Source: an uncultured Clostridia bacterium (GTDB lineage: Bacteria > Bacillota > Clostridia > Oscillospirales > Oscillospiraceae). From it: a DNA stretch of 64,000 nucleotides. The stretch covers positions 4,533 through 68,532 of the forward strand of contig CALCJW010000192.1 of NCBI GenBank assembly GCA_937967235.1. The letters are read 5' to 3'. Within the stretch, counting starts at the first letter, position 1. Every line of letters starts with the position of its first letter. Positions 1 through 64,000 of this stretch are shown here, piece by piece. The notes beneath the pieces are model-generated. The model ran no database searches and was not told the origin of the DNA. It was given only the letters and a program-made list of their open reading frames with translations. The position numbers were made by a program, and so were the translations under genes.

Positions 1-1305
1 CATCGCGCAAATGCGGCCCAGCGCCTGCTGCACCGGGATGCGCTCCTGCGGGGCAAACACTGCCTGCCGGATGGTACAATGGGCCCGCGCCTGCTGTGCC
101 AGTGCCACGAATTCCCCAGCCAGCTCTTCCGGCTGCAGGAGCCCACCCGCTGCGGGCAGGCCGTGCAGACACTGCCGGAGCACCGTGCGCAGGCGCGCAT
201 AGTCCTGCGGTGGGTTGCAGGGGGTGAACATCAGCACCACATAACGCGGGTCGGCATATTCACACTCGAGCTGCCCGCCGCGCAAGGCATCCGCCAGCGC
301 GGTGCCGGTCATGCCAAGGGCCGCAGCGTCCAGCGTCAGCTTCAGCGGTTCCCGGCCCGGGCCGTCCAATGCCAGCGGCACCGGGCAGCCCGCCGCCTGC
401 GCCGCCGCGTTCAGCTCCCCGCGCAGAGCGGCAAGCCGGGCACAGCACCGCTGCAGCCCCACAGGGTAGGTTTCTGCCAATACCCGGTTGCAGGCATCCA
501 GCGACTGCAGGATCAGGTAGGACGGGCTGGTGGAGCCGAACAGGGCCAGTGCACCGCGCACTGCAGCTTCCTCCTGCACCGGGGCGTTCTCCCCCAGATG
601 CAGATATGCTCCGCCGGTGACCACCGGCAGGGTCTTGTGGGCCGAATCGCAGCACATGGCAGCCCCCAGTGCGATGGGGTGCAGCGACTCTCCGGGCAGA
701 AAGCGCAGGTAGGCCCCGTGGGCGTTGTCCACCAGCAGCGGCATCCCAAAGGTGTCGCACACAGCCGACAAGGCCCGGATGTCCTGCATTCCGCCCAGAT
801 AATCCGGGCTGGTGACGTAGACCCCAAAGGGGGTACTCCCTTGCCCGGTCAGCTCCTGCAGCGCTGTTGTCAGCATCTGTGCGGAGATGGGGCAGCTGCA
901 CAGCGCCCCGGCATTCTCTGCCGCAGGCCAGAGCCACCGGATGTCGAAGTCCAGCAGCGCGGCAGCGTACAGCAGGGCTTTGTGCGCGTTGCGGGCCGCC
1001 AGCAGTACCGGACGTTTTCCAGTGCGGGGTGCTGCCTGCAGTGCCAGACACAGCATGGCCCGGATGCACTGGGACGAGCCCTCGGTGCTGTAATAGGTGT
1101 GCTGTGTGCCGAACAGCCGGGTAGCGTTTGCTTCGCTTTGGGCAATGATGCCTTCCGGCTCGTACAGCTCGTCGGCGCCCCGGATCTCGGTCAGGTCCAG
1201 CGGCTCAAAGCCTAACAGGCTCTGGCCCTTGTGGCCGGGCATGTGCAGGCGGGAGGTGCCGGACTGTGCATAGCCGCGCACAAAATCCACGATGGGTGTG
1301 TCCAT
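1..1305 (-). CDS. Orn/Lys/Arg decarboxylase-fold PLP-dependent enzyme (3' end truncated by the window edge)
   Basis: Manual reverse translation from the ATG at 1305 gives MDTPIVDFVRGYAQSGTSRLHMPGHKG; the HMPGHKG motif is typical of the OKR decarboxylase major domain. This frame is missing from the ORF track because it runs off the window. The plus-strand ORFs here are antisense artefacts. Confidence 0.7.
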   Translation of the reverse strand, partial: MDTPIVDFVRGYAQSGTSRLHMPGHKGQSLLGFEPLDLTEIRGADELYEPEGIIAQSEANATRLFGTQHTYYSTEGSSQCIRAMLCLALQAAPRTGKRPVLLAARNAHKALLYAAALLDFDIRWLWPAAENAGALCSCPISAQMLTTALQELTGQGSTPFGVYVTSPDYLGGMQDIRALSAVCDTFGMPLLVDNAHGAYLRFLPGESLHPIALGAAMCCDSAHKTLPVVTGGAYLHLGENAPVQEEAAVRGALALFGSTSPSYLILQSLDACNRVLAETYPVGLQRCCARLAALRGELNAAAQAAGCPVPLALDGPGREPLKLTLDAAALGMTGTALADALRGGQLECEYADPRYVVLMFTPCNPPQDYARLRTVLRQCLHGLPAAGGLLQPEELAGEFVALAQQARAHCTIRQAVFAPQERIPVQQALGRICAM

Positions 1306-1307
1306 GC

Positions 1308-2771
1308 TTATTCGCAGGCTTCGCCGTCTGCGCAGGCGTTGCAGGTGGAACCCAGCTCAATGGGCACCTCGATGCCCTGAGCAGCCAGTTCCTGGTTTTC
1401 CGCCACCTTGATCATGATGGCGCACTCCATGCGCTTCTTGAACAGCTCACAGCCGTACTCGTACACACCGGTAATGCTGCCGGTGGCATGATAAGAGTTG
1501 GCAGCGCAGCCGCCGGAGCAATACAGCTTGGCCCAGCAGTCCTTGCACTCCTTGCGGGCATAGGCGTTGCAGTGCTTGAACTCATCCCGCACGGCCGTGT
1601 TGGTGACGCCCTTCCAGATGTCGCCCATCAGGTACTTGGGGTCGCCCACGAACTGGTGGCAGGGGTACAGGTCGCCCCAGGGGGTCACGGCCATGTACTC
1701 GGTGCCGGAACCGCAGCCCGAAATGCGCTTGTAGATGCAGGGGCCGCCGGTCAGGTCGATCATGTAGTGGTAGAAGGTAAAGCCACGGCCCTCGCGGTCG
1801 CGCTTGATCATCTCCTTGGCCAGGATCTCGTACTGCTCCTTCAGGATGGGCAGATCTTCTGCGGTCAGGGCGCTGGGGTCACCGGGCTTGGACACCACCG
1901 GCTCCATGCTCAGCTCGGTAAAGCCGAGGTCCGCCATGTGGAAGATGTCGTTGGTAAAGTCGGTGTTGTAGTGGGTGTAGGTGCCGCGCATGTAGTAGTT
2001 CTTGTCGCCGCGCTTCTTCACGAACTCCTGGAACTTGGGCACGATGGTGTCGTAACTGCCGCGGCCGGCATAGTCCTTGCGGAAGCGGTCGTTCACTTCC
2101 TTGCGGCCATCCAGGCTCAGCACCACGTTGTGGCACTCCTTATTGCAGAAGTCGATGACATCGTCGTCGATCAGCACACCGTTGGTGGTCATGGTAAAGC
2201 GGAAGTTCTTGTTGTGGATCTTCTCCTGCTCACGGCAGTAGGCCACCAGCTTTTTGACCATGTCAAAGTTCATCAGAGGTTCGCCGCCGAAGAAGTCCAC
2301 TTCCAGATTGCGGCGGGTGCCGCTGTTCTCGATCAGGAAATCCATGGCGCGCTTGCCCACCTCGAAGCTCATAAGGGCGCGGTCGCCGTGGTAGCGGCCC
2401 TGGGAGGCAAAGCAGTAGGAGCAGCTCAGGTTGCAGGTGTGCGCCACATGCAGGCACAGCGCCTTGACCACGGTGCTGCGGTTCTTGAAGTCGAACGCCA
2501 TGTTTTCGTAGACATCCGGGCTCCACAGCTTGCCGGCTTCCTTCAGGCTGGTCACGTCGTCGATGCACTGGCGCAGATCCTCTTCGGTGACGTCCGGGCG
2601 GCTGCCGTATTTGTCCATCATAGCCGAGACGATCTCGTCGGCAGTGTGATCCTGATACATGGCAATGACGTCATAGGCCACGTCATCCACCACATGCACC
2701 GAACCGCTGCAGGTGTCCAGCACGATGTTATAACCGTTCAATTGATACTGATGTACCATTTTACACTCCAT
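1308..2771 (-). CDS. scfB: SCIFF radical SAM/SPASM maturase
   Basis: CLHVAHTCNLSCSYCFA is a CxxxCxxC radical SAM motif, followed by C-terminal Cys-rich SPASM-like clusters. It lies directly downstream of the SCIFF peptide gene. Confidence 0.85.
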   Translation of the reverse strand: MECKMVHQYQLNGYNIVLDTCSGSVHVVDDVAYDVIAMYQDHTADEIVSAMMDKYGSRPDVTEEDLRQCIDDVTSLKEAGKLWSPDVYENMAFDFKNRSTVVKALCLHVAHTCNLSCSYCFASQGRYHGDRALMSFEVGKRAMDFLIENSGTRRNLEVDFFGGEPLMNFDMVKKLVAYCREQEKIHNKNFRFTMTTNGVLIDDDVIDFCNKECHNVVLSLDGRKEVNDRFRKDYAGRGSYDTIVPKFQEFVKKRGDKNYYMRGTYTHYNTDFTNDIFHMADLGFTELSMEPVVSKPGDPSALTAEDLPILKEQYEILAKEMIKRDREGRGFTFYHYMIDLTGGPCIYKRISGCGSGTEYMAVTPWGDLYPCHQFVGDPKYLMGDIWKGVTNTAVRDEFKHCNAYARKECKDCWAKLYCSGGCAANSYHATGSITGVYEYGCELFKKRMECAIMIKVAENQELAAQGIEVPIELGSTCNACADGEACE

Positions 2772-2826
2772 TTCAGATTACACAAAAAAATGCCGCCCGG
2801 CAAAGGCGGCATAGGGTTTGCAAAAA

Positions 2827-2973
2827 TTACTTGTTGCTGTTCTCGCACTGCTGGTTAGCCACGCCGCAGGAGGTCTTGCAAGCGGACTGGCAGGAAGTCT
2901 GGCACTCGCCGCAGCCGCCGGTCTTCACGCTCTTGGTCAGGTCACGAGTAGCAATCGTCTTAATACGTTCCAT
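2827..2973 (-). CDS. scfA: SCIFF (six cysteines in forty-five residues) ribosomal peptide precursor
   Basis: MERIKTIATRDLTKSVKTGGCGECQTSCQSACKTSCGVANQQCENSNK is a 48-aa peptide with the canonical GGCGECQTSCQSACKTSC core. The start was placed at the internal MERIK, not the ORF-track M. Confidence 0.9.
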   Translation of the reverse strand: MERIKTIATRDLTKSVKTGGCGECQTSCQSACKTSCGVANQQCENSNK

Positions 2974-3100
2974 AGTAGAAACCTCTCTAACTCTCAAAAT
3001 TTCCTCATGCCGGGGGACTGCCCCACCATGCATTTATCTTGGACTAGGATAACACATCCGACGCCTTCTGTCAAGATTTTTGTTCCGATAAATCGCCCCG

Positions 3101-3391
3101 TCATATCTGCGGCTGATATTTCGTCAGCACGGTGTGCAGCCCCAGCTCCCGTGCACGGGCCAGTAAGTACCGGTAGCGGCACAGCAGTGCCTGCCGCTCA
3201 TAAATGCGCTGCTCGATCAGGTCGGTGTCCACCTCCAGATCAAACATCATTTCGTTGCGCTTGAGGCAGAACAGGCATTCCTTCAGCTCCTCTTCCAGTT
3301 CCGGGTGGTAGCGCTCGTGTTCCGTATCCCGCGGGATGCGCGGTGACAGCAGGGTGTGTTCGTTTTGCATCGGTCGAAGTTGTTCCAGCAT
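3101..3391 (-). CDS. hypothetical small protein (host side)
   Basis: 96-aa ORF. AAAGAGGAGG sits upstream of the second ATG (MLEQLRP...). No recognisable domain. Confidence 0.4.
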   Translation of the reverse strand: MLEQLRPMQNEHTLLSPRIPRDTEHERYHPELEEELKECLFCLKRNEMMFDLEVDTDLIEQRIYERQALLCRYRYLLARARELGLHTVLTKYQPQI

Positions 3392-3414
3392 AGGCAGCAT
3401 CCTCCTCTTTGTGC

Positions 3415-3452
3415 GTCTTTGCATTGTTCTGATTTCCAGTATATGCAAAGAC
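3415..3452. promoter_or_regulatory. 10-bp perfect inverted repeat (GTCTTTGCAT-N18-ATGCAAAGAC) in the upstream region of the 3101..3391 gene; possible operator
   Basis: The palindromic arms were read directly. The repeat sits 24-60 bp upstream of the start codon. Confidence 0.3.
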
Positions 3453-3625
3453 CACGCAAAGGATGCCGGTTTGTGGGGTCAGGCAGGCAGCTGTTTTATG
3501 AATCGTTACAGTACCGCCACACACAGAAGCCGATTGCCCTGCTGTGCGATTCCAAACGAGATCAATTCTCCCCGATGAACACCAAAATCAGAATCCGGTT
3601 CATTATCGGATTCTGCCATTTTCCA

Positions 3626-3676
3626 CCAAAAAACAAAGCCCCAGGAAAGCTACGTTTTTTCGTTTCTTTCCTGGGA
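3626..3676 (-). terminator. rho-independent terminator; likely the original guaA terminator, displaced by prophage insertion
   Basis: Stem CCCAGGAAAG...CTTTCCTGGG followed on the minus strand by GCTTTGTTTTTT. It lies immediately outside the distal att repeat. Confidence 0.6.
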
Positions 3677-3690
3677 CTTTTAACAATTCA

Positions 3691-3709
3691 TCAATTATTC
3701 GAGCTCGAT
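3691..3709. repeat. prophage attachment-site core, distal copy (attR-like), tcaattattcgagctcgat
   Basis: A 19-bp exact copy of the sequence at 62634..62652, which overlaps the guaA stop codon and last codons. Confidence 0.7.
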
Positions 3710-3965
3710 TGAAGCAGGGCATTTCCTGCTCTTTTTGGAGTTTTTGAGGTGCGGTTTCACGTTGTTATTTCCTCGTATTCTTCCTGTTCTCCCTCTTTGA
3801 CGGGTGCCGTAATGCCATGTGAATGCCACAGCTCAAAAAAGAGGCCCCAGCGTCGAGGCCCTGCGCTCAGCGTAAGGTTTCGGACGTCGGGGCCTCTTTG
3901 TCCAAGAGAGCGTTTCCTGCATTTCATTTTACCGCAGCAGGAAGCAGCTGTCAAGCGGGAAGCAT

Positions 3966-4517
3966 TTAGTCCCAGATGTGCTCGTCAAGATACGCTTTCC
4001 ATTCAGCGTCTGCATCTGCAAGGGCCTTCTCGTAGTCATCACCATTGATGATGCGCTCCAGAGCCTTCTTGTATGCGCTTGCCTGAGCATAATTGGCAGC
4101 AAGCGAACCGGCTTCAGCCTTGCGGTATGCTGCGGCGCGGGGGTATTTCTTCCGCAGGGCTTCAATGCCTTCAGGGGTAACAGAAGGCTTGCTCGGAAAA
4201 ATTGCATCACCACTTTCAATGGCCTGGTTGAACGCCTCTCGGTAGTTCAGCAGAGCTTCGTTCGCTGCCTCCAGCTCTTTCAGGCCCTCGATCGCCTCGA
4301 TCTTCGCCTGCCGTTCCCGCGCCTTCTGTGCGTCCTCTTCGGCCTGCTTTTCCTTTTTGAGCAGGTACTCCATGATCTCCGGTTTGTGAGCCTTCGCGTA
4401 TGCAGAGTACGCCGGGACGTCCTCTTTGCTGACGCTCCGCGTTCCGATCTTGTCGCCCTGACGGAAGGTGTGAGTGACCTCCACGAAATGCTCGACGCAC
4501 ACATTGTCAAATTTCAT
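3966..4517 (-). CDS. hypothetical protein (prophage end, moron-like)
   Basis: AGGAGG lies 7 nt upstream of the ATG of MKFDNVCVEHF... Lys/Glu-rich C-terminal region with no recognised domain. Confidence 0.5.
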   Translation of the reverse strand: MKFDNVCVEHFVEVTHTFRQGDKIGTRSVSKEDVPAYSAYAKAHKPEIMEYLLKKEKQAEEDAQKARERQAKIEAIEGLKELEAANEALLNYREAFNQAIESGDAIFPSKPSVTPEGIEALRKKYPRAAAYRKAEAGSLAANYAQASAYKKALERIINGDDYEKALADADAEWKAYLDEHIWD

Positions 4518-4679
4518 AGTATTTCCTCCTGGCATTTGATGTGGTTAGTGTATTGTTCCTAACAATATTATACTCCTGTATATGCCGGGTGTCAATTTAT
4601 TTTTCTCTTTTGAGCGGATTTTATCTTGACAGGCGAGACAAAATCAATTATACTAGGATGTGGAAAAGGGGGACTCCAG

Positions 4680-4904
4680 ATGTCAGCAGCGAAAATCATC
4701 AAGCAGATCATGGTCGAAACAGGAACGACCGTCCGAGAGCTGGCTGGAAAGCTCGGATGCACGCCGCGGAGCTTGAGCAACAGGCTTTACCGGGACACAT
4801 TCACATATTCGGACTACATCAAAATTGTTTCCGCTTTGGGCTGTACGGTACAGACCGTCACTGGCACAGGGAAGGTCTTCCAGAACGAAAATGAACCAGA
4901 TTGA
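4680..4904 (+). CDS. small helix-turn-helix DNA-binding protein
   Basis: MSAAKIIKQIMVETGTTVRELAGKLGCTPRSLSNRLYRD has an HTH signature. The start was placed at the internal ATG with AAAGGGGGA upstream. Confidence 0.5.
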   Translation: MSAAKIIKQIMVETGTTVRELAGKLGCTPRSLSNRLYRDTFTYSDYIKIVSALGCTVQTVTGTGKVFQNENEPD

Positions 4905-4921
4905 AGGAAGGATGCTGAGTC

Positions 4922-5302
4922 ATGAAAAAATTTCTTTCCACGCTTGCTGTACTTTTGGCAGCCTGCTTGCTGCTGTGCTCGTGCGGCAAAAAGACGAAAT
5001 GCAGCGGTCAGGCTGTTTCCGTTGGCAAGAGCGCGATCGAAGCCGCGGACGACTACCTGGACAACAACCAGTCGGCACACGACGCTCTGGACAGGCTGGA
5101 CGAGCTCAAAGAGAAGATGGAGTATGTGGACTCTGAGGACGCATCAAAGCCCACCCACAGTGCAGACTACTCCGTTTCCTCCGATCTAGTTCTGCTGTCC
5201 CACGAGATCACGTTTGACAGCATCGACCACGATCGGTACGACAAAATTTTGGAGAAGCGGAACGACATAGCAAAAACCATCGGCGAGAAAAAGCGCAAAT
5301 GA
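4922..5302 (+). CDS. putative lipoprotein
   Basis: MKKFLSTLAVLLAACLLLCSCGKK has a signal peptide with a lipobox. Confidence 0.55.
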   Translation: MKKFLSTLAVLLAACLLLCSCGKKTKCSGQAVSVGKSAIEAADDYLDNNQSAHDALDRLDELKEKMEYVDSEDASKPTHSADYSVSSDLVLLSHEITFDSIDHDRYDKILEKRNDIAKTIGEKKRK

Positions 5303-5405
5303 GATCAGACCGGCAGGCTTTCAACGGCCCGCCGGTTTTTGCTTTCAGCACTCAAATTCCAAGTCCACAGTTGAAAGCTATGTGCAAAATGTGGAAAACA
5401 AAATA

Positions 5406-5453
5406 AGGCCCTCCCCAGACCATTGCGATCAGGGAGGGCCTTGCTTATTTTTG
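5406..5453 (+). terminator. rho-independent terminator
   Basis: AGGCCCTCCC...GGGAGGGCCT stem followed by TTGCTTATTTTTG. Confidence 0.5.
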
Positions 5454-5647
5454 CTTATTCGCGGTTTACGCTGACTTTTTCGCTGAATTTTTGTAAATCG
5501 CGCGAATAACGCGCACCGCGCGTTTTCCAGCAGCAGACCATTTTCGTTGCGCCACGAAAATGGTTATCCACGGGTTGCTACCTCACGGGGTACTTCTTCA
5601 TCCGTCATATCGAAGCTCCTTCATGTTTTCGTGGCGTCACGCAGACA

Positions 5648-6046
5648 TTACTTGCTGACGCCCTTGTTGCGGCTGATCTGGGCCTGGATGCGGGTCGTCA
5701 GATAGCCCACGGTATCGCCGCCGCTGATCTCCTTGATGTAGTCCAGAGCATCTTTGCTCAGGCTCTTAATCGCTACCGAGATCGCACGGCTCAACGCCTG
5801 GGCCTGCTCCTCCTCTTTGAACGTGCCGGCCTTTTTCAGATCGTCAACGTAGGACTGGTTCATGGCTGCCACGGCGTCGGCCACCGCGTTTGCGATCTCC
5901 TGGACGAGGCGACAGGTCACTTCGCTTTTGGCGTTCTCCTCAGCAGATGCGCCGATCGAGGCCGCGGCCTTCTTCACGCAGGCAGTTGCAATGGGCAGAC
6001 AGACCATCAGGACGGCCCAAGAGATTTCACGCAGAATGTTGTTCAT
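5648..6046 (-). CDS. hypothetical membrane-associated protein downstream of the lysis genes
   Basis: 132-aa ORF with an N-terminal hydrophobic segment. Confidence 0.45.
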   Translation of the reverse strand: MNNILREISWAVLMVCLPIATACVKKAAASIGASAEENAKSEVTCRLVQEIANAVADAVAAMNQSYVDDLKKAGTFKEEEQAQALSRAISVAIKSLSKDALDYIKEISGGDTVGYLTTRIQAQISRNKGVSK

Positions 6047-6064
6047 AGTCGTTCTCCTCTCAAA

Positions 6065-6730
6065 TCACAGTTTTGCCAGGTACTTATCCGCACCCGACAG
6101 TTTTTTCCAGGAAGCAGGGCCGCAGATGCCATCTGCAACAAGCCCGTTCTGCTTCTGGGCAGACAAAAGGGCCTGCGTGGTGGCAGGCCCGAAGTTTCCA
6201 TCCTCTTTGATTTTGAGCAGCTTTTGCAGCAGGATGATCGCCGATCTGTTCGCTGCGCCGACGCTCCCCTGCCGGATGGTGGGCAGGATGAAGCTATTGT
6301 ACGTCGTCGAGGGATAGACACCCGGAGAGGTACAGAGCCAGGTTGCCTTGCCTGCGCGGGTGTCCGCGTGGCACATAGCAGCCTCGGAATGCCAGTAGAT
6401 GCCGATGCCGCCGAAGCCCACCGCCTGCGCGATGATGCCCAGCGCGACCGGATTCACGACCCGATCGAGGGTGCGCCAGTCGGCAGCAAACCCATAGAGG
6501 TGCTTGCTGCGCGAGCTGCCGTGTACCTTGGCGTTGTGCGTGATGCAGCGATACCCGGACGTGACCTTCAACTTGACGCCCAGCACATCCCGGATGCTCT
6601 GGAGCTTGTCTACGAGCTCCAGATCGATCATCTGGGCGTCGCACTTCTTGCACTGGCATTCAAATTCATCCCTGGTAAAATTCTTCGTCAGCGCGGTTTT
6701 GTCCCCGCGCTTATAGGTTACGATGCTCAT
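6065..6730 (-). CDS. endolysin: peptidase M15 (D-Ala-D-Ala carboxypeptidase-like, M15_3) plus C-terminal peptidoglycan-binding domain
   Basis: DEFECQCKKC...TSGYRCITHNAKVHGSSRSKHLYGFAAD is zinc-peptidase M15-like. The C-terminal LQKLLKIKEDGNFGPATTQALLSAQKQNGLVADGICGP is PG_binding_1-like. Confidence 0.85.
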   Translation of the reverse strand: MSIVTYKRGDKTALTKNFTRDEFECQCKKCDAQMIDLELVDKLQSIRDVLGVKLKVTSGYRCITHNAKVHGSSRSKHLYGFAADWRTLDRVVNPVALGIIAQAVGFGGIGIYWHSEAAMCHADTRAGKATWLCTSPGVYPSTTYNSFILPTIRQGSVGAANRSAIILLQKLLKIKEDGNFGPATTQALLSAQKQNGLVADGICGPASWKKLSGADKYLAKL

Positions 6731-6748
6731 TGAAAACAGCTCCTTAAT

Positions 6749-7189
6749 TCATTCCTCCATGTTGTCCTGTTCGGACTTCTGTTTCAGGATTTCGATAGCC
6801 CCGGTCAGTGCCTTGGGGATTGGCACCCCCATCAGGCCAGCATTTTCGATGATGGACAGCGTCTCGTTTGCGATGAATGCGATCACGGTAGCATCTCGGA
6901 TAAAATTAGACCCCATCACCGTGTCGAGGTGGCAGGCCACCAGCACGATCAGCAGGGTTACACCTTTGCGGCACAACCCTTTCCACCCGGCGCGGGATTC
7001 CAGTGCGCCGTCTTTGCTCTTCGGGCTGGCGTGGAAAACCCCGGCAACCACAAGCCCCGTGATGTAATCGACTGCCATGAACAGGATCAGCGTCGAAAGT
7101 GCCGCATCCCATCCGCCGAATTGACTTGCAATCAGACTGCCGATTACTCCAACCATGGTGCAAACTCCATTCTTCATTACATCACCCAT
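6749..7189 (-). CDS. phage holin (holin_4_1 / toxin-secretion-lysis family)
   Basis: 146 aa with multiple TM segments: MKNGVCTMVGVIGSLIASQFGGWDAALSTLILFMAVDYITG. Confidence 0.75.
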   Translation of the reverse strand: MGDVMKNGVCTMVGVIGSLIASQFGGWDAALSTLILFMAVDYITGLVVAGVFHASPKSKDGALESRAGWKGLCRKGVTLLIVLVACHLDTVMGSNFIRDATVIAFIANETLSIIENAGLMGVPIPKALTGAIEILKQKSEQDNMEE

Positions 7190-7412
7190 CTGCTTTTTAC
7201 CTCCCGGACGTGGAAGTTCTTGCTCAGGGCCTTGTTCCCGTCCTTCGCATACGAATAGGCTTTAATTGCCATTGCTACCATCTCCCTTCATGCCCAGATC
7301 AGCACCGCACCCGCGCATGGCACAGTCCACCATCAGCACCCCGAACTCGGCCCGTTCGGTGCTCATGTTTTCGCCCTGCGCTTCAAGGCGGGTCAGCAGC
7401 CGCTCGACCAGC

Positions 7413-7583
7413 TCAGGCCACGTCATAGTCGTCACCGGTGATGCGCTTGTAATCCTCGGCGGTGATCTCGCCCTTGTTTACGCGCTCGGCCAGAACTTTC
7501 TTCACGCCAACGCGGCGGGATGCGGGCATCTCTGCCCAAGTCTTAGTGCCTGCAATCAGGCGGTTTGCCCAGATAATGTTCAT
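7413..7583 (-). CDS. XkdX-like small phage protein
   Basis: Manually translated 56-aa MNIIWANRLIAGTKTWAEMPASRRVGVKKVLAERVNKGEITAEDYKRITGDDYDVA with an AAGGAGG RBS. Below the ORF-track size cutoff. Confidence 0.55.
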   Translation of the reverse strand: MNIIWANRLIAGTKTWAEMPASRRVGVKKVLAERVNKGEITAEDYKRITGDDYDVA

Positions 7584-7595
7584 GGTGATACCTCC

Positions 7596-7799
7596 TTATT
7601 CCTTGTTCAGCGCTGCGTCCAGCTCACACAGCGCGGTTTCGATGTCGGTCAAGCGCTTCTCGTTGGCCGCGTCCTGTTCGCACAGGGCATCTTCCATTTC
7701 AGCCACACGGTCGGGCAACTGTTCGTGCTCCTGCTGCTTCTTGGCTGCGGCTTCCTTCTCCTGCCGGGTGGGCAGATTGTCCTTTTTCCACTGAATCAT
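7596..7799 (-). CDS. small coiled-coil phage protein (XkdW position)
   Basis: 67-aa Glu/Lys/Ala-rich ORF. Confidence 0.4.
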   Translation of the reverse strand: MIQWKKDNLPTRQEKEAAAKKQQEHEQLPDRVAEMEDALCEQDAANEKRLTDIETALCELDAALNKE

Positions 7800-7813
7800 G
7801 GTGACTGTCCTCC

Positions 7814-9073
7814 TTACTGGAATGCGCCGGAGACGGCTTCGATGTAGCCGCCCTCGCCGGATTCGCCGCGCTCCACGCTGACGCGGAAATTGAATGCAGC
7901 GCCAGCCGTGGCGGTCTTATTCTCAAAGACGATGTTTACGCCTTTTTTTACCTCGGTCGTGGCATCCTGCCAGACCGGGGAGCTGTCGAGTGCGTTGTTG
8001 GTCACTTCGGCTTTGAACTTCGCATCATCGGGGATGGAGCCGGTCACCTGAAGCACGGCAACGGTAATGTCGCCCTCAACGGCCAACGGTTCAGCCAGCG
8101 TCACGCTTGCGGCGTGGACGGCCTTGGTAAAGGTCGCGGACGTGCTGACGGTTTCCTTGCCGTCGCTCACCTCAACGGTGATGGTGTGGTTGCCGTTCAG
8201 GATTTTCTGGAATCCGGCAGCGCTGGCCGTCTGCTCAAAGGTCAGGGCCGTGCCGCTGGCAACGCCGGTGCGGGTCTTGGTGGTCTTGCCGTCCAGCTTT
8301 TCGGTGACGGTCAAGGTGTCGCCGTCGGCATCCCTGACGGTGTACTTCCACGCAAAGGCCGCGTTCTTCTGCCCCAGAGCTGCGCCGTCCGTGCTGACGG
8401 TAGGTGCAGTGTTGACACTGACCGTGCCGTCGTCAGAGACCACGAGTGTAGAGGGAAGAATGAAAGCGGGGCGAACACCATAGGAGCCGCTACACCAGTA
8501 GCTGCCGTTGGAGCCAACCGAACTGACGTACCAGACGTTGCCGGTGCTGCCGGTGTACGGAGAGCGCAGCCACCAGACGGCAGCGGAGCTGCCATTGTAT
8601 GCAATACGCTTGCTGTTACCGCCGGAGCTGTTGCCAAAGTATGCCAGCCTCACGCCGTCCTTCGGGAAATAGCCGTTGTCGCTGGTCGTCCAGCCAACCT
8701 CATAACCAGACAGCAGGAACACTTTGGTGCTCAGGCCGTTGGAGCCGGTGGCAAGGCTGCCACCGGAACCAGTGCCGTTCTGATACGGAATCTTGACCTG
8801 CTTGATAGCGTTGCGAATGTCCGCGTCAATCAGGTTGAAGAACGTACCGTTCAGGTATGTGTGGATGCTGGAATCCTTGTAGGAGTTATTGTTGCCGAAC
8901 GTGGACGTTGTGTAGATGTCCTTCATCAGCAGCCACGTTCCGGCGCAACTCGAATCATAGGTGCTGGTATTCGGATTGCCCTGCTGCACGACAATAAAAT
9001 CTTTGGACGCGCCGTTGACCTTGATTTTGACAATGCTGCCAACGGCTTTCGTGCCCAGTTTTACGTTTGCCAT
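7814..9073 (-). CDS. DGR target protein: tail fibre / receptor-binding protein with a lectin-like variable region and C-terminal Ig-like extension
   Basis: True start MANVKLGT has AAGGAGGT upstream; the ORF-track N-terminal extension overlaps the RT gene. Residues ~163-203 (SAAVWWLRSPYTGSTGNVWYVSSVGSNGSYWCSGSYGVRPA) coincide with the VR. The WLRSP...GVRPA pattern is typical of CLec-fold DGR variable regions. Confidence 0.8.
   Translation of the reverse strand: MANVKLGTKAVGSIVKIKVNGASKDFIVVQQGNPNTSTYDSSCAGTWLLMKDIYTTSTFGNNNSYKDSSIHTYLNGTFFNLIDADIRNAIKQVKIPYQNGTGSGGSLATGSNGLSTKVFLLSGYEVGWTTSDNGYFPKDGVRLAYFGNSSGGNSKRIAYNGSSAAVWWLRSPYTGSTGNVWYVSSVGSNGSYWCSGSYGVRPAFILPSTLVVSDDGTVSVNTAPTVSTDGAALGQKNAAFAWKYTVRDADGDTLTVTEKLDGKTTKTRTGVASGTALTFEQTASAAGFQKILNGNHTITVEVSDGKETVSTSATFTKAVHAASVTLAEPLAVEGDITVAVLQVTGSIPDDAKFKAEVTNNALDSSPVWQDATTEVKKGVNIVFENKTATAGAAFNFRVSVERGESGEGGYIEAVSGAFQ
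8465..8585 (-). repeat. DGR variable region (VR)
   Basis: 121 bp aligning to the TR at 10493..10613 with 16 mismatches. Fifteen of them are at positions where the TR coding strand has A. Confidence 0.85.
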
Positions 9074-9093
9074 TGTTACCTCCTTGTTTTCGT

Positions 9094-10323
9094 TCAGGCC
9101 CACGGCATGATCTCCGCAGGCCGCGTGTTCTGCGATACAGAGAGGGACAGGGCTTTGTGCTGCTTCTTGTAGATGCAGCGGCATTGCCGCGCCCGCCGTC
9201 TGTCACGCGCGAGTTTGTTCGAGTTGATTTTTCGATGGATAGGGATTTTACAGTCAAGCAATTTTTCGAGCCGGTCAGCGTACTTGCGGCGTAAAGAGTA
9301 GGTTTCACCATGGGCAGCATGGGCATCCCACGCATCAAAGCTCCGCAGGATTTCCTGCTTGGTCACTTCGCCTGCGGGGTATGCCGTCTCCCAATACTTG
9401 ATCTTGTTCTTCATCCGCTTAGAGCTATCCCGGCGCAGCTTTTGGATGACCGCGCCGGTGTCGGTCAGGTAGCTATGGAATCCCAGAAAATCAATACCGT
9501 TCCGCAGCGGGAAAATGGCGGTTTTCTGGTTCAGCTCAAGGCCGTAACTGTCCATGAGCGCCCGAACATCCCGGAGAATGCACTGCAATTTCTTCTTGTC
9601 CGAACAGATGATATAGAAATCATCCATGTATCGGCCATAGTATTTGATGCGGTACTTCTCTTTGATGATGTGGTCGAACTCATCCAAAAACATCAGCGCA
9701 AAGAGCTGGCTCGTCTGGTAGCCCAGCGGCAAGCCGTCCTCCATCACGTCGATGTAGATGCAAAGCAGCTCATAGACACGCGGGTCAACGCCGCGCTTGT
9801 CCAGCACGGCTTTGAGCTTGCGTTTTAGCTTCCGGTGGTCGATGCTGGCGAAGAAATGCCGCACGTCGCCTTTCAGCACCCAGCCGTCCGCGCCGTGGCC
9901 CTCACGGCGGTAATAGTCCACCATGTGAGTTTTCAGGCGCATCAGACCGTCGTCTGTGCCTTTGCCGGTCTGGCTTGCGTGGCTGTCCCGGATAAAGCTC
10001 TTTGTCAGAGCATCATACAGGATGTTATCGACCAGCGCGTGCAGCACCACCTTGTCCACAAACGCCGGGGCGTGTACCATGCGGCGCTTCGGCTCGTAGA
10101 CGGCAAAGACCTCAAACTTACTTGGCACATAGCATATCTGCTGCCGGATATCGCCGCCCGGCTGGCGTACATCGCGCACGGCCAGCTTGCGGGACAGCTT
10201 TTCCGTGCAGGCCAGCGCCTGCGCTTCGTACTCGATTGTTTTGCTTTTACTGTGCTTTCCCTTCCGGGCTTCAAGGTAGGCTTTGTAAAGTACCTCAAAG
10301 CTGCACAGTTCTTCGTATGTCAA
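9094..10323 (-). CDS. DGR reverse transcriptase
   Basis: 409-aa protein containing RYMDDFYIICSD, the YMDD RT active site, and finger/palm motifs. It lies between the TR and the target gene. Confidence 0.9.
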   Translation of the reverse strand: MTYEELCSFEVLYKAYLEARKGKHSKSKTIEYEAQALACTEKLSRKLAVRDVRQPGGDIRQQICYVPSKFEVFAVYEPKRRMVHAPAFVDKVVLHALVDNILYDALTKSFIRDSHASQTGKGTDDGLMRLKTHMVDYYRREGHGADGWVLKGDVRHFFASIDHRKLKRKLKAVLDKRGVDPRVYELLCIYIDVMEDGLPLGYQTSQLFALMFLDEFDHIIKEKYRIKYYGRYMDDFYIICSDKKKLQCILRDVRALMDSYGLELNQKTAIFPLRNGIDFLGFHSYLTDTGAVIQKLRRDSSKRMKNKIKYWETAYPAGEVTKQEILRSFDAWDAHAAHGETYSLRRKYADRLEKLLDCKIPIHRKINSNKLARDRRRARQCRCIYKKQHKALSLSVSQNTRPAEIMPWA

Positions 10324-10492
10324 AATGACCCTCCGCTGGTTCGCGTTACGGTAGTGGGCTGCATCCGGCAGGGATGGCCCGCCTCAGCGGGATGTATTTA
10401 TCACTTGCCTGCATCGGCAAGCGACGGGATATAGCCTCCTTTGATGGGCGCACTACTTTCAGCCGGGCTTACTCGTTTCACGGTTCCATCAG

Positions 10493-10613
10493 AGCGGGGC
10501 GAACACCATAGGAGTTGCTGCACCAGTTGTTGTTGTTGGAGCCATCCGAATTGACGTTCCAGACGTTGTTGGTGTTGTTGGTGTTCGGAGAGCGCAGCCA
10601 CCAGACGGCAGCG
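10493..10613 (-). repeat. DGR template repeat (TR)
   Basis: Non-coding 121-bp partner of the VR. It is rich in AAC triplets on the coding strand (plus-strand gttgttgtt). Confidence 0.85.
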
Positions 10614-10646
10614 TCAGAAAATAAGCTATACCCCTATGCAAAGCGG

Positions 10647-11249
10647 TCAGCCGCTTGCTTTTTCTTCTTCCGGGTCAGGCGGTGCGAGGGCGGCCCTCAG
10701 GGCTTTTACAAGCATGTAAAGCCGTTTCTTTTCTTCCGCCTGCCGGAGGGACTCGGCACGTTCGCGTTCCGACGTCAGCCACTTCATAGCCGGGTATTTC
10801 ACGTCCGTTACCTTTTTCGTCCAGATTCCGGATTTCTTCACGCTGATAATGCCGTCTTCTGTGCAAAGTTGCAGATATTGCAGCATCAAAGAGCAGCCAT
10901 CAATGACGTCACCGATCTTCTCAAGGCGCTTGTCATAGTCGGTCTGGAAATTGACGTTGTTTGCTGCGTAGGCATCCAGCAGGATTTGCCGGGCAGTCAT
11001 GCGAATGCCCTCTCCATAAAGCCGGTAGGTGCTTTTGGTAAAGCCTTCCCGGTTTCTCGTATCGAGGGCATGAACGGCAGTTTCGCACACTCTCTGAATG
11101 TCCTTGACATCTTCAAGGGCCGCCGCTTTTTGAAAGACCGCCCGCGCATCGCTCCGGCTTATATCGTCGGACACGGTGCGCGTTGCCCGCAGTGTGTAGC
11201 GCAGGAGCTCTTTTGCATTACGCCCAACTTTGAACGGTTGTTCAGCCAT
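10647..11249 (-). CDS. basic ~200-aa protein in the Avd position of the DGR (candidate accessory variability determinant, not a canonical Avd)
   Basis: Lies immediately upstream of the TR on the same strand. The start MAEQPFKV overlaps the upstream stop as TGATG. Arg/Lys-rich. No recognisable Avd four-helix-bundle motif. Confidence 0.45.
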   Translation of the reverse strand: MAEQPFKVGRNAKELLRYTLRATRTVSDDISRSDARAVFQKAAALEDVKDIQRVCETAVHALDTRNREGFTKSTYRLYGEGIRMTARQILLDAYAANNVNFQTDYDKRLEKIGDVIDGCSLMLQYLQLCTEDGIISVKKSGIWTKKVTDVKYPAMKWLTSERERAESLRQAEEKKRLYMLVKALRAALAPPDPEEEKASG

Positions 11250-11635
11250 CAGAACTCCACCCTCGCCTGTTCGGCGTTCCACGCACCGGTCACGGTCAGG
11301 CCGTCCAGACTGCCGAACGTGGCAGAGAACGGATTTTTCGTGACATTCGTGCCGAACTTCAGCTCAATGGCCTTGATGCTGGCGTTCATGGCTGCCACAC
11401 TGGCGCGGATGTCGCTGTGGGCGTTCTCCGCGTTGTTGTGGGCATCCACCGCCGCGCTGATGCGCTGGTCGGTCTCGGCCTTTTTGTAGCCGTCCAAATC
11501 CCACCGCTGGCTCTCGGTCAGGTGGCCGTCTGCATCCAGCGTGGCAATGCCGCCCGGCACACCGATCTGGTCAGTGCGGACAACATCTTCATCCGGCGCC
11601 TTGCCGGGGCCTGCGTTAAAAGGACCGTATGCCAT
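11249..11635 (-). CDS. tail fibre-associated protein
   Basis: IGVPGGIATLDADGHLTESQ resembles the GGxAxLDxxGKxP motif common in phage fibre proteins. Confidence 0.5.
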   Translation of the reverse strand: MAYGPFNAGPGKAPDEDVVRTDQIGVPGGIATLDADGHLTESQRWDLDGYKKAETDQRISAAVDAHNNAENAHSDIRASVAAMNASIKAIELKFGTNVTKNPFSATFGSLDGLTVTGAWNAEQARVEF

Positions 11636-12085
11636 TTAGGTTCCCCCTTCCTGTGCATCCGTGTATTTCACGGTGCTTGTAATGTGATACTGTGCAGAAA
11701 TTTTCTCGGTCGGAGCTTTGGCGGCCCTCAGCCGCAGCTTTCCTTCGAGGCTTTCGGTCGCAATAAAGCCCACCGCACCCGCCACATCGTAAAATTTCGG
11801 CAGTACCGTAACATCCACAATGTCGGTAGCCAACAGGCCCGCAATAGGGATGTCACAATAAAAATAGCCGGGGAAAGAATCATCTTCGCCCCAGCCATCG
11901 ACCGGAATCGTAAAAGACACCGCAGCCGTGACATCCTGCTTTTCGTGCAGGATGTCATCAGTTTCCTCGAATCCGTTTGCAGTTGCTTCGGAAAGGTCTC
12001 CGAGTGCGGTGTCGCACTGCTTGATGTGGCTGCAAAGCGCGGCAAGCCCTGTGCCCAAAAGCGTTTTGATCTTCGCTTTTGCCAT
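11636..12085 (-). CDS. hypothetical phage tail protein
   Basis: 149-aa ORF, syntenic within the fibre module. Confidence 0.45.
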   Translation of the reverse strand: MAKAKIKTLLGTGLAALCSHIKQCDTALGDLSEATANGFEETDDILHEKQDVTAAVSFTIPVDGWGEDDSFPGYFYCDIPIAGLLATDIVDVTVLPKFYDVAGAVGFIATESLEGKLRLRAAKAPTEKISAQYHITSTVKYTDAQEGGT

Positions 12086-12105
12086 AGAGCTTACCTCCTC
12101 ATGTC

Positions 12106-12975
12106 TTAGTCAGCCAGCAGAGCGGCGATCTCCTCTGCGGAGAAGTCCTCCACGTCCTCGTCGTGCAGAACATTCTCCGGCTCGGCGTACACGACGACTT
12201 CCTTGCCGTCGATGTTCACATTGCCGTTGGTGGAGCTGGCGGCAGTCTTGGTTGCGCCCTCAGAGACACCGGCCAGCTTTTCGCCCTCGGCATCGCTCAT
12301 CAGGCGCTTGCCAGCCTCGGCGCCCACGAAGTCCGCAGGCTTCTTGCCGCTGTCGGTCAGATTGCCCTCGCCATCCAGCGCAGCAAAGTTGCCGGTGGTG
12401 GCACCGGTGACCTTATCGGCCTTGCCGGAGATGTCCACTTCCTCAGGGGTGGGAACATACAGACCATCGTCCTTCAGAACCAGGGCGTTGCCGGCAGCAG
12501 CGGAAACGTTAACCTTGACATCCACCTCATAACCAGCGATGGTAACGGTGGTGGATGCATCCTTGCCAGTGGCCTTGGCCTTATAGGTATCGACCAGAGC
12601 AGCCATGTTCAGGAAAGAGTAGGTGCAGCTGTCGGGGTTCTCACCCTTGACGGCCAGAACCATGACCGGCTTGCCGTCCAGCTTGGGGTCGGTGGCGCCG
12701 GGATAGGTGGTGTCGGAGAACTTGAACTTGCCGACGAACGCGGTCTTGGTCTGGTCGAGGAACATCTCGGTCGGGAAGTCAATGGAGAAAGCAGCTGCGC
12801 CGGTCATGCCGGTGTTGGAGTAGAAGTTGACGGTGTTACCGGTCACCTTCAGGGCCTTAATGGCGGCGTTGGCAGCGGCCTCGACCGGGGTGAAAGCGTC
12901 CTTCTTGACGAAAGTCTTCTTGATCTCTGCGGTCAGGTTGCGGATGGTGGTCTTGGTAGAAATCTGCTTAGACAT
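12106..12975 (-). CDS. tail fibre protein
   Basis: TGNFAALDGEGNLTDSGKKPADF fibre motif; Gly/Thr/Ala-rich. Confidence 0.55.
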   Translation of the reverse strand: MSKQISTKTTIRNLTAEIKKTFVKKDAFTPVEAAANAAIKALKVTGNTVNFYSNTGMTGAAAFSIDFPTEMFLDQTKTAFVGKFKFSDTTYPGATDPKLDGKPVMVLAVKGENPDSCTYSFLNMAALVDTYKAKATGKDASTTVTIAGYEVDVKVNVSAAAGNALVLKDDGLYVPTPEEVDISGKADKVTGATTGNFAALDGEGNLTDSGKKPADFVGAEAGKRLMSDAEGEKLAGVSEGATKTAASSTNGNVNIDGKEVVVYAEPENVLHDEDVEDFSAEEIAALLAD

Positions 12976-12993
12976 AGTAGTGTCCTCCTAAAA

Positions 12994-14121
12994 TTATTTC
13001 AGCATATCAACGATTTCCTGCTGCGTTTCTTCCTCGTTCAGCAGGTCTTCGCTCGTCATAACGGTTTCTTTGCGGACAGTCAGCGCGTTTGCGCTGTCAA
13101 AGTCAAGGCCTTCGCCAATGCGGACGGCAATAGCGCCGCTCGCGTCACGCTTCAAGCCCTGACCGATGCTTACGCTACCGGTTTCACCCGAACCACCTCC
13201 TTTCCCGAACAGGGTTACGGTCGTCTGAATGTCTGCTTTCGGGATGCGCTGAGAAAAGAATCTGATGAAACCATCATGCGTTTCGCACCCGTTCAGGACA
13301 CCCGCTTTGGTCGTAGTATAGAAACTGCCGGGAGATACAACGCCAACGGGTACAAGCTCACTGGTGCTGTCCGACAGTTCTGCATCATAGATACACTGGT
13401 AGTAATCCATACCACCGGCATTTTCGTAATCATCCTCGCTGCGGGCGGGCTTCCACCCGTCCGCTGCAAGAGTGAGTTCGTAGGAGCCATAGTAGCCGCC
13501 GCCCGTACCGCCGTCCACCTGCTCCTTGATAAGGGCCTTGACCTGTTCTTCGTTCAGGATTTCCCCGGATTCAGACAGGTTCTTCACGGCAGCGCTGACC
13601 GCTGCCGTGATGGTCGCTGCATGGGCATCAGCGGCTGCGTTGTGCTTCTCAATTTCCGCCTTGACCAGCTTCATCAACGTCTGCACCTGAGGGTCAACGG
13701 TGATGGACAAGTTGGCTTCTGCCGAAACGGCCAGCAGAACGGCGATTTCAAACGAAAACTCGGAGTTTGTGCTTGCGGCAGGGACTTCAATGCCGCGCTC
13801 GTCCTGCATCAGGAACAGGAGTGTTTCGGCGCCGTCATTCAAGACACCGAAAACGCCGATCTGGTGCATAACGTAGGTGTCTGCTGCACCGGTGACCTGA
13901 ATGCTGACCTTACGGGCGGTTTTGCCGTCGTCTGTGACGGTTTCGATGCCCAGCAAGGACAGCTCGTGCGTGTTGCCGCTGACTGCGGTTTCTGCCGACA
14001 AGTCGGTGTCAACAGAGCCGGTGCCGCTCACGGCGCGGGTGATGGTCAGTGCGCCGCCGGAGAGAGATTCCGACAGCAGGGCGGCACCGGCTTTCGTGTA
14101 ACTGGATTTTTCCCAACTCAC
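12994..14121 (-). CDS. tail fibre / host-specificity protein (XkdV position)
   Basis: 375 aa, Gly-rich, positioned after the baseplate genes. Confidence 0.5.
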   Translation of the reverse strand: MSWEKSSYTKAGAALLSESLSGGALTITRAVSGTGSVDTDLSAETAVSGNTHELSLLGIETVTDDGKTARKVSIQVTGAADTYVMHQIGVFGVLNDGAETLLFLMQDERGIEVPAASTNSEFSFEIAVLLAVSAEANLSITVDPQVQTLMKLVKAEIEKHNAAADAHAATITAAVSAAVKNLSESGEILNEEQVKALIKEQVDGGTGGGYYGSYELTLAADGWKPARSEDDYENAGGMDYYQCIYDAELSDSTSELVPVGVVSPGSFYTTTKAGVLNGCETHDGFIRFFSQRIPKADIQTTVTLFGKGGGSGETGSVSIGQGLKRDASGAIAVRIGEGLDFDSANALTVRKETVMTSEDLLNEEETQQEIVDMLK

Positions 14122-14891
14122 GTTGTCTGTCCTCCAATCGTAATAGTTACGGTTTCATGTGTGTGTGCAAGTCTGCCTGCGGCATAGGCTTGCGCGGAAA
14201 CGGATTTCGGGGTGATGATTCCGGGGATTTCGACTTCCGCCATCATCCTTGCCGAAGCGGCGGCACCGGCAGTGTATGCCGTGGCTCCAACAGCTCGCGG
14301 CTTGATTACGCCAGGCAGCCGGATGGTGCAGGACATAGCCGTGCCGAGCTGAGCGACGGCAATGTATGCAGGCGGAGCTTCGGGCTGATAGGTAAATGCA
14401 ATGGAAAAAGGGATATGTGCCGGGACCTTTTTTGACAGAATGTCGAGAACGTCACTTGCAAAAAAGAAAAAATCGTTTTGGGGCGATGTGGAGATGTAAA
14501 GTTTGTTGTTGCGCTGATCGTCAAACGGTTCGAGCTTTATAATAGACGGCGATCCAGTATAGGCTTGAAGCATATCAGACAGAAGCGTCGCAGAAATTTT
14601 TCCAAATCCAATGATATAGGATTTAATGAGCCTGCGCCGTTCTTCCAACGTGCGCTGGCTTCGCGCTCTGATATAAAGAAAGCGTTCCAATTCAGCAATG
14701 GCCGCCTCGTCCATCGAGTCGATAAAGCCATTCTTGTAGATGTTCTCAATAGCATCCTGCGCATCATCCAGCAGCCTTCCGTTCGCTTTGAGGATAGCTA
14801 CCATTTCCCAAACCTCACGATAATACCGCGGGTAGTAGGAGATCAGCTCCTCGTAGTTGCTGGCAAACTGCCGGTTGTAGAATTTCTTCAT
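14118..14891 (-). CDS. XkdU-like (DUF2313) baseplate-associated protein
   Basis: Synteny with PBSX XkdS-T-U; N-terminal MKKFYNRQFASNYEELISYYPRYYREVWEM. Confidence 0.55.
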   Translation of the reverse strand: MKKFYNRQFASNYEELISYYPRYYREVWEMVAILKANGRLLDDAQDAIENIYKNGFIDSMDEAAIAELERFLYIRARSQRTLEERRRLIKSYIIGFGKISATLLSDMLQAYTGSPSIIKLEPFDDQRNNKLYISTSPQNDFFFFASDVLDILSKKVPAHIPFSIAFTYQPEAPPAYIAVAQLGTAMSCTIRLPGVIKPRAVGATAYTAGAAASARMMAEVEIPGIITPKSVSAQAYAAGRLAHTHETVTITIGGQTT

Positions 14892-16000
14892 GTGGCGACC
14901 GTCACCTCCCCGGCAACAGGGATAAAGTCAGCACCGGGCTTGATGTTTTCCGTGCCCCCGTTCAGCGTCAGGTCTTTGTAATCGAGCACGCTGTCCAGCT
15001 CGATGATGATCGCGCCGATGCGGGCGGCACGAATAACCACGTCGTCCGCTGCTGCCGTCGTCAGTGTCAGGTCTTTCAGGTATGCTGCGATCGCCTCCTG
15101 AGCCTGCGATCTCACCTCCTGCGGTGTGAAGCCGCTGGCAAGATCGGCAGTAAATGACACGTCGATCTTGATCTCACGGGCAGACACAGCGGTGAAGTGC
15201 GCACCGAGGTTAGCGACGCCTTCGCCCAGGCCATCGCCTACGGTATAGGTGTAGCCGTCCACCGTGGCCGTGTAGCCGTTGGTGGCAGGGTCGATGTACT
15301 TCTGCACCTCCGCGATCTTTGCGCTGGAGCAGGCGCGCCCGGAAGAGTCGATCAGGACAGCCTTCACGGTGTTCGGGCCGTTCCACAGTGGGTAGATACG
15401 AGCATGACCGATGCCATCGATGGACTCGCACCAGGTCTTGTAATGCTGTTTATTACCGTTCTCAGCAGGGCCCGCGATCTTTTCCCGAACGCGGGTGCGC
15501 AGGCTTTCGTCCTTCTCGCGGTCGGTGCCGTTCTCGTAAATCTCGCCGAACTTGGCATTTTTCAGACCTTCGATTTCGTTTACCGGGATTGCGGCCGTGC
15601 CGGCATAAACTACATTGCCAGCTTCACCTGGAACTTCTGCTTCCAGATAATACTCGCCTTCCAGTGTGTTGTAGCGCAGCAGGAAGTAGCGGCCGTCGTT
15701 ATAGAAGCGCGTCCCGGTGTCCGGGGTCGTACCCTCAAACGAAAACCTGTACTTCGCAGGGGTCGCAGCATGGCGGGTCACGCCGTACTCGTCCGCCTTG
15801 TCGTCCAGATCATCACCGGTAGCGGTGGCGATCGAAGCCATCTTTCTTGCAATGCCGATGTCGGTATACAGCTTTGCAATTTTGAGGCACGGGCCCGCGA
15901 CTGCATCATAGAAGATCGAACCCTGCCGGGTGTCGATGCCGTCCGGCGCATTATCCAAGACGTCTTGCAGAATCTTCTCATAGGTCATTTCTTCAAACAT
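14888..16000 (-). CDS. baseplate J-like protein (XkdT-like)
   Basis: 370-aa Baseplate_J-like sequence adjacent to XkdS/XkdU-like genes. Confidence 0.75.
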   Translation of the reverse strand: MFEEMTYEKILQDVLDNAPDGIDTRQGSIFYDAVAGPCLKIAKLYTDIGIARKMASIATATGDDLDDKADEYGVTRHAATPAKYRFSFEGTTPDTGTRFYNDGRYFLLRYNTLEGEYYLEAEVPGEAGNVVYAGTAAIPVNEIEGLKNAKFGEIYENGTDREKDESLRTRVREKIAGPAENGNKQHYKTWCESIDGIGHARIYPLWNGPNTVKAVLIDSSGRACSSAKIAEVQKYIDPATNGYTATVDGYTYTVGDGLGEGVANLGAHFTAVSAREIKIDVSFTADLASGFTPQEVRSQAQEAIAAYLKDLTLTTAAADDVVIRAARIGAIIIELDSVLDYKDLTLNGGTENIKPGADFIPVAGEVTVAT

Positions 16001-16404
16001 TAGATCACCTCCTCCACTTCGATTTCTCCATAGATGGTGTCAGCCGTAAACACGATCTGCGCCTGATCTTTGCCGAACGAGATGTCGAAGTCGTGACATT
16101 CTAGGATGCGGCTGTCCGGCGCGAGAGCATCTTTTACGAATCCCTCAATGACGGATTGCGCATACTCGCGGCTTGCATCCTTCGCAATAACGGCGTCTTC
16201 GATCTCAGAGCCGTACTGTTTATCGTAGATCAGGCACTTAAAACGCGGGGTGATTATGGCCTTTCGGATAGCCTGCTGCACCGCTTCGAGGTTATCCACG
16301 AAGCCGACGATTCGCCCCGCGTCAAGATCAAGACGGTACGTCCTGGACGGCATTTCCTGTGCATCCTGGACATCCGCGATATTGATTGGGATATAAACGG
16401 CCAT
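16000..16404 (-). CDS. XkdS-like (DUF2634) baseplate protein
   Basis: Internal start MAVYIPINIADV; synteny. Confidence 0.55.
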   Translation of the reverse strand: MAVYIPINIADVQDAQEMPSRTYRLDLDAGRIVGFVDNLEAVQQAIRKAIITPRFKCLIYDKQYGSEIEDAVIAKDASREYAQSVIEGFVKDALAPDSRILECHDFDISFGKDQAQIVFTADTIYGEIEVEEVI

Positions 16405-16405
16405 T

Positions 16406-16858
16406 TCAGATGTCCTTTCCGGCCACCTGGCCCGCCACTCGATCGAGGACGTAGTACAGCTTTCCATTGTTGATGGAAAGCAGATAAACCAGGTCGTCTT
16501 TTTGCAGATGGTTATAAACCTTCAAAGTCATTTTGTAGGCGTTGAGTTTTTCAACGTAGTGTTTGTGCTTGACCTTTGAGGTGTCACCGCCACGCGAATC
16601 AACGTGCTGGTGCTCGCCATCAACCTTCGTGTAGGTTTCATCCCGTAGCTCGCCCTTGTCTCCCATCGTATAGTCTGCATGGGTGGTGTAGTCGGTAAGG
16701 TGCCAAGGTACTATTAGCTGTTCGCCTGAGATCACGAGTTTGCTGTCATTGGCGGCGGTGATCTCCAGCGGGTCGTCCTTCGTGACGGTTCCTTGCAGGA
16801 TTGCACTTCCGGGCGGTATCAAGCCCTGAAAAAGCTCTTTCAAGCTGTTTGCCTCCAC
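16406..16858 (-). CDS. XkdR-like (DUF2577) baseplate/spike protein
   Basis: 150-aa ORF; synteny. Confidence 0.5.
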   Translation of the reverse strand: MEANSLKELFQGLIPPGSAILQGTVTKDDPLEITAANDSKLVISGEQLIVPWHLTDYTTHADYTMGDKGELRDETYTKVDGEHQHVDSRGGDTSKVKHKHYVEKLNAYKMTLKVYNHLQKDDLVYLLSINNGKLYYVLDRVAGQVAGKDI

Positions 16859-16863
16859 TCAGA

Positions 16864-17850
16864 TCAACCCTCCTTCTTGATCTCTGCTGCCGTTGTCAGC
16901 GTCAGGCTCATGGTATGCATATTGTCCTCAAACGCGTGGTCGTCGCTGTCCACATAATAGGCACGGCTTATGCCCAGATGCGGAATCTTTACCAGAATCG
17001 CCTTGCCGGATATAACGTCCGGGTCGCCCAGGATGTTGAGCGTCAGCGTTTCCTCCGGGTCGTCCAGGGTGTCGAGAACGCTCCCCACCAGGTCTTTGAC
17101 CTGGGCTTTCGTGAGGGATTCGTCTGGCTGCTGGATTTCCTGGAAAATGCCGATCTTTTGCTCCAGGGCGGAATTACTCTTCTCCGCGAGGGTGGTTCCC
17201 TCTTTCGAGATCATCCTCACGCGGGTTTTGATGGACTCAATGCTTTTTGTGTAGGAATAGCCATACAGGTTGGCGTCGCCGTCCACGACGAAGGAAATGA
17301 CCTGATCTTTCCGCTGAAGAAGGCTCAGTTTTCCCTTGTCGCTGCTGATAAAGTGCCGGGTGCCGGTCGCCTTGTAGTCAAGTCCGAGAGCGTCCAGCAC
17401 TGCATCCTGGCCGGTGGTCTTGCTCTTCGTAAGCTCAGGGATTTTGTAGGAACACTTTGCGACCTCTCCTGTGGGGATGCCAAAACGGGAGCACACGTCG
17501 GAGAATACCTGATCGGCGGTCTTGTTCTTGTAGACGAAAGTATCCTTGTTGTTGGCGAGGTAGATGCCGTTGTCGTATGCCTTGAATTTGAGCTGCTTCT
17601 TGTCGCCCTGGTTCTGGTTCATGAGGATGCCTCTGAACCGTTCCTTGCCATCGACCAGGAAAACGCACTGGTTTCCATCCGCAACATCGATGCCGCTGCG
17701 GGCGTGACGATAGCCGTCGTCGTCGATCATCGTCACGGTGATGGTGCGGGCAGAGCTGCCCTTGCGACCACTCCATCGGACGGACTGCACAAGGTTCGTC
17801 ATGTCGATCGTCTTCTTGTCCTTGACGACGAGCAACTGAATTTTCGCCAT
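16864..17850 (-). CDS. XkdQ-like / late control gene D-like baseplate hub protein
   Basis: 328 aa; synteny after the LysM protein. Confidence 0.6.
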   Translation of the reverse strand: MAKIQLLVVKDKKTIDMTNLVQSVRWSGRKGSSARTITVTMIDDDGYRHARSGIDVADGNQCVFLVDGKERFRGILMNQNQGDKKQLKFKAYDNGIYLANNKDTFVYKNKTADQVFSDVCSRFGIPTGEVAKCSYKIPELTKSKTTGQDAVLDALGLDYKATGTRHFISSDKGKLSLLQRKDQVISFVVDGDANLYGYSYTKSIESIKTRVRMISKEGTTLAEKSNSALEQKIGIFQEIQQPDESLTKAQVKDLVGSVLDTLDDPEETLTLNILGDPDVISGKAILVKIPHLGISRAYYVDSDDHAFEDNMHTMSLTLTTAAEIKKEG

Positions 17851-17862
17851 GCACAGTCCTCC

Positions 17863-18519
17863 TTACGGAATCTGCAAAACCTGTCCAGGTTTAATAAGAT
17901 TCGGATTGCTGCCGATCAGCGACTTGTTGGCGGCGTAGATACTAGAATACTTGGAGCCGTCCCCGTAGAGGGATTTTGCGATGTTGTACAGGCAGTCGCC
18001 TTTCTTGACGGTGTAGGTCTTCGGGGTGGACGTGCTGTCAACACGGGCCACGGTGTCCTGCACGGTAGCCACCAGGGACGAGTCGATCGTTACCGTTTTC
18101 AGCGACACCTCCTGATACTCTTTCAGTGTGATGTCGTAGTGATAGGTTCCGACGTCGCCGCCATCCTCACGGTAGTTGAAGCTCTCGATCGTACAGTAAA
18201 GGTTGATATACATTCCGGTGCAGATGAAGTGTATCGGAACGCGGCTCTTCTTCCACCGCTCGATCATACGGACATACAGAATCGGCGGAACGGCGATCAG
18301 GGACTTCATGCCCGGAAAGCCGTGCGCCGGAAAGAAACTGGAAAAACTGAACTGCAAAGCAGGACGGCTCTGCATGATCGTGACTTCACCCAGGCCGGTG
18401 AGATCAACAGAGCGGTTGTTGCTGCCGTTCTTGACGTCGAACTTCTCAGGCAGCACGGGCAGCCGCATCTTCTCTTTCTCCGCGTTCCAGGTGAGCCAAA
18501 TTTGGTAGTTAATAGTCAT
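17863..18519 (-). CDS. XkdP-like LysM-domain protein
   Basis: C-terminal YTVKKGDCLYNIAKSLYGDGSKYSSIYAANKSLIGSNPNLIKPGQVLQIP is a LysM domain. Confidence 0.65.
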   Translation of the reverse strand: MTINYQIWLTWNAEKEKMRLPVLPEKFDVKNGSNNRSVDLTGLGEVTIMQSRPALQFSFSSFFPAHGFPGMKSLIAVPPILYVRMIERWKKSRVPIHFICTGMYINLYCTIESFNYREDGGDVGTYHYDITLKEYQEVSLKTVTIDSSLVATVQDTVARVDSTSTPKTYTVKKGDCLYNIAKSLYGDGSKYSSIYAANKSLIGSNPNLIKPGQVLQIP

Positions 18520-21500
18520 AGGACAGTTGGCCCTCCTCGAAGATTTCATCCTTGATAACGCCCATCAGAACAGGCTTGATGTTGTTCGTGAGCAGTTCAA
18601 GTACAGCCTTCTCGGACATGCCACCGCCAGAGCCACCAGAAACGACCACAGAGCCATTGCCGACGATCTCCAGGATGACTCTCTTGTTGATCTCTTTCGT
18701 AGCGTCTGTGCTTTCCTGGGCCGCTGGCTGGGCATTCGGCTGAACATTCAGCGGTGCAGCCTCGGCAGCAACGGGGGCATTGGAGGCCGGAAGCGCGACC
18801 GTCGATACTCCAGGAAGGCCAGTGTAGGCGGCGTTAATTGCCTCCAGATCGGAGTTCTTGCCAGACACGATGTCTGCAACCTTGCCCAGCACGGAATCGA
18901 AGAGCGATTCGCCCGGGCCAGGTTCAGGAGCATCAACAGTAACACCCGTGAGCGCCTGCAAAAACTGGTCAAATTTTTTCTCATTTGATGTATCGGATGC
19001 AGGCTCCATGCCATTCAAAGCATCGACGATTTTGTCTGTTTCCTCGGTCGGGAAGACGGTGCTCCCCTGCTTGCCGACGATCAGCTCCGGGCCATTCTCA
19101 CCGGCCACGAACACATCTTCAGCGTCCGTCGTGCCTCCAGCATGGCCGGGAACAGTCGTTGTGGTAGACGTGGTAACAGAGGGCGTAGAGCCGTTCTGCA
19201 AGGCCAGAGCCACAGATGCGGCCACGTCCTTTGCGGCGGCTACGGCGTCCTTCTTGCCGTCTTTGAGCTTCTGGACATACTCGGCAATGGTGTCCTTCGC
19301 GGCCTTCCCTGCCTCGTCGGAGAGGTTGAGAGAGTCCACCGTGCCTTCCATTTTCTTCTGGAAGTCGTCGAGCTGGTTCTCGTAGTCCGTTACCCAGTCG
19401 GCGGTTGCCTGAGCCGCCGCATCCTGCTTGGCGGTGACGTCGGCCAGGGTGTCGGCCAGCTTTGCCACAGCGTCCTTGTTGCCGCTGTTGATCGACTTGA
19501 CCATGCTTGCGGCAAGACCAGCGGCCTGTTCGCTGCCGTCCTGGACGTAGGACATCAGAGCCTTGTAGTTCTCCTCGGTGATGCCCAGATCGTCCGCGGA
19601 GGTGGCTTTCAGCGTTTCAATGTTGGCGGTGTAGGTGTTCCAGTAGTTGAGCTGCGAGTCGAGAGCTGCCTGTGCGTTGGAAACGCTCGCGTTCAGGTAG
19701 TCGCTCGACTTCGTGGACGCCTGATCGAAGAGATCGAACTGGCCCTCGAAGCTATCCTTTGCCGCCTGGTATGCGTCGTCGTATGCCTGACAGAGCTTTT
19801 CCACATCAGAACGCACATCGCTGTACGCCTGGGAAATGGCCTCGCCATAGGTAGCGCCTTCCTCTGCGGCGGCCTTCGCAGCATCAGCGGCGGCGGTGTA
19901 GCCCTCCTCGATCTCCTCGATCTTCTTGCCGGTTTCGTCGTAGGCATCCTGTAACTTGGCCTGTTTGTCCAGAACCTCTTGCAAAGCATCAGCAGCAGCG
20001 TCGGCGTTGGCCGCCTGCTCCGACCACTGTGCAGAGATCGTAGACATCCCGGTCGGGTCTTGTGCGTAGAGATCGGCGATGTAGTCCTGGTAGACCTTCT
20101 GCGCATCGTTGGCCCGCTGCTGGGCGGCTGTGACTTCATCCTGAACCTTTGCGAGCTCCCCCTGCTCCTGAGCCTGCTGCTTAATGAGATCGACGTACTC
20201 CTGGTACTTCTCGTTGTAGGCTTCCTGCTTTGCCTGTTCCTGAGCCATCTGCTTGATGTAGGCGAGGCTCTTGTCCTGGTTTTCGGTCAGGTCTTCGTAG
20301 GTCATGTTCAGGCCGTCGATGCTACCGTTCAGCTCGTCGAGAATGGCCTGCATTTCCTGCTGCTTCCCTGCCGCCTCCCCGGTAGAGCTTGCCAGCTCAG
20401 ACAGGCGGGCGATCAGCGCGAGGTTTTCCAGCTTGTTCTTATGCACAGACTCCGTGTTGTTGTCCAGCTCGTCCATCAGGGAGTTGTGCTTGTCGATCAG
20501 GTTGTCGCACTCAGAAATGAGATCACCGACGGACTGCCCGTTGCTGTTCAGAGACTCAGACAGGGTGTCGATGCGGTACTTCAAAGAGGACGCCTGATCG
20601 GACGTGTCGCCGTAGGTATCGCAGGCGATCTGGTACTGTTCCTCCAGCGATTCCAGCTCTTTCTGCTGCTCAGCAGTTACGGCGGTCATGGACTGCGTTT
20701 CCTTGTAGGTGTCCTCGTACTTGTTGCCCAGCATGGTGACGGCAGCAGTTATCGCCGTGACGCCAGCCGCCACGCCGAGCAGCACCGGCAGATACGGAAC
20801 CAGCGGAGCGAAGAACCCGGCTTGAATCACCTTTGCGGCAGACATCGCCGCGGACAGACCGGCCACGCCAACGGCCACCGTGCCCAGGCCGGTGCCGATC
20901 GCGGTCAGGGCCTTCACGACGTTCGGGTGCTCAGTGAGGAAGTCCCCAACCTGTCCCCAGAGGTCGGCCAGCTCAGCCGACGTATCATGGATAGCAGGCT
21001 CCAGAACTTGAGTGAAGGCAACATTCATTTTGTTGTTGGACTTCTCCCACTTCTCGCTCAGACTCTCGCCAGCCTCAGCGGTTTTCTCCAGCGTGCCCAC
21101 GGCAGCGTCCAGAGATCCCGTCAGGGTGTCGGTCGTGATTGCGCCGTCGCGGATAGCCCGCGCAAAGTCAACGCCCACTTTGCTGCCGAAAATCTCAACG
21201 GCCTCCGTGGTCGCCTCGGAGCTGTCCTTCATGTTGGCGATCTCGGTTATTGTGTTCTGCAAAGCCGTCTGTGCATCCAGGCCATCAGAAGCAAACTTCT
21301 TGACAGCAGTGCGCATGGCGGTGATTGTAGAGGTCCCCTCGACGCCGTAGAGCTCCATCTGAGCCAGCAGGCCGATCGCGTTCTCCAGCGACAGACCCAG
21401 CTCCTGCAAGGACGATGCGCCCGTAATCAGGGTATTGCTCAGAGTGGTAACGGACAAGCCAGAAATTTGTCCGGCATAGGCCAGATCGTCGAGAACATTC

Positions 21501-22735
21501 GGCAGCTTGGATGCGTCCACGTTCCATTTGTTCATCACCTTGGTAACAAGCTGAACGGAACCAACGACATCCTGGCCGGTAATGTCCGCGAAGTCTAGGA
21601 ACTGGCCCGTAACCTCAGAAAGCGTATCGCCGGTGTAGCCTAGGCGGGTGTTGATCTCGCCGACGGCACCGGCCACGCTGTCAAGGGCGTCGTCGTTGCC
21701 AGAGTAGGCTTTCAGCATACTCGCGCCCAAGCTGTCCAACGCCTCGCCCGTCGCACCGGTGGCGTTGACGACGATCTTCTCGGCGTTGCTGTAACTGTCG
21801 GTCAGCTCGTAAACCGAGGATGTGATCTCCTTGATTGTGGCCGTGATGCCCGCCGTAGTGAGGGCCTGAGCGATCGTTTCGACAGCATCAGCACCAGTCT
21901 TTCCGGCGTCTTCGGCCTCGTCGCTGGCCTTTTGGGTAGCCTTAGACAGCGTGTCGGTTGCGTCGCTGGCCTTACCGTTGGCTTCCGCCAGGGTCTCCGC
22001 TGCATGGCCTGCCTGTTCAGCCGCAGCCTCCAGCTTGTCGAGGTCTTCCGTGCCGGACGACAAAACAGCCTGGTAATTCTGCATCGCAGCATCGGCGTCG
22101 CTCTGGGCTTTTGCAAGCTCTTTGAGGGCGTCTGCTGCTGCGGTGCTGGCCTCCTCCAGCTCCTTTTTGGTTTCAGCCGAAACCTTTTCGTTCTGCATGA
22201 GGTCTTCGAGCTGATCGCCGGTCTTCTTGACGGCAGCGGTCAGATCGTTATGAATTCCGGCTGCGGCCTCCACGGACTCGGACAGCTCATCGGAGGACTT
22301 CTCGCAGAGAGCCATCATGTCGTTTAGGTCGTTCAGGGCAGCGGTGGATTTCAGCCCCATGTCCACCAGCTCTTTGGTGGAATAAGACGCCTCCAGCATT
22401 GCCTTGTCATAGCCACCGACGGCGTTCGTCCAGTAGTCGGCCTTCTCCGCGGCCTCGTCTGCTGCCGCACCGTACCGATCGAGGGACTCCGCGAGCTCGT
22501 CTGCCGCAGAGCCCGCGCCGCTGACCGCCCCTTCGATGCTGCCGATCGAGGAAGCAACGCCATCAGCGGCAGCAGCTACATTGGAAGCCGAGGACGAAAT
22601 GCCGTCCAGGGCCGCGCTTGCTGCATCACCCGCAGACTCCCACTTGCTCAGCATGGACTCGCCGTTGTTGGCGATGTCAGCCATCTTCTGACTCATCTGG
22701 TCGATGAGCTGAAATCTTGCGGTCAAGTTTGCCAT
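18509..22735 (-). CDS. tail tape measure protein
   Basis: 1408 aa, Ala/Glu-rich coiled coils, TP901-type architecture, positioned after the tail chaperone. Confidence 0.9.
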   Translation of the reverse strand: MANLTARFQLIDQMSQKMADIANNGESMLSKWESAGDAASAALDGISSSASNVAAAADGVASSIGSIEGAVSGAGSAADELAESLDRYGAAADEAAEKADYWTNAVGGYDKAMLEASYSTKELVDMGLKSTAALNDLNDMMALCEKSSDELSESVEAAAGIHNDLTAAVKKTGDQLEDLMQNEKVSAETKKELEEASTAAADALKELAKAQSDADAAMQNYQAVLSSGTEDLDKLEAAAEQAGHAAETLAEANGKASDATDTLSKATQKASDEAEDAGKTGADAVETIAQALTTAGITATIKEITSSVYELTDSYSNAEKIVVNATGATGEALDSLGASMLKAYSGNDDALDSVAGAVGEINTRLGYTGDTLSEVTGQFLDFADITGQDVVGSVQLVTKVMNKWNVDASKLPNVLDDLAYAGQISGLSVTTLSNTLITGASSLQELGLSLENAIGLLAQMELYGVEGTSTITAMRTAVKKFASDGLDAQTALQNTITEIANMKDSSEATTEAVEIFGSKVGVDFARAIRDGAITTDTLTGSLDAAVGTLEKTAEAGESLSEKWEKSNNKMNVAFTQVLEPAIHDTSAELADLWGQVGDFLTEHPNVVKALTAIGTGLGTVAVGVAGLSAAMSAAKVIQAGFFAPLVPYLPVLLGVAAGVTAITAAVTMLGNKYEDTYKETQSMTAVTAEQQKELESLEEQYQIACDTYGDTSDQASSLKYRIDTLSESLNSNGQSVGDLISECDNLIDKHNSLMDELDNNTESVHKNKLENLALIARLSELASSTGEAAGKQQEMQAILDELNGSIDGLNMTYEDLTENQDKSLAYIKQMAQEQAKQEAYNEKYQEYVDLIKQQAQEQGELAKVQDEVTAAQQRANDAQKVYQDYIADLYAQDPTGMSTISAQWSEQAANADAAADALQEVLDKQAKLQDAYDETGKKIEEIEEGYTAAADAAKAAAEEGATYGEAISQAYSDVRSDVEKLCQAYDDAYQAAKDSFEGQFDLFDQASTKSSDYLNASVSNAQAALDSQLNYWNTYTANIETLKATSADDLGITEENYKALMSYVQDGSEQAAGLAASMVKSINSGNKDAVAKLADTLADVTAKQDAAAQATADWVTDYENQLDDFQKKMEGTVDSLNLSDEAGKAAKDTIAEYVQKLKDGKKDAVAAAKDVAASVALALQNGSTPSVTTSTTTTVPGHAGGTTDAEDVFVAGENGPELIVGKQGSTVFPTEETDKIVDALNGMEPASDTSNEKKFDQFLQALTGVTVDAPEPGPGESLFDSVLGKVADIVSGKNSDLEAINAAYTGLPGVSTVALPASNAPVAAEAAPLNVQPNAQPAAQESTDATKEINKRVILEIVGNGSVVVSGGSGGGMSEKAVLELLTNNIKPVLMGVIKDEIFEEGQLSYDY

Positions 22736-22742
22736 TTAGTCC

Positions 22743-23413
22743 TCACCTCCTCATATTTCTTTGAGCCTCCGCTACGATCTTCGCCTGCTTGCGTTCATCA
22801 TCAACAACAAGCTCAGAAGCGATGTAGAAGAGTTTCGTCTTCCGCGGCATGGCGTCGTACTCTTCCGGGTGCAGCCCGTGTCGCTGCCATAGGGTGTGCG
22901 CCCAGTAGCCGTCCGAGCCCGCCGCGCAGATCAGTTTTTTGCGGCTTTCAGATCGTCTTCATCCGGGGCGTCGATCATGCCGAGAATCTGCATGACGTTC
23001 CGAGTGACGTAATCATAATCGCCCGGTTTGCTGAACACCAGCAGCGGCATATCGGTGATGTCCACGCAGTTGTAGAACTTCATCAGCTCCGGGTCGTCCA
23101 GCTTCGGGTACTGGAGGGACTTCACGACGATATGGCGCAGGGCGCGGGCATTGTCGCGCTCGGTCTTCCAGACGACCTCGCCGCCGTTCACGAGGGGATT
23201 GCCCTTCTTGTCGGTGGCGAGGCTGCGGCGACGGTAGTTTTCGTTGATCTGGGTGATCTCCTGCTGAGTCAGGATTTTGGCCTCGAAGTTGATGGGGTTG
23301 CCGTCGTCGTCCTTGAAGGACTCCGGGCCGGTAAAGGTGATGATCTCCTGCTGAACAGGACGCATAAAGTATTTCAGGCTCTTGTTTTCGGTCGCCATAG
23401 TAAAATCCTCCAT
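22743..23413 (-). CDS. tail assembly chaperone (XkdN-like) with a programmed -1 frameshift extension
   Basis: The main ORF 22931..23413 ends AAKN*. The slippery heptamer A AAA AAC (22934..22940) lies immediately before the stop. The -1 frame continues LICAAGSDGYWAHTLWQRHGLHPEEYDAMPRKTKLFYIASELVVDDERKQAKIVAEAQRNMRR to a stop at 22743, just before the tape measure start. Confidence 0.6.
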
Positions 23414-23522
23414 AAAAAGAAAAGCCTGCTCTTTTCCACAGATGCGGTCAAAAGAGCGGGCTTTGATGGTGTATTCAGAATCTCAGTGATGAAAACAGCC
23501 CATTTTCACCACTGTCGCGGCC

Positions 23523-23951
23523 TTACAGGAAGTCGCGTGCGTTAAAAGTCAGGTTGTCGGTAACGACGTCGCCGCCGCTGTCCAGAGCGGTGAGGGGCAT
23601 TGCGCCGGTCGGCACACAACCGACGAAGGTGCAAACATCGTTCTGGCACTTGTCGAAAAAGTCGGAGTCCGGGTCATTCATGATGCCCTGGATAGTCAGC
23701 TCCGGGGTCTTGTGGGTGGCCTGGTACTTCTTAATCATGTCCTTAATCCAGGGCGTAGAGCGGTGCTCAGACAGGGACACGGTGATGTTGTAGCCCAGCC
23801 AGCGGGTGCTGTTGGAATAATCACCGAGCTGCTTGCCGCTCCAGGTGTCCGGGGTGAAGGTTCCGGTCGCGGAAACGGAGTCCGCAACCTCGATGCCGTC
23901 AATGACGATCTTGCCCATGCGAATATTGATCGGGCGGGTATTGAAGTCCAT
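23523..23951 (-). CDS. tail tube protein (XkdM-like)
   Basis: 142 aa; synteny between the sheath and the chaperone. Confidence 0.7.
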   Translation of the reverse strand: MDFNTRPINIRMGKIVIDGIEVADSVSATGTFTPDTWSGKQLGDYSNSTRWLGYNITVSLSEHRSTPWIKDMIKKYQATHKTPELTIQGIMNDPDSDFFDKCQNDVCTFVGCVPTGAMPLTALDSGGDVVTDNLTFNARDFL

Positions 23952-23971
23952 ATTTTAGCTCCTTTCTCCCA

Positions 23972-25315
23972 TCAGCGGGTATGGGTGGTAAAGAACAGCT
24001 TCTCCGCGCTGTCAACGGGTTTCAGGTTGACGTTGAAATAGGTCTTGTCGCCGTAGGACGCATCACGATCGACGAGGAAGTCGTTGTCGTAGTCCACATC
24101 GGTGATCGCACCAGCTTCCGCAAACTGTTTCAGGATGGACTTTCCGACGCCCTCCATGATGTCCCAACCGTCGCTGTCGTTCGCATACTTATTGGGCGGG
24201 AAGTTCAGCTGAATGGACTCCTGGAACGTGTCCATAACACGGACGACGCGGTTCTTGCGATAGGTTTCATCCTTGGGCTGCTTGAAGCTCGTAAGGGAGT
24301 TGATGTCGTATTCCACAATAACCTTGTTTTCCTCGGAAATGGAGAAAGCAAAGTGGCCTTTGTTGATCGCGTCCACATACTCCTCATGCGTCAGGGCGTC
24401 CACCAGATCGGTTGCGCCATCAACTGCATCGTAGGTCAGGGACTCCACATAAGATGCGCCAGCGGACGCGCCAGCCACCCATGCGGTTGCCTCGGCTGCG
24501 GACAGCTTGTCGTCGTCGATTGCATAGCCGTTCTTAATGGAAATGATGCCCTCGTAGTCTGCCGGGAAGTCCGGGACAACGGCCTGCACGCCGCGGCCCA
24601 TGCTCTCGCGCAGATACTTGATCTTGGTCTTGATCGCCGCCTTCATACTGCTGTCGGTAACGGGCATTGCCACGGTGTTGAACTTGACCTTCTCCCAAGT
24701 GTCCATAAAAGTGGTGAGATCGTCGTTCTGGGCCGTAGCATCAGTGCCGCCGGTGAGGTTCATCGCGGCAATGGCGGCCAGTGCGCCAGAGCCGGTGAAG
24801 GTGACGTACTCGCAGTCCTGCGCGATCAGATCATCCACAGTGGACAGACCCTCGTAATAGGCCACGGTGTTGCCAGCCAGACTCACGGTAACGTCGAAAC
24901 CGCCCACCGGATTTGCGGCGACGGTGACGGTCAGCGCGTTGCCGCGGGTGCCACCATGCTTTGCTGTCGCAGTCAAGTTCGGCTCCAATTCGTTCTTTGC
25001 GACCGCTTTAGTTCCTTCCTTCGGAATGTAAACCAGAACCTTGCTGGCGTTTTTGAATGCCTCACGAATGAGAAGCATCTGCCGGTTGGGGTCGCTGTCG
25101 TAGACGCTGTAACCCAGCTTGGCGTATGCAGCATCCGGGCCCGCATTCGTCAGTTCGATGTAGGAACCGGCGGGGCCGTAGGAGGGCTTCAGCAGCGGGA
25201 TAATCGCAGTACCACGCTCGCTGGTGCCGACGGTATCGCTGCGAGTGCTTTCAAAGTTCATGTAAGTGCCCGGACGCACCTTGCCTGCCAGCTTATCAAA
25301 CTTGCCACCAGCCAT
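23972..25315 (-). CDS. contractile tail sheath protein (XkdK-like)
   Basis: 447 aa with sheath-like composition and position. Confidence 0.8.
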   Translation of the reverse strand: MAGGKFDKLAGKVRPGTYMNFESTRSDTVGTSERGTAIIPLLKPSYGPAGSYIELTNAGPDAAYAKLGYSVYDSDPNRQMLLIREAFKNASKVLVYIPKEGTKAVAKNELEPNLTATAKHGGTRGNALTVTVAANPVGGFDVTVSLAGNTVAYYEGLSTVDDLIAQDCEYVTFTGSGALAAIAAMNLTGGTDATAQNDDLTTFMDTWEKVKFNTVAMPVTDSSMKAAIKTKIKYLRESMGRGVQAVVPDFPADYEGIISIKNGYAIDDDKLSAAEATAWVAGASAGASYVESLTYDAVDGATDLVDALTHEEYVDAINKGHFAFSISEENKVIVEYDINSLTSFKQPKDETYRKNRVVRVMDTFQESIQLNFPPNKYANDSDGWDIMEGVGKSILKQFAEAGAITDVDYDNDFLVDRDASYGDKTYFNVNLKPVDSAEKLFFTTHTR

Positions 25316-25503
25316 TATTTAGCCTCCTTCACACGCCACGCATCAATGCGGGACTGAATTTCTTCCTTGGTGTACTCACCGTCCGGGAGATCAGTAGTCG
25401 CGCCAACAAAAGTGACGAGAGAAACGCCAAAGACCGCACGGCAGTTGTTGCGCAGGGACTCCAGCGGATATTTCACCGCGGCCTGCTTTACTTTAGTAGC
25501 CAT
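25315..25503 (-). CDS. small phage protein
   Basis: 62-aa ORF with tight coupling to its neighbours. Confidence 0.35.
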   Translation of the reverse strand: MATKVKQAAVKYPLESLRNNCRAVFGVSLVTFVGATTDLPDGEYTKEEIQSRIDAWRVKEAK

Positions 25504-25518
25504 ATAATACCTCCAGTA

Positions 25519-26034
25519 TTACTTTGAGCCTTTCGGCTCCTGCCCTGCAAAAGCAGGGTTGGAATAGCTCACAGTGCAAAATCTCACGGCTGCACTGTAC
25601 GCCGTTTCGATGCTGCGGGCAGCACATTTGTCAGACTCGATCAAGAACGGCTTTCTTGCCGTCCAGTCAATTTCTAACTGCACTGCGCCTTCATCAACAG
25701 CCCTCAAAGTGGGGTCTCGGACATGGATGTATTTTCCTGTCGGCTTGCCGGTTTCGTCGATCAATGGGACTCTGTTCCGACGCTCCAGCAGCGCGCTCAT
25801 TGCTGCATAGCCCAGCTCGTAGGCTTCCTCTTTCGTCTTGTGGAAGAACTTTACGAACAGAGAAAAATCCAGAGCATAGGTGCCGAACGTATCGCCGCTA
25901 CTGCCGATCTCGGGCCGCGGGAAGTACACCGCCGGAACGCAAAATTGCTCCGGCACATTCTTGTAGTACGGAGCAGGGTTCCCACTGTGAATTGTCAGAA
26001 AGCTCATGATGCTCGCTAAATCCTGTTCAAGCAT
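25519..26034 (-). CDS. hypothetical tail-completion protein
   Basis: 171 aa; synteny. Confidence 0.45.
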   Translation of the reverse strand: MLEQDLASIMSFLTIHSGNPAPYYKNVPEQFCVPAVYFPRPEIGSSGDTFGTYALDFSLFVKFFHKTKEEAYELGYAAMSALLERRNRVPLIDETGKPTGKYIHVRDPTLRAVDEGAVQLEIDWTARKPFLIESDKCAARSIETAYSAAVRFCTVSYSNPAFAGQEPKGSK

Positions 26035-26131
26035 GGAACTCCTCCTTTTTGTGTGTTTCGTTCTGCCGAACAGCCTTCAAAATCAGTTGCTTACAAAATG
26101 AAATCAACCCTCCGAGGTTGAAAAGTTCAAC

Positions 26132-26647
26132 TCATTCAAAATAGTTGTCCATCCAGTCTTGGAGCTTTGCATCCAGCAGATCAGGAAGCATCTTGTCCAG
26201 GATGCGCAATGCGCTCTCCCAGTAGTGCTTGCCCTCTACCCAGTGCTGCTTCAAGACCATGCCGCCTTTCGCGGACGGGTCATAAACAAACCGTCCGTCC
26301 CCCTGCCAGTAGCCGGGGACAAAGCGGCATTTGACGCCTTTCGGGTTTGTCCAGTGGCCGTCATTGACGTATGACGCATATTCGACATTGGTGCCCACTT
26401 CCAATGTCAGATCGCCCTCGGTGAGCTCCCAGATGTTCCCTTGGGAGCCTTTCTCGAATGACGCGAGCAGTTGGCGGGTGTCCATGACCTTCCGCCGGAT
26501 GATCTCGTCCTGGAGGACTCTCAGGAACTCGTTACCCAGGCCCTCCAGAAAGAGCTCCATTTCGTGCCGAAAGTCGCCGGACGCGGCCTGTCCGATGCGG
26601 GAAAAGAACTCCCGAAATGCGGAGACGTCAACATCAACCGTCGCCAT
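26132..26647 (-). CDS. HK97 gp10-like tail component (tentative)
   Basis: 171 aa; position between head-tail joining genes and the sheath. Confidence 0.45.
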   Translation of the reverse strand: MATVDVDVSAFREFFSRIGQAASGDFRHEMELFLEGLGNEFLRVLQDEIIRRKVMDTRQLLASFEKGSQGNIWELTEGDLTLEVGTNVEYASYVNDGHWTNPKGVKCRFVPGYWQGDGRFVYDPSAKGGMVLKQHWVEGKHYWESALRILDKMLPDLLDAKLQDWMDNYFE

Positions 26648-27012
26648 CAGAGATACCTCTGTGTGCCCTTCGCCACGACGTAGACGAAGAGGTGGTGGCC
26701 GTGGATGTCGTGTGGGATCTCCGCGATATACTCGCAGCCGTTCTTCCTGTCCACGATCTTGTCGTTGAGTCTCACGTCGGTGCCGGTGGGCAGGGCCAGC
26801 TTGATGCGAGACTCTTTGATGTTGGCCGGGGCGGTCTGCGAAATGGATGTGCTCTCGCTCTTAACCGCGAAATGGCAGGCCACAGAGAGCACGTCCGGCT
26901 CCTTTGGATAGGAGAAGGAAGGCTGCTCGGTCAAGCCGTAGCCGGGGGATTCGTCGCCTTTCTGTGCGTGGTAGATGTCGCACAAATCGTTCAGGTAGTC
27001 TTCAAACGCCAT
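26647..27012 (-). CDS. head-tail adaptor / head closure protein (tentative)
   Basis: 121 aa; synteny. Confidence 0.45.
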   Translation of the reverse strand: MAFEDYLNDLCDIYHAQKGDESPGYGLTEQPSFSYPKEPDVLSVACHFAVKSESTSISQTAPANIKESRIKLALPTGTDVRLNDKIVDRKNGCEYIAEIPHDIHGHHLFVYVVAKGTQRYL

Positions 27013-27024
27013 GCTGGGCCCTCC

Positions 27025-27414
27025 TCACAGTACACGCATACGCATGGTAACAGTTCCGTTTGCTGCCGTGACGACATAATCATCCAGCAGGGCGGCCAGA
27101 TCGAGATCGGTAACTTCGATGTCGGAGTGATCTGCCGAGTAGCTGTAATCGTCGAATGTTTCGGATTTCAGCACCTTGGAGGAGGTCAGAGCGGCGTTGT
27201 GGGCATAGGCCTCGGCCAGCAAGATGCATGCCGTCCGCACGCCCTCCGGCAGCTCTGCCATTTCCTCCAGGCCCTTGTTATGGGTGTAGGTGATGATGTA
27301 CTGCTCTGCCCTGGAAATGTCCACACTCAACTTTGCATCGCTGCGTTTGAGCACTTCCGGGGTTTCGGAGTAATCACGCACCTGCTGCGGGGTTATCCAG
27401 GGGCGTTTCGGCAT
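27025..27414 (-). CDS. gp6-like head-tail connector protein (tentative)
   Basis: 129 aa; synteny. Confidence 0.45.
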   Translation of the reverse strand: MPKRPWITPQQVRDYSETPEVLKRSDAKLSVDISRAEQYIITYTHNKGLEEMAELPEGVRTACILLAEAYAHNAALTSSKVLKSETFDDYSYSADHSDIEVTDLDLAALLDDYVVTAANGTVTMRMRVL

Positions 27415-27417
27415 GGC

Positions 27418-27819
27418 TTAGTCCTCCCCGAAGTCGGGCTGTGCATCATCCGCCGCCGGGACGGTGACGGTTTCTGCGGTAATGGCGGCCACAAGGTCGT
27501 CCTTCTTCATGCCCTTGGTAACATCTACACCCAGATCACCGGCCAGCTTTTTCAGGTCTGTAATGGACAGGCTGTCCAGATAGCCCTTGTCGAAGTGCGC
27601 CGGAATAGAGCCCTCCTCTGCCTCCTCGCCTGCCGCTGTCAGCAGAGCGGAGTCAGCCTTTGCTTCGTCCTCCTCGACATCGATCAGATCAAAATAACCG
27701 CTGCGCACAGCAGCGGTCGCAATGTCCTTATCGTGGGTGTAGACGTTCGGCTCTTCCCTGGTTGCATTGACGATGCCGGTATAGGACATCGCCTTTTTCA
27801 GCTTGATGTGATACAGCAT
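27418..27819 (-). CDS. hypothetical head protein with a Rho-N/SAP-like segment
   Basis: LDSLSITDLKKLAGDLGVDVTKGMKKDDLVAAI. Confidence 0.4.
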   Translation of the reverse strand: MLYHIKLKKAMSYTGIVNATREEPNVYTHDKDIATAAVRSGYFDLIDVEEDEAKADSALLTAAGEEAEEGSIPAHFDKGYLDSLSITDLKKLAGDLGVDVTKGMKKDDLVAAITAETVTVPAADDAQPDFGED

Positions 27820-27840
27820 ACTTCTCTCTGCCTTTCTGCC

Positions 27841-28902
27841 TTACTTAATGCCCTTGATGATGGCCGCGGCGTCCATTTCCTCGATGATGGGGTCGAAGTC
27901 GAAGTGGATAACGTAGAAACGCTTATCCTTCATGATGGCTTCCTTGCCCTCGGTGGTCTTTCTGATCTTCATGCCGTAGGTGTTGACGACCACCAGATTC
28001 TTGGGGTCAGTCAGCAGAACGGAGTCGTCGCTGAGGGACGGGCACTCGACAACAGGAATCTTTGCGGGACTGTTGTAGACAGACTCAGGCACCGCACCGC
28101 CCTTCTCGATGATCTTGTTCAGCAGATGCAGCTCCCACTCCTGCGCACGGTGCGGGCTCATGAGCCAGCGCAGCTTGCCGTTGTTATACTTGTTCGGCAT
28201 GGAGTGCAGCGTGTTGTAGAACATATCCAGGTTCATGCCGGTGTCGCTGGAAGCATCGACGACATGAGCGTTATTCGTCAGCTGCTTAATCCAGCCGTCG
28301 TTGACCTTGAGGAAGTCTGCATCGCCGGTGGTGCAGAGAGCCTTCGCATCAGTGCCAGTCCACGCGCCTGCGCTGTGCTGTGCAGTGAGCTCGTAGACCT
28401 TGCCTCCAGTGGACACCAGATCGCCCTTGTTGAAGGTGTCGCTGGTGTTGAACGGCTTGACACCGGCAAACTTTTCGTCACCGTTCAGGCACAGGTCGAT
28501 GTGGTCGATGCCGAGCTGGGTGGTCATAAGGTTGGTGATGATGGCTTCGAGGTTCTGGCCCTCGATGTTCTCACGCAGCGTTTCCTCGGTGATCTCCCAG
28601 GGCAGGCGGACGTCGGTGCAGCTGTACTTGATGGAGCTGGTGTTGACGCCTGCACGATAGCCGTCGTCGTTGTCCTCGGTCTTCTCACGCAGGATACGGG
28701 AGGCGATGCCGATCTTGTCGATCTCGCCAGCCTTGGCGGTGCGCATTTCGTGGCGAACCAGGTTGCCCAGGGTAGTGGCCTCGAAGGTCTGCTGAATGAA
28801 TTTGCGGGCCTGCTCGCTGCTCAGGATGCCCGCGCCAGCACTGGGCGTAAAGTCGCCGGTGTTGATGGCGTTGCGAATGATGTCCTCGATAGAACGTGCC
28901 AT
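27841..28902 (-). CDS. major capsid protein (HK97 fold)
   Basis: 353 aa, positioned after the protease/scaffold gene. Confidence 0.8.
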   Translation of the reverse strand: MARSIEDIIRNAINTGDFTPSAGAGILSSEQARKFIQQTFEATTLGNLVRHEMRTAKAGEIDKIGIASRILREKTEDNDDGYRAGVNTSSIKYSCTDVRLPWEITEETLRENIEGQNLEAIITNLMTTQLGIDHIDLCLNGDEKFAGVKPFNTSDTFNKGDLVSTGGKVYELTAQHSAGAWTGTDAKALCTTGDADFLKVNDGWIKQLTNNAHVVDASSDTGMNLDMFYNTLHSMPNKYNNGKLRWLMSPHRAQEWELHLLNKIIEKGGAVPESVYNSPAKIPVVECPSLSDDSVLLTDPKNLVVVNTYGMKIRKTTEGKEAIMKDKRFYVIHFDFDPIIEEMDAAAIIKGIK

Positions 28903-28923
28903 GTGGTTTTCCTCCTTCTGTTC

Positions 28924-30402
28924 TTACAGGATGCCGTGCAGATAGTGCTGATCGGCGGACTTCTGAACGGTGCCGGATGCGTCGTTCAGGTTGGTGGGGT
29001 TGGCGCGGGAGCCGCGCACCTCAGCGACGGACTTCTTCACGATAGCCTCAATGAAGCCCTCCAGGTCGGCCTTGGTGAGCTGCTGCTCCTGCTTCTGTTC
29101 CTGCTCCTGCTGGCCCAGGGCCTTTTTGATGGCTGCATCAACGGCCTTCTGGACAAAATCAGGGGTGATCTCCTCGTCCTCTGCCTTGGTGACGGCGGCG
29201 GGGGTCTGCTCGGTATGCTGGCCCAGGGCCTTTGCAATAGCGTCCTGCACCAGCTTCTCAGCTTCGCTCTTAGTCATGGTTTTACCCTCCTTAGTGGTCT
29301 TGGTTTTCTTGGCGGTTTCTGCGGAATTGTCGTCACCGGGCTTCTTGCCGGTGTCGTCGGTGGCATCAGTCCCGGCGGCCTCGGAGTCGGTTTCGGGCTT
29401 CTCCGCGGGCTGCTTCTCAGCGCCCTTGTCGGCCTTCTTGCCCTTCTCCTCGCCGTCCTGCTGCTTGTCCTCCTCGGTGCCGGTTTCGCCGTCGGGTTTA
29501 TCCTTCTCAGCGTCGGCGTCCGCAAGGAACGTGCCCAGGTCGTCGTAGAGGTTCTGCAAGGCAGCCCGGTTCTTTGCACTCAGGGTGCGTCCGGACTTCT
29601 CAATGCGGCCGGCCTCCGGGGTAGGCTTGCAGTCAAACAGCGACTTGGTGAGAGGCTGCGAAGCATCGGTCAACAGCTCGGTGATGATGCCGTTGAAGTC
29701 CTCCAGGGCCTCTTTGATCTTGCTCTCGTCGGTCTGGTAGGTATAAACGCCCGTATAGCTGTTGTAGCTGTACAGGCCGTTCCGCAGGGCGTCGAAAGCG
29801 TTCCAAAAGCTGGAACTGATATTCGCCTGCTTGTAACTGTCCGCGACCGCGCCTTTGGTGACGCGGCCTTTGGACTTCTTCACGGATGCTTCGCTCAATT
29901 CTGTATCCTCCTTAGAAAAGACTCCGAGGCCGCCCATAGACAGCCCGGTGATCTCGCCCTTCTCGATGGACTGCCACAGATCGTCGTCTGTGATCTCTAC
30001 GGTCATCAGCCATGTGCCTTCCTTGATGTCGGCACCGCCGATGTTGGAGTCAGATTTTGCAATCCAGCTCTCCACAACAGCGGTGCCATCGGCAGACACG
30101 AAATTGTGCTGGAGATCGACGCGGTTCCCATTCTTCGCAAACCAGTACGCGGCCTTTGCGATCTCGTCCGCTGTCATGTAATTGCCGTGGGCGTCCTCGA
30201 CCATAGGCTCGTACACAACGCCTGTGACAAAATGGGACTCCGAGTCAGTCTTGATGATCTTGCCATAGGTGGTGAAGGCTGCTTTCCCTTCCTCGTCCTT
30301 GACGATCAGGAATTGCCGCTTGTTCGCCGCCTTGTCAACCAGGGACACAAAAGAGATTCTTGCATCAGTGATTTCCTTTGCCTTTTTTACTTTTCTCGTC
30401 AT
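28924..30402 (-). CDS. prohead serine protease (XkdF / S78-like) fused to an acidic scaffold region
   Basis: N-terminal ISFVSLVDKAANKRQFLIVK is XkdF-like, followed by a long Glu/Lys/Asp/Thr-rich region. AAAGGAGGTG RBS before MTRKVKK. Confidence 0.65.
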   Translation of the reverse strand: MTRKVKKAKEITDARISFVSLVDKAANKRQFLIVKDEEGKAAFTTYGKIIKTDSESHFVTGVVYEPMVEDAHGNYMTADEIAKAAYWFAKNGNRVDLQHNFVSADGTAVVESWIAKSDSNIGGADIKEGTWLMTVEITDDDLWQSIEKGEITGLSMGGLGVFSKEDTELSEASVKKSKGRVTKGAVADSYKQANISSSFWNAFDALRNGLYSYNSYTGVYTYQTDESKIKEALEDFNGIITELLTDASQPLTKSLFDCKPTPEAGRIEKSGRTLSAKNRAALQNLYDDLGTFLADADAEKDKPDGETGTEEDKQQDGEEKGKKADKGAEKQPAEKPETDSEAAGTDATDDTGKKPGDDNSAETAKKTKTTKEGKTMTKSEAEKLVQDAIAKALGQHTEQTPAAVTKAEDEEITPDFVQKAVDAAIKKALGQQEQEQKQEQQLTKADLEGFIEAIVKKSVAEVRGSRANPTNLNDASGTVQKSADQHYLHGIL

Positions 30403-30462
30403 GTGTTCACCTCCTTTCAGGGTTTCAGACAATATAAAAAGCAGCGTCGCCGCTGCTCTTTA

Positions 30463-30714
30463 TCAAGTATTAGATTTTGCCGGGTCTTCGGTCGTTTCCT
30501 CCAGCACCGCCGGAACGGAAATGTTCACAAGCGGGTTGTCCAGAATGGCCTTGACCTCGGCCAGATCGGTGCCGGGTAAAAGCTCCAGCTCCAGAACGGG
30601 AGCTTCATCGACACCGTGGCGCAGGGTGTAGGACTTGACCATACCGGCCAGCTCCATGCCGTCCAGCTTGATGCTGGGATGCCCTACGCGGGCTTCGTCA
30701 ATGGTAACGATCAT
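30463..30714 (-). CDS. hypothetical protein
   Basis: 83-aa ORF. Confidence 0.4.
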   Translation of the reverse strand: MIVTIDEARVGHPSIKLDGMELAGMVKSYTLRHGVDEAPVLELELLPGTDLAEVKAILDNPLVNISVPAVLEETTEDPAKSNT

Positions 30715-30716
30715 TT

Positions 30717-31727
30717 CTAATCATCCTCGATTCCGGCTTTCGCCTTGTTCTGAGCATCGAGCTCGGCCTCCCAGTCGTCGTCCATTTCGTCGATCGCCTG
30801 CTGCTGGAGCCTTTGACGTTCCTCCAGAGGCAGGCCCAAAATCTCCATGTCAACAACGGGCTGCTCGATACAATGGCAGTTGATGCTCTCGGCTGCGGGA
30901 AGGCACGGGTCCCGCGGGTACATGGGGTAATATATCATGCCGTCCGCGCCGACCAGCTCGAAGGGCTGATCTTTGAGAACGACCTGACCGTCCATATCGA
31001 CGTGATTCTGTCGAGGCTCGTTTCGGTAGTTGCCGGTGTGCCTCCACGACTTGCTCTCCACCGCCGGGGATTGCATATAGGCTTCGTGCTGGGCTACGCT
31101 GTGGGCCCGAAGAACCTCCGTAACAGCCACCTTTCGGGCCCTGTAATGCGATGTCCAATATTCGCCTTTGCCTTCCTTTTCCATGCCGGAGTTTATGAGA
31201 TCGACGCAGAGCTGCGATATGTTGCCACCGTTCTCGATCTCTTTTTTCAGCATGGCTTCCAGGTGCTCGGTACTCGTGGTCTTCATGAGCTCAGCCAGGT
31301 CGTCGCTCCAGGTTTCAATCCAGGCGGTCGTCCTCTTTGATACACGGTCGAGCTTCAAGCCCTTGTCGGTCTTTTTGAGGTAATAGGCCGCATACTCAGG
31401 GAGGAATTTCGATAGCCTCGCGGAAAATGCCTTGCTCAGCTTGCCGGTGGCAGGCGTCGCAGCAGCTATCTCTGGGAGTCGCTTCTGGAGATCATCGAGG
31501 TTATCAGACGCCTTAGCTTCTCGAACAAAGTAGTCCGTCTCCTCGGTGAGTATGTCGGCCACGTCGTCCTCGATACCTTTCGCGTACTGGAGCGTCTTCT
31601 TGGGTTTCGCATAGCCTTCCTTTCCCAGCAGATCAGACAGGTCGTTGTCCGCCTTCTGGATGTAGTTGTCGATCGCCTTCACCAGCCGATCGCAGTAGCA
31701 CGGCTTCATGATGAAACGTGTTTTCAC
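30717..31727 (-). CDS. head morphogenesis protein (SPP1 gp7 / Mu F family)
   Basis: Conserved Cys motif INCHCIEQPV; downstream of the portal gene. Confidence 0.75.
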   Translation of the reverse strand: MKTRFIMKPCYCDRLVKAIDNYIQKADNDLSDLLGKEGYAKPKKTLQYAKGIEDDVADILTEETDYFVREAKASDNLDDLQKRLPEIAAATPATGKLSKAFSARLSKFLPEYAAYYLKKTDKGLKLDRVSKRTTAWIETWSDDLAELMKTTSTEHLEAMLKKEIENGGNISQLCVDLINSGMEKEGKGEYWTSHYRARKVAVTEVLRAHSVAQHEAYMQSPAVESKSWRHTGNYRNEPRQNHVDMDGQVVLKDQPFELVGADGMIYYPMYPRDPCLPAAESINCHCIEQPVVDMEILGLPLEERQRLQQQAIDEMDDDWEAELDAQNKAKAGIEDD

Positions 31728-33325
31728 GGTTCGTCCTCCTCCTGCTGCTCTTTGAGATCGAGCAGCAGGCCGCGGACTTCCTTCATAACGGCCACGACCT
31801 GATCGTTGTCGCCCTGGCCCTCCGCCTTCTTGATCTGCCCTTCGAGGGCCATTGTCAGGCCGCCGAGGTCAAACCCGCCGCTGCTCTTGGACTGCGTGAT
31901 GGCGAGCGGGACATTGCCCCACTCTTCTTCGTAGTCGTCCGATGCTTCGCCCAGGTACTTGTACAGGATTTCCTTCGCCTTGTTGGGCGTCAGGCCGCCC
32001 GCTGCGGTGGCCGCCGTCATGATCTTGCAGATGTCATCCGGGTTGGAAATGTTGGGCTCCTGGAAGAACGCCTCGACGTATTGGAAGGCATAGCCGTTCA
32101 GCAGGCGGTTGTTGATCGCCCATGCGAGGCTCCTGCGCTCAGGCTGAAAAACCTGTTTCTCGGTCACTTCCTGCGCCGTCTGAGCGGTCGCACGGTTGAA
32201 GTCCGTAGTGTAGCCAACATAGATGTCCGGGAGCAGGAAGGACGACTGCACCTTCTTTCGGTTGTTGTCCATATAGGTTTGGAACAGCTCGTCCTTCTGC
32301 AAGATGGAGGCCAGGTCTTTGACCTCGATCTTCGGTTTCTCGGTTTGATCGAAGTCGGTCTTTCCGTCGGAGGATTCCGTTTCCAGGACGATGAAGGCAT
32401 GCTGTCCAGCCTCGCCCTTGATGTCGTCCATGTACTTTGTCAGCTTCTCGTAGCTGTCCTCTGTGAGCGTGCCGCCCTGAATCATAATCATCAAGGGCGT
32501 GTGTCTGCCGTTGATGAAATAATTGTTGTTCAGGCGTTCCGCTCTCTGGCTGCCGTCAACGCCGAGAATCTGGCCCGTCCAGCGCACCTCGCCGTAAGGC
32601 TGGATGCCGATTGGGAACTCCAGAATCTCGTTGGCCTCGTAATCGACGGGGAGCTCTTTTATGTCCTCCGGCGACTCAACATAGACACCGTTGCGTCTGT
32701 CCATCACGCGGGGATCTCCGAACTCCTTGAAATACACGGTCTTGCCGCCGAGCTGCTGCCGGTACTTTCGGAACTTCTTTTTGCGCTCGATTGGAACGCC
32801 GTGGTTGTAATAGGTCGTGTCGATGTAGGGCTCCAGCGGAACCGTCTTCCTGACGGACGGCGTGTCATGCAGAAACTCGATCTGCTGTACCTCGCCGTCC
32901 AGGTTACGAATGACTTCCAGATACGCGATGCCGTAGGTTTCGCGGGCCTCGATCAAGTCCTCGAAGACCTCTTTCGTGTCCTGGTCTGTGTTCAGCAGCT
33001 CGATGATCTCGACCATGCGCTTGTACTCGACCTCAGCCTCCGGGGTTTCCTCGATGTCCTCGATGTACTTCACCCCGATGCCGAAGCCTGCAATGTTGTC
33101 CTTGTAGGCTCGGATGCACTGAGGCAAGATCGTGGACTCGGCGACCAGCTTATGCAGGCCTGCCAGCGGAGCAGGCGGCTCTATCCAGTCTCCTGCATTG
33201 TAGGCTTCCTGCTCTGATACCTGAGTAGGCCCCTCCGCCTTCTTGATGGGCTGGAGGGGCTGCGTCGGCTCGTGGGCCTTGATGATACGCGCCTGCATTG
33301 GGCGCGGTTTCTTGTTCGTTGCCAA
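31724..33325 (-). CDS. portal protein
   Basis: 533 aa; positioned after the terminase large subunit. Confidence 0.8.
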   Translation of the reverse strand: MATNKKPRPMQARIIKAHEPTQPLQPIKKAEGPTQVSEQEAYNAGDWIEPPAPLAGLHKLVAESTILPQCIRAYKDNIAGFGIGVKYIEDIEETPEAEVEYKRMVEIIELLNTDQDTKEVFEDLIEARETYGIAYLEVIRNLDGEVQQIEFLHDTPSVRKTVPLEPYIDTTYYNHGVPIERKKKFRKYRQQLGGKTVYFKEFGDPRVMDRRNGVYVESPEDIKELPVDYEANEILEFPIGIQPYGEVRWTGQILGVDGSQRAERLNNNYFINGRHTPLMIMIQGGTLTEDSYEKLTKYMDDIKGEAGQHAFIVLETESSDGKTDFDQTEKPKIEVKDLASILQKDELFQTYMDNNRKKVQSSFLLPDIYVGYTTDFNRATAQTAQEVTEKQVFQPERRSLAWAINNRLLNGYAFQYVEAFFQEPNISNPDDICKIMTAATAAGGLTPNKAKEILYKYLGEASDDYEEEWGNVPLAITQSKSSGGFDLGGLTMALEGQIKKAEGQGDNDQVVAVMKEVRGLLLDLKEQQEEDEP

Positions 33326-33331
33326 TGGGGT

Positions 33332-34786
33332 TTACTCCTTTCCTCCTGCCTTCTTAGGCGGCTTCGCCTTGGACGGCTTGACCGGCAGACAGAGTAAAAG
33401 CACACAGTCGCCTTCATCAGGGGAAGGCAGGCCGCGTGCTTTGACGTCCTTTTTGCTCTCAATGCGGAGCTTGCTCTGCTCAGATATTCCGTATTTACGG
33501 CCTGAGAGCTGAGCTGCCAGGTCTGCATCGTCCGGCAGAATGAGCTCGACGGGCTTCTCGTGCCCTTCGTCGTCGGTCGTCTGGAGCAGCTTCTTGACGA
33601 TCGACATCATGTAGGTGGTCGTGTCGTAGTAGTAGCGGTGGCGGATGCGCTCGCCGAACTTCACGGGAATAACGGATAACCACCAGAAGCGATCAGGGTC
33701 GCCGCGCTTGATCTCGCGCAGGCGGTCGGTCACGCCGCCGCCAACGCCGCCGTCGTCGATCTTGACGGGTATCGCGGTTTCGAGGTGGTACTTGTCCACC
33801 AGGGAGCATCCAAGCAGAGCGATCTCGTGCGCTGTCCGCACGGTGTCCTGGCCTCTGATCTTTTGATGGAAGAAAACTTTCTCGTTGACCTTGTACCCAA
33901 TGATCGTCTTGTCGTCGCCGAAGCGGGCCACGTCGCAGCCGATGTGTACCGTCGGCTGTTCCGTCGGTTCCTGCCAGTCGGTCGCCATGCTCTTTTCGAT
34001 CATACTCAGCGGGATGAAGACATCCTTCTCCTGCTTCGGAAAATCACCGGCAACACGGACTCGGAACACATCGGAGTCCTCACCATACATGGTGCGGATG
34101 CGCTCGATGTACTCTTTCGACACACGGGGGCTATCCCGGTCGTCAACATGGATTGTATGGTACTGGGTTCGGTTCTTGTGGTGGCTGTCATAGAAAAAGC
34201 CGGTCAGCTGCGTGGGGTTTCCGCACATCAGCAGCCGCGCTCCCTCGGTAGACAGAGCACCCAGAACGGGCTCAAAGACTTCATCATCGACACCGCTCGC
34301 CTCGTCGATGATGAACAGCATACTCTCAGAATGGAAGCCCTGCAAGGCGTCTGGGGTGTTCGCGGTACGGGCCACAGCAAACCACTCTTCCTTCGCTCCG
34401 TTCATGTAGACGCGCTCTTGCGTCCAGGTGATCTCCCGTTGCAAGGCGGGGTTGCTGCGGAGCCACTTCGATATTTCTGCCCAGAGGATGTCGTACAGCT
34501 GGTGCTGCGTGGGAGCAGTACAGGGGATTTTGGGATATGGCCGCGTGCAGATGAACCAGATCACGGCCCACGCCTCAACCGCGCTCTTCCCGATACCATG
34601 CCCGGAACGAACGGAAGTCATGGGATATTTTGCGAGGCTGTTCAAGATCGCCTTCTGGTTGACATCAGGTTTTGCTCCGATGATGTCCTCCACGAAGTCC
34701 ACCGGATTGTCGATGTAGTATAAGATTGCGTCACTCGTCAGGCCCTTCACCGTTACGCCTCCTCTCCCATGCCTCTGCAATGACAT
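33332..34786 (-). CDS. terminase large subunit
   Basis: N-terminal ATPase with Walker A-like SGHGIGKS, followed by a nuclease region. Confidence 0.85.
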   Translation of the reverse strand: MSLQRHGRGGVTVKGLTSDAILYYIDNPVDFVEDIIGAKPDVNQKAILNSLAKYPMTSVRSGHGIGKSAVEAWAVIWFICTRPYPKIPCTAPTQHQLYDILWAEISKWLRSNPALQREITWTQERVYMNGAKEEWFAVARTANTPDALQGFHSESMLFIIDEASGVDDEVFEPVLGALSTEGARLLMCGNPTQLTGFFYDSHHKNRTQYHTIHVDDRDSPRVSKEYIERIRTMYGEDSDVFRVRVAGDFPKQEKDVFIPLSMIEKSMATDWQEPTEQPTVHIGCDVARFGDDKTIIGYKVNEKVFFHQKIRGQDTVRTAHEIALLGCSLVDKYHLETAIPVKIDDGGVGGGVTDRLREIKRGDPDRFWWLSVIPVKFGERIRHRYYYDTTTYMMSIVKKLLQTTDDEGHEKPVELILPDDADLAAQLSGRKYGISEQSKLRIESKKDVKARGLPSPDEGDCVLLLCLPVKPSKAKPPKKAGGKE

Positions 34787-35246
34787 CCACCAGAGTGCTC
34801 TCTCTGTTCTCCGCCTCGATCTTGTGCTCGGTCTCTCTCACGATCTCGGCACGGCTCTCGCGCTCCAGCTTCGTGGCCTCCCTGAGCATCGAAACAAGCA
34901 CTTTGGTGTTGATGCTCTCGGCAGGCGTCTTGGCAAGGGCCTCCAGAGCCTTCTCCTGCATTTTCAGAGCTATCCCTATATGGCGGTCATTCATCTTTCG
35001 GGCCTTTTTGACGGCCTCTGCGTGGGCTTTCCGTTGAAGGTCGGCGTCGTACTCAGCAGCACGCGCTACCCAACTGTAGGTGCTGCTCCACCTATCCATC
35101 AGCGTTTTACTCTTGCCCAACTGCTGAGCAACGGCCCGGAGGCTGCGGTCTGCCCCCAATCCAGCGTAGATCGTGAACGCCTCAAATGCCTTTGCGCTCT
35201 CGCCTTCCTGACGCTCCCACGGCTTTACGTCGCTACGCTTCGGCAT
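34731..35246 (-). CDS. terminase small subunit
   Basis: 171-aa basic HTH-like N-terminus; overlaps the TerL start. Confidence 0.65.
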   Translation of the reverse strand: MPKRSDVKPWERQEGESAKAFEAFTIYAGLGADRSLRAVAQQLGKSKTLMDRWSSTYSWVARAAEYDADLQRKAHAEAVKKARKMNDRHIGIALKMQEKALEALAKTPAESINTKVLVSMLREATKLERESRAEIVRETEHKIEAENRESTLVDVIAEAWERRRNGEGPDE

Positions 35247-35277
35247 TTTGTTCTCCCTCCTTTTGCGGGCGGGGCCG

Positions 35278-35973
35278 TTACTTAACGGCTATCCATCCGC
35301 AGAAGTTCAGGCAACGCCAAAACATATCCACCTTATCGAAGCCAGCAGTCCGCAGCATATCGACGTTCCACTCAGGTTTCAGCGGCGACAGCACATTCTC
35401 CAGGCTGCGCCGCTTGTCCATGATCTGCTCTTCCGAGTAGCCGTTCCTGCGCTTCATGTCGTAGTACAGCTCAACCATGAGATCGTCCATGTTTTCGCTC
35501 ACGATCTTTTCCACAAAAATGAAGGCCCCGCCGGGAGTGAGGCTTTCGTAGATGGCCGAGATCATGCTCTGCCGGTATGCCGTCGGCATAAACTGGAGGG
35601 ACAGCACAGAGAGTACCAGGCTCGCCGTGTCTTTTAATGGTAAATTTTCCCAGAGGTTCCCTGCCCGGACTTCGACGCCAGGGTACTTGCTGAACCGATC
35701 TTTGCTCGCCGCGGCCATCGCCGGGGAGTTGTCGATCAGCAGAAAGTCGTTGGTGTCCTTGAACCTCTCCACAAACGGTTCAACGGCCATGCCGGTGCTG
35801 CATCCTGCATCCACGATCAGGGTGTCCGGCTGCACGAAGCGCGTACCCAGCTCATGGGAGAGGGCCCGCATGGACTGGTAGTCCGGGATGCTGCGCTCCA
35901 GCATATTTTTGAAGCAGCGGGCAACTTCGTCGTTGAACTCCCACTTTTTGCCGGGTTTCACATTATCTTTCAC
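35278..35973 (-). CDS. CmoA-like carboxy-S-adenosyl-L-methionine synthase homologue (class I methyltransferase fold)
   Basis: Blocks resemble E. coli CmoA as recalled from memory. SIPDYQSM aligns with [24 protein letters not shown] aligns with FVQPGTQVYDLGCSLG. IDNSPAM is identical. GGAFIFVEK aligns with [31 protein letters not shown] aligns with [37 protein letters not shown] aligns with FQCFNFGSLVALK. Confidence 0.65.
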   Translation of the reverse strand: [231 protein letters not shown]

Positions 35974-37535
35974 GGCGCTACCTCCTTATTCTCCGCGGGC
36001 GGCGGGAGCTTGATGCCCAGGCGGTGCTCGAACGCTTCACGCGCTCTTGCGGACAGGCCCATCTTGGTGCCGTCCGGGTACGGCAGCTCGAACTCGAAGT
36101 CAAGCGCAGCAGCCAGAGCCGCCGGGTCAACCTTCGGGTTCTCCGCCTCCAGATACCAGAATTTGCTTATGAGCTCCAGGCGGGCGATCTTTCCAAAGCA
36201 GGGGGTGAAGATTTCCCGCATTTCCGCTTCGGTGTGGCCCTTCTGCACCTTCGGATGTTCGCCCAGGTCGCCCAGAATGGTGTTGGGCTCATAGTCCAGG
36301 TCAAATGTCAGGGTCTTCTCAGCCGTGAGGAACTTCTTCTTTGTGTTCACGAACTGCGGGGCCTTATCGCTCTGGCACCAGCAGACCACCATACCGTCCC
36401 GGTAGCACAGGGCCGCCGCGATCACCGCGATCTGCTTCCGATCGGTCATGAAGGGCACGCTGTTGAACACGCTGGAGATAAACACGCTGCTGTACGGTGT
36501 GCCTGCCTCCACTTCATCCAGGAACCGGCTTGCGATCTCCAGGCTCTTTTCCTTATGGATTTTGTCGCCCATCGTCACGAAGTACGGCTCGAAGGCAGAC
36601 ACATTGATGCCGGCCTTTCTGAGCGTCCGGGTGTTGCTGAGCTTTCCCGCGCCGAAGTCAACGATGCTGGAGCCATAATGCCGCTTCCAGGCTTCCAGGG
36701 CCGCGCCCTCCAGGATGCAGAAGTCACGCCCGTTGTTCTTCGGGAAAACGCCCTTGAAAAATCCATCGCCCAGGGCTGCATTGCCCGCGGCATCGGTTTC
36801 TCTTGTGTTCCGCTCCCGCATGAAGCTGTTGAAGCGGAGATCATCTGCATAGTTGGACTCCATGTCAAAATCCATAGACAGCAGATTCAGCATTGCCGAC
36901 GCGAAGGCTTCCTGTTCCTTCTTGATCTGGACGCAGGGAACGACCTTCCGGCTTGCCTCTGCTGCCGTCTGGAGGCGACCGATGCCGTTTATGACGTTGC
37001 CCTCCTCACCGATCACGATCGGCATGAAGGCTCTGATCTTCCGTTCCAGGGATTTTGCGAGCTGCTTTGTGTGGGCGTCGAAATTGCGGTGGTTCGCCTT
37101 TGCGAGCTTCACGGTGTCCATCCGGCGCAGCGCATAAACGCAAGGGTAGGATTCCGGGCTGCCCGGTTCGATGTCGGGCAGGGCCTCCGTCATGGCCTGG
37201 ATGTCCATTTCGTACAGACGCTTCTTGACGATCGCGCAGGTGTCCTGCTTCTGGAGGTCGTTCGTGGCCCGGTTGAACAGGACGTTGACTGCCTTCCGCT
37301 CGCCGAGCTCTTTTTCGCTGACGTACTCCACAGGGATTTCAGGGAAGCCCATGCGACGGGCGACGAGCTGCCGCTGGTGTCCGCTCAGAATTTCGCCGTG
37401 CTCGTCCGCGTAGATGGGCAGCAGGAAGCCGAGCTTGCGCAGGGACAGCTCCGCCAGGGCCAGACGCTTTTCGTCATTCCGGCGGGGGTTATACTCTGAC
37501 GCCTTCACAGCGTCGATAGGAACCAGCTTAATCAT
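35970..37535 (-). CDS. ParB/Srx-like N-terminal domain fused to a putative SAM-dependent methyltransferase-fold domain
   Basis: N-terminus LVPIDAVKASEYNPRRNDEKRL...LSGHQR is ParB-N. The C-terminal half has a GxGxG motif (IVDFGAGKLS), an acidic residue after beta2 (SAFEP) and a degenerate motif IV-like FNSVPF about 60 aa later. Confidence 0.55.
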   Translation of the reverse strand: MIKLVPIDAVKASEYNPRRNDEKRLALAELSLRKLGFLLPIYADEHGEILSGHQRQLVARRMGFPEIPVEYVSEKELGERKAVNVLFNRATNDLQKQDTCAIVKKRLYEMDIQAMTEALPDIEPGSPESYPCVYALRRMDTVKLAKANHRNFDAHTKQLAKSLERKIRAFMPIVIGEEGNVINGIGRLQTAAEASRKVVPCVQIKKEQEAFASAMLNLLSMDFDMESNYADDLRFNSFMRERNTRETDAAGNAALGDGFFKGVFPKNNGRDFCILEGAALEAWKRHYGSSIVDFGAGKLSNTRTLRKAGINVSAFEPYFVTMGDKIHKEKSLEIASRFLDEVEAGTPYSSVFISSVFNSVPFMTDRKQIAVIAAALCYRDGMVVCWCQSDKAPQFVNTKKKFLTAEKTLTFDLDYEPNTILGDLGEHPKVQKGHTEAEMREIFTPCFGKIARLELISKFWYLEAENPKVDPAALAAALDFEFELPYPDGTKMGLSARAREAFEHRLGIKLPPPAENKEVAP

Positions 37536-38211
37536 TGTGCAGCAGCCTCCGTTTCAGCTCCTCCGCGATCTCTGCGCGGTCGAAAATACCTTTGTCCCGG
37601 ATGCCGTCCAGGGTGCGGTTATAGCGGACGACCTCGACCTTGAAATGGAGGTGTCCAACTCTCACCAGGGTGGAGCCCAGGGCGGGCACGTCGTCCGCGT
37701 CCGCATCCGGCTCCTCGTCCGGCTCTTCTTCGGCGTCTTCTTCCTCCAGGTCTTCCAGGTCGTCGGGCTCTTCCTGTTCTCCGACGTCCGGCTCCTGAAC
37801 ATCTTCAAGCTGCCGGTACAGACGTACCTCGTCAGCATCAAAGCCGGTTTCGTAGTCCAGCACATCGTCGTCCCGCAGCAGATCGCCCAGGGCGTCATTA
37901 TCCCAGCGGCCTTCAATGCGGTTCAGGGACAGGCACAGCTTCTTTTCCTTCTCCTCGTCGGGCTGGTCGATGATGGAGCAGAGCACTTCTTCCACGCCCA
38001 TGTCACGCAGCACGGTGATTCTCTGGTTGCCGCCGATGCAGCGCATATTGTGGATGTTCACCACAGGCGGCTCAACCATGCCGTGCTGCTCCAGGCTCCG
38101 GCGCAGGGCTTCGTACTCGTCGCTGCCCTTCACGATGTCCTCGCGGGGGTTGTACGGGGGAGGCACAATGTCCTTCAACTTCAAAACCCGGAACTCGGTC
38201 TTAAATTTCAT
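37528..38211 (-). CDS. ParB/Srx-like N-terminal domain protein with an acidic C-terminus
   Basis: KDIVPPPYNPRED...IGGNQR; paralogous to its neighbours. Confidence 0.55.
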   Translation of the reverse strand: MKFKTEFRVLKLKDIVPPPYNPREDIVKGSDEYEALRRSLEQHGMVEPPVVNIHNMRCIGGNQRITVLRDMGVEEVLCSIIDQPDEEKEKKLCLSLNRIEGRWDNDALGDLLRDDDVLDYETGFDADEVRLYRQLEDVQEPDVGEQEEPDDLEDLEEEDAEEEPDEEPDADADDVPALGSTLVRVGHLHFKVEVVRYNRTLDGIRDKGIFDRAEIAEELKRRLLHND

Positions 38212-38809
38212 CGAACATCCTCCTTCTCAGCTCCTCGCACACAAGCTCCTGCGTAAAGCCGACCTTCTCGCGGACGTCCGCCATCAGGTCTTCAAACTCA
38301 ACCTCGGTGAGCTTGAAGGAAAATTCACCGACCAGGCACTTGATGCCGTCTGTGGCGTCTTCCTTCTTGTCCTTCAGCTCCGGCTCGTCACCGTCCAGCT
38401 CGTCGCCGATCTCACCCAGGAGCTCGTCGATGTCCTTCTGCGTAAAGCCGGTAGATGCAAGGTTCTCCTGCTCCTCGATCAAGTCCTGGAGGAGTTCTGC
38501 CAGCTTGCCGTAGTCCCAATCGCCGTCCAGCTTGTTCAGGGCGATGCACAGGGCCTTTGCCTGAGCCTCGTCCATGTCCACGACCACCGCATTGGTTTCG
38601 GTTTCGCCTTCCGCCAGCAGGACGCTGAGTCGCTGGTGTCCACCGATCAGGCAGTTGTCCCGGAGGTTCACGATCAGAGGCAGAACCAGGCCGTGCTCTT
38701 CGATGCTCGCGTCCAGGGCCTTGTATTCCTGATCTTTCGCCGTCAGCTCGACCCTGGGATTGTACGGGGCCGGTTTGATCTCCGACAGCTTAACAATTTT
38801 CGTTTCCAC
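38201..38809 (-). CDS. ParB/Srx-like N-terminal domain protein
   Basis: LSEIKPAPYNPRVE...IGGHQR. GTG start with AAAGGAG 7 nt upstream. Confidence 0.5.
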   Translation of the reverse strand: METKIVKLSEIKPAPYNPRVELTAKDQEYKALDASIEEHGLVLPLIVNLRDNCLIGGHQRLSVLLAEGETETNAVVVDMDEAQAKALCIALNKLDGDWDYGKLAELLQDLIEEQENLASTGFTQKDIDELLGEIGDELDGDEPELKDKKEDATDGIKCLVGEFSFKLTEVEFEDLMADVREKVGFTQELVCEELRRRMFDEI

Positions 38810-38882
38810 GCCTTTACTCCTTTTCTGTAAATTTTGCATGAAAAAAGCGGGGTGCTTTCGCACTCCGCTTTTCGTTGCCTAT

Positions 38883-39371
38883 TCAGAACATTTTCAGTTG
38901 GAAGCATTCGGGCTCCTGAGCCATCACCGGCTGCGGGGTCAGACGCTTCTTCATGAACATATCGTAGGGAGCAGCCTCGATGCCGTAGCGTTTGTACATC
39001 GTCCGCGTCTTAGGGTTGCTCTCCACGGCGTAGTAGTGGGCTCCCTTCGGGCCGTCCTGCTCACCATGCTTGGGGAAAATCCAGTTTTTGAGGGCACGTT
39101 CCTTGAACACCGGCGGCTCACCGTTGATGTCATTGAAGTACCATTCATCCGGCTGCCAGCCGGTCTTCTTCTTGATGTTCTCCATCGTCTGCCGCATCTG
39201 ATAGTCCGGGCGGGCTGTCACGATGATAACGTAATCGTCGCGGATAGCCTCGATCAGATCAGCGCGGTACTCCTCCGCGGCCATACGGCGGGTGAAGGGG
39301 CGAAGCAGCCGGGTGTCTGCCTGGTTGCCAACGAGGGTGTAGTTCAGGTCGAGCAAGCAAATATTTTTCAT
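38883..39371 (-). CDS. HAD-like fold protein (putative phosphatase; catalytic DxD is degenerate as DLN)
   Basis: MKNICLLDLNYTLV...YVIIVTARP resembles HAD motifs I and II. Confidence 0.35.
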   Translation of the reverse strand: MKNICLLDLNYTLVGNQADTRLLRPFTRRMAAEEYRADLIEAIRDDYVIIVTARPDYQMRQTMENIKKKTGWQPDEWYFNDINGEPPVFKERALKNWIFPKHGEQDGPKGAHYYAVESNPKTRTMYKRYGIEAAPYDMFMKKRLTPQPVMAQEPECFQLKMF

Positions 39372-39530
39372 GGTTAGTTATCTCCTTTACATTGCTTCTG
39401 TAATAATTATACCACTTTTTTCACGTTCTGTCATAGGTTTTTGAAAAGATGGTGCATATTTTTTCAGCAATGAAGGGAGTCAACCGCCTGTCCACACTCT
39501 TTCATTGTGGAAGAGTATACCACAGATAAA

Positions 39531-39573
39531 TTGCACCTGTCCATTGCACAATTTTTGCACCGGCAAATTGCAC
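39531..39573. promoter_or_regulatory. four direct TTGCAC repeats (spacings 14/10/13 bp) immediately downstream of the ArpU-like gene and upstream of the late operon
   Basis: Read directly: TTGCAC at 39531, 39545, 39555 and 39568. Confidence 0.45.
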
Positions 39574-39577
39574 GCCC

Positions 39578-40084
39578 TTATCTGAGGGCGTCCGCGCCGT
39601 AGAGCCACACCGCAAGCCGCTGTACAAGCCGTTTTCGGTTCCTCCAGACGGTCGAGGTGTCGCACGGAATGAGCTTTGCAACGTCCTCGTCTGGAAGGTT
39701 GTCGATGTACCGCCCAACGACGGTCTGATAATAGGCGTCGTCCTGAATGACCTCCAGGGCCCGCTCCATCGTATTGATCTCGTGCTCGTCCGCTGCGATC
39801 GTAGCCTGCATATCAGTCAGCACCGCTTCCCAGATTTCCTCTGGGGTAAGCCGCACGCCGGTCTTGATAAAACGGGTAATGCTCTTGCTGCGCTCCTTCG
39901 GCCCGTACTTCAAGAACTCCTCCAGCTTGTCCTTGTCCTCGGCTTGCTTCTGGAGTAGGGTCGGTAGGGCGTAAAGACGGCGTTCGGTCGCCTTGAACGC
40001 ATCCTTCGCGGTGTGCCCTGCTGATACGCGACCAGCCTGCACGGCCTCTACGATGATCGCCCGAATATCCTCTGCTTTGTTCAT
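39578..40084 (-). CDS. ArpU/RinA-like late transcriptional activator (sigma region-4-like HTH)
   Basis: C-terminal LIPCDTSTVWRNRKRLVQRLAV; positioned upstream of the packaging module. Confidence 0.6.
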   Translation of the reverse strand: MNKAEDIRAIIVEAVQAGRVSAGHTAKDAFKATERRLYALPTLLQKQAEDKDKLEEFLKYGPKERSKSITRFIKTGVRLTPEEIWEAVLTDMQATIAADEHEINTMERALEVIQDDAYYQTVVGRYIDNLPDEDVAKLIPCDTSTVWRNRKRLVQRLAVWLYGADALR

Positions 40085-40124
40085 TGGCTTCCGCCTCCTG
40101 ATTTCTTCCGCCCCACCGGGGCTT

Positions 40125-40307
40125 TTACTTTTTACCGGTCAAAACGCCTGTGATCTTCTCGCGGATGGTCTTCGGCTTGGCCTGCACCTTCGGCTCTACG
40201 GTGACTTCCTGCTTGCTGCGGCAGGCGCAGCCGGTTGTCTGCTGCTTCTCCAGCACAGCAAGGCGGCGTTCCAACTGTCGGATGCGTTTATTCTCCCTTT
40301 TGCTCAT
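40125..40307 (-). CDS. small basic coiled-coil protein
   Basis: 60-aa ORF. Confidence 0.3.
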   Translation of the reverse strand: MSKRENKRIRQLERRLAVLEKQQTTGCACRSKQEVTVEPKVQAKPKTIREKITGVLTGKK

Positions 40308-40842
40308 TGCGTACCTCCTCCAGCTCTCTCACATAGCCCCAACTCTGAGGCGGGCGGGTGATCTCCACGGGCTCCATGCCAAACCTTGTATTTCGCAAGC
40401 CGGTGAGCTCCTGGAGCTTCCGGGGCCTGTCGTAAATTCTGAGATCGGAAATGTGCCAGCCGTAGCCGTCGCCGCCTTTGAGATACTTTTCAGCTTCCGC
40501 TTTAGTCAAGCAGGCAGCTTGAAGCAGCTCGTCGGCAGGCTTATACCACAAGTCCGGGGTCACAATTTGCAGCTTCGGCGGTTCGTTGCTTCCCATCGCT
40601 TCAACATGGGCCAGCCTGTCGATTTTGTCACAAGTGAACTCGCCGATCACTCTGCTGTCCATTTTCTGCACGCCCGCCTTGGGCGATTTCATAACCCAGC
40701 CATCATGACCGGTGCAGTAGATGTACGCCTTGAACGGCGTTTCCAGTGTCGGACGTGTCTTGCGTACCTCGACTTCCTTCATTCCTGCCCAGATCATCTT
40801 GCACCAGTTGGGCCGGATGCTCAGCAAAACAGCTTTACTCAC
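40288..40842 (-). CDS. ASCH (PUA-like) domain protein
   Basis: GTG start after GGAGGTG: VSKAVLLSIRPNWCKMIWAGMKEVEVRKTRP. The ORF-track N-terminus is spurious. Confidence 0.6.
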   Translation of the reverse strand: MSKAVLLSIRPNWCKMIWAGMKEVEVRKTRPTLETPFKAYIYCTGHDGWVMKSPKAGVQKMDSRVIGEFTCDKIDRLAHVEAMGSNEPPKLQIVTPDLWYKPADELLQAACLTKAEAEKYLKGGDGYGWHISDLRIYDRPRKLQELTGLRNTRFGMEPVEITRPPQSWGYVRELEEVRNEQKGE

Positions 40843-41506
40843 TTTGCACCTCCCCGCCGTCCAGGTCGTCTTTGAGCTGTTCGAGCTTTTCAAGCACGAT
40901 CTGTTGTACCTCTTCCGGCTTGCCGACGATCTCAACGAGCTGCGCCAGCATGATGTAAACGTCCGCGATTTCTCCCCTGACGCTCTCGTGGGCGACCTTG
41001 ATCTTCGCACCGTTGCGGTAGTTGAAGGTCACGGCCCGCTGGAGATTGCAGATCGCCTTCGTGAGTTCCGACATTTCCTTGATCGCCATCTGGAGCTGAG
41101 GGGCGGTGCCATACCGATTGATCGCCCGCCGGATGGTATTCAGGCCATAATCAGGAATGGCCGGGATGCCTGCATCCTCGTACCATTTGAGCTTTTCCCG
41201 CAGGGTCGCATAGGCCCACAAGATCGTGTAGTGCTCCGCGATCAGGCCATCGATGCTCTGCTTCGGGTCGTCGAAGAGGTGCTCGGTCAGGATTTCGGAG
41301 AGCTCCATATCGTTACAGTCCAGGTCGATGCTGCTGCCGTGGCCCTTGACGAGCTTCCGCATATACTCGGTCAGTGCCATTTCAGGCTGCCGCAGCCACA
41401 CCCAGCCGTCCTCGCTGACGTCGGTGAAGTTGAGGGCCGTCTGAAAATTGTCCACCGGGTTGTCGGTCGTCAGCCTCGGAACGCTCTTGATCTTCTGTTT
41501 ATCCAT
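40835..41506 (-). CDS. hypothetical phage protein
   Basis: Start MDKQKIKS with GGAGGAG RBS; 224 aa. Confidence 0.45.
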   Translation of the reverse strand: MDKQKIKSVPRLTTDNPVDNFQTALNFTDVSEDGWVWLRQPEMALTEYMRKLVKGHGSSIDLDCNDMELSEILTEHLFDDPKQSIDGLIAEHYTILWAYATLREKLKWYEDAGIPAIPDYGLNTIRRAINRYGTAPQLQMAIKEMSELTKAICNLQRAVTFNYRNGAKIKVAHESVRGEIADVYIMLAQLVEIVGKPEEVQQIVLEKLEQLKDDLDGGEVQSE

Positions 41507-41684
41507 CCTGCTCCTCCTTCTTTTCGAGCCGCAGGCAGCGGCCATCACGATACGCCATGCACCGCTCACCGCAGCAGCCACCAAACCGATCTTTGAAGTT
41601 TTCCTCTACGCGGTTTCCCGTGATGCGGGTACGCTGCCTCGTCAGAACCCGCCGGAACGGGCAAAATCTTGTTTCTTTGCTCAT
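41499..41684 (-). CDS. small Cys-rich (zinc-ribbon-like) protein
   Basis: MSKETRFCPF...GGCCGERC; ATGA overlap with the upstream gene. Confidence 0.3.
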   Translation of the reverse strand: MSKETRFCPFRRVLTRQRTRITGNRVEENFKDRFGGCCGERCMAYRDGRCLRLEKKEEQDG

Positions 41685-42238
41685 GAGTATTCCTCTCTTT
41701 CTACGCTCTGGGCCTCCAGGCCCTCCAAAAACAACGGCACGCCTGGAGCACCGATCTTCACCCGGTATTGCTCCACATCGGCCGGCATGATGTACTTCCT
41801 GCCGAAATTGCCCTTCATGTCCCGCCATACCACCCAGGGGATGCGGTAGAAAGCCACGCTTCCGAACGAGCACAGAACGAAGGCTACGCCTCCATACTGC
41901 TGCGCACGCTCCAGGCGTTCGGCCTGATCTTTCGTCACGCGATCCTGCATCATCTTCCCGGAGTCCGTGTACTTCGCCTCGAAATTCACGGCCCTGCCGC
42001 CCCACAGGAAGCCCTTGTAGTCGGCCTGTCCCTTGCCGGTATAGTGGGCAATGAACTTCCCGCCGCCCAGGTCTTTGGTGGGCTGCATCGGCTCAGGCGT
42101 CTTCTCGATGTCTGCAATCTGCCGCTCGCGGTATAGATTGCAGGCTGCGCTTATCATCTGTTCAAAAAAGGCCCCCTGGCACCGGCTCACCTTGCCGCGG
42201 TAGCTCCGGCGCAGGGCTTCTTGTTCACGATTCGTCAT
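41681..42238 (-). CDS. RecU-like Holliday-junction resolvase (tentative)
   Basis: 185-aa PDDEXK-like composition; common in Firmicutes phages. Confidence 0.45.
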   Translation of the reverse strand: MTNREQEALRRSYRGKVSRCQGAFFEQMISAACNLYRERQIADIEKTPEPMQPTKDLGGGKFIAHYTGKGQADYKGFLWGGRAVNFEAKYTDSGKMMQDRVTKDQAERLERAQQYGGVAFVLCSFGSVAFYRIPWVVWRDMKGNFGRKYIMPADVEQYRVKIGAPGVPLFLEGLEAQSVEREEYS

Positions 42239-42512
42239 TCAGGTGTGATCTCCCTTCCTCTTCGGTGGCAAACACGCTCTTGCCCCATTCATCCAGCAGG
42301 CGCAGGGTGAACGGCGTTTCCTCAACGATGCGGCGCGGCGTGACGACCTCTCCGAATAGAAAAATCTCTGCCTGCCGGACTCCGTAATGGCACGCGGGGT
42401 TCTCGCGGACTCTCCAGACCGCGGCTCCCAGCGGCACAGGAAGGCGGAGCAGCAGTCCGCGCTCCTCCTCTTCCCTGTACCGCCTCAGCTCTTCCCGATC
42501 TGCATCAGCCAT
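42225..42512 (-). CDS. hypothetical protein
   Basis: Internal start MADADREEL. Confidence 0.35.
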   Translation of the reverse strand: MADADREELRRYREEEERGLLLRLPVPLGAAVWRVRENPACHYGVRQAEIFLFGEVVTPRRIVEETPFTLRLLDEWGKSVFATEEEGRSHLNDES

Positions 42513-42807
42513 CCGACACCTCCGCGCTCTTGATAAACCCGCGATCGACCGCGATGCTGCGAATCTTGCGGATGGTGGCGTCACTGACGCGCAGGCCGCT
42601 CGTGGTGCGGATGCTCAGGGTGTCCAGGAACTCGTTCACGATCTCCTCTTTGGACGGTGCAGGGGCCGCACTGCGGGCCTCCCGCTCCCTTTCGAGCAGG
42701 CCGTCCAGATACTCACAGATCTGGGCGTCGGTCATTTTGCGGAACTGTACGGCGCGGGCGTGCTGGGCACGCTCCAGGTCAGTCATTCGGCAGTTTTTCT
42801 TTTTCAT
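42505..42807 (-). CDS. hypothetical protein
   Basis: Start MKKKNCRMTDLERAQ with AGGAGGG RBS. Confidence 0.4.
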   Translation of the reverse strand: MKKKNCRMTDLERAQHARAVQFRKMTDAQICEYLDGLLEREREARSAAPAPSKEEIVNEFLDTLSIRTTSGLRVSDATIRKIRSIAVDRGFIKSAEVSDG

Positions 42808-42850
42808 TCTGGTTGTCCCTCCTGTTTGGTGGGGAGCTTCCAGGGCTCGA

Positions 42851-43039
42851 TCATGGCCTATGGCCTCTCCCCATCCATCTTTCTTGTTCAAAAGCGTTCT
42901 TGCCAACATAGCAAGAGGCATTTTGTTCTTTCTCGCGGGCCTTCTCAGCGAGGTGGAATTTTCTCCACGCTGCATACTTCTCGCAAGAATCGTGACAGAT
43001 CGGGTGCCGGTCGGCACAGTCTTTGCACGGGTTAGTCAT
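42851..43039 (-). CDS. small Cys/His-rich protein
   Basis: CKDCADRHPICHDSCEKY. Confidence 0.4.
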   Translation of the reverse strand: MTNPCKDCADRHPICHDSCEKYAAWRKFHLAEKAREKEQNASCYVGKNAFEQERWMGRGHRP

Positions 43040-43283
43040 TGTTTAACATGGCCTCCAGGGAAAATTTCAGGTTGTCGTACTGATCGTTGAAGACCTTCTC
43101 AATGAAGCTCGTCCGGCAGCACTCCGCCAGGAACCCGAACGAGAGCTCCGTCCGCACGCCGAACGATTCATGTTCCAGCCCCAGGATTACAAGATTCCTG
43201 CCAACATCGAAGATGTAGGCGAACTTGTACCCGTCTGCCTCTGCCCTGGCAGCCAGCTTCGCTACGGCTTCTTTGATGCTCAT
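43032..43283 (-). CDS. hypothetical protein
   Basis: Start MSIKEAVAKLA with AAGGAGG RBS. The ORF-track N-terminus is an Arg-rich artefact. Confidence 0.4.
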   Translation of the reverse strand: MSIKEAVAKLAARAEADGYKFAYIFDVGRNLVILGLEHESFGVRTELSFGFLAECCRTSFIEKVFNDQYDNLKFSLEAMLNND

Positions 43284-43711
43284 TCGTTCGCCTCCTTGAA
43301 CGTGAACCAGCTCCAGTCGATGATCTTCCCACAGATCGGGCAGACCTCCGGCATGTCGCCGGTTTCGTGATCGCACTCCAGCTCCGCGCCGCAGCTGCAC
43401 AGCACGCGCCCGTCGCCGGTCATAGTGGCCCGCGCCCTGTCCGAGCCCGCGATCTTCACCGTGACGCCGAGCTCGGCTTCCAGCTCCTCGTAGAGCTTCA
43501 CCAGATGCGAGCCATCGCCGCCGGGGATAGCCCTGCCGTGTTCGTCTAGGAAGATTTTGTCCGATGGAACAGAACGGCTCGCGTGCTTCTTGCCCGCCGT
43601 CAAGCTCAGGGTTATAGCCCCGTGCTCGACGTCGTAATTCCACGTCCAGCCAGCAACGCCGTTGGCGCAGGCCCGCCTCCTGAGCTCGTTCACAGCCTCA
43701 TTCGCCGTCAT
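43280..43711 (-). CDS. hypothetical protein with a C-terminal zinc ribbon
   Basis: CSCGAELECDHE...CPICGK. Confidence 0.45.
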   Translation of the reverse strand: MTANEAVNELRRRACANGVAGWTWNYDVEHGAITLSLTAGKKHASRSVPSDKIFLDEHGRAIPGGDGSHLVKLYEELEAELGVTVKIAGSDRARATMTGDGRVLCSCGAELECDHETGDMPEVCPICGKIIDWSWFTFKEANE

Positions 43712-44246
43712 TCTCGTTCGCCTCCTTTATCACCCATACCTTGTGTTTTCCGTAGCCAGACCAGGCCAGCGCGTCCTCGTGCGTGCCGGACACGGCCACG
43801 TCCAGGTGCTTGCCCTGGATGCCAGAGCCCTTATCCTGCACCACGCGGACTCCGACGCCCTCGATGTAGAGCACCGTCCCGAACGGGAAGATCGACTGAT
43901 CGGCGGCGACGGTCTGATCTGGAGTAAAGGGAGCACCACTTGCCGTGATGCCTTTCCCCTCCCCGCAGATGTGCGGGTACTTCTCGCCGCAATACGCGGT
44001 ACACTCGAACTCTCCAGCGTCTATGAGCTCCAGGCCATCCGGCAGCACGATCTCTGCTTCATCGGCGGCTTTCTGCAAGTCCTCGATCGTCTGTTCGTCC
44101 CGCATGGCCCGCGTCTGCCAGTTCTCCAGGCGGCTCCTGTTGATGATCTGCTGGCCCTCCAGGTCGTCAATGCGGGCATCCTTCAAGCTGAGCTGTGCGC
44201 AGTTGACAGCCTCCAGGACGATCAGCAGGCCCAGGATAGCCTTCAT
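43698..44246 (-). CDS. secreted 3D-domain (MltA/RlpA-like) protein
   Basis: Signal peptide MKAILGLLIVLEA; TAYCGE...GTVLYIEGVGVRVVQDKGSGIQGKHLDVA is a 3D domain. Confidence 0.6.
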   Translation of the reverse strand: MKAILGLLIVLEAVNCAQLSLKDARIDDLEGQQIINRSRLENWQTRAMRDEQTIEDLQKAADEAEIVLPDGLELIDAGEFECTAYCGEKYPHICGEGKGITASGAPFTPDQTVAADQSIFPFGTVLYIEGVGVRVVQDKGSGIQGKHLDVAVSGTHEDALAWSGYGKHKVWVIKEANENDGE

Positions 44247-45082
44247 TCTCCATCCCATTCAGCCACCGCCTTTTTGTCTGCCAGGTCGATGCCCTCCGGG
44301 CACTCCCTGAGCAACTGATCTCCCCAAACGCCTTTGAGGTTGTCCTTCATGAACACCGGCACGCCCGCGGTCTTCGCATCGGTCACGATCGACTCTACCC
44401 ACTCCCGCTTCGGCTGGTGAGCCTTGCTGCCAGGGCCCGTCATGGCACCGATGATGCACCAGCCCACCTTCTTGACGGCCTGAGCACCGACGCCCTCGAA
44501 GGGCTGGAGCAGCGGCTCCATGCTGACGAAGGTGTTGTGGTAGTCACTCCACCAGAAAGAATCCTCCGGGCCGGTGATCGTCGAACCGTACCAGAAGTTC
44601 GGCTCCTCCGGCAAAATGCCCTTCCGGGCCAGCTCCATATACCGGCTCGGATTCTTCGTCAGGAACAGGTAGACGTGCTGCGGGGCCTCTTTGCAAGCCT
44701 CCAGCACTTCGGCGATCCACTCGTCCGGCACCCAGTCGCCGAACAGATCGGCCATGCTGCACACGAACACCACAGACGGAATCAGCCGCTTCCGCGGGTA
44801 GTCCATCATGTAGCGGTGGAACGTGGGCAGGAAGCCCATCGGGTAGGGCGTGCTCCGAATGTACTTGCCGGACTCGTCCAGCAGCTTCACCGGTTTCTCG
44901 GACACGAAACATCCTGCTGCGCCCTTCGCCTCGCTCAACTGCTCGTCGGGCCACTCGCACGGGTGCGGCGCAAAACGGTCGATGAACCGGCGGGCATAAC
45001 AATAGCTGCATCCGTTCCGGCAGCCCGTCACCGGGTTCCAGGTGTGAGTACACCACTCGATCTTACTCTTGTGCAGATTCAT
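44243..45082 (-). CDS. phage Gp37/Gp68 family protein (DUF5131)
   Basis: MNLHKSKIEWCTHTWNPVTGCRNGCSYCYA. Confidence 0.65.
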   Translation of the reverse strand: MNLHKSKIEWCTHTWNPVTGCRNGCSYCYARRFIDRFAPHPCEWPDEQLSEAKGAAGCFVSEKPVKLLDESGKYIRSTPYPMGFLPTFHRYMMDYPRKRLIPSVVFVCSMADLFGDWVPDEWIAEVLEACKEAPQHVYLFLTKNPSRYMELARKGILPEEPNFWYGSTITGPEDSFWWSDYHNTFVSMEPLLQPFEGVGAQAVKKVGWCIIGAMTGPGSKAHQPKREWVESIVTDAKTAGVPVFMKDNLKGVWGDQLLRECPEGIDLADKKAVAEWDGE

Positions 45083-45374
45083 GGTTAGTTTCCTTTCCTG
45101 CCGCTTCCGCGCTGTCTTCCGAGTCCCGGAAGATGTCAGCCGCGGGCTGAACGGCAAACTTCTCTTTTGCGGGGGTCTTGGCGGCTTCCGCCTCGGCTTC
45201 CATGTCGAAGAGGCTGTACTGCTTCTCCATAAACTGCCGGTATTCCTCTTCCTCCCGCATCTTCTTCAAGCAGCAGGGCCCGTACCCATCCCGCAAGCCC
45301 TGTTCGCTTGTCAGGATGCCGCCGCACCTCTTGCAGCGGCGGGCCGGTACATTGAAAATGACGCCATCGCTCAT
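45063..45374 (-). CDS. hypothetical Cys-containing protein
   Basis: RRCKRCGG...GPCC. Confidence 0.4.
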   Translation of the reverse strand: MSDGVIFNVPARRCKRCGGILTSEQGLRDGYGPCCLKKMREEEEYRQFMEKQYSLFDMEAEAEAAKTPAKEKFAVQPAADIFRDSEDSAEAAGKETNHESAQE

Positions 45375-45553
45375 TTCTTTTCCTCCGTACCCTCCAGATC
45401 AGGGGCCTTACATAACCCGCATTTGGCAGGGTCGTTCTTGCAACTGTTGTAGCAGCCCCGCCGACGAAACCCGCAGTCGGAACAGCAGACGCTCTTCCGA
45501 CGCCGATCGCAGTAAAAGATCGTGCAGACGCGGGGCTTATTCTCACTCGGCAT
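45371..45553 (-). CDS. small Cys-rich protein
   Basis: Ten Cys in 60 aa. Confidence 0.35.
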   Translation of the reverse strand: MPSENKPRVCTIFYCDRRRKSVCCSDCGFRRRGCYNSCKNDPAKCGLCKAPDLEGTEEKK

Positions 45554-45917
45554 TTGGGCCTCCGTTCTCCGGCACGATCTTCCTCAGCGTGAGTGTGACC
45601 TCGCTGCCGTCGCCGGTCACCCACTTGTACTCCATGCTGTCCACGCCGTCGATTTCCCGGATTGCCAGGAAATAGTCGCGGACAGCCTCGACCGCCTCAG
45701 TTGTAACGCGATCTCTGTCTTTCCATTCGCCCTTGCTGTTGGTGATGCCGGCATAAATGCCGCCAATCCCAGCACTCACATGAAACCCAGGCATTTTGAC
45801 GTCCTCCTCCGCCCAGCTCGACGCCTCCAGGCAGTCGATTACAAACCAGACCAGCAAGCCGCAGATTACAGCAGCAGCCACCGGCACAACAATTTTGAAA
45901 AAGATGGTCTCGATCAT
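45543..45917 (-). CDS. small membrane protein
   Basis: Start MIETIFFKIVVPVAAAVICGLLVWFV. Confidence 0.4.
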   Translation of the reverse strand: MIETIFFKIVVPVAAAVICGLLVWFVIDCLEASSWAEEDVKMPGFHVSAGIGGIYAGITNSKGEWKDRDRVTTEAVEAVRDYFLAIREIDGVDSMEYKWVTGDGSEVTLTLRKIVPENGGPNAE

Positions 45918-45933
45918 GTTCCGCCTTTCTTTG

Positions 45934-46495
45934 TCACTCCGGCGGCAGCTCGTCGCCCCAAGCGTCCCATCCAGTCGCTCGCTGCCTCGCAAAAAGCTCG
46001 ATTCTGGGTACGTCGCCCATCAAGGTTACGATGCGCTTCCGAACCTCGTCCGGCTTTACGCTGTGCGCCTGTATCGGTTCCTCGACAATTTGATGCACGG
46101 CATGGCTCTTGATCTGCTCTTTTGCCTTGAAGTCTGGTGTGATACCGAGCAGGCAAACCTCCGCGTTGGCGCGGGTATATGCTCCCATGCCCCAAAACGG
46201 GGTACCGCTCTTGCGGTTTTTCTTCACCCAGACGAAAGCTGCCGTCTTGTACTCGAACCCCCATGCCCGCATCACGCGTAGCGCATCCGGGATAGTCGGG
46301 AAGGTTGCCCACATAAACAAGGCGCAGCCCCCCCCCCGCAAGCCTCTGAACCGGAAGTGCGCAGATGTCCTCAACCGCCATCGTGTGATAGTGCTGCACC
46401 GCGTTCCCGCGGCTCTTCGGGCCCGTCCCGCACTGGCGGTACGACCACGGCGGGTCAGCATAGATAACGGAATAGGTCTTGTCAGGAAGATTCAT
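45934..46495 (-). pseudogene. MT-A70 family N6-adenine DNA methyltransferase, frameshifted at a C10 (coding-strand G10) tract; phase-variable or assembly error
   Basis: N-terminus MNLPDKTYSVIYADPPWSY...HYHTMAVEDICALPVQRLAGGG is in one frame. The rest, ALFMWATFPTIPDALRVMRAWGFEY...ARQRATGWDAWGDE, is in the -1 frame. The junction falls exactly on the homopolymer at 46328..46337. Confidence 0.7.
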
Positions 46496-46781
46496 CTTCG
46501 GCTCCCTTCATGCAGCCTTCGCGCTTTTCGCCGCGGGACCGCGCATCGGCTTCCGCAAGGGTTTCGATGTCGAACGAATCAAGCCCGCCGTGCTGGACGA
46601 TCGCATTCAGGAGTTTTACCTCCTTCGCCAATTCAAGCAGCGTTCTTTTACCCGTCATTGACTTTGTTGCCCCATACAGAAGGTTGTTCAGAGAGATTAT
46701 CTCCTCGCCGGTCAGTATGACCACTGCAAAGCCGTTCTCATTTTTTGCGTCGTCACGATGGACGAGTGAATGTATTCTCAC
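46482..46781 (-). CDS. hypothetical protein
   Basis: 99-aa ORF. Confidence 0.35.
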   Translation of the reverse strand: MRIHSLVHRDDAKNENGFAVVILTGEEIISLNNLLYGATKSMTGKRTLLELAKEVKLLNAIVQHGGLDSFDIETLAEADARSRGEKREGCMKGAEDESS

Positions 46782-47329
46782 TGTTTCCTCTCCTCCTCCC
46801 GAATAATTTCGAGATCGTAACCGCTCGCCACGAACCGAAGGCAGAGGTCGTGCTGGATGCCGTTGCCCAGGTAGGTGTAGATCAGCTCCATGTCGTCCCG
46901 CGTGAACTTCGTGTCCAACAGCTTGTTGATGCCGTCCAGGTGTTCATCCTGGAGCTTGCAAGAGCGCCCCTTGAACGCGTTCCGGGAACAGTCCTCCAGG
47001 ACAGCCGCCTTGAAGTCCTGCTCGTCGCGTACCTGATTCAGCATAATGTACGTGTTGGCCTTCGGGATCAGAATGAGCTCGTTGTACATATTGACGAATG
47101 CTGCCGGGAAAGCTGCCCGGATTTTCCGGGCCCAGGGAGCGGCGAGCGCGTCGAACCTGTCGTCCAGCACATCCTCTTTGGCCTCCGTACTGCCGATCGT
47201 CGGGGCCTGCAAGACCATTGCCATGATCTTGGAAACGATGATGCCGGGCGGCTGTTTGAGCATCGAGCTCGCCTCGGCCGCAATTTGCTCGTAGAGGACA
47301 ACTGCGTCGATCGGTCTTTCCTCAACCAT
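46778..47329 (-). CDS. hypothetical phage protein
   Basis: 183-aa ORF. Confidence 0.45.
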   Translation of the reverse strand: MVEERPIDAVVLYEQIAAEASSMLKQPPGIIVSKIMAMVLQAPTIGSTEAKEDVLDDRFDALAAPWARKIRAAFPAAFVNMYNELILIPKANTYIMLNQVRDEQDFKAAVLEDCSRNAFKGRSCKLQDEHLDGINKLLDTKFTRDDMELIYTYLGNGIQHDLCLRFVASGYDLEIIREEERKQ

Positions 47330-47586
47330 CTTCTTTCACCTCCAAGCCGATGAAGTCGCACACACAAACGCGGGAAGAGTCGCAGCGGTGGAGAAGATAA
47401 AGCCCATTGTGAAGGCCACCGGTAAAAACGTGAACCTTTTTTGCGCTCTTTTCGCCGACAAGATTCACATTCGCGGACGTTCCGTTGATTGCAAGCATCG
47501 TGTCGCGTTCGTCGGGCAGGGTAATGATCTGTCCGCATCCGAGGCATTTGTAGAGGCCTCCGCGGATGCTCGTATGTTTTTCAGCC
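47322..47586 (-). CDS. small CxxC zinc-ribbon protein, paralogue 1
   Basis: MAEKHTSIRGGLYKCLGCGQ...DFIGLEVKEDG. Confidence 0.45.
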
Positions 47587-47826
47587 ATCTTCATCCACCT
47601 TTCTGCTGCCGATAAAGTCCGAAACGCCATAGCTGCCATCTGCGCAGTAGTGCATTTCATACATGGTGAGCGTGTCGTTCTTTTTCCACATTGGAGACAT
47701 CCCGCTTGCTCGCAAAACCTCATTCAGCGTGGATTGCTCCGCGACCTTTTTGCTGACCGTGCCGCAGTTGACGAAGACCTGCCCGCACAGGCGGCACTTG
47801 TAAAGAACCTGGTAGGATTTAGCCAT
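47581..47826 (-). CDS. small CxxC zinc-ribbon protein, paralogue 2
   Basis: MAKSYQVLYKCRLCGQ...DFIGSRKVDEDG; shares start and end motifs with paralogue 1. Confidence 0.45.
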   Translation of the reverse strand: MAKSYQVLYKCRLCGQVFVNCGTVSKKVAEQSTLNEVLRASGMSPMWKKNDTLTMYEMHYCADGSYGVSDFIGSRKVDEDG

Positions 47827-47860
47827 CCTCTTTGCCTCCGTTCCTGGCTTACAGCCTCCA

Positions 47861-48040
47861 TCAATTCTGTTCCTTCGTTCTGACCGGCTCGAACTCGTCG
47901 AACTCCGGGTAATACCGGGCCGCCTGCTGGACGGCCAGGTGTTCTGCCTCAGCTCCATTCGGAGCCTCGATGCCGCTCCAGCAATGGATGTCGGCGCCGC
48001 CTTCATTCCGGCACTCGACGATCACTCTGTACTTAGGCAT
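47861..48040 (-). CDS. small hypothetical protein (59 aa)
   Basis: Manually translated MPKYRVIVECRNEGGADIHCWSGIEAPNGAEAEHLAVQQAARYYPEFDEFEPVRTKEQN with AAGGAGG RBS. Confidence 0.3.
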   Translation of the reverse strand: MPKYRVIVECRNEGGADIHCWSGIEAPNGAEAEHLAVQQAARYYPEFDEFEPVRTKEQN

Positions 48041-48272
48041 GGCCTCGCCTCCTTTCCTCGAAGTGTGTCTGCATCAGCTCAGAGGCTCGCTCCGGGTCTT
48101 CCGACACGCTGTCTCGGCAGGCCCTCGCGGTCGCCCGCAATGCGAAGAGCTTGCAGTCAGTGGAGCATCCGGGTACACCGTGCGTCATTTTGTCGCAGAG
48201 TGCCCGCCGCTGCTCCAGCAGCTCAGTGAGCTTCTTGTTACGCTTTTTCATGATCTCCGCTCCAATGTCCAT
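48033..48272 (-). CDS. small hypothetical protein
   Basis: 79-aa ORF. Confidence 0.35.
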   Translation of the reverse strand: MDIGAEIMKKRNKKLTELLEQRRALCDKMTHGVPGCSTDCKLFALRATARACRDSVSEDPERASELMQTHFEERRRGHA

Positions 48273-48978
48273 TCTTGCGATCTTCTCGCCGATATTCGCT
48301 CTCTTCGATCTCGCTCAGGGTCTTGTACCCGTTGCGGCTCCAGACCTGGTAAATGCCGTTGACATAGCCCCAGTTGAGCTTGCCTTGCTCGCGGGCTATG
48401 TCGAAGGCATGAGCCAAAATCTGCTTTTTTTCCTGTGGGAAGCTCATTGTCCAACTGCCATCCTCGTGCTTTTCCTGCACTCGGATGCGGTGGAACACTT
48501 GGCGGACGTCGTTCTGGTTCGGCTGCTGCCGTGGGAAGAACTCTTCCCAGAGCGTGAGCGCGATCTGCTGGAGTTCTTGTCCCAGGGCCTCGGTATAGCC
48601 GAAGTAGGTTGTGATGTCGTCCTTGACATCCCAGAGGAACGAGTCGGGGGCCTCCTGGCTCTCTTCCTCCGGCTGCTCGGCGGCCCCCTCCAGGGCCGCA
48701 ACCGACAACATTTTGTAGACGCTTGGCTTTCCTTTGGCTCCGGCGATGAACTCCAGCAGTCCGTCGTCCACCAGCTCTTGGCGGGCAGCGGCAGCGGTAT
48801 GTCTGGAGCCGACGTTCATCATCTGCATTATGCGAGCGTTGTCCAGTTGGAATGTTTCAGGCCAGTGCAGGCGGTTCGCCGTGTCCATGAGCTTGTACCA
48901 TAGGAGCTGCGCATTGTTGGAGAGCGGGTTCCGGCGCATTCGTTCTGCGAACGCATTCAATTCCGGCATATAATTCAC
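48238..48978 (-). CDS. DnaD-domain replication initiation / replisome organizer-like protein
   Basis: C-terminal KLNWGYVNGIYQVWSRNGYKTLSEIEE resembles the DnaD/DnaB C-terminal (DDBH2) motif. Confidence 0.55.
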   Translation of the reverse strand: MNYMPELNAFAERMRRNPLSNNAQLLWYKLMDTANRLHWPETFQLDNARIMQMMNVGSRHTAAAARQELVDDGLLEFIAGAKGKPSVYKMLSVAALEGAAEQPEEESQEAPDSFLWDVKDDITTYFGYTEALGQELQQIALTLWEEFFPRQQPNQNDVRQVFHRIRVQEKHEDGSWTMSFPQEKKQILAHAFDIAREQGKLNWGYVNGIYQVWSRNGYKTLSEIEESEYRREDRKNGHWSGDHEKA

Positions 48979-49018
48979 GGCGAGCCCGCCCTCCTTTCGT
49001 CAAGCGCGTTTCTGCCGT

Positions 49019-52000
49019 TCATTCCATCGTAACCGTACTTCCGTTTTCTCCGCCAGTGACGATGATGTTCTGCGAGAACCGTGCCTTCATGGTCGGGTCG
49101 TGCGAGATCGCCAAAATGCGCATACCGGGGTTTCGGGTCGCCATGTTGGACAGGGCGTCCGCGTAGGCGTCCGTGCCGTCTGCATCCAAGAACGGCGGCT
49201 CGTCGATGAACAGCATACCGAGCTGAACACCGGCGCGGCGGGCCTTCACGTCCGCAAGGCCCAGTGTGACGGCCAGGGCGATCTTGACCTTCTCGCCTCC
49301 GCTGTGGCTCTGGTACGGGCGGGTGCCGCCGGTGATCGTGTTAATCCAGACCTCCAGGCTGTTCACGATCTGCTTCGTGGACTTCTGCTCGCGCTCGGTA
49401 CGGAAGTCCACCGCCATCCTGCCGCCGGTCATGGATGCAAGGATGTCGTTACTCTGCCGCATGATCTCCGGCACGACGCCGCGAATAATCATGTATTGGA
49501 TGCCGTCGATGCCGAACGCCTGAACCAGCGTGGTGTAGTCGTTCAGCTTCTCCGCGATCTCGGTCAGCTCAGAGCGAAGCTGGGTGATCTGCTCGGTCGC
49601 CTCGTCGATCATCTGGAGCTTTGCCTTGATCTCGCCGCGGCGGAGGATGCAGCACGACACAATGTCATTTGCGGGTGCAAGCCTCCTCTGGATGCTCTGC
49701 CATGCGTCGTAGGGTACGGGCTTGATGCGCTCCCGGATGGAATATGCCTCCAGGTGGGCCGCGGCGCTCTGGCCGTTCAACTCCTCAATCTCCCGGTTGA
49801 GCCGGTCGATCTGAGGTTTCAGGGCCTCCATTTTGGCGGCAGCAGCTTCACAAGCGGCCAGACGGTCGGCCATCCGCTCGTTGTCCTCGATCTGCTTATG
49901 TGCCGCGTTGTACCGCTCGACCACATTCTGCATGGACTTTATCTGGCCGTTGAGCTCGGCTGCTTTCTGGAGCGCAGCGGCCTCCCGATCGGTGGCCGCC
50001 TGGATGTCGGCCTCGACCTTCTGGAGCGATGCTTCCGCAGCCGCAAGCCGCGGAGCAAGATCGGCGAGGAGCCGCAGCGTTTCTTCTTCGGCGGCCAGGT
50101 GCAGCAGCTCGGTTGCCGGGTCGCCCAGGGCCTCGTCCGCTGTCTTGGCGTCGTTGTACGCTTTCAGTAGCTTCTCATACTGGGCCTTGCGGTCTGCCTT
50201 GGTCTGCGCCAACTCCTGCTCCAGAGCGGGAATAGACCGCTTCGCGTTGGTGGCGGAGATCAAGAACTTACACGTTGCGGTGTCCGGGTTCGGACAGCCG
50301 CTCCCCTCCAGGCGGGCAGCCTCTTTGCGCAGGGCTTCCAGGTTGCTTTCCATGCCGCGGATAGTCACCCGGCTTTCTGCCAGGTGCGCGTCAACCGCAG
50401 CCTTCGCATCGCGGGCGGCCTGCGCGGTCTTTTTCTGCTCCAGCACGCGGGTCTGGACTTCCTTTCTCCGGGATGCCAGGGATTCAAGACTGGCTTGCGC
50501 CGCCTCGATCTCAGCCTTTCTCTTGACCGTTCCCTCGTACTCGCACCGGTAGGCCGTGAGCTCACCGATGGTGTCGTGGGCAGCCTGCGCGTCGCTCTGC
50601 GCAGTCTTCATGTCGTGGAGGATAGCCGTCAGCTCATTCATCTTCGGGGTGAGCTCCTGGAGCTCAGAACGGGCGGCCTTGACGAGCTGGGCGGCGGTGC
50701 GAGCCATGTCCAGGCGGGCGCCGTCGGCGGCTGCCGCGTCGTACTCGCTCTGGAGCCTCACTCCCTCGTCGGCCTTCTGGTTGCGCTTCCGGGTACACTC
50801 CGCGGCCTGGGAGTCCTTTTCATCGGCCTGCTTCTTGATCTCGGCGGCCAGAGCCTCGGCCTGTTCGAGAGCCTTCTGCTCCTGCTCCGCCTCCGCGATC
50901 GTCCGCTTGGCCTCTTCGATCTTCTCCACCTTGGCCGCGTCCTCGATCATGAGGTCTTCGCGCTTCTCGACCTGTTCAGTCAGGACGTCGATGCGGTCTT
51001 TGGTCGCCGCGATCTTCCTGCGCTGCTCTTTGGCTGCGTCCTTGGCGATTTCCTCCATGCGGGAGTAGACGCCCAGGCCCAGCAGCGAGCTCAGAACCTC
51101 CATGCGCCGGTCGCTATCCGCGTCCAGGAACAGGCCGTAGGCATCCTGCCGAATGAGGGCGATCGAACAGAATGTATCGCAGTCCATACCCAGCAGCCGC
51201 TCGATCTTCGCCTGAGTCAGCTTCATGGTGGTGTCGCTCTCGTCCGCCCAGGAACCAGCTTCCGGGTCGAGCCGCTGGAGAGCCAGCGTGCCGCGTCCGC
51301 TCTTCGTGCGGGTGCGGATAACGCGGTACTCCTGGCCGCCCATGCCGAAGGTGAATGTGATCGCGCCGCTCTTCGTACCGTCGCGCACCCAGCCGCCGAT
51401 GTCCTCTTTGCGGGTGTGCTCATAGAGGCAGTCGGCGATCGCGTCCATGAACAGGGACGACTTGCCGACGCCGTTCTGACCGTTTACCATAGCCATGCGC
51501 ACCGGCCCAAAATCAAACTCAGCCTCCGTATAGCTGCGGTAGTTCTTGACCTCGATCTTGTGCGGGATGAAGGCTCCCGTGTGCTTCCCGTCGTCCCGGC
51601 CATCGTCCGCTTTCTTGATGATCGGTTCCGCCAGGACTTTGAGCCGGTCGGCCTTGTCGCCGGTGATGTCGTTGTGCTCCAGCCAGCGGCCCAGGGCCTC
51701 AAACGGGCCGTCGTGTTCAGTGAGCTGGTCTTTCGAGTCCAGCTCCTCCACGTCCTCCGGGACGATCTCGGCGACGTAGAACGCACCGTCGGCAGTCAAC
51801 GCCTTCTGGATGTCGGCCCGGTTCAGAGCCTTTTCCTGCTCTGCCGTGCAGGAATAGCGCACCCGGATGATCTTATCCCTTACGAGCTCCCCAAAGCTGA
51901 CGCTCTGAGGGTCTGCAATGAACTGGGCCACGGTGTCCGGCGAGAGCCGCAACGTCAGGTGTTCGCGCTCCGGCAGGCCGATGAAGCCGGACGCGACGGC

Positions 52001-52816
52001 GTTGCCGCCCATCATCGGCTGCAAGGTGTGGAGCCAAAAACCATGCTCCGTGCCCTCGTCGTTGAAATTCAACTGGTTCACGCTGCCGCAGTAATAGGCC
52101 GGAGTTTCGCTGGCAAGACGCTGGGGCTTGTGGATGTGTCCGAAACAGGCAAGGTCAACGCCTGCCGCGTCGATCGTGGAGGGCAGAATCACCACGTCCT
52201 GTCCCGCCAGGAAGGTACTGCCGTTGTCCGCCTCGCTGCCGCTCACGGTGTAGTGGGCGGTCATGACAGCCGGGATGCTGTGATCGAGCTGCGTTGCAAG
52301 GCCCAGAATCGTGTCGTTTATGAGGGCTGTCGCGTTGCGGTTCTCCTCCTCCTTGTCCATGCCAGGGTAGAACAGGCGCAGGCGGGCTTTATCGAAACCA
52401 GGAACAGCCATGATCTGCACCGGGCCTTCCTTGGTGTCCAGCTTCTCGACCGCGGGCGTGGTGTAGATGTGCAGATTGCTCAGGTTCTCGGTCGCCTTCT
52501 TAATGAGCTCGAAGGCACGGGGGTTGTCATGGTTCATGGTGCCGAACAGCAGCACCACCTCGTCGCTGCACCCGCACAGCGGAATGACGAACTTCTCCAG
52601 GGCGTCGTTTACGTCGTCCAGAGCGGTGTCAGCCCAAACGCGGGAGCGGTTGAACAGATCGCCAGCGATGATCGAAACCTCCGGCTTGATGCTCTGCGCA
52701 TCCTCCACGATAGCTTTCATGCAGCCGATCGTGTCCAGGCGGCGGAGGTTTTCGCCGTCTTTTGTGGGGCCTGCCAGGTCGCCCAGGTGGATGTCACCGG
52801 TATGCAGTATCCTCAT
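49019..52816 (-). CDS. fused SbcD(Mre11)-SbcC(Rad50)-like nuclease/ATPase
   Basis: N-terminal calcineurin-like phosphoesterase MRILHTGDIHLG...GDLFN...GNHD. Then an ~900-aa AAA_23/SMC-like coiled-coil ATPase. AGGAGG RBS. Confidence 0.75.
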   Translation of the reverse strand: MRILHTGDIHLGDLAGPTKDGENLRRLDTIGCMKAIVEDAQSIKPEVSIIAGDLFNRSRVWADTALDDVNDALEKFVIPLCGCSDEVVLLFGTMNHDNPRAFELIKKATENLSNLHIYTTPAVEKLDTKEGPVQIMAVPGFDKARLRLFYPGMDKEEENRNATALINDTILGLATQLDHSIPAVMTAHYTVSGSEADNGSTFLAGQDVVILPSTIDAAGVDLACFGHIHKPQRLASETPAYYCGSVNQLNFNDEGTEHGFWLHTLQPMMGGNAVASGFIGLPEREHLTLRLSPDTVAQFIADPQSVSFGELVRDKIIRVRYSCTAEQEKALNRADIQKALTADGAFYVAEIVPEDVEELDSKDQLTEHDGPFEALGRWLEHNDITGDKADRLKVLAEPIIKKADDGRDDGKHTGAFIPHKIEVKNYRSYTEAEFDFGPVRMAMVNGQNGVGKSSLFMDAIADCLYEHTRKEDIGGWVRDGTKSGAITFTFGMGGQEYRVIRTRTKSGRGTLALQRLDPEAGSWADESDTTMKLTQAKIERLLGMDCDTFCSIALIRQDAYGLFLDADSDRRMEVLSSLLGLGVYSRMEEIAKDAAKEQRRKIAATKDRIDVLTEQVEKREDLMIEDAAKVEKIEEAKRTIAEAEQEQKALEQAEALAAEIKKQADEKDSQAAECTRKRNQKADEGVRLQSEYDAAAADGARLDMARTAAQLVKAARSELQELTPKMNELTAILHDMKTAQSDAQAAHDTIGELTAYRCEYEGTVKRKAEIEAAQASLESLASRRKEVQTRVLEQKKTAQAARDAKAAVDAHLAESRVTIRGMESNLEALRKEAARLEGSGCPNPDTATCKFLISATNAKRSIPALEQELAQTKADRKAQYEKLLKAYNDAKTADEALGDPATELLHLAAEEETLRLLADLAPRLAAAEASLQKVEADIQAATDREAAALQKAAELNGQIKSMQNVVERYNAAHKQIEDNERMADRLAACEAAAAKMEALKPQIDRLNREIEELNGQSAAAHLEAYSIRERIKPVPYDAWQSIQRRLAPANDIVSCCILRRGEIKAKLQMIDEATEQITQLRSELTEIAEKLNDYTTLVQAFGIDGIQYMIIRGVVPEIMRQSNDILASMTGGRMAVDFRTEREQKSTKQIVNSLEVWINTITGGTRPYQSHSGGEKVKIALAVTLGLADVKARRAGVQLGMLFIDEPPFLDADGTDAYADALSNMATRNPGMRILAISHDPTMKARFSQNIIVTGGENGSTVTME

Positions 52817-53847
52817 TTTCTGCCTCCTCTTGCCTTGCGCTGGCACTCGTTACACAGGATGCGTCCGAAAACCCTCTGACTGTACCCTGCAATGTCGTCC
52901 GGCGTCCAAACCGCGCCGTTCCGGGTATTTACTGCCGTGATCTCTTTGTGGCAGTCTGCGCAGTAGATACCGGGCTGCGGCTGCTGACGCGGTGCGGGAG
53001 GCTCCTCGTAGTAGGGCTCCTGCCAACCGGTGTCCGGCTCCTCGTAGTCCTCCGGCGGAGGCGGGGCCTCGTAGCCCTCGTCCTCGTAAGGCGGAACCTC
53101 TTCGGCCTGCTGAGCCGGAGGAAGGGCTGCCGGGGCCGGTGCTGCCGGAGTCTCGAACAAGAGGCCCATACTCTGCAAATAGCTCCCGGCCACGGCCTGC
53201 TTGATCTCCGGCGCATCCAGATTCGGAACGACGCGGGCCACGATGAATGGCTTTTTCAGATCGGGGAGCTTGTATGTACCGGCCAGCCCCAGGGCGGCGC
53301 GGATAGCACGCATGAATGCTTTGCTCTCCGCCATCGCGGTGCGGTGCGGCAGGAACCTCCTGTACTGCTGCCCGGTTGCGCCGTCCTTCATGGAGGCGGC
53401 CTCCAGGGCGCAGTCGATCTCTTTCGTGGCCTTCATCAGCCGGAAGCCGCCGGACGGTTCAGGCACGCGGATGGTGACGGTAACGGCGACGTCGTGGACG
53501 TGCTCGCAGTTGCCGCATACTCTGGGCTTGCCAGAGGCGCGGGCCATTTCGATGCACCGCTGGCAGCCTTCCGTTCTGCCTGGGGTCGTGTCCACGATGC
53601 TGATATTCGCGGCAGCGGCCAGCTTCATGCCGCCCACCTTCGTGATCGCAAACGCGCCGCTGGACTTTTCAAAATAGATGTCCTTGCTGGGTCCGCGGTT
53701 CGTGTTGTCCTGCCTGGTGTCCAGCTGCACCTCGGAAACGACGATGCGCTGGAGGTTGGACGCCGCCTGCATCGTAGTGACCGGCACCAGGACGTTATAC
53801 TGATCTGTCGGGTATTTGTTGAGTTGGAGTACGCTCTCGTAGTTCAT
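52813..53847 (-). CDS. hypothetical DNA-metabolism protein with a C-terminal zinc ribbon and Pro/Glu-rich linker
   Basis: CADCHKE...CNECQRK. No confident family assignment; it did not resemble RecT or ERF on inspection. Confidence 0.45.
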   Translation of the reverse strand: MNYESVLQLNKYPTDQYNVLVPVTTMQAASNLQRIVVSEVQLDTRQDNTNRGPSKDIYFEKSSGAFAITKVGGMKLAAAANISIVDTTPGRTEGCQRCIEMARASGKPRVCGNCEHVHDVAVTVTIRVPEPSGGFRLMKATKEIDCALEAASMKDGATGQQYRRFLPHRTAMAESKAFMRAIRAALGLAGTYKLPDLKKPFIVARVVPNLDAPEIKQAVAGSYLQSMGLLFETPAAPAPAALPPAQQAEEVPPYEDEGYEAPPPPEDYEEPDTGWQEPYYEEPPAPRQQPQPGIYCADCHKEITAVNTRNGAVWTPDDIAGYSQRVFGRILCNECQRKARGGRK

Positions 53848-53899
53848 ATTTGCTCCTTTCTCTTGACAAAAGAGCCTGGGCGTGATAATATGACATCGG

Positions 53900-54403
53900 T
53901 TAGTTATCGGGCACTTCTCGTTCAGGCATTTGGCGAGAGGTGCCTTCTCTTTTTCCCAGGCCTATGAGGATGATGTCGTTGATGCTCGCTTCAAGCTGCC
54001 GCAGGAACCGCAATGCCTCCTCGAAGTCCCTGCGCTCCGACTCGTCGATCACGCCGTCGAAGGCGATCTCTTCCAGCCGGTCGGCCACGGCCTGCGCATC
54101 CACGATCAGACGCCGGATGCGCAGCGTTGCGTGGGGAAGCGGAATGTCCGCCGCCGTCCAGCCCATCTTGCAACCCACAGGGCACGTCGCGCAGTAGCGA
54201 AGCAGGATGTCCGGGCTCTTGTAGCTCTCGGCGTAGACCACTGCGTCCGCCGGGGTCAGATCAACTTCCCCGCGCTCATGCCGCCCGATGGTTTCCGGCG
54301 AGTACGGGACCGCGATAGATGCCGTGCCACGGCTGACATATCCAGCCTTTACTCTTGCCTCCCGCAGATACGCGGGAGGCTTTTTTGTTACCATGATCGC
54401 CAT
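53900..54403 (-). CDS. XRE-like HTH regulator
   Basis: LREARVKAGYVSRGTASIAVPYSPETIGRHERGE. Confidence 0.45.
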   Translation of the reverse strand: MAIMVTKKPPAYLREARVKAGYVSRGTASIAVPYSPETIGRHERGEVDLTPADAVVYAESYKSPDILLRYCATCPVGCKMGWTAADIPLPHATLRIRRLIVDAQAVADRLEEIAFDGVIDESERRDFEEALRFLRQLEASINDIILIGLGKREGTSRQMPEREVPDN

Positions 54404-54445
54404 GCTGCTGTCCCTCTCTTTCTGGTATTATTTTGGCAGAGGGAA

Positions 54446-55351
54446 TCACTTCTCCACAGGCGCCAGGGCCTCGATTCGCTTGGCCGCATACAGGGCGTTC
54501 TTTGTGAGCTGCCGCTGCCACACACCGACAGACGGAGCCCAGTGAAAACCGTTCTGTTTGAGCTCCTGCCGCAAATCGTCGTCCGGCTTGTCGTAGAAGA
54601 TGATCTGGAGCCGGTTCGCAGATGTACTCACGACCACCTCGCCGCCGTCAAAATCCCAGCCTGCCGGAGGCGGTTCTGTCTTCTGCTTGCGCAGCTCCTC
54701 GATACGGCCACGCAGACGCCTGATCTCCGCATTCTGGTTGCTCAGGGTGTACGACTCGAAGGGCTTGTCCGAGAACCGCCAGGACGACTTCATGTCGGCC
54801 TTGATCTTCCTGATTACCTCCTCAGAGGCCAGCGTGCAGCCGTCCAGGGTGCCGTGCTTGCGGTAGTAGGCGTTAATGTCCTTCATTGTCTGCTGCGACC
54901 TCTCCAGCCTTGCCAGTTTCTCCTCCAGCTTCTCAATGGCGTTCGGGTCGTCCGCGCTGATACCGCCCATGCCCACGCTCTCGATCTTCCGCAGCAAACC
55001 CTGGATGTCCGCGTACTCACGCGCCAAGGTGTCGCGGCGGGCGTTCTGCTTTTCCTTCTTCGCCACCGGGAAATTAGAGCCGCCGGTAATGAGAATAGAC
55101 GGGCACGCCGCCTCGTTGCGGTAGTAGTCGTTGTAGTAGTCCGCAAGCCGGTGTGCGTACCGATCGAGTAGGCCATCCAGCTTGTCATGGTGCATGGGGT
55201 CAACCTTGGCCTTCTGCTTCTCAGCCAGGGCAGCGGCCTTGTCCACCTCGGCACGGTAGGCAGCCGTCGCGCTGCCGGGTTTGTAGTCGCGGAACGAGTT
55301 GGCGTCGTTCGCACGCTTGGCGGTGTCCTCATTGATGGGATAGTACGTCAT
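54446..55351 (-). CDS. hypothetical protein
   Basis: Start MTYYPINEDT with GAGGAGGTG RBS. The ORF-track N-terminal extension is spurious. Confidence 0.45.
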   Translation of the reverse strand: MTYYPINEDTAKRANDANSFRDYKPGSATAAYRAEVDKAAALAEKQKAKVDPMHHDKLDGLLDRYAHRLADYYNDYYRNEAACPSILITGGSNFPVAKKEKQNARRDTLAREYADIQGLLRKIESVGMGGISADDPNAIEKLEEKLARLERSQQTMKDINAYYRKHGTLDGCTLASEEVIRKIKADMKSSWRFSDKPFESYTLSNQNAEIRRLRGRIEELRKQKTEPPPAGWDFDGGEVVVSTSANRLQIIFYDKPDDDLRQELKQNGFHWAPSVGVWQRQLTKNALYAAKRIEALAPVEK

Positions 55352-55364
55352 GATCTTCACCTCC

Positions 55365-55688
55365 TCAGCTCTGGCCCTTGCCGACGTAGACGAGCGGCCT
55401 GCCGCGCTGGGCGATCTCGCCGCGGAAGCAGTCGCCGCAGTACCTCCAGACGTCCTCAGCCACCTTCGTGAAGGTTTCGTAGGTTGCCCGCCAGCGGTGG
55501 TTGTCCGGGTCGAAGCGGTCGCTGATCGGCTCACCCATCTGGGAACAGTGGGCGGTCATGGATGCAGGCGGCAGGCAGTTGATCGCGTCGTCCACGACCT
55601 CCTCCGTCACATAGTCGCCGATCTTCGCCAGTTCATAGCTGAACGACTCCCGGTCGTAAACCTTCTTGCCATCAAACATCTTCGCCAT
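55365..55688 (-). CDS. hypothetical protein
   Basis: Start MAKMFDGKK. Confidence 0.4.
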   Translation of the reverse strand: MAKMFDGKKVYDRESFSYELAKIGDYVTEEVVDDAINCLPPASMTAHCSQMGEPISDRFDPDNHRWRATYETFTKVAEDVWRYCGDCFRGEIAQRGRPLVYVGKGQS

Positions 55689-55702
55689 GTTGAGTCCTCC
55701 TC

Positions 55703-55954
55703 TCATTCATCAGCTCCGAGATCGTGGAGCTTCCAGCCTGTGAACACCAGGGCGGCAGCCGCCAGAACGACGTTGCCTGCGCCGGTTGTATGGATGCTCG
55801 CACTCTGGGCAATCATAATACCCAGGTACAGCAGCACTGCCGCGAGAAATGCCTGCATCAGCAGATGGGGCCATACAGCCCGCTTCTTGGCCTTCCGCTT
55901 CGGGCGGGGTGCCGCTTCCTGCTTGACGCTCAGGGTGAAACTTGTGCTCTCCAT
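55703..55954 (-). CDS. small membrane protein
   Basis: 83 aa with two hydrophobic segments. Confidence 0.4.
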   Translation of the reverse strand: MESTSFTLSVKQEAAPRPKRKAKKRAVWPHLLMQAFLAAVLLYLGIMIAQSASIHTTGAGNVVLAAAALVFTGWKLHDLGADE

Positions 55955-55966
55955 CGTGTTACCTCC

Positions 55967-56194
55967 TCATGCCCGGCTCTTCTGCCGGGTGTCCATATCC
56001 AGGCCCAGCCGCTCGTTGAAGTACCGCTTGCTGACGCGGCCTTCAAACGTCATCTTGCCTTGTGCCTCCAGCTCCTTGTTCATCTGCTTGATGATCTTGT
56101 AGCTCTTGCTCTGGGAAAAGCCCGTGATCCTCATGATGTCGTCCGAGAAATAGAACAGGTCGCGGGCGGTGTTGATCTTCGCCTTCGCTGCCAC
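55967..56194 (-). CDS. HTH DNA-binding protein (excisionase/Cro-like)
   Basis: GTG start after GGAGGAG: VAAKAKINTARDLFYFSDDIMRITGFSQSKSYKIIKQ. Confidence 0.45.
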   Translation of the reverse strand: MAAKAKINTARDLFYFSDDIMRITGFSQSKSYKIIKQMNKELEAQGKMTFEGRVSKRYFNERLGLDMDTRQKSRA

Positions 56195-56196
56195 AA

Positions 56197-56409
56197 TTAC
56201 TCCTCCTTCCGGTAGTTCTGCATGAACTCCCGAACCACGGGAATGAGCTGGTGCCCAGCACAGCGGCCCGTGGTGGTTTCCACCAGCGTGGTGTACTTGA
56301 CGCCTGCGCGCTCGGCCAGCTCCTTCACGGTCATGCCGGTCTGCGCGGTAAAGACGCGCACCTCGATGCCGAAGTCTGTCTTCGGTTTTGTGCGATTCGC
56401 AGTTTTCAT
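56197..56409 (-). CDS. Cro/CI-type HTH regulator
   Basis: RVFTAQTGMTVKELAERAGVKYTTLVE. Confidence 0.55.
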   Translation of the reverse strand: MKTANRTKPKTDFGIEVRVFTAQTGMTVKELAERAGVKYTTLVETTTGRCAGHQLIPVVREFMQNYRKEE

Positions 56410-56493
56410 TGTTTTTCTGCCTCCTTCGTACCTTAAAAATAAGGCTTATTTCTTGTGTTTTGCTTCCCGGTGCGCTATACTGATACCGGGTGT

Positions 56494-57210
56494 TTACCGG
56501 CACGACGCCAGCTGAGCGTATTCCGGCCTGCCCTCCAGCCTGGAGTTCGGGTCAAACTTGAGGCCGTCCCGGTAGCCCTTCTGTCTAGCTCCCAAGGCGT
56601 CCATGTCAACCTCGTTCCTGCCGATCGCCCTTGGCTTGCCCAGGCCGTCCGCCTCCTCGACGACGGCCTGGGGTGTCACCATGACGAGGCCCCATTCCTG
56701 GTGCTCCGCCTTCTGAGCCTTGAACGCATCCTGCAGGCCCTCGCAAAAGCCCCAGCCGTAGGCGTTCACCGCCTTGCGGTAGGTTCCGCGATCGTCCCAA
56801 GGGTTCCGCTTGATCTCGCGCTTGCATGTCGAAGCAATGCAGTCGTAGGCGTAGAGGAAAATCCTCTTGCAGATCTCGAAGTCGTCCTCCAGGCCGATGA
56901 AGCCGATGGTCGCCGTCTTGTAGCCCTTGCGCTTCCGATTGATTGCGCGGCAACAGTAGTTGTCGGCTATCACCGCCGAGAGGGAGGCTGCCCAGGGGTT
57001 CGTCATGGCTGTACACTGGATGTCGGTGAAGTCCTTGACGACCTTCTGGTTCTTCTGCTTCTGGCACTCCTCCGGGGTGAGCTTGTTCTTTGCCATCAGC
57101 TCGCGGGCCTTCAGGAGCGCGGCCTTGGCCTCCGCCTCGTTGGGGCTCTCTGCCAGGGCCAGCAGCTTTGCAATCTTGTCTTTGATGTCTGCCATGATCT
57201 TTACCTCCAT
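56494..57210 (-). CDS. DUF2786-domain protein
   Basis: IKDKIAKLLALAESPNEAEAKAALLKARELMAKNKL is the DUF2786 N-terminal hallmark. Confidence 0.55.
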   Translation of the reverse strand: MEVKIMADIKDKIAKLLALAESPNEAEAKAALLKARELMAKNKLTPEECQKQKNQKVVKDFTDIQCTAMTNPWAASLSAVIADNYCCRAINRKRKGYKTATIGFIGLEDDFEICKRIFLYAYDCIASTCKREIKRNPWDDRGTYRKAVNAYGWGFCEGLQDAFKAQKAEHQEWGLVMVTPQAVVEEADGLGKPRAIGRNEVDMDALGARQKGYRDGLKFDPNSRLEGRPEYAQLASCR

Positions 57211-57464
57211 TCGGGAACATAGTCGCCGTAGCCGCGGGTGATGTAAGCATCCAGAACCGCGACGGCCTCCGGGTTGAGGATGAACTTGGAACGATCGGTC
57301 AGGAGCTCCTTCAACTGGGAGATCGTGGCCCCCGGGTAGGTTTCGTGTACCAGCACCAGAAAATCGTTGGTCGCAGTCGTGGAACCGGCGATCGGGCGAC
57401 TCCCGCGCTTTGACTTTGGCGCGAAGAACACGACATCCTTGTGGCCATTCGGGTACTTAGGCAT
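57201..57464 (-). CDS. hypothetical protein
   Basis: 87-aa ORF. Confidence 0.4.
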   Translation of the reverse strand: MPKYPNGHKDVVFFAPKSKRGSRPIAGSTTATNDFLVLVHETYPGATISQLKELLTDRSKFILNPEAVAVLDAYITRGYGDYVPEWR

Positions 57465-57915
57465 TGTGCTCCACCTCCTCCGCAGCCGGAATCTTGCACC
57501 GCTCCAGATCGAGCGGGGTCATGCAGTACGGGTTAACGCGCTTCCCTGTCCGCAGGACGACCGGGTCGTAGACCAGGCGGCGTTCGCTGTCCACCATGCA
57601 AACCAGGATGTCTTGATCGGGCTTCACGATCGGAGCGTTGGTGTACTCCAGCATCCGCTCGTAATCGCTGTAACTGAGGTTCGCTTTCAGAGCGACGCCT
57701 CCAGCGTCGAACGTCAGGACGTTCTCGTCCTTGAATGTACGGAGATAGCCGCGGACGAAATACGGCTCGCCGGTCGTAAACGTGCCGTTGTCGATTCTGA
57801 CCGGCGCACCCACGACGCCGTATTCATCGGTCTGGCTCAGGTCGATGCGGACGACGGGGTACTGGTTGAAGTTGATCGCCGCGGCGATCTTGGTTCTGTT
57901 GGAAAGCACCTTCAT
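57457..57915 (-). CDS. hypothetical protein
   Basis: 152-aa ORF. Confidence 0.4.
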   Translation of the reverse strand: MKVLSNRTKIAAAINFNQYPVVRIDLSQTDEYGVVGAPVRIDNGTFTTGEPYFVRGYLRTFKDENVLTFDAGGVALKANLSYSDYERMLEYTNAPIVKPDQDILVCMVDSERRLVYDPVVLRTGKRVNPYCMTPLDLERCKIPAAEEVEHNA

Positions 57916-57930
57916 GGTTTAGACCTCCTG

Positions 57931-58590
57931 TCATTCGATGACGATCTGATAGTCGAGAGCATCCGACATCGGCAGACCGGGCTCACCGTCCCGGTCGTTG
58001 CTAGATGCAGAATAGAGCTTGTCGTGCCGTTCCCGCGGCATCGAGCCGGGTTCTGTGTACTTCCAGACCGTTCCCAGTTCATCAACGAACACCTCACGGC
58101 TGAGGTCGTCCGTACCGATGAAGTGCAGGCTCCTCACGTTGCCGGAGAGTCGAGCGGCCACAGCCAGGAGGTGAGCCTCGGTTTTCAGTTCTCGCTTGAC
58201 GTCCTGGCAGTCCTCGCCGAAATGCAGCTTGTACCACTCGATCGTCACAGACAGGTCGTCAGCCGCTTTGCGGAACCACCCGGCAACGAAGCTCTGGTTG
58301 ATGTCGGTGCGAACCTCAATCTGGGCGTGCTCGCTGTTCCAGAGGTTGGCCCTGGCTGCCTTCTCGCGGTCGTTGACGTAAGCTTTCAGGGGCCAGAAGC
58401 AGGTCGAATACTTCGTGCTGGAGAGCTTGCCGGACTTGCCGATCATGTGCAGGCAGATGTCTCCGCCATTCCAACCGGGGTCGCCGGGGATGTGCTCGAC
58501 GAAGTAGAGGGCGTTGTCGTGCTTGAAGTACGCGCCGGTGATCTCCACGATGTCCCCGGCCTTGATCTCCACGTTGTTCTTATCGGTCAT
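57931..58590 (-). CDS. hypothetical protein
   Basis: 219-aa ORF preceded by the conserved GGAGATAACTAACC-ATG leader. Confidence 0.45.
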   Translation of the reverse strand: MTDKNNVEIKAGDIVEITGAYFKHDNALYFVEHIPGDPGWNGGDICLHMIGKSGKLSSTKYSTCFWPLKAYVNDREKAARANLWNSEHAQIEVRTDINQSFVAGWFRKAADDLSVTIEWYKLHFGEDCQDVKRELKTEAHLLAVAARLSGNVRSLHFIGTDDLSREVFVDELGTVWKYTEPGSMPRERHDKLYSASSNDRDGEPGLPMSDALDYQIVIE

Positions 58591-58659
58591 GGTTAGTTAT
58601 CTCCTCTCAGGTGCTTGCGGGTTTGCAGCCGGTCGGCTGCTCTTGTTGGCTCCCACGAC

Positions 58660-58857
58660 CTACCCTGGCTGGCTTGCCAGGTGGTTTCGGCCTTCGCTAG
58701 ACTGAGTCCAGTAGTCGAAATCCTTCAGAACCTTCTCGCGGTTCTTCGGGGTGTCCGGCAGATTATAGCCGGAACGGTTGCCTCCGACGAACAGCTCCCC
58801 GCTGTCGTTGATGCCGCAGGCAATACCCAGTACCTTGTCTTCCTTGAAGATCGTCAT
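58660..58857 (-). CDS. small hypothetical protein
   Basis: 65-aa ORF. Confidence 0.35.
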   Translation of the reverse strand: MTIFKEDKVLGIACGINDSGELFVGGNRSGYNLPDTPKNREKVLKDFDYWTQSSEGRNHLASQPG

Positions 58858-58870
58858 GGCTGTTACCTCC

Positions 58871-59305
58871 TCACTTCATCAGGATGTCGTACAGGCGGGC
58901 TTTCAGGTGGACGTTTTCGTTCTCCAGGGCCATGACACGGCTCGCGGAGCTCTCGACGCCCTCCTCCAGTTCCTTGATCCTGTCGGCCTGCATCTTGATG
59001 ATGCTGTTCAGGTTGGCGATCTGCTCGTCCCTGCCGTCGATGTTCTTCTGCTTCTGGGCAACGGCCTCGGACAGTGCTTGCAAGCTGTCCGCCTGCTTGC
59101 GGTTCTCGACCAGGAGGCTGGCGGCCTCCTTCTGTGCGTCCTCGGCCCTCGCCTTCATGCTGCACATGAAGTCGTTGCCGATGTTGTCCTCTGCCATATC
59201 AAGGCACCCGTCGAAGGCAGCTGCAATGTAGCTGTCCTGGCCCAGTCCCTTGATGATCTCGGCGATCTTGTCGAGTGCTTCGCGCTCCTGCTGCTTCGTT
59301 GCCAT
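58871..59305 (-). CDS. coiled-coil protein
   Basis: 144-aa Glu/Ala/Lys-rich ORF. Confidence 0.45.
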   Translation of the reverse strand: MATKQQEREALDKIAEIIKGLGQDSYIAAAFDGCLDMAEDNIGNDFMCSMKARAEDAQKEAASLLVENRKQADSLQALSEAVAQKQKNIDGRDEQIANLNSIIKMQADRIKELEEGVESSASRVMALENENVHLKARLYDILMK

Positions 59306-59307
59306 GT

Positions 59308-59542
59308 TCAGTCCTCCTTGTTCTGTGCGTTCTGCTCGATCTGGAGCAGTTCATTGTAAATCCGGTTGGCTTCCTCGCTGGTCAGGTTGTACTGCTCGAT
59401 CAGGTCGGGAAGATCGCGGGCCCGCCAGCCGCCCTCGTACAGGGGGGGGCGCGGAATACTGGGTGTCGTACTCCTCCTGGCCGCCGCAGCGGAGATCATC
59501 GCGCCAGCTCTCGTAATCGGCCTCCGTCATGATCATCATCAT
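59308..59542 (-). pseudogene. small early gene split by a frameshift at a G8 (coding-strand C8) tract
   Basis: MMMIMTEADYESWRDDLRCGGQEEYDTQYSAPPP is in one frame, then PLYEGGWRARDLPDLIEQYNLTSEEANRIYNELLQIEQNAQNKED is in the -1 frame. The junction is at the homopolymer at 59452..59459. Confidence 0.4.
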
Positions 59543-59545
59543 GGC

Positions 59546-59725
59546 TTAGCCCTCCTTCTCGACACCCAGCAGCTCCAGGCTGCCATACACGCAGCCCTCG
59601 GCGATCTCACGGGCCTTCTTGCGAGCGGACGTGATGGACACGGCCTCGATCTTGCGGGTGGTCTGGTAGCCGCCGCTGCTCAGCTGGGGGTTGTGGCGGT
59701 AGTAGGTGGCGATGTAGGTCTTCAT
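59546..59725 (-). CDS. small hypothetical protein (59 aa)
   Basis: Manually translated MKTYIATYYRHNPQLSSGGYQTTRKIEAVSITSARKKAREIAEGCVYGSLELLGVEKEG with GAGGAGG RBS. Confidence 0.35.
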   Translation of the reverse strand: MKTYIATYYRHNPQLSSGGYQTTRKIEAVSITSARKKAREIAEGCVYGSLELLGVEKEG

Positions 59726-59737
59726 GGTTTTTCCTCC

Positions 59738-60076
59738 TCAGTAGCAAGCATGTGCGGTGTTGATGATCGTGTAGGCCATCATCTTGATTGCCTCTTCGAT
59801 TGGCGTGTTCAGGCTCGGAAGGCCCACGCACTCGACCATCTCGACATTGAGGTTGTCGCCGTGCTCGTCCTTCGCGTAGATCAGGCAGCCGTCCTCGTCT
59901 TCTACGAGCTCGATCGTGAAGCACGGCTTTTGATCTCCGTACTTCAGATAGCTCCAGAAGATGCTGGCCTTGGTCTTGTTGATGGCCTTGATCGACCACT
60001 TCCAGTTGGGGTCATTCTGGTTGGCCTCGGAAACCAGCCTGCGAATCAGGCCCTTGTGCTCGCGCAGATCGAACAT
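59738..60076 (-). CDS. hypothetical protein
   Basis: 112-aa ORF. Confidence 0.45.
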   Translation of the reverse strand: MFDLREHKGLIRRLVSEANQNDPNWKWSIKAINKTKASIFWSYLKYGDQKPCFTIELVEDEDGCLIYAKDEHGDNLNVEMVECVGLPSLNTPIEEAIKMMAYTIINTAHACY

Positions 60077-60079
60077 AGT

Positions 60080-60223
60080 TCAACCCTCCTTGACAAGCTG
60101 CACCATCTTGAAGATGCGAGCCCACTGCTCTTTGTTCATGCACCCCCCGTTGTTCACGAACTCCTTAGCGAAGCTGATCTCCTGCTCCATCTCGGCCTTG
60201 CTCATCTCATTCAGGTTTTTCAT
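60080..60223 (-). CDS. first small ORF of the leftward early operon (47 aa)
   Basis: MKNLNEMSKAEMEQEISFAKEFVNNGGCMNKEQWARIFKMVQLVKEG preceded by the conserved leader. Confidence 0.3.
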   Translation of the reverse strand: MKNLNEMSKAEMEQEISFAKEFVNNGGCMNKEQWARIFKMVQLVKEG

Positions 60224-60389
60224 GGTTAGTTATCCTTTCTCTTGTTCCTTAATTCTTTGGCTTATCTTCTATAAGTATTATACCACATTTGGATAACAAA
60301 TCAACATTTTTTAGTGTTTTCAAACAGAAGAAAACGCGAAAAATATTCCCAAATTTTTAGTTAGTCTGTATATCATACGGAGGGAAGAT
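60224..60389. promoter_or_regulatory. AT-rich divergent promoter/operator region between the CI-like repressor and the early operon
   Basis: About 70% AT in an otherwise ~58% GC prophage; flanked by divergent starts. Confidence 0.5.
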
Positions 60390-60788
60390 ATGACTATCTG
60401 TGAACGGCTCTTTGAAGAGCTAAAGCTCCGCGGGTTTACCGCGTACAGCCTGTCAAAAAGCATCGGAGTCAGCACTGCCACAATATCGAATTGGAAGCAG
60501 CGAAACACCGACCCGCCATCCAAGTGCATAATCCCAATTTGTGAATTTCTGGGATGTTCGATCGAATATTTGTTGACAGGTGAGGACACCGGGGCCCCTG
60601 TGGTCATAAAAAAAGAGCCCGTCCCCGGAATATCCGAGAACGGGCGCGAAATGCTGGCCTTGTATGAAAAGCTGTCAGAACGCGATCAGCTGCTCTTGCT
60701 GGGCCGTCTGCAAGAAATGGCCTCCCCCATGCTGGGCGACTCCAGGGAAAAGAACCAGAAGGACGACGCACGCAGCGCGGCAGGCTGA
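60390..60788 (+). CDS. CI-like XRE-family repressor
   Basis: N-terminal HTH LKLRGFTAYSLSKSIGVSTATISNWKQ. Divergent from the early operon. Confidence 0.7.
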   Translation: MTICERLFEELKLRGFTAYSLSKSIGVSTATISNWKQRNTDPPSKCIIPICEFLGCSIEYLLTGEDTGAPVVIKKEPVPGISENGREMLALYEKLSERDQLLLLGRLQEMASPMLGDSREKNQKDDARSAAG

Positions 60789-60891
60789 TCTATTTTGACT
60801 TCCAGACCGGGAAAATCCTGGAGCCGGAATGTTGAAAACTCGGTGAAAAACCTGTTTTATTTGCAGACCGCCGAAAGCCTGAAATAAAAAT

Positions 60892-61009
60892 AGGGGGCAA
60901 AAATTGCCCCTTATCTTGAGAATAGGGGGCAAAATCTGCCCCCTATTTGCCCATAAAGGGGGCAAAAATTGCCCCTTATCTTGAAAAATAGGGGGCAAAA
61001 TCTGCCCCC
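60892..61009. repeat. two ~54-bp direct repeats, each containing two GC stem-loops (GGGGCAAAAATTGCCCC and AGGGGGCAAAATCTGCCCCCT)
   Basis: Read directly at 60892..60945 and 60957..61009. Located between the repressor gene and the int-proximal genes. Confidence 0.5.
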
Positions 61010-61123
61010 ATAAATAGACGTTATATTATATAAGACGTTTAGTAAGACTATGTTGTTATAGTTATTTACTTACTTTCACACACAATTATTTTTTATTTTT
61101 GCGGACGGGGTGAAGTTTTCAAC

Positions 61124-61384
61124 ATGACGGGCTATATTCGCTGTCGCTCGTGCTTCGAGCTGTTCAACTGTGCCGACCTTGTGTCGGGCCTCTGCCCCGC
61201 TTGTGCGAAAATCAGAGCCGATCGGCTGTCTGATCTCCAGCGTGCATACCAGGCCGCCGTTGACGCTGGAGAGCCTGGAGCCTCGGAGCAGATCGCCGAT
61301 CTGATACGGGCATACCAGAGATCAGAGGGCGTCCGGCTGCGTACGAAGCGGGCCGAAAACCCGAATCCGATAAAACCGGCATAG
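61124..61384 (+). CDS. small zinc-ribbon protein
   Basis: CRSCFELFNCADLVSGLCPAC; preceded by an AT-rich region. Confidence 0.4.
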   Translation: MTGYIRCRSCFELFNCADLVSGLCPACAKIRADRLSDLQRAYQAAVDAGEPGASEQIADLIRAYQRSEGVRLRTKRAENPNPIKPA

Positions 61385-61475
61385 GAGGGCTTACAGCACG
61401 TTTTCGGTTCTGGAGGTAAAGAGAGATTCCGAAGCTACAAAACGTCGCTCAGGGCCCGCTCTGCGGCCTTGTGGC

Positions 61476-62561
61476 ATGATTCTGGCAGAATACAGGGAGG
61501 TGAGCGTTATTCCTGCGTACAAAGACAAGGAACGGGGTACATGGTACGCCTCGTTTTACTACACCGATTGGCAGGGCCACCGAAAGCTGAAAAAGAAACG
61601 GGGCTTTGCTCGGCAGAAGGACGCGAAGGCGTTCGAGGACGAATTTTTGAAGACCAGGGCCCAGAGCTGCGACATGACGTTCGGCTCGATGGTGGAGCTG
61701 TACCTGGACGACATGGAGCACAGGTTGAAGGCGAACACGATGCGCAACAAGCGGTATCTGTACAAAGCCCGCATCTTACCCTTCTTCCAGGACTTGAAGA
61801 TCAATGACATCACACCGGCCCACGTCCGCAAGTGGCAGAGCAATCTGCTCGCCGAGGGCGTCGCTCCCACCTATGCGAAGACGATCAACAACCAGCTATC
61901 CGCCGTGTTCAACTACGCCTGCCAGTATTACGGCCTTGCCCGGAACCCCGCGAAGGTGGCAGGCAGCATCGGCAAAGAGAACGCGGATGAAATGAAGTTC
62001 TGGACGGTGGACGAGTTCACGAAGGTTGTCGAGAACGTGCCGAAGCTCCCAGGCAGAACCGGCCTGTCCGTTCTGTTCTGGACGGGCCTGCGCATCGGTG
62101 AGCTGCTGGCCCTGACTCCGGCAGACATCAACCTGGAGGACTGCACGCTCTCGGTCAACAAGAGCTTCCAGACGATCGACGGCGAAGAGGTCGTGACAGA
62201 GCCGAAGACGCCGAAGAGCCGCCGTGTGCTGCCCATCCCGCCGAAGCTGGCCGATATGCTCAGGGTGTATCTGAACGCCCTGTACAAGCCTGACCCTGCC
62301 GATCGGCTGTTTCCCTTCACCAAGCACTACTTCCGCCAGCAGATGCAGAAGGGATGCAAAGCGGCCGGCATCGAGCCCATCCGCCTGCACGATCTCCGAC
62401 ACTCTCACGCTGCCCTGCTTATCCACCTGGGGACTCCGATCTTGATGGTGAGCGAGAGGCTGGGCCATGAGGACGTCGAAACGACGCTGCGGACATACGG
62501 GCATTTGTACCCGTCGGCGACGTCGGATGCGGTGAAAAAACTGAATGATTTGATGCGGTAA
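61476..62561 (+). CDS. int: tyrosine recombinase / phage integrase
   Basis: C-terminal RLHDLRHSHAALLIHLGTPILMVSERLGHEDVETTLRTYGHLY carries the R...HxxR...Y catalytic signature. The exact start codon is uncertain; the RBS is nearer an internal GTG. Confidence 0.85.
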   Translation: MILAEYREVSVIPAYKDKERGTWYASFYYTDWQGHRKLKKKRGFARQKDAKAFEDEFLKTRAQSCDMTFGSMVELYLDDMEHRLKANTMRNKRYLYKARILPFFQDLKINDITPAHVRKWQSNLLAEGVAPTYAKTINNQLSAVFNYACQYYGLARNPAKVAGSIGKENADEMKFWTVDEFTKVVENVPKLPGRTGLSVLFWTGLRIGELLALTPADINLEDCTLSVNKSFQTIDGEEVVTEPKTPKSRRVLPIPPKLADMLRVYLNALYKPDPADRLFPFTKHYFRQQMQKGCKAAGIEPIRLHDLRHSHAALLIHLGTPILMVSERLGHEDVETTLRTYGHLYPSATSDAVKKLNDLMR

Positions 62562-62589
62562 TGCCAAAATAATGCCACAGGGCAAAAAG

Positions 62590-62631
62590 AAAAGCCGAAA
62601 ACCCGGATGATTCCTAGGGTTTTCGGCTTTT
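62590..62631. terminator. bidirectional rho-independent terminator between int and guaA
   Basis: AAAAGCCGAAAACCC...GGGTTTTCGGCTTTT. Confidence 0.6.
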
Positions 62632-62633
62632 TG

Positions 62634-62652
62634 TCAATTATTCGAGCTCGAT
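62634..62652. repeat. prophage attachment-site core, int-proximal copy (attL-like), overlapping the guaA stop codon
   Basis: 19-bp exact match to 3691..3709; encodes ...IELE* of guaA. Confidence 0.7.
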
Positions 62653-64000
62653 CGTGGCCGGCGGCTTACCGGTGCAGTCGTAGAACACGCGGTTGACGTG
62701 CTTGACCTCATTGACGATGCGGCTGGTGACGGTGCCCAGAACGCTCCAGGGCATATCGTAGCTCTCGGCGGTCATGAAGTCGGTGGTGGTGACGGCACGG
62801 AGGGCCACGGCGTAGTCATAGGTGCGCTCGTCGCCCATGACGCCCACGCTCTGCATATTGGTCAGGGCAGCGTAATACTGGCTGATCTCCTTATCCAGAC
62901 CGGCCTTAGCGATTTCCTCACGCCAGATGGCATCGGCATCCTGCACGATAGCCACCTTCTCCGGGGTCACTTCGCCAATGATGCGGATGCCCAGACCCGG
63001 GCCGGGGAACGGCTGGCGGCTGACCAGATATTCGGGCAGGCCCAGCTCACGGCCGGCCTGACGCACCTCGTCCTTGAACAGGTTCCGCAGGGGCTCCACC
63101 AGTTCCTTGAAGTCCACGGTGTCGGGGAGGCCGCCTACGTTGTGGTGGCTCTTGATGACGGTGGACTCGCCGCCCAGGCCGCTTTCCACCACGTCGGGGT
63201 AGATGGTGCCCTGTGCTAGGAAGTCTACCTTGCCGATCTGCTTTGCCTGCTCCTCAAAGACCCGGATGAACTCCTCGCCGATGATCTTGCGCTTGCGCTC
63301 CGGCTCGGTGACGCCCTTCAGCTTGCTGAAGTAGCGGTCCCGGGCGTCCACGCAGATGAAGTTGATGTCAAAGCCGTTGGCATTGCCCGGGCCGAATACG
63401 GAGCAGACTTCCTCTTTTTCGTTCTTGCGCAGCAGGCCGTGGTCCACAAACACGCAGGTCAGCTGCTTGCCAATGGCCTTGGCCAGCATGGCTGCCAGCA
63501 CCGAGGAGTCCACGCCGCCGGACAGGGCGCACAGCACCTTGCCATCGCCGATGCGCTCCCGGAGAGCCTGGACGTTGTTCTCCACAAAGGAGTCCATCTT
63601 CCAGTCACCGGAGCAGCCGCAGACGTTGTACACAAAGTTCCGCAGCATCTTTTTGCCCTCAGCGGTGTGCAGCACTTCCGGGTGGAACTGCACGGCGTAG
63701 AGGCCCTTTTCCGCATTTTCCACAGCAGCCACAGGGCAGTTTGCGGTGTGGGCGGTGATCTTGAAGCCGGGGGCAGCCTGCTCAATGTAATCGTTGTGGC
63801 TCATCCAGCAGATGGTGGAGGGCTGCACATCGGCGAACAGCTTGCTCTGGGTGTCCACGAACACCTCAGTCTTGCCGTACTCACGCTCCGGTGCACGGCA
63901 GACATGGCCGCCCAGCAGATGCATCATCAGCTGGCTGCCGTAGCAGATGCCCAGCACGGGCACGCCCCAGCTGAAGATCTCCGGGTCGATCGTGGGGGAA
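62638..64000 (-). CDS. guaA: GMP synthase (glutamine-hydrolysing), 5' end beyond the window
   Basis: GATase catalytic GICYG region, ATP pyrophosphatase SGGVDSSV, and the C-terminal dimerisation domain. Confidence 0.9.

Follow-up and report, generated by a model that had tools for sequence, protein, structure and literature searches.

Where exactly does the prophage carried by this chromosome begin and end, and what becomes of guaA, the gene at whose 3′ end it lies? The window, by which we mean the whole stretch of 64,000 nucleotides analysed here, contains the 19-mer TCAATTATTCGAGCTCGAT in two exact copies, both on the + strand (3691-3709 and 62634-62652), and an earlier note made from the sequence alone had taken this direct repeat for the att cores of a clean prophage of about 59 kb. 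A search of the window confirmed the two positions to the base and gave no third copy when up to two mismatches were allowed. Shuffled sequences gave no match to the 19-mer (0 in 100 shuffles), and the identity between the copies stops at 19 bp on either side. Pfam identification of the neighbouring genes bore out the statement that the second copy overlaps the last codons and the stop of guaA beside an integrase gene. The guaA gene (GMP synthase, 62638..64000, − strand) shows GMP_synt_C (E=7e-41) and GATase matches; its 3′ 1.36 kb lies inside the window, where the gene runs off the end. On the minus strand the core reads ATC GAG CTC GAA TAA, then TTGA. The copy at 62634..62652, the attR core, is the functional guaA end (stop codon at 62638-62640), with the phage P′ arm on its left and the guaA body on its right. 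The copy at 3691..3709, the attL core, is an orphaned guaA 3′ remnant consisting of the last 4 codons, the stop and 4 nt, with host DNA on its left and the phage P arm on its right, a junction that is set by the empty-site and attP contigs described below.

The GuaA sequence shares 94-99% amino-acid identity with the products of Faecalibacterium guaA loci (L001-L022), and by this comparison the host is Faecalibacterium, a human gut bacterium. The host flank left of the element (1308..3448, − strand, with Pfam matches) encodes a SCIFF maturase (1308-2771; NCBIfam TIGR03974, 786 bits, above the cut-off), the SCIFF peptide (2827-2973; TIGR03973, 82 bits, above the cut-off) and a DUF2508-like ORF (3101-3448), all on the minus strand. 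A tract of about 1 kb around attB is 100% identical among strains that are otherwise 75-90% identical.

The earlier note had proposed a comparison with prophage-free relatives, and six metagenome contigs (L081-L086) provide it: in each, the left flank with its hairpin abuts guaA through a single core. Among them, L082 is 99.76% identical over 5,057 nt and L081 100% identical over 2,170 nt. By megablast, window positions 1-3709 and 62634-64000 both map to L082 and overlap there by exactly 19 nt. The complementary product, attP, had been suggested as a PCR target; the check was done in silico, and two contigs of phage length join both phage ends through a single core. One of these, L145 (58,529 nt), is colinear with the reconstructed attP (97.1% over 6,715 nt) and carries the exact predicted junction with all 19 bp; the other, L141 (54,951 nt), also spans the attP junction. 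These two contigs are 94-97% relatives and not exact copies of the prophage in the window; a search of IMG/VR gave no match to the exact attP string. The locus shows the marks of a tyrosine-integrase att system, namely an identical core at both element ends, a single-core attB in L081-L086 and, in contig form, a single-core attP in L145 and L141.

The same contigs decide whether the repeat could be a chance or codon-driven coincidence with the true ends elsewhere. The core does encode part of the conserved GuaA C-terminus, and a palindrome within it could recur by chance, but the shuffles returned nothing, the break in the empty-site contigs falls precisely on the repeat, with the 19-nt overlap, and the attP contigs join the phage ends via one core. 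Such a coincidence has practically no probability left, and ends lying elsewhere are refuted by the empty-site and attP-form contigs. The prophage body, which has PHROG and Pfam matches, is delimited by the empty sites to 3710..62633, and the inserted DNA amounts to 58,943 bp with one core copy counted. The precision that had been claimed for the att sites is therefore borne out by contigs that break or join at the core, and nothing was found that contradicts the prophage boundaries. With high confidence, we regard 3691-62652 as a complete temperate tailed phage in a Faecalibacterium chromosome, placed there by a lambda-type integrase that joined attP to an attB at the guaA end; integration duplicated the core, giving attL (3691-3709) and attR (62634-62652).

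The extent of identity is not necessarily the extent of the crossover. In favour of the full 19 bp as the functional integrase core, rather than a sub-segment of at most 11 bp, are the identity over 19 bp in the host of the window and the attP of L145, which carries all 19. Against this, the same phage has entered hosts in which attB agrees with the core just in TTA and, after one mismatch, in the 11-bp segment (TCGAGCTCGAT or TCAAGCTCGAT), and within one contig core positions 1-3 and 8 are of host type in attL and of phage type in attR. The case is provided by L088 and L133, which represent opposite ends of one IMG/VR contig and hence of one lysogen. The attR in L088 reads TCAATTATTCAAGCTCGAT and the attL in L133 reads CAGATTACTCAAGCTCGAT; nothing but TCAAGCTCGAT, which corresponds to the final 11 bp of the window core, is identical between them. 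Since the ends of that lysogen agree in these 11 bp alone, strand exchange should fall within them, and a 19-bp functional core is quite improbable. We infer that the 19 bp reflect identity in the host of the window only and that the functional crossover spans at most 11 bp inside guaA. The minimal shared core TCGAGCTCGAT, the inferred strand-exchange region (3699..3709, and again at 62642-62652, + strand), holds a 10-bp palindrome, TCGAGCTCGA, and corresponds to the Ile-Glu-Leu-Glu codons. With exchange inside this segment, the third base of the last Glu codon, the stop codon and the guaA terminator of the lysogen would be supplied by the phage; the GuaA protein is unchanged.

The fate of the original terminator follows from the same geometry. 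Just outside the distal core, the predicted native intrinsic terminator of guaA lies on the minus strand at 3626..3680, with a stem-loop at about 3635-3680 and a U-run at about 3626-3634. Its minus-strand fold has an energy of -31.5 kcal/mol (z = -7.4 vs shuffles), and the U-run is present, in agreement with the strong minus-strand rho-independent terminator that had been described there; with its loop of more than 8 nt it escaped a simple terminator scanner. A different function could be imagined, in which this hairpin is an attenuator or protein-binding element of the DUF2508-like and SCIFF genes or of the att site, since the next minus-strand gene is downstream of it and it forms part of the tract of about 1 kb in which otherwise diverged contigs are 100% identical. 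Three observations speak against such a role and make it highly unlikely: the hairpin begins 14 nt past the guaA stop in all six empty-site contigs, with its U-run on the guaA strand; non-homologous hairpins with U-runs, comparable to it, are found at the same position 3′ of guaA in other Faecalibacterium species (L002, L006-L009, L013); and the phage carries a replacement hairpin at the equivalent position. This phage-borne bidirectional hairpin (62590..62631) separates the integrase stop from the core. It carries a T-run on each strand; its minus-strand fold (-25.6 kcal/mol, z = -4.7) is followed by UUUUCUUUUU, and relatives keep it. Its predicted role is that of a terminator for int on the + strand and, once the phage is integrated, for guaA on the − strand. 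Both predicted terminators consist of a GC-rich stem-loop and a U-run directly past a stop codon. The guaA terminator at 3626-3680, together with the gene-end remnant, stays behind at attL, 59 kb away, and in this sense the native hairpin is orphaned as the earlier note held, but guaA itself is not left without one, as the phage-borne hairpin now follows it. A further hairpin with a T-run (3713..3730, + strand) adjoins the core on the phage side of attL, and similar hairpins occur at the same place in attP-form relatives.

The integrase gene (61476..62561, + strand, with a putative start codon) ends 72 nt before the core at 62634-62652. Its product has the catalytic domain of tyrosine recombinases (PF00589, E=1e-19), a PF14659 match and an N-terminal arm-binding domain (PF14657, Arm-DNA-bind_4, E=2.5e-10). 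It resembles the integrase of phi3626, with 48% identity over 349 aa (E=3e-124, with a tblastn match too) and conservation of the motifs LRIGE, HDLRHSH, LGHE and YGHLY; the alignment starts at residue 12, which leaves the start codon uncertain. Directly at its 3′ end lies a predicted pair of P′ arm-type repeats with an 11-nt period (TAATGCCAAAATAATGCCAC, 62559..62578, + strand), of which the first opens with the integrase stop codon; an equivalent pair is found at the same place in relatives and in phi3626, varying together with the integrase. The sole other match to the arm repeat in the window, where 0 were expected, is the P pair TAATGCCATGTGAATGCCAC (3810..3829, + strand), 101 nt from the core. 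In the reconstructed attP this pair lies at +194/+205 from the int stop, as compared to +197/208 or +198/209 in true attP-form relatives, and it is absent from attR-form loci. The predicted pairs at 3810-3829 and 62559-62578 flank the core on both sides of attP with a geometry that is kept in the attP-form relatives, and by this pattern they belong to the att sites. The attP is laid out as int stop with two arm-type repeats, hairpin, core TCAATTATTCGAGCTCGAT, second hairpin and, about 100 nt on, two more repeats.

The remainder of the element is that of a myovirus-like temperate phage, with PHROG and Pfam matches for terminase, portal, protease, capsid, sheath, tape measure, baseplate, lysis and replication proteins; virion, lysis, replication and repressor genes are all intact ORFs. 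The lysogeny module on the + strand comprises a CI-like repressor (60390..60788; Pfam Phage_CI_repr and PHROG repressor families), an ORF at 61124-61384 whose sole match is a PHROG without assigned function, and int. The prophage also carries a diversity-generating retroelement (DGR). Towards attL, the lysis cassette (5648..7189, − strand; phrog_199, phrog_2649/894 and phrog_13712) consists of a holin (6749-7189), an endolysin (6065-6730) and a holin-like ORF (5648-6046), all on the minus strand. The earlier note had assigned moron genes to 3966..6046, beyond the lysis cassette, but this region is mixed. The ORF at 5648-6046 matches a holin-like PHROG and is therefore no moron. The best moron candidate is a putative lipoprotein gene (4922..5302, + strand) that would encode a signal peptide and a lipobox-like LAAC/LCSC sequence, as judged from the ORF translation. 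It is conserved in all phage copies (L133-L139, L141 and L145), has in the copies other than that of the window a promoter-like TTTACA-17-TATACT of its own, and is followed by a terminator-like site at 5430-5443; its product gave no family match in profile searches. The region 3969..4908 is a variable 940-bp cassette with a 189-aa ORF (3966-4535, − strand), a small HTH regulator (4626-4904, + strand; weak PHROG repressor matches) and divergent consensus promoter-like sites. It is present in L145 and replaced by about 60 nt in seven IMG/VR lysogens and in L141, and is dispensable, being absent from these eight phage copies.

Related prophages were found at guaA in several host backgrounds with 92-99% identity, recognised by their attR (L088-L090, L142-L144, L146, L148-L150) or by their attL (L133-L139), the latter on four or more different host flanks, among them one with the ATCC 27768-type guaA terminator. 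These relatives bear on whether the prophage is fixed and defective, its att sites being fossil scars without excision. Among the prophage ORFs no match to an excisionase or Xis-like family was obtained, and the start codon of the integrase is uncertain, both of which would fit such a state. On the other side, the two cores are intact and identical, the integrase keeps the conserved motifs of its catalytic region, long intact ORFs are found in all modules, the 92-99% relatives are found in several host contexts as well as in attP form, and the assembly collection lists exactly this integrase protein in 1,877 blocks. Loss of function is therefore improbable, and the element, with its several host backgrounds and phage-length attP-form contigs, looks mobile today.

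Integration at the guaA gene end is a well-known way for such phages, and phi3626, GIsul2 and streptococcal ICEs are direct precedents that use guaA as well. For phi3626 of Clostridium perfringens (Zimmer et al. 2002), guaA is listed as attB (PMC3442830, Table 1). Besides its homologous integrase, this phage shares an attP directly downstream of int, an annotated core TTATTCCCACTC that is the reverse complement of the last guaA codons and stop (EWE-stop), and two repeats of 11-nt period starting from the int stop, about 55-75 nt before the core, with a second site about 100 nt beyond. The two phages differ in host class and in kind, phi3626 being a 33.5-kb siphovirus whereas the window has a 59-kb phage with contractile-tail genes and a DGR. 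They also differ in the core, which ends in EWE-stop as opposed to the IELE-stop of Faecalibacterium GuaA, in the arm motif (TAGTACG vs TAATGCCA), and in the extra bidirectional hairpin between int and core of the window phage. A homologous integrase and, downstream of it, a core mimicking the guaA end are thus common to both. At the place of the core, relatives of the integrase in IMG/VR have TTATTCCCACTCGAT or TTATTCGAGCTCGA, and guaA follows in nine of them.

GIsul2 of gamma-proteobacteria (PMC9376610) and streptococcal ICEs such as ICE_SmiB6_guaA (PMC4701971) also target the guaA 3′ end by means of a site-specific tyrosine integrase, and their direct repeats contain the exact gene end, which leaves guaA intact; in GIsul2 the site GAGTGGGA spans the C-terminal codons that the window core covers. 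Unlike the window element, these are islands or conjugative elements and not phages, with other cores and hosts. Similar to classical lambda-type integration at 3′ ends, for example at tRNA-gene att sites, the present system has an arm-binding domain, P and P′ arm sites, a duplicated short core and a phage copy that substitutes for the 3′ end of the target gene, leaving the product unchanged; it differs in that the target is a protein-coding gene and in that an IHF-like protein and Xis were not identified in the window phage. Published Faecalibacterium phages (Cornuault et al. 2018, PMC5883640) share the host genus, the temperate lifestyle and, in many of them, a DGR, but the DGR-rich prophages Roos, Pioen, Aster and Lelie are reported to integrate in intergenic regions (PMC11792537) and not at guaA. 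Megablast against the phage collection matched no record, and no close cultured relative is found there; the best capsid and terminase matches are to uncultured gut viruses (55-68%).

Two wider readings are offered tentatively and are, on balance, doubtful. There may be a guaA-module family whose core tracks the C-terminus of the host GuaA. It would span clostridial phages, from phi3626 to Faecalibacterium phages, together with integrative mobilizable elements (IMEs), with cores ending in IEWE-stop in most hosts and in IELE-stop in Faecalibacterium; L091 and L098 have nearly identical P′ arms and differ essentially only in the core (CCCACTC vs CGAGCTC). Separately, the phage might move att-flanking host DNA between strains, which the 100%-identical attB tract of about 1 kb could mean. 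If the first reading is true, the guaA-module family would be a natural series for studying the retargeting of tyrosine integrases. Mechanistically the locus is a textbook case, in which an element enters at the 3′ end of a conserved gene and restores that end. It provides base-exact boundaries together with attL, attR, attB and attP for a prophage that is very widespread in Faecalibacterium, itself a key commensal of the human gut. These can be used in genome annotation, prophage induction work and the assignment of virome reads, and the site-specific integration system could be developed for Faecalibacterium genetics.

The window contains exactly two copies of the 19-mer TCAATTATTCGAGCTCGAT, at 3691-3709 and at 62634-62652, each on the plus strand; no third copy was found there even with up to two mismatches, and none of 100 dinucleotide-preserving shuffles of the window (0/100) gave a match. 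The sequences flanking the two copies are unrelated on both sides. The minus strand of the right-hand copy reads ATC GAG CTC GAA TAA TTGA, the end of the GMP synthase gene guaA, the 3' part of which (62638-64000, minus strand; Pfam GMP_synt_C, E=7e-41, plus GATase) runs off the window end and shows 94-99% protein identity to Faecalibacterium genomes. A plus-strand tyrosine integrase gene (61476-62561; PF00589, PF14659 and the arm-binding domain PF14657) ends 72 nt before this copy. The earlier note had described a 19-bp direct repeat over the guaA end; it is exact and unique in the window. This observation is confirmed, and its interpretation as a pair of att sites is, by the sequence comparisons made here, borne out to the base pair, with refinements.

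A degenerate pattern covering guaA codons, the core and the first left-flank bases retrieved six metagenome contigs with an empty site (attB; L081-L086). As had been proposed for prophage-free relatives, guaA joins the hairpin-bearing left flank through a single core copy, contiguously, in six of the six. Identity to the reconstructed attB is 99.76% over 5,057 nt for L082, which is part of a 74-kb contig, and 100% over 2,170 nt for L081. Window positions 1-3709 correspond to 486-4197 of L082 and 62634-64000 to 4179-5545; these segments overlap by exactly 19 nt, so that the insertion measures 58,943 bp with one core counted. GTDB species representatives, which carry other sequences downstream of guaA, gave no match to an attB pattern built around the terminator stem.

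The hairpin of the left flank, a minus-strand stem-loop at about 3635-3680 followed by GUUUUUUGG (fold -31.5 kcal/mol, z = -7.4), was missed by a consensus terminator scanner only because its loop is long. In the empty-site contigs the hairpin (3626-3680) lies natively 3' of guaA, 14 nt past the stop, and the guaA loci of other Faecalibacterium species (L002, L006-L009, L013) have different but comparable hairpins with U-runs there. This native position agrees with the earlier reading of 3626..3676 as the orphaned guaA terminator, its terminator function being predicted. A phage hairpin between int and the core (62590-62631; a T-run on each strand, fold -25.6 kcal/mol, z = -4.7) would act as the replacement guaA terminator in the lysogen. 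The left flank is ordinary chromosome with all genes on the guaA strand (minus), namely the SCIFF radical-SAM maturase (1308-2771) and ranthipeptide (2827-2973) genes, both above the NCBIfam cut-off, and a short DUF2508-like ORF; looking up the exact maturase protein found no record. Compared with four of the empty-site contigs (L083-L086), the window shows mosaic identity at ~2830-3709 and 62653-62850: the stretch around attB, about 0.8-1.5 kb long, is 100% identical where the adjoining flanks are only 75-94% identical, a finding in which ascertainment bias is likely because the search demanded an exact 34-mer. The identical tract runs from the SCIFF peptide gene through the DUF2508-like ORF, the terminator and the core into the first few hundred nt of guaA; its sharp edges suggest recombination over a tract that has the att site at its centre.

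The exact attP string had no match in IMG/VR, and the attP form was recovered via an exact-protein look-up of the integrase, which occurs in 1,877 blocks of public assemblies. Of ten listed integrase places, seven are in attR form, with guaA next to int. Two contigs of phage length, L145 (58,529 nt) and L141 (54,951 nt), have the lipoprotein and lysis genes after int instead. L145 aligns colinearly to the reconstructed attP, in which window ...62652 is joined to 3710..., with 97.1% identity over 6,715 nt; its junction is exactly as predicted, ggctttttg-TCAATTATTCGAGCTCGAT-tgaagcaggg. Both contigs carry the predicted join, which is the in-silico counterpart of the PCR across attP that the earlier note had proposed. 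A further contig (ENA ERZ27242462 k141_51820, 4083-4500; L147) has the integrase and the P' arm, i.e. the phage DNA between int and the attR core, identical to those of the window; after its core variant TTAATTATTCGAGCTCGAT come unrelated minus-strand genes in place of guaA or of the phage DNA usually found beside attL, and a second arm-repeat pair is absent. Integration at a secondary site, tandem integration or a recombinant phage could account for this contig.

The motif TAATGCCA-n3-TRATGCCAC is present in the window only at 62559-62578 and 3810-3829 (chance expectation 0); the former pair of repeats begins with the integrase stop codon and the latter lies 101 nt inside the other phage end. 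In integrase relatives from IMG/VR (47-76% identity), the first repeat of an 11-nt-period pair overlaps the int stop; the pair is followed by a hairpin and a guaA-end-like core, which in most of them is TTATTCCCACTCGAT, spelling IEWE-stop. The repeat sequence varies along with the integrase (TAATGCC, TAGAGCC, TAGTGCC, TAGTACG). Relatives in attP form possess a second repeat pair at +197/208 or +198/209 from the int stop, and those in attR form, with guaA after the core, have none. In the reconstructed attP of the window the second pair stands at +194/+205, a spacing as in the attP-form relatives, which gives independent support for the attP join. The repeat pairs are putative arm-type sites to which Int would bind. 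Three IMG/VR loci with integrases 73-76% identical to that of the window (L091, L098 and L092) have near-identical P' arms; the attP core is of the IEWE type in L091 (TTATTCCCACTCGAC) and of the IELE type in L098 (TTATTCGAGCTCGAC), which looks like a core switch within a single phage lineage, and L092 is integrated beside a Faecalibacterium-like guaA.

The same phage, at 92-97% identity, is found beside guaA in three IMG/VR loci (L088-L090), and in seven attL junctions (L133-L139) an identical P arm is joined to at least four different host flanks. In L138 the host flank is the guaA terminator that typifies F. prausnitzii ATCC 27768, which makes this another case of an orphaned terminator. A single 61.8-kb contig supplies both ends of one lysogen, L088 (attR TCAATTATTCAAGCTCGAT) and L133 (attL CAGATTACTCAAGCTCGAT). 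Only core positions 9-19 are common to both ends (TCAAGCTCGAT, corresponding to TCGAGCTCGAT in the window), which places strand exchange within those 11 bp; judged from these ends, it must fall inside the Ile-Glu-Leu-Glu codons. In this lysogen attR keeps the phage GAA TAA (the last codon's third base plus the stop), and the host's own GAG TAA stays at attL. The predicted rebuilding of the guaA gene end by the phage is directly confirmed by this pair. The full 19-bp identity is specific to the host lineage of the window, whose empty site already has all 19 bases. The 11-mer contains a 10-bp palindrome, TCGAGCTCGA. Polymorphisms occur at core position 11 (A/G, L088/L133) and position 17 (L141/L146); no lysogen with differing alleles of these at its two ends was found, and for that reason the crossover is not narrowed below 11 bp.

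The sequence TCTGCAAACCC..., common after guaA in many Faecalibacterium genomes and without an Rfam match to a structured RNA, was first taken as native flank; the ORFs of L012 (F. prausnitzii strain 2) show an integrative mobilizable element starting there. The element (7362-12911 of L012) lies directly after the guaA stop and encodes an HTH protein, a related arm-binding tyrosine integrase, a NikA-like protein, an AAA_25 protein and a Mob_Pre relaxase, a gene content suggestive of an integrative mobilizable element. A repeat pair of its own, GATACTGCTTTGATACT, also has an 11-nt period, and the same flank is found in L001, L010, L011, L015-L017, L019 and L022. Since the attL junctions of four lysogens (L133, L135, L136, L139) adjoin a flank of this type, phage and mobilizable element appear to stand in tandem at guaA, which would make the site an integration hotspot.

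From the att-distal end, the minus strand of the prophage carries replication and DNA-metabolism genes (primase-like, an SbcCD-like 1,275-aa protein, three ParB-like); terminase, portal, protease and capsid; sheath, a 1,408-aa tape measure and baseplate; a diversity-generating retroelement (DGR); and the lysis genes (holin, endolysin, a second holin-like ORF). A CI-like repressor, an 86-aa ORF and int are on the plus strand. The ParB-like ORFs (521, 227 and 220 aa) are consecutive at 35970-38863, upstream of the terminase region, and match the PHROG families 'ParB-like partition protein/nuclease' and 'DNA methyltransferase'. The DGR (7814-10613) comprises a minus-strand reverse transcriptase (9094-10323; phrog_1423, E=3e-121), a 126-nt template repeat (10488-10613) and a variable repeat (8460-8585) located in the middle, not at the C-terminus, of ORF 7814-9184 (phrog_10993, 'Hoc-like' family). 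The two repeats differ at plus-strand T, i.e. coding-strand A, in 15 of 18 differences, an adenine-specific DGR signature. The genes at 3966..6046 had been regarded as morons, a view that is only partly right: ORF 5648-6046 matches a holin PHROG (E=1.5e-25), and the remainder comprises a putative lipoprotein gene (4922-5302) kept in every copy of the phage and a variable cassette. The cassette (3969-4908) consists of a 189-aa ORF that matches no Pfam, PHROG or NCBIfam family, divergent promoter-like sites and a small HTH protein; eight other copies have instead about 60 nt with a promoter-like site, and L145 keeps the region. Between the 189-aa and HTH ORFs, at 4567-4654, are two back-to-back near-perfect sigma-70-consensus promoter-like sites, TTGACA-17-TATAAT (minus) and TTGACA-17-TATACT (plus), and the arrangement resembles a self-contained regulatory switch. 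This prophage copy is predicted to be active, and its exact cleavage sites are likewise predicted from sequence; no excisionase was recognised among its genes.

The best cultured-phage matches of the integrase are Clostridioides difficile phiMMP02 and phiCD505 (53%), Bacillus phi4J1 (51%) and the Clostridium perfringens phage phi3626 (48%). For the last, guaA is given as the integration site (PMC3442830, Table 1, citing Zimmer et al. 2002). The attP of its GenBank record, TTATTCCCACTC, lies 75 nt after int and is the reverse complement of GAG TGG GAA TAA; with one TAGTACG repeat pair at the int stop and another ~100 nt past the core, the layout is like that of the window's attP. The guaA 3' end is also where GIsul2, at GAGTGGGA (PMC9376610), and streptococcal ICEs (PMC4701971) insert. 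The mechanism and even the target gene are therefore already known. A megablast of 24 kb of the prophage against a phage collection gave no match, and the best protein matches of capsid and terminase are to uncultured gut viruses only, with at most 62-68% identity. Literature searches turned up no description of integration at guaA in Faecalibacterium; four induced Faecalibacterium prophages were reported in intergenic sites (PMC11792537). What is new is this particular phage, together with a core adapted to the C-terminus of Faecalibacterium GuaA (IELE).

Follow-up and report, generated by a model that had tools for sequence, protein, structure and literature searches.

The diversity-generating retroelements (DGRs) closest to the one described here belong to the Faecalibacterium phages FP_Toutatis (NC_047915; PMC5883640), published in 2018, and Lelie (PP479942; PMC11792537), published in 2024. 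The Toutatis paper reported no Avd homologue (PMC5883640), and the RefSeq labels on the phage's genes read 'Avd protein of DGR', 'Reverse transcriptase' and 'Hoc-like head decoration'. The class of target protein was named "tentaclin" in 2023; FP_Toutatis is among the tentaclin-encoding phage groups, and the family has a 7-residue C-terminal consensus (PMC10743442). Sequencing reads of Lelie, whose cassette is 93% identical to the present one, show no variation in the variable repeat (VR) (PMC11792537), so that activity may be rare or conditional.

The window analyzed here, a whole stretch of 64,000 nucleotides from an uncultured Clostridia bacterium, carries on its minus strand, to which all features below belong, an Avd-like accessory gene (10647..11249), a template repeat (TR; 10493..10613), a non-coding spacer (10324..10492), a reverse transcriptase (RT) gene (9094..10323) and a target gene (7814..9073), every one of them present and intact. 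The original prediction of a complete DGR within the tail-fibre module is upheld, the element lying between tail-fibre genes and lysis genes, and the gene coordinates bear out the predicted order accessory-TR-RT-target, which differs from that of BPP-1. Very probably, the locus is an intact DGR of the Toutatis/Lelie type, situated at the tail-module end of an integrated myovirus, a Faecalibacterium prophage, and working by the mechanism proposed below. The cassette is not new, as it is near-identical in both of these phages. What is added here is that only the tail fibre plus DGR is common to the window phage and Lelie. This shared cassette (7231..14138) comprises a separate tail-collar fibre gene (12994-14121), three unknown genes, the DGR and two small genes. 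Nothing else in the window aligns with the leading 50 kb of the Lelie genome (53.4 kb in total), to which the cassette is 90% identical, and the window phage is therefore otherwise unrelated to Lelie. Positions 7000-12000 are 93% identical to Lelie and 91% to Toutatis. Among phage records, 14200-39000 has no near match and 1-7200 a single one, of 76% over 1402-2753.

The TR and VR (8465..8585) align over 121 nt without gaps and with 16 mismatches. Of these, 15 fall at adenines of the TR as read on its coding (minus) strand, A>G in ten cases and A>T in five (on the plus strand, TR T against VR C or A). The predicted end-to-end match with 15 adenine mismatches and one exception is confirmed by this alignment. 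The exception, TR C against VR T (plus-strand g10520 and a8492), is a synonymous difference in codon position 3 (TGC>TGT). Partial homology extends 5 nt further, to 10488 and 8460, adding two mismatches; over the resulting 126 nt, 15 of 18 mismatches lie on the 30 adenines (hypergeometric p ~8e-9). Every adenine mismatch is in codon position 1 or 2, and AAC codons predominate. The TR, with 29 adenines, is rich in AAC, and its 17 adenine-containing codons allow ~1.3e17 protein variants, with no stop codon reachable by adenine mutation. The VR is in frame where it had been placed, at residues 163-203 of the 419-aa target, the C-terminal end of its DUF6273 domain. The proposed search of the entire 64-kb window for further VRs found none besides 8465-8585.

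The RT was expected to be a YMDD enzyme encoded between TR and target, and this is what the 409-aa product, which begins with a TTG start codon, turns out to be. It matches Pfam RVT_1 (4.8e-19), and its closest PDB structure is the BPP-1 enzyme bRT (8ub7_A, 3.8e-24; runner-up 3e-8), to which it is 27% identical, with R80 aligning with bRT R74. The YMDD motif is intact and LGYQTSQ fits the DGR signature [I/V/L]GxxxSQ; catalytic and DGR-signature motifs are thus both kept.

The basic ORF of ~200 residues noted at the Avd position encodes a 200-aa protein of pI 9.0 that matches PHROG 3206 'Avd protein of DGR' (E 2e-29), the PHROG to which BPP-1 Avd also belongs (8.8e-29). Its AF2 model, of low confidence (pLDDT 62), is all-helical, and the top fold matches are 2rld and 2gsc, pentameric four-helix bundles of the 23S-rRNA-IVS/Avd type; against the BPP-1 Avd chains of 8ub7 and 4dwl the model gives a TMt of 0.68-0.76. 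Neither bAvd nor any other Pfam model was matched, and a direct hhalign comparison with BPP-1 Avd gave no support for the Avd assignment. A homologue with 86% identity is titled '23S rRNA-intervening sequence protein' in nr. In its modeled form the protein appears alike in fold to the IVS/Avd bundle family (2rld, 2gsc, 4dwl), although it is ~70 residues longer and has an added long, basic C-terminal helix (137-188; pI 9.7 for residues 136-200).

The target gene starts at ATG 9073, preceded by the Shine-Dalgarno sequence AAGGAGG; a 456-aa ORF from 9184 was rejected as an over-extension that overlaps the RT gene. Its product combines DUF6273 and Ig-like domains ('tentaclin' architecture). As predicted, Ig-like sequence comes after the internal VR, here in two beta-sandwich domains (7817..8422), one Ig-like (residues ~218-320) and one C-terminal (321-419, assigned with lower confidence). 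By analogy with the published tentaclins (PMC10743442), the C-terminal domain is likely the virion anchor. The 11 residues changed by the VR (173-196) lie on or around predicted strands 179-183 and 189-193 (pLDDT at least 90). The protein may be the fibre or receptor-binding protein that it was taken for, and the DGR may alter host tropism.

The 169-nt TR-RT spacer is a conserved structured RNA by covariation. In an alignment of 13 related loci with RT identity down to 51%, 51 pairs are supported and compensatory changes affect 34 of them, where shuffles give 17 +/- 2 and slid partners 9-13; all helices are intact in the window sequence. The TR is bracketed by a 12-bp duplex of GGGGUAUAGCUU (10623..10634) with AGGCUAUAUCCC (10426..10437), which was first spotted by eye and counted afterwards; across the 13 loci, compensatory changes occur in 9 of its 12 pairs, with 96.8% of cells paired. 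A near-invariant 7-bp duplex (98.7% of cells paired) joins the 3' end of the TR (CU.CUGAUG, 10487..10494) to CAUCA.AG (10439..10446) inside the invariant spacer block AUCAAAGG. It resembles the TR-Sp priming duplex of BPP-1 (PMC6182149), which makes 10439-10446 a candidate cis-priming site. Right after the bracketing duplex, the stem-loop GUCGCUUGCC-GAUGCA-GGCAAGUGAU (10400..10425; helix 6, with compensatory changes in 3 of 8 pairs) is a candidate Avd-binding hairpin, going by BPP-1. The outer helix CCGCUG/CAGCGG (10333..10390; helix 7, compensatory changes at 4/6 pairs) encloses a 12-bp covarying stem-loop (10353-10383; helix 8, 10/12), and the RT Shine-Dalgarno GGAGGG (10329-10334) is located at its end. 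A small hairpin, GCGG-CUGA-CCGC (10643..10654), overlaps the avd stop codon. Its stem alters on both sides in relatives (ACAG/CUGU in L060, GGCGG/CCGCC in L083), and it was left out of the formal pair count because the alignment register shifts there. Such covariation-supported spacer helices, including the bracketing duplex, are a further addition of this work, and the kinds of element agree with those reported for the BPP-1 RNP. The spacer also gives a weak full-length match, exactly between TR and RT, to Rfam RT-2 (RF03077; PMC5737381), having in common the blocks GAC.AGUAG-hairpin-GAAAGCAG and AAAGGA. The scores of the window and three relatives (17-28 bits) all fall under the gathering score of 40, placing the spacer outside RT-2 by Rfam's criterion, and 20 more distant loci have no RT-2 match at the gathering threshold.

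Variation among relatives was assessed in 58 related IMG/VR loci, where TR-VR mismatches number 930 at A and 21 at non-A positions. One identical TR occurs in 43 loci, each of which has a different VR. Variation affects every one of the 34 TR-A columns, with a mean entropy of 1.32 bits compared to 0.025 at non-A columns, and the non-A mismatch rate (21 in ~5,000 sites, 0.4%) agrees with the published bRT error rate of 0.4-1.7% at non-A bases. An invariant VR with mismatches lacking adenine bias, which would count against a DGR, was not seen in these relatives, as their VRs vary almost only at TR adenines. Nine loci encoding the identical Avd protein have one common TR type that is two positions off the window TR. 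In L108, L112, L113, L116 and L117 the VR agrees with its own TR at all or almost all non-A positions, as it does in L109 except for two 5' bases, and these six loci have six different VRs that vary at A positions. The window TR has lost two adenines that its closest relatives have, one at TR position 93 (window 10521) and one at 96 (window 10518). It has 9 non-A differences from the Toutatis-type TR, and the window VR carries all nine; TR and VR have evolved in concert, and homing took place after the lineages split. Decay is seen in L110, where a deletion between TR and VR removed the RT, and in L114, whose VR no longer matches its own TR. Relatives whose RT is no more than 61-64% identical also have this DGR layout. 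Judged from the sequences of these relatives, the system is active in nature.

In the proposed mechanism, a transcript that runs from the 3' part of the avd-like gene through TR and spacer would fold, and its 12-bp duplex, in which bases 10-21 nt ahead of the TR pair with spacer bases 56-67 nt past it, would enclose the TR in a loop. Pairing of the final TR bases with AUCAAAGG in the 7-bp duplex would position a spacer nucleotide as cis-primer, while downstream stem-loops would dock the Avd-like oligomer and the RT. Copying would run from about TR position 119 toward the 5' end and stop at the bracketing duplex; U, C and G would be copied accurately, the 29 adenines at random. The cDNA would then replace the VR in the target gene, presumably guided by two adenine-free identical flanks, 28 nt at the 5' side and a 16-nt GC-rich 3' end (GGTGTTCGCCCCGCT). 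Seventeen codons would thereby be rewritten, giving ~1e17 possible proteins, in the beta-hairpin region of the N-terminal DUF6273 (lectin-like) head, which the Ig-like spacers would hold off the conserved C-terminal anchor. The ligand would most likely be a variable Faecalibacterium surface glycan or protein, in which case VR variation would retune adsorption.

The target of an active DGR could instead be a C-terminally anchored decoration or adhesin of the virion surface (tentaclin, Hoc-like), not a receptor-binding protein, that binds non-host ligands, for example mucin glycans, IgA or further constituents of the gut; the DGR would then tune gut persistence instead of host range. This alternative is conceivable, if somewhat unlikely. 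The target matches PHROG 10993 'Hoc-like head decoration' at 2.6e-145, although this label depends on Ig-like domains, which are common in tail proteins also. An N-terminal binding head, Ig-like spacers and a conserved C-terminus amount to a Hoc-type polarity, unlike typical tail fibres, and the module already has its tail-collar fibre gene; however, the tail/baseplate module has the target gene at its distal end, and this gene moves with the tail-fibre gene as one cassette. As for ligands, the target's head domain is found in a single solved structure, at the N-terminus of an IgA protease from a gut bacterium, and mucosal or immune ligands are open hypotheses of the tentaclin authors, but gut ligands are comparatively constant and hypervariation is harder to justify for them (PMC10743442).

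Quite improbable is a window cassette that was recently silenced, or fires very rarely, with the present VR a frozen product of past homing. The absence of VR variation from the Lelie reads, the two adenines lost relative to sister TRs and the decay routes of L110 and L114 all point in this direction, yet the three ORFs are full length with intact motifs, no RNA helix is broken, and all non-A bases specific to the lineage of the window TR are also in the VR, which dates homing to after the TR diverged. The one synonymous non-adenine difference may be read as accumulated damage, but a single such mismatch also fits the expected RT error rate. There is a negligible probability that simple duplication or gene conversion produced the two repeats, beside an unrelated RT of retron or group II intron type. 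NCBIfam models for group II intron, retron and Drt enzymes do match the RT, but only below threshold, and no NCBIfam model reaches its cut-off. This explanation is effectively refuted by the adenine-specific mismatches in the window and the 58 relatives and by the DGR signature of an RT whose match to the BPP-1 DGR enzyme surpasses that to any other solved structure by 16 orders of magnitude.

The preferred reading, an intact DGR of the Toutatis/Lelie type, invites comparison with BPP-1 (mtd-avd-TR-brt). The two RTs are homologous with the same signature motifs, the accessory proteins share one PHROG, and the TR directly follows avd in both. Each has a structured TR-RT spacer, a TR-bracketing duplex, a TR-end:spacer duplex and adenine-specific mismatches. 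In contrast, the window target follows the RT where BPP-1 has its target ahead of avd, and the VR is internal (163-203 of 419) instead of C-terminal. The window target is a DUF6273 and Ig-like protein, that of BPP-1 the Mtd trimer; the accessory protein has 200 aa and no Pfam bAvd match, compared to 128 aa in BPP-1. In sequence, the window spacer is not similar to that of BPP-1 (RT-10 motif), and a BPP-1-like hairpin was not found after the window VR (z -0.9). Like the tentaclins (PMC10743442), the target has an N-terminal DUF6273 head with the VR, then Ig-like sequence and a conserved C-terminal domain, and with two beta-sandwich domains past the head it stands at the short end of the family. 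Relative to Toutatis and Lelie, the remaining phage DNA is unrelated; the window phage has a tyrosine integrase adjoining guaA where they have a serine recombinase, and it lacks the second, small DUF6273 target (orf58) and the second VR of Lelie. Over 7383-12000, however, nucleotide identity to these phages is 91-93%, the TR is equal in length and frame, and all three have the same order of tail fibre, three unknown genes, Avd-like gene, TR, RT, DUF6273 target and XkdX.

The diversity-generating retroelement (DGR) of the window lies on the minus strand and very probably follows a BPP-1-like pathway. An Avd-like gene (10647-11249) is followed by the template repeat (TR, 10493-10613), a spacer (10324-10492), the reverse transcriptase (RT) gene (9094-10323) and the target gene (7814-9073), which contains the variable repeat (VR, 8465-8585). 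The original prediction had the two repeats aligning end to end with 15 adenine mismatches and one exception, and pairwise alignment bears this out. Read on the minus strand, the 121-nt repeats align without gaps and differ at 16 positions, 15 of which are TR adenines (10 A>G and 5 A>T). The sole non-adenine mismatch, TR C against VR T (plus-strand g10520 and a8492), falls in the third codon position and is synonymous. Partial homology extends a further 5 nt, to 10488/8460; over the resulting 126 nt, 15 of 18 mismatches lie on the 30 adenines (hypergeometric p ~8e-9). All 15 adenine mismatches occupy codon position 1 or 2 of the target frame, in which the TR translates as AAVWWLRSPNTNNTNNVWNVNSDGSNNNNWCSNSYGVRPAL. 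AAC and AAT make up 12 of the 17 TR codons that contain adenine; a stop codon is unreachable from any of the 17, and together they can encode ~1.3e17 protein variants.

The VR ends at its 3′ side in a GC-rich stretch identical to the TR, GGTGTTCGCCCCGCT. No stable hairpin or cruciform of the kind involved in BPP-1 target recognition is found 3′ of the VR (DNA fold against shuffles, z -0.91), and in relatives the sequences at this place vary with no conserved hairpin. Such a hairpin after the IMH has been described for BPP-1; not all DGRs have one. Integration at the VR would presumably be of the BPP-1-like kind. The VR at 8465-8585 stays the single one in the window: scanning all 64 kb with the adenines of the TR masked, at full and half length and in 36-nt windows, detects no second copy, and neither a motif scan nor tblastn with orf58 of the Faecalibacterium phage Lelie reveals a second VR or target. 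In Lelie, orf58 (40024-40671) is a second, small DUF6273 target with a VR of ~100 nt, located 14 kb off in the early region; it has no counterpart anywhere in the window.

The RT (9094-10323, minus strand) matches Pfam RVT_1, and its best PDB match is the BPP-1 enzyme bRT (8ub7_A, E 3.8e-24), followed by Cas6-RT-Cas1 (3e-8). In a pairwise alignment with bRT, at 27% identity, R80 is aligned with R74 and residues 200-206 (LGYQTSQ) with I181-Q187, fitting the DGR RT signature [I/V/L]GxxxSQ (PMC7826257). Residues R74 and I181 of bRT have been shown to promote adenine mutagenesis (PMC7826257). Residues 231-234 are YMDD, aligned to the YMDD of bRT, so that the catalytic motif of the enzyme first noticed in the sequence is present on full alignment.

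Evidence for mutagenic activity comes from relatives of the element. With the RT as query, IMG/VR yields 80 loci, 58 of which carry both repeats. When each VR is counted against its own TR, adenines of the TR account for 930 mismatches and the remaining bases for 21. The corresponding non-adenine mismatch rate, ~0.4%, is in line with the 0.4-1.7% misincorporation of bRT at U, C and G (PMC7826257); the one exception in the window thus calls for no separate explanation. One identical 121-nt TR is common to 43 of these loci and is accompanied by 43 different VRs, in which each of the 34 adenine columns varies, with a mean entropy of 1.32 bits, compared with 0.025 bits for the 87 non-adenine columns. 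Ten loci encoding an Avd protein identical to that of the window were also compared, nine of which keep the TR. All nine share the same TR, two positions off that of the window. In six of them the VR matches its own TR at all or nearly all non-adenine positions, and these six VRs all differ, varying at adenine positions. An invariant VR, or mismatches without adenine bias, would have spoken against the original prediction; across the family neither is seen, a result whose scope is the relatives and not this individual prophage.

The window TR differs from that of the Faecalibacterium phage FP_Toutatis at nine non-adenine positions, and all nine window-specific bases are also present in the window VR. 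This concerted evolution places homing after the split of the TR lineages. It may be weighed, together with the retained YMDD motif, against the idea that the window copy no longer fires; on the other side stands Lelie, where no read-level VR variation was seen (PMC11792537). Loss of activity in the window copy is considered unlikely, and a working element remains the preferred reading.

Several loci depart from the simple pattern. TR positions 96 and 93 (10518 and 10521) are G in the window and A in all nine TR-bearing identical-Avd loci, giving 29 TR adenines in the window and 31 in those loci; the counterparts of both positions in the window VR are also G. Two histories would fit: a TR mutation followed by copying, or a VR brought to G by adenine mutagenesis. 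In one locus with an identical Avd, a Logan contig from ERR15653722 (L110, 4600-5410), the TR position is occupied by a VR-like repeat with 18 adenines and many changes at A positions. This locus lacks the RT gene as well as the target's DUF6273 part, and a 209-aa ORF directly follows the repeat. It looks as if TR and VR had recombined and deleted ~2 kb, an event that would be a natural way for the DGR to be lost. In another relative (L114), the VR at 6667-6787 has Toutatis-type bases at nine non-adenine positions and its own TR is window-type, while a third (L109) has Toutatis-type bases in the first 10 nt of its VR only (6665-6785). These mosaics suggest recombinant cassettes or homing that replaced part of the VR.

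The accessory ORF (10647-11249, minus strand) encodes a protein of 200 aa with a pI of 9.0. In PHROGs it falls in family 3206, 'Avd protein of DGR' (E 2e-29), as does BPP-1 Avd (8.8e-29). Its AlphaFold model is all-helical and of low confidence (pLDDT 62). The best Foldseek matches of this low-confidence model are pentameric four-helix bundles of the 23S-rRNA-IVS family (2rld and 2gsc), and the BPP-1 Avd chains 8ub7 and 4dwl match it at TMt 0.68-0.76. Pfam gives no match even at E 10, neither bAvd nor 23S_rRNA_IVP, and NCBIfam only the unrelated TviE below threshold (E 0.029). Nothing was found in the PDB by phmmer or profile search, or by direct hhalign against BPP-1 Avd. The connection to Avd thus runs via PHROGs and the fold search only, and the protein is treated as a putative long, divergent Avd relative with a predicted extra basic C-terminal helix. 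Like Avd, it would presumably act as an oligomer in contact with the RNA.

The open frame of the TR has probably left traces in annotation. In some relatives (P0036, P0038 and P0044) the Avd ORF is called as 256 aa, running into the TR and acquiring a DUF6273 Pfam match, and RefSeq annotates the Toutatis TR (gp80, 5526-5678 of that locus) as a 50-aa 'DUF6273 domain-containing protein'. Such TR-derived DUF6273 calls are probably artefacts.

The target starts at ATG 9073, behind an AAGGAGG Shine-Dalgarno sequence, and is 419 aa long, with the VR in frame at residues 163-203 as originally placed. Pfam DUF6273 covers residues 45-208 (1.7e-36). The VR lies inside this domain, as in tentaclins, a class of DGR targets with a DUF6273 head and Ig-like domains (PMC10743442). 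As in tentaclins, the head may have a C-type-lectin fold with the VR on a surface beta-hairpin; among the matches listed in two fold searches, Ig-like domains dominate. Tentaclins have a 7-residue consensus in their C-terminal Ig-like domain. The last 200 aa of the window target share 48% identity with those of a homologue whose RT stands at 61%. A C-terminal VR of the Mtd type is excluded since 216 residues come after the VR, and the target has no sequence match to Mtd in the PDB. At E < 1e-5, homologues fall into more than 8,000 distinct clusters of 90% identity. Among 120 homologues listed, none exceeds 94% identity to the window target, whereas the public assembly collection has the adjacent Avd protein, letter for letter, in 407 blocks. 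Evidently, VR variation splits otherwise identical target proteins into separate clusters.

The target would be carried on the virion, where it presumably binds its ligand as a host-range determinant. The tentaclin study left the ligand open between bacterial, epithelial and immune candidates (PMC10743442), and a decoration-type adhesin is a rival to the host-range role. This rival is regarded as unlikely. Somewhat less likely still is a broader proposal, in which the target would be a virion-displayed, lectin-like adhesin for non-bacterial gut ligands (mucin glycans, secretory IgA) instead of determining host range, and the tail-fibre-plus-DGR block a portable module exchanged by unrelated Faecalibacterium myoviruses. 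If the adhesin reading were true, the cassette would diversify the interaction of a prophage with the mammalian host, in a dominant gut commensal. Faecalibacterium is among the most abundant, health-associated gut bacteria, and the cassette is widespread.

The phage of the window is an integrated myovirus that encodes a sheath, tape measure, baseplate J, portal and terminase. A tyrosine integrase gene (61476-62561, plus strand) adjoins guaA, encoding GMP synthase (62638-63963, minus strand), and 61476-63963 is probably the right-hand prophage end with its attachment region. In contrast, Lelie and Toutatis encode a serine recombinase. The closest genomic matches are Faecalibacterium prausnitzii and related MAGs, and RT relatives at 53-62% identity belong to Oscillospiraceae. 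Lelie shares 93% and FP_Toutatis 91% identity with window 7000-12000, and the gene order is the same in all three. When the window is compared with the first 50 kb of the 53.4-kb Lelie genome, 7231-14138 is the only part that aligns. Megablast against 50,697 phage records gives no near match for 14200-39000 and one match for 1-7200 (76% over 1402-2753). In identical-Avd loci, the baseplate and lysis genes differ on either side of the block, which argues that the tail-fibre-plus-DGR block behaves as an exchangeable module. It is here seen moving between otherwise unrelated phages.

Other genes of the window were noted in passing. The endolysin gene (6065-6730; M15 peptidase/PG_binding) is flanked by two holin-like genes, at 5648-6046 (phrog_13712) and 6749-7189 (Phage_holin_4_1), all on the minus strand; loci with an identical DGR have other lysis cassettes, e.g. 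Glyco_hydro_25. The early region encodes a 1275-aa fusion of an SbcD-like phosphoesterase (Metallophos) and an SbcC/SMC-like ATPase (49019-52846, minus strand). Two large ORFs of 378 and 530 aa (79-2858, plus strand) have no Pfam or PHROG match, and 1402-2753 shares 76% identity with MT837768, a phage scaffold from human faeces that carries no annotation.

The window DGR is already known, in that its cassette, target class and relatives have been published. Of 18 phages of F. prausnitzii, 10 were described as carrying DGRs, Toutatis among them, with no Avd homologue found in Toutatis and a target without assignable function (Cornuault et al., 2018; PMC5883640); RefSeq lists Toutatis gp79 as 'Avd protein of DGR'. 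A TR, two VRs, both at the C-terminal end of DUF6273 domains, and an RT were reported for Lelie in 2024 (PMC11792537). The tentaclin paper of 2023 defines this target architecture and includes the FP_Toutatis group among its phage groups (PMC10743442). What the present comparison offers is a clean natural data set for adenine-restricted variation and an RNA scaffold supported by covariation.

A promoter scan of 7000-12200 finds no sigma-70-like site, so the DGR is probably transcribed from the late operon. Between TR and RT, the spacer of 169 nt is kept in relatives down to 51% RT identity despite widely different G+C. RNAalifold, run on 13 related sequences, predicts 42 pairs; compensatory changes are seen in 27, against 12.8 +/- 2.1 in shuffles and 6-11 with partners slid. 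A 12-bp duplex, spotted by eye first and counted afterwards, brackets the TR by pairing 10623-10634 (10-21 nt upstream of the TR) with 10426-10437 in the spacer. In a concatenated alignment of 13 related sequences with the TR interior omitted, covariation is seen in 9 of its 12 pairs, with 96.8% of cells paired; for the whole structure, 34 of 51 pairs covary against 17 +/- 2 in shuffles. A near-invariant 7-bp duplex forms between 10487-10494, where the TR ends and the spacer begins, and the invariant block CAUCAAAG (10439-10446). Rfam RT-2 (RF03077) gives sub-threshold full-length matches exactly between TR and RT, at 17.1 bits in the window and 21.9-27.7 bits in three relatives. At gathering threshold no family is found in the window or 20 distant loci, and membership of the spacer in RT-2 is rejected, since 17-28 bits fall short of the 40-bit gathering score.

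In the BPP-1 RNP, sequences up- and downstream of the TR form a duplex ('cPRT stop'), a short TR-spacer duplex sets the cis-priming site (PMC6182149), and stem-loops downstream bind Avd. The BPP-1 spacer shares no sequence with that of the window, and the priming nucleotide is therefore not transferable by alignment. By analogy, the 12-bp duplex would mark the stop site and the 7-bp duplex the region of priming, both offering concrete sites to mutate in a DGR from a Bacillota phage. The two RNAs are built from the same kinds of element: a bracketing duplex, a TR-spacer duplex and downstream stem-loops.

Follow-up and report, generated by a model that had tools for sequence, protein, structure and literature searches.

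Directly ahead of the DNA-packaging genes of a prophage of a gut bacterium lies an operon that we read, with about even confidence for the reading as a whole, as a phage-encoded modification module that depends on carboxy-SAM (Cx-SAM) and differs from the published CmoA/CmoX system. The module probably marks phage DNA chemically, and does so by a route unlike that of the sole phage system of this kind described; Cx-SAM-based DNA modification by a phage has already been published (PMC12783734), and what is new here is a ParB-tethered, non-CmoX transferase partner. In the mechanism that we propose, a 231-aa CmoA-family enzyme would make Cx-SAM from SAM and prephenate, and a 521-aa protein would be its dedicated consumer, whose transferase domain would hand the carboxymethyl group to a nucleic acid. 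The most probable recipient is phage DNA, modified once it has been replicated and at about the stage of packaging. Two ParB-N domains in this protein, together with one or two stand-alone paralogues, would load the enzyme onto DNA, keep it there, or activate it; these roles, like that of the 521-aa protein, were assigned from gene linkage, domain architecture, and analogy. More speculatively, a 162-aa protein, possibly HAD or 3'-phosphatase-like, may supply an accessory or tailoring activity that some lineages can do without. The likely benefit would be that virion DNA is shielded from host restriction.

Source and layout of the operon

The window, the whole stretch of 64,000 nucleotides that was analysed and to which all coordinates below refer, comes from an uncultured Clostridia bacterium (Oscillospirales; Oscillospiraceae; assembly GCA_937967235.1, contig CALCJW010000192.1, positions 4,533 to 68,532 of the forward strand). 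As originally predicted, a co-directional block lies between a late activator and the terminase: five minus-strand ORFs form a tight operon with a sigma-like regulator 5' and the terminase genes 3', in the order 162-aa protein, 220-aa ParB, 227-aa ParB, 521-aa protein, 231-aa CmoA-like protein, TerS, and TerL.

39578-40084, minus strand: sigma-70 region-4-like regulator, 5' of the operon (TIGR02937, E 2e-4, sub-threshold; phrog_36 "transcriptional regulator," E 9e-11)
39406-39543, minus strand: two candidate sigma-70-like promoters, consensus matches only, in the 206-nt gap 5' of the operon
38883-39371, minus strand: 162-aa ORF; 19-nt gap to the 220-aa ORF
38201-38863, minus strand: ParB-N paralogue, 220 aa; 11-nt overlap with the 227-aa ORF
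37528-38211, minus strand: ParB-N paralogue, 227 aa; 8-nt overlap with the 521-aa ORF
35970-37535, minus strand: 521-aa ORF; GTGA stop/start overlap with the CmoA-like ORF
37251-37535, minus strand: ParB-N domain 1 of the 521-aa protein (residues 1-95), with YNPR and SGHQR motifs
36861-37163, minus strand: duplicated ParB-N-like domain 2 (residues 125-225), with an NGxGR motif
35973-36845, minus strand: orphan class I SAM-dependent transferase domain (residues 231-521), proposed Cx-SAM-using carboxymethyltransferase
35278-35973, minus strand: CmoA-like ORF, 231 aa; 31-nt gap to TerS
33332-35246, minus strand: terminase genes, directly 3' of the operon (small subunit 34731-35246; large subunit 33332-34786)

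The terminase genes match Pfam Terminase_6N and Terminase_3 at sub-threshold scores. An AAGGAGG ribosome-binding site accompanies the GTGA overlap, and from these two features the start of the CmoA-like gene reads as translationally coupled to the 521-aa gene. The two putative promoters are ATGACA-17-TATAAT, with an extended -10 (11/12 matches), and TGGACA-18-TATACT (10/12 matches); promoter function would follow from consensus for both. A GTGCAA repeat cluster overlaps these matches, with three GTGCAAWW copies at 39529-39573.

The 521-aa protein and its probable substrate

As modelled (pLDDT 95.6 overall and above 90 for ParB-N domain 1), the 521-aa protein consists of two tandem ParB-N domains and an orphan class I SAM-transferase domain. 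A fusion of one ParB-N domain to a Rossmann-like domain had been predicted; the fusion and its IVDFGAGKLS motif stood, but the ParB-N domain proved to be two, which hhalign relates to each other with 98% probability (E 1e-13). Pfam ParB_N matches domain 1 (E 2e-4) and is the only Pfam family reported for this protein, the family profile matches Noc/Spo0J/ParB structures (E 7e-9), and two stretches match phrog_620 and phrog_498. Residues N16, P17, R18, S51, G52, and R55 are invariant in domain 1, as are G184 and R187 in domain 2.

The C-terminal part has the seven-strand fold, glycine-rich motif I, and acidic residue after beta2 of a class I (Rossmann) enzyme, with weak Methyltransf_23 matches only. 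Its motifs are motif I (D293-F-G-A-G297), acidic E316, the post-beta4 N358-S-V-P-F362, D365-R366, and R234; among homologues, no variation is seen in the motif I glycines, D293, E316, or the post-beta4 loop. R234 and R366 are 99% conserved and would lie near the predicted cofactor site; they are candidate partners of the Cx-SAM carboxylate by analogy with K91/R315 of CmoB (PMC4482062) and R350 of CmoX (PMC12783734). The FNSVPF sequence, proposed originally as a degenerate motif IV, is present, but it aligns with the L-E-H-V-P of small-molecule methyltransferases such as UbiG and not clearly with (D/N/S)PP(Y/F/W). The domain lacks both the (D/N/S)PP(Y/F/W) and PCQ motifs of DNA methyltransferases, and its nearest structural neighbours (METTL6, Trm9, CcbJ, GNMT, and UbiG) are small-molecule or tRNA enzymes, not DNA enzymes.

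Three known identities were considered for this domain and rejected. The proposal that the protein acts like CmoB survives as an analogy of role only: the domain does not specifically resemble CmoB in sequence or in fold, and the K91/Y200/R315 triad could not be mapped. It likewise has no specific likeness to C5-methyltransferases such as CmoX, whose catalytic motifs (PCQ, SPPC) are found in no real ORF of the window. For an N6/N4 amino-methyltransferase (PF02195 plus PF01555), the ParB-N part is present, but the N6_N4_Mtase domain with (D/N/S)PP(Y/F/W) is not, and a search for amino-methyltransferase likeness, as originally suggested, returned nothing specific.

Several lines argue that the target is probably DNA. 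When a phage DNA methyltransferase is fused to another domain, that domain is usually ParB-N (phrog_498 matches; PMC12783734), activation of phage DNA thymine dioxygenases by ParB-like proteins has been demonstrated (5mYOX; PMC13229309, PNAS 2026), and the module lies 5' of the terminase. Against our reading of the module as a whole count the fold neighbours, the missing DNA-methyltransferase motifs, and the score of the CmoA-like protein below its equivalog cut-off. Like the ParB-N::DNA methyltransferase fusions (phrog_498; CDD ParB_N_like_MT), the 521-aa protein begins with a ParB-N part and continues with a SAM-fold domain, has stand-alone ParB-N paralogues in its neighbourhood and, as is often the case, lies close to packaging genes; it differs in that its catalytic domain is not of the N6_N4_Mtase/DPPY type, its ParB-N domain is duplicated, and its family occurs in obligate linkage with a CmoA-like gene.

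Both stand-alone paralogues, predicted originally as ParB-N proteins, fall in phrog_620 (E 5e-47 for the 220-aa and 3e-40 for the 227-aa protein), though under the Pfam ParB_N cut-off of 26.3 bits (25.1 and 19.9 bits, respectively); the 220-aa protein also matches the Noc profile (E 2.5e-9). Each is made up of a ParB-N domain, an acidic linker, and a small C-terminal domain; a DNA-binding domain could not be recognised in either. This architecture, and adjacency to a putative post-replicative DNA-modifying enzyme often near the terminase, fits the ParB-like proteins associated with 5mYOX, which have a nucleotide-binding domain, a small C-terminal domain, and no obvious DNA-binding domain (PMC13229309). 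Box II differs (GG(H/N)QR versus GERRxRA), the window enzyme is a SAM-fold transferase rather than an Fe/2OG dioxygenase, and ParB-N is also fused into it; an activator role for the paralogues is putative.

The 162-aa protein belongs to a family of unknown function (phrog_32036, E 4e-87) in which D8, T12, T52-A-R-P, K90, and E117-S-N are invariant. Its tentative description as HAD-like draws on its motifs, on faint Pfam NIF/LNS2 matches (E at least 0.03), and on the names "phosphatase" and "Polynucleotide kinase 3 phosphatase" that other annotators give to relatives; no profile match was significant, and the PDB profile search was empty. Motif I reads D8-L-N10-Y-T12 (DxNxT), with the second Asp of the HAD motif DxDx(T/V) replaced by Asn; the fold is possibly HAD or polynucleotide-3'-phosphatase-like.

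That the pair uses Cx-SAM on something other than DNA, whether a nucleotide (CTP/dCTP) held on ParB/Srx-type domains, tRNA or another RNA, or a packaging protein, strikes us as unlikely. A nucleotide or another ligand is possible because ParB-N domains also bind nucleotides such as CTP, which such folds hydrolyse as well (PMC13229309); the tRNA and small-molecule methyltransferases among the transferase neighbours and the absent DNA-methyltransferase motif point the same way, as does the co-conservation of the phosphatase-like protein, which would, for example, process a CTP/dCTP-type nucleotide. However, ParB-N fusions and partners elsewhere go with enzymes whose substrate is the DNA polymer, close IMG/VR relatives lie in prophage-like loci adjoining the terminase, no nucleotide-metabolism gene was recognised among the selected window ORFs scanned (the lytic Samunavirus carriers, on the other hand, do encode a dCTP deaminase near the module), and phages SM1 and HJ05 have no 162-aa gene near the module.

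Linkage of the module genes across phages

Gene linkage is what points to Cx-SAM use by the 521-aa protein. In a co-occurrence check of the kind suggested at the outset, a CmoA-like gene lies immediately 3' of the 521-aa homologue in 78 of 79 IMG/VR loci (15 lineages at 70% identity, 7 at 50%); in the single exception the sequence ends at the 521-aa homologue. Otherwise the sample holds no 521-family gene that is missing this neighbour. Three cultured phage lineages that are unrelated to one another also have the pair, namely Gordonia phage Evaa, Pseudomonas Samunavirus phages (SM1), and Aeromonas phage HJ05; over all these loci and phages, three host phyla are represented. TerL lies directly 3' of the module in Evaa, SM1, HJ05, and many IMG/VR loci, and the module is almost always directly 5' of the terminase, in four unrelated phage groups. 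This adjacency supports a functional tie between the 231-aa and 521-aa proteins. One or two ParB-N ORFs precede the 521-aa homologue in 68 of the 73 informative loci, and the 162-aa gene accompanies the pair in 71/79; among 50,697 phage records, its only homologue is in Evaa, itself a module carrier. The ParB paralogues and the 162-aa gene are accordingly supported as co-conserved parts of the block. CmoA identity ranges from 28 to 50% between lineages while that of the 521-aa protein is constant at about 45%, a pattern that reads as swapping of CmoA subtypes between lineages and suggests that what counts is the product and not a particular protein contact.

Less credence goes to the reading of the 521-aa protein as an ordinary SAM-dependent (DNA) methyltransferase, with the CmoA-like protein acting separately as a SAM drain or making Cx-SAM that disables SAM-dependent host defences; we consider this improbable. 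The transferase domain does have a canonical SAM-binding motif I and an acidic motif II, plain-SAM ParB-N::methyltransferase fusions are common (phrog_498), and SAM depletion by phage CmoA has been raised as a possibility (PMC12783734). Independent functions, however, do not predict translational coupling or an adjacency this consistent across lineages and host phyla, and phage CmoA homologues elsewhere also come with a transferase of their own, CmoX (PMC12783734). By sequence, the window holds no rival candidate consumer of Cx-SAM among the scanned ORFs: Pfam scans of 18 selected window ORFs recognised no other methyltransferase, and neither the module proteins nor the other ORFs scanned matched a DNA_methylase family. 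As for other consumers of Cx-SAM, the genomes that harbour close relatives are those of Flavonifractor, Pseudoflavonifractor, and Clostridiaceae, and the cmo5U/CmoB pathway is known from Gram-negative bacteria.

The Cx-SAM-dependent module that we favour shares with the CmoA/CmoX/CmoY system, which produces 5-carboxymethylcytosine in Synechococcus phage S-B43 (Nat Commun, December 2025; PMC12783734), a phage CmoA-family synthase beside a dedicated SAM-fold transferase, ParB-N proteins often nearby, and a presumed purpose of DNA modification against restriction. In contrast to that system, the window has neither a C5-cytosine methyltransferase homologue (SPPC/PCQ) nor an AMP-forming amide ligase (CmoY); the CmoA-like protein is paired with an unrelated transferase domain of class I, to which two ParB-N domains are fused, and a phosphatase-like accessory protein is added. 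The authors of that study, whose survey covered CmoX-containing contigs, reported that CmoA had no associated candidates for an adenine-N6 or cytosine-N4 carboxymethyltransferase. The logic of a Cx-SAM synthase with a Cx-SAM-selective class I transferase is also that of CmoA/CmoB (tRNA cmo5U34), TglE/TglF, and MccS/MccB (PMC4482062, PMC10491745); the window protein is a homologue of CmoA, whereas the ParB-N fusion and the terminase neighbourhood point away from tRNA.

The CmoA-like protein

The likeness of the 231-aa protein to E. coli CmoA, first noticed from shared sequence blocks, was confirmed by profile searches, in which CmoA came out on top and not a generic methyltransferase. Its best profile is TIGR00740 (CmoA; E 8.5e-49, 166.4 bits), with the next family at 32 bits; it also matches phrog_4752 (E 4e-81), and its homology to 4GEK, a structure of E. 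coli CmoA, runs end to end (residues 10-231; E 1.1e-37). The IDNSPAM block is identical to that of E. coli CmoA, the NGYSE...KR..LENV region is present, and the D62/G64/G68 SAM motif residues, K198, and R199 (E. coli numbering for the last two) are all kept. These results support membership of the CmoA lineage, from which we predict a carboxy-SAM synthase.

The protein falls short of the equivalog cut-offs, at 166.4 bits against 193.3 for TIGR00740, still its top family by more than 130 bits, and at 135.6 against 285 for PRK15451. The score under the TIGR00740 cut-off is no argument against activity, because the CmoA homologue of cyanophage S-CRM01 reaches only 119 bits, and it comes from a gene arrangement of the CmoA/CmoX type whose S-B43 member was found experimentally to make Cx-SAM (PMC12783734). 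TIGR00740 is the top match for every module-associated CmoA homologue tested (68-179 bits; next families 32-49 bits or less). Across 65 module homologues K198 is 100% conserved, and R143, K165, K185, and an N-terminal W18/F20/S35/P37/Y39 segment (W-x-F...S-x-P-x-Y) are kept in at least 90%; R199 is not universally retained.

Least probable is that the CmoA-like protein has diverged to become a methyltransferase itself, so that two sequential methyltransferases, or a methyltransferase and a regulator, serve one substrate: the sub-threshold score, the next-nearest solved relatives (small-molecule O-methyltransferases of the 9FCD family, E 5e-13), and the most divergent partners (68-105 bits, some without about 40 C-terminal residues), which may have changed function, speak for it, but in all cases CmoA is well ahead of any other match, the window protein outscores the cyanophage homologue from the validated arrangement, and basic and aromatic residues common with E. 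coli CmoA are conserved throughout. A phage Cx-SAM synthase had originally been thought unexpected and such a system undescribed; this no longer holds, as the CmoA/CmoX/CmoY report had appeared and CmoA homologues were found in 84 phage records.

Operon layout and the CmoA-like protein

The module lies within a prophage of approximately 55 kb that occupies the minus strand of the window, with host genes at both flanks. The coordinates, strand, and motifs originally quoted for the module ORFs were all correct, and the relevant features are as follows.

Features of the prophage and the module operon
61476-62561, integrase of the prophage
39578-40084, minus strand, sigma-70 region-4-like regulator, upstream of the operon
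39372-39577, 206-nt gap between the regulator and the operon
38883-39371, minus strand, 162-aa protein, first operon gene
38201-38863, minus strand, ParB-N paralogue of 220 aa
37528-38211, minus strand, ParB-N paralogue of 227 aa
35970-37535, minus strand, 521-aa protein
35278-35973, minus strand, CmoA-like protein of 231 aa

The operon is tightly packed, with adjacent genes overlapping by 4 to 11 nt or spaced by 19 to 31 nt, and no terminator-like sites breaking up the block were found on the coding strand. The start (GTG) of the CmoA-like gene and the stop (TGA) of the 521-aa gene overlap as GTGA, with AAGGAGG ahead of this start; TerS, TerL, and then the portal gene follow. Two sigma-70-like promoter matches and a GTGCAA repeat cluster occupy the 206-nt gap. 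In this cluster (39529-39573, minus strand), three GTGCAA(A/T)(A/T) copies and a fourth, GTGCAATGG, fall inside ~45 nt and overlap the promoter match TGGACA-18-TATACT; the stronger match, ATGACA-17-TG-TATAAT, lies ~100 nt downstream of the cluster. The window-wide count of the motif is not above chance and only its local clustering stands out; the cluster may serve the late operon as an operator or activator site.

The 231-aa protein is a member of the CmoA family. Among NCBIfam models, TIGR00740 (carboxy-SAM synthase CmoA) fits it best, with E 8.5e-49 and 166 bits, against 32 bits for BioC, the next unrelated family; its alignment to 4GEK, the structure of E. coli CmoA, runs from end to end (E 1e-37). 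These matches bear out the original prediction of a CmoA-like rather than a generic methyltransferase. The second structural family matched is that of the cystargolide/belactosin O-methyltransferases (9FCD and relatives; E 5e-13). The protein also falls into phrog_4752 (E 4e-81), and CmoA homologues are present in 84 phage records. Its 166 bits lie below the NCBI equivalog cut-off of 193 bits for TIGR00740; such scores are normal for functional phage CmoAs, since the homologue in cyanophage S-CRM01, whose gene adjoins a DNA-cytosine methyltransferase gene, scores just 119 bits. The enzyme of Synechococcus phage S-B43, which comes from the same arrangement of CmoA and DNA-cytosine methyltransferase, has been demonstrated to make carboxy-S-adenosylmethionine (Cx-SAM) (PMC12783734).

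Among 65 module-associated CmoA homologues, R143, K165, K185, and the N-terminal W18/F20/S35/P37/Y39 segment are kept in at least 90%. Arg199, which had been proposed as a diagnostic residue, is retained in the window protein but is not a CmoA-specific test, as the cyanophage homologue of the validated CmoA/CmoX arrangement has Glu there; the residue that is invariant across the 65 homologues is the equivalent of E. coli K198.

The 521-aa protein and its family

The fold of the 521-aa protein and its conserved catalytic-type residues are seen directly. An AlphaFold2 model built from a 91-sequence alignment was confident (pLDDT 95.6, pTM 0.92) and contains two copies of the ParB-N fold, at residues 1-95 and 125-225, followed by a class I SAM-dependent transferase domain at residues 231-521. 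The two ParB-N halves match each other in profile-profile comparison (98% probability, E 1e-13), and the profile of the family picks up Noc/Spo0J/ParB structures with E 7e-9. The anticipated fusion of ParB-N to a Rossmann-like domain is thus present, but the ParB-N domain is duplicated rather than single. The transferase domain carries an invariant motif I (D293-F-G-A-G297), an acidic E316 following beta2, a post-beta4 loop N358-S-V-P-F362, and D365-R366. Neither profile nor fold searches support the likeness to CmoB or to DNA methyltransferases that had been suggested for this domain; sequence profiles gave only weak matches to Methyltransf_23 and UbiG, and a search of the BFVD viral structures returned no informative full-length match. 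By analogy with K91/R315 of CmoB (PMC4482062) and R350 of the phage C5-cytosine enzyme CmoX (PMC12783734), one might speculate that R234 and R366 bind the carboxylate of Cx-SAM.

A small family, the domain forms just 294 clusters (50% identity) in a set of 1.84 billion representatives, and the ~500-aa architecture is the same in nearly every member; several 90%-identity clusters hold more than 1,500 member sequences each. Four close chromosomal relatives, found in a single-protein scan of a genome collection, are in Pseudoflavonifractor, Flavonifractor, and Clostridiaceae genomes. In PHROGs the family is phrog_5475, of unknown function, and in the phage records inspected its genes are annotated as "hypothetical protein," "tail fiber protein," or "ParB-N-terminal-like domain methyltransferase," labels that are generic or evidently mistaken. 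In many IMG/VR viral loci (L024, L026, L027, L029, L030, L042-L044, and L048, plus others), the tblastn match to the 521-aa protein runs ~600 nt further upstream than the gene, the stand-alone ParB-N paralogue being near enough to the enzyme's first domain to join the match. This similarity is consistent with a recent common origin of the fused and free ParB-N domains.

Linkage of the two genes across viral genomes

A pattern scan of IMG/VR for relatives of the 521-aa protein yielded 450 loci, of which the best 79 were examined; many are closely related, and they represent 15 lineages when grouped at 70% identity and 7 when grouped at 50%. A CmoA-like gene lies directly downstream of the 521-aa homologue in 78 of the 79, and the sole exception stops at the gene boundary. 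One or two stand-alone ParB-N genes are found upstream in 68/73 informative loci, and the linkage of the CmoA-like and 521-aa genes, which are translationally coupled, is near obligate. The core pair is also present in Gordonia phage Evaa (gene order gp1 ParB, gp2, gp4 "phosphatase," gp5, terminase), in Pseudomonas phages (twelve phage records: SM1, PaMx31, and relatives), and in Aeromonas phage HJ05. The hosts of module-bearing phages come from three phyla, and in all three phages inspected (Evaa, SM1, and HJ05) the module is directly upstream of the large terminase. Homologues of the 521-aa protein at ~45% identity have CmoA partners of anywhere from 28% to 50% identity, scoring 68 to 179 bits against TIGR00740; CmoA subtypes do not follow the phylogeny of the 521-aa protein, a pattern that fits if what is required is the product of the CmoA enzyme and not contact with a particular protein.

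The 162-aa gene was found in 71/79 IMG/VR loci, upstream in close relatives and between both enzymes in distant ones; among 50,697 phage records its family is restricted to Evaa. Its profile has no significant match in PDB or Pfam, and its first motif, DxNxT, differs from that of classical HAD phosphatases; any role for it is speculative.

In five metagenomic proteins (P0092, P0182, P0190, P0201, and P0020), an N-terminal portion of ParB or 521 type is followed by a truncated CmoA-like portion; the breakpoints differ, although two of the proteins have the same junction at LERSIPDY. We rejected these as "Rosetta-stone" evidence because they are deletion or read-through chimeras that lose parts of both proteins; they have the look of operon deletion products or assembly chimeras, not of designed fusions.

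A candidate carboxymethyltransferase and other CmoA contexts

A CmoA-family enzyme by itself modifies nothing, and no CmoX-type C5 methyltransferase or other recognisable Cx-SAM consumer was found in the window by motif search and Pfam scans of 18 selected ORFs; a synthase-transferase pair is therefore the simplest reading, in which the CmoA-like enzyme would produce Cx-SAM and the 521-aa protein would consume it. The host is not known to have cmoA or cmoB. We infer that the acceptor is DNA, because the usual partner of a phage DNA methyltransferase is a ParB-N domain, because DNA dioxygenases of phages are activated by ParB-like proteins (PMC13229309), and because the module almost always adjoins packaging genes. 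The 521-aa protein would be loaded onto phage DNA via its ParB-type domains, probably with the ParB paralogues as helpers, and phage-made Cx-SAM would give a base modification other than 5-carboxymethylcytosine, e.g., on a purine or pyrimidine nitrogen, either exocyclic or in the ring, a mark that the module-specific 162-aa enzyme might further tailor. We tentatively propose, as a possibility that is rather less than an even bet, that the 521 family is an unrecognised class of ParB-loaded DNA carboxymethyltransferases installing such a mark.

The strongest alternative is an acceptor other than DNA (a nucleotide, RNA, or protein), since small-molecule and tRNA enzymes are what the catalytic domain resembles. 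The linkage data are hard to square with two unconnected functions, an ordinary SAM methyltransferase beside a CmoA that drains SAM, and drift of the CmoA-like protein into a plain methyltransferase is unlikely for the window protein, though possible for the most divergent partners.

The original prediction took such a system to be undescribed, which is outdated as a concept: CmoA, CmoX (for 5-carboxymethylcytosine), and CmoY (for a glycine amide) of phages were described in December 2025 (PMC12783734). That work demonstrated Cx-SAM-dependent phage DNA modification with one transferase type, CmoX, a C5-cytosine methyltransferase homologue; its survey covered CmoX-containing contigs only, it noted ParB-domain neighbours without offering an explanation, and its authors explicitly reported no other kind of DNA carboxymethyltransferase associated with CmoA, candidates of N6 or N4 type included (PMC12783734). 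The window module, in contrast, has no CmoX-type enzyme and pairs a ParB-ParB-class I transferase with CmoA instead. In the literature searched, we found no description of this transferase family or its CmoA pairing, and nothing relevant on a non-CmoX Cx-SAM DNA transferase, on N6- or N4-carboxymethyl bases in phage, or on DNA modification in Samunavirus phages. The module is a concrete, strongly linked candidate for a non-CmoX, CmoA-associated DNA carboxymethyltransferase. If this is true, an unknown DNA modification is widespread in gut Clostridia prophages and also occurs in cultured Gordonia, Pseudomonas, and Aeromonas phages; carriers such as Evaa, SM1, PaMx31, and HJ05 are easily grown, which leaves the prediction open to a direct test by nucleoside mass spectrometry. 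Confirmation would add to the natural DNA modifications, supply a new enzyme scaffold that is selective for Cx-SAM and useful for labelling DNA, and give a second example of cooperation between ParB-fold proteins and enzymes that modify DNA.

Other phage CmoA genes have different neighbours. The closest cultured-phage CmoA-like protein (45% identity) is that of Alcaligenes phage Afa-NA1 (PV550095.1, 57473-68192); a 521-family homologue is absent from the whole phage record, and the 10.7-kb stretch that was inspected has no gene annotated as a C5-methyltransferase. At 2.5 kb from the CmoA-like gene, adjoining NUDIX and dTMP-kinase genes, is a 439-aa Dam-like "DNA adenine methylase" (DPPY), which may be yet another type of Cx-SAM consumer; the 162-aa protein of the window is not related to a 162-aa ORF near this CmoA-like gene. 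Jumbo Erwinia and Dickeya phages (e.g., Erwinia phage vB_EamM_Y3, NC_047880.1, 12641-15232) encode a CmoA homologue with 43-45% identity to the window protein, with genes for an asparagine-synthase-like protein and a 2OG-Fe(II) oxygenase directly after it; the setting is one of CmoY-like tailoring, with an oxygenase in addition.

Elsewhere in the window, far from the module, a 193-aa ORF (45914-46495, minus strand) opens with an MT-A70/Dam-like DPPW motif (YSVIYADPPWSY); it has no Pfam match at E <= 0.001, and it may be a truncated or frameshifted N6-adenine methyltransferase of the early region. Near it is a DUF5131 (phage Gp37/Gp68) protein (44243-45157, minus strand; Pfam E 1e-38) with a CxxxCxxC-type cysteine motif, GCRNGCSYCYA. 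A single 1275-aa ORF (49019-52846, minus strand) combines an SbcD/Mre11-like metallophosphoesterase domain with an SbcC/SMC-like ATPase, parts that are usually two separate proteins.
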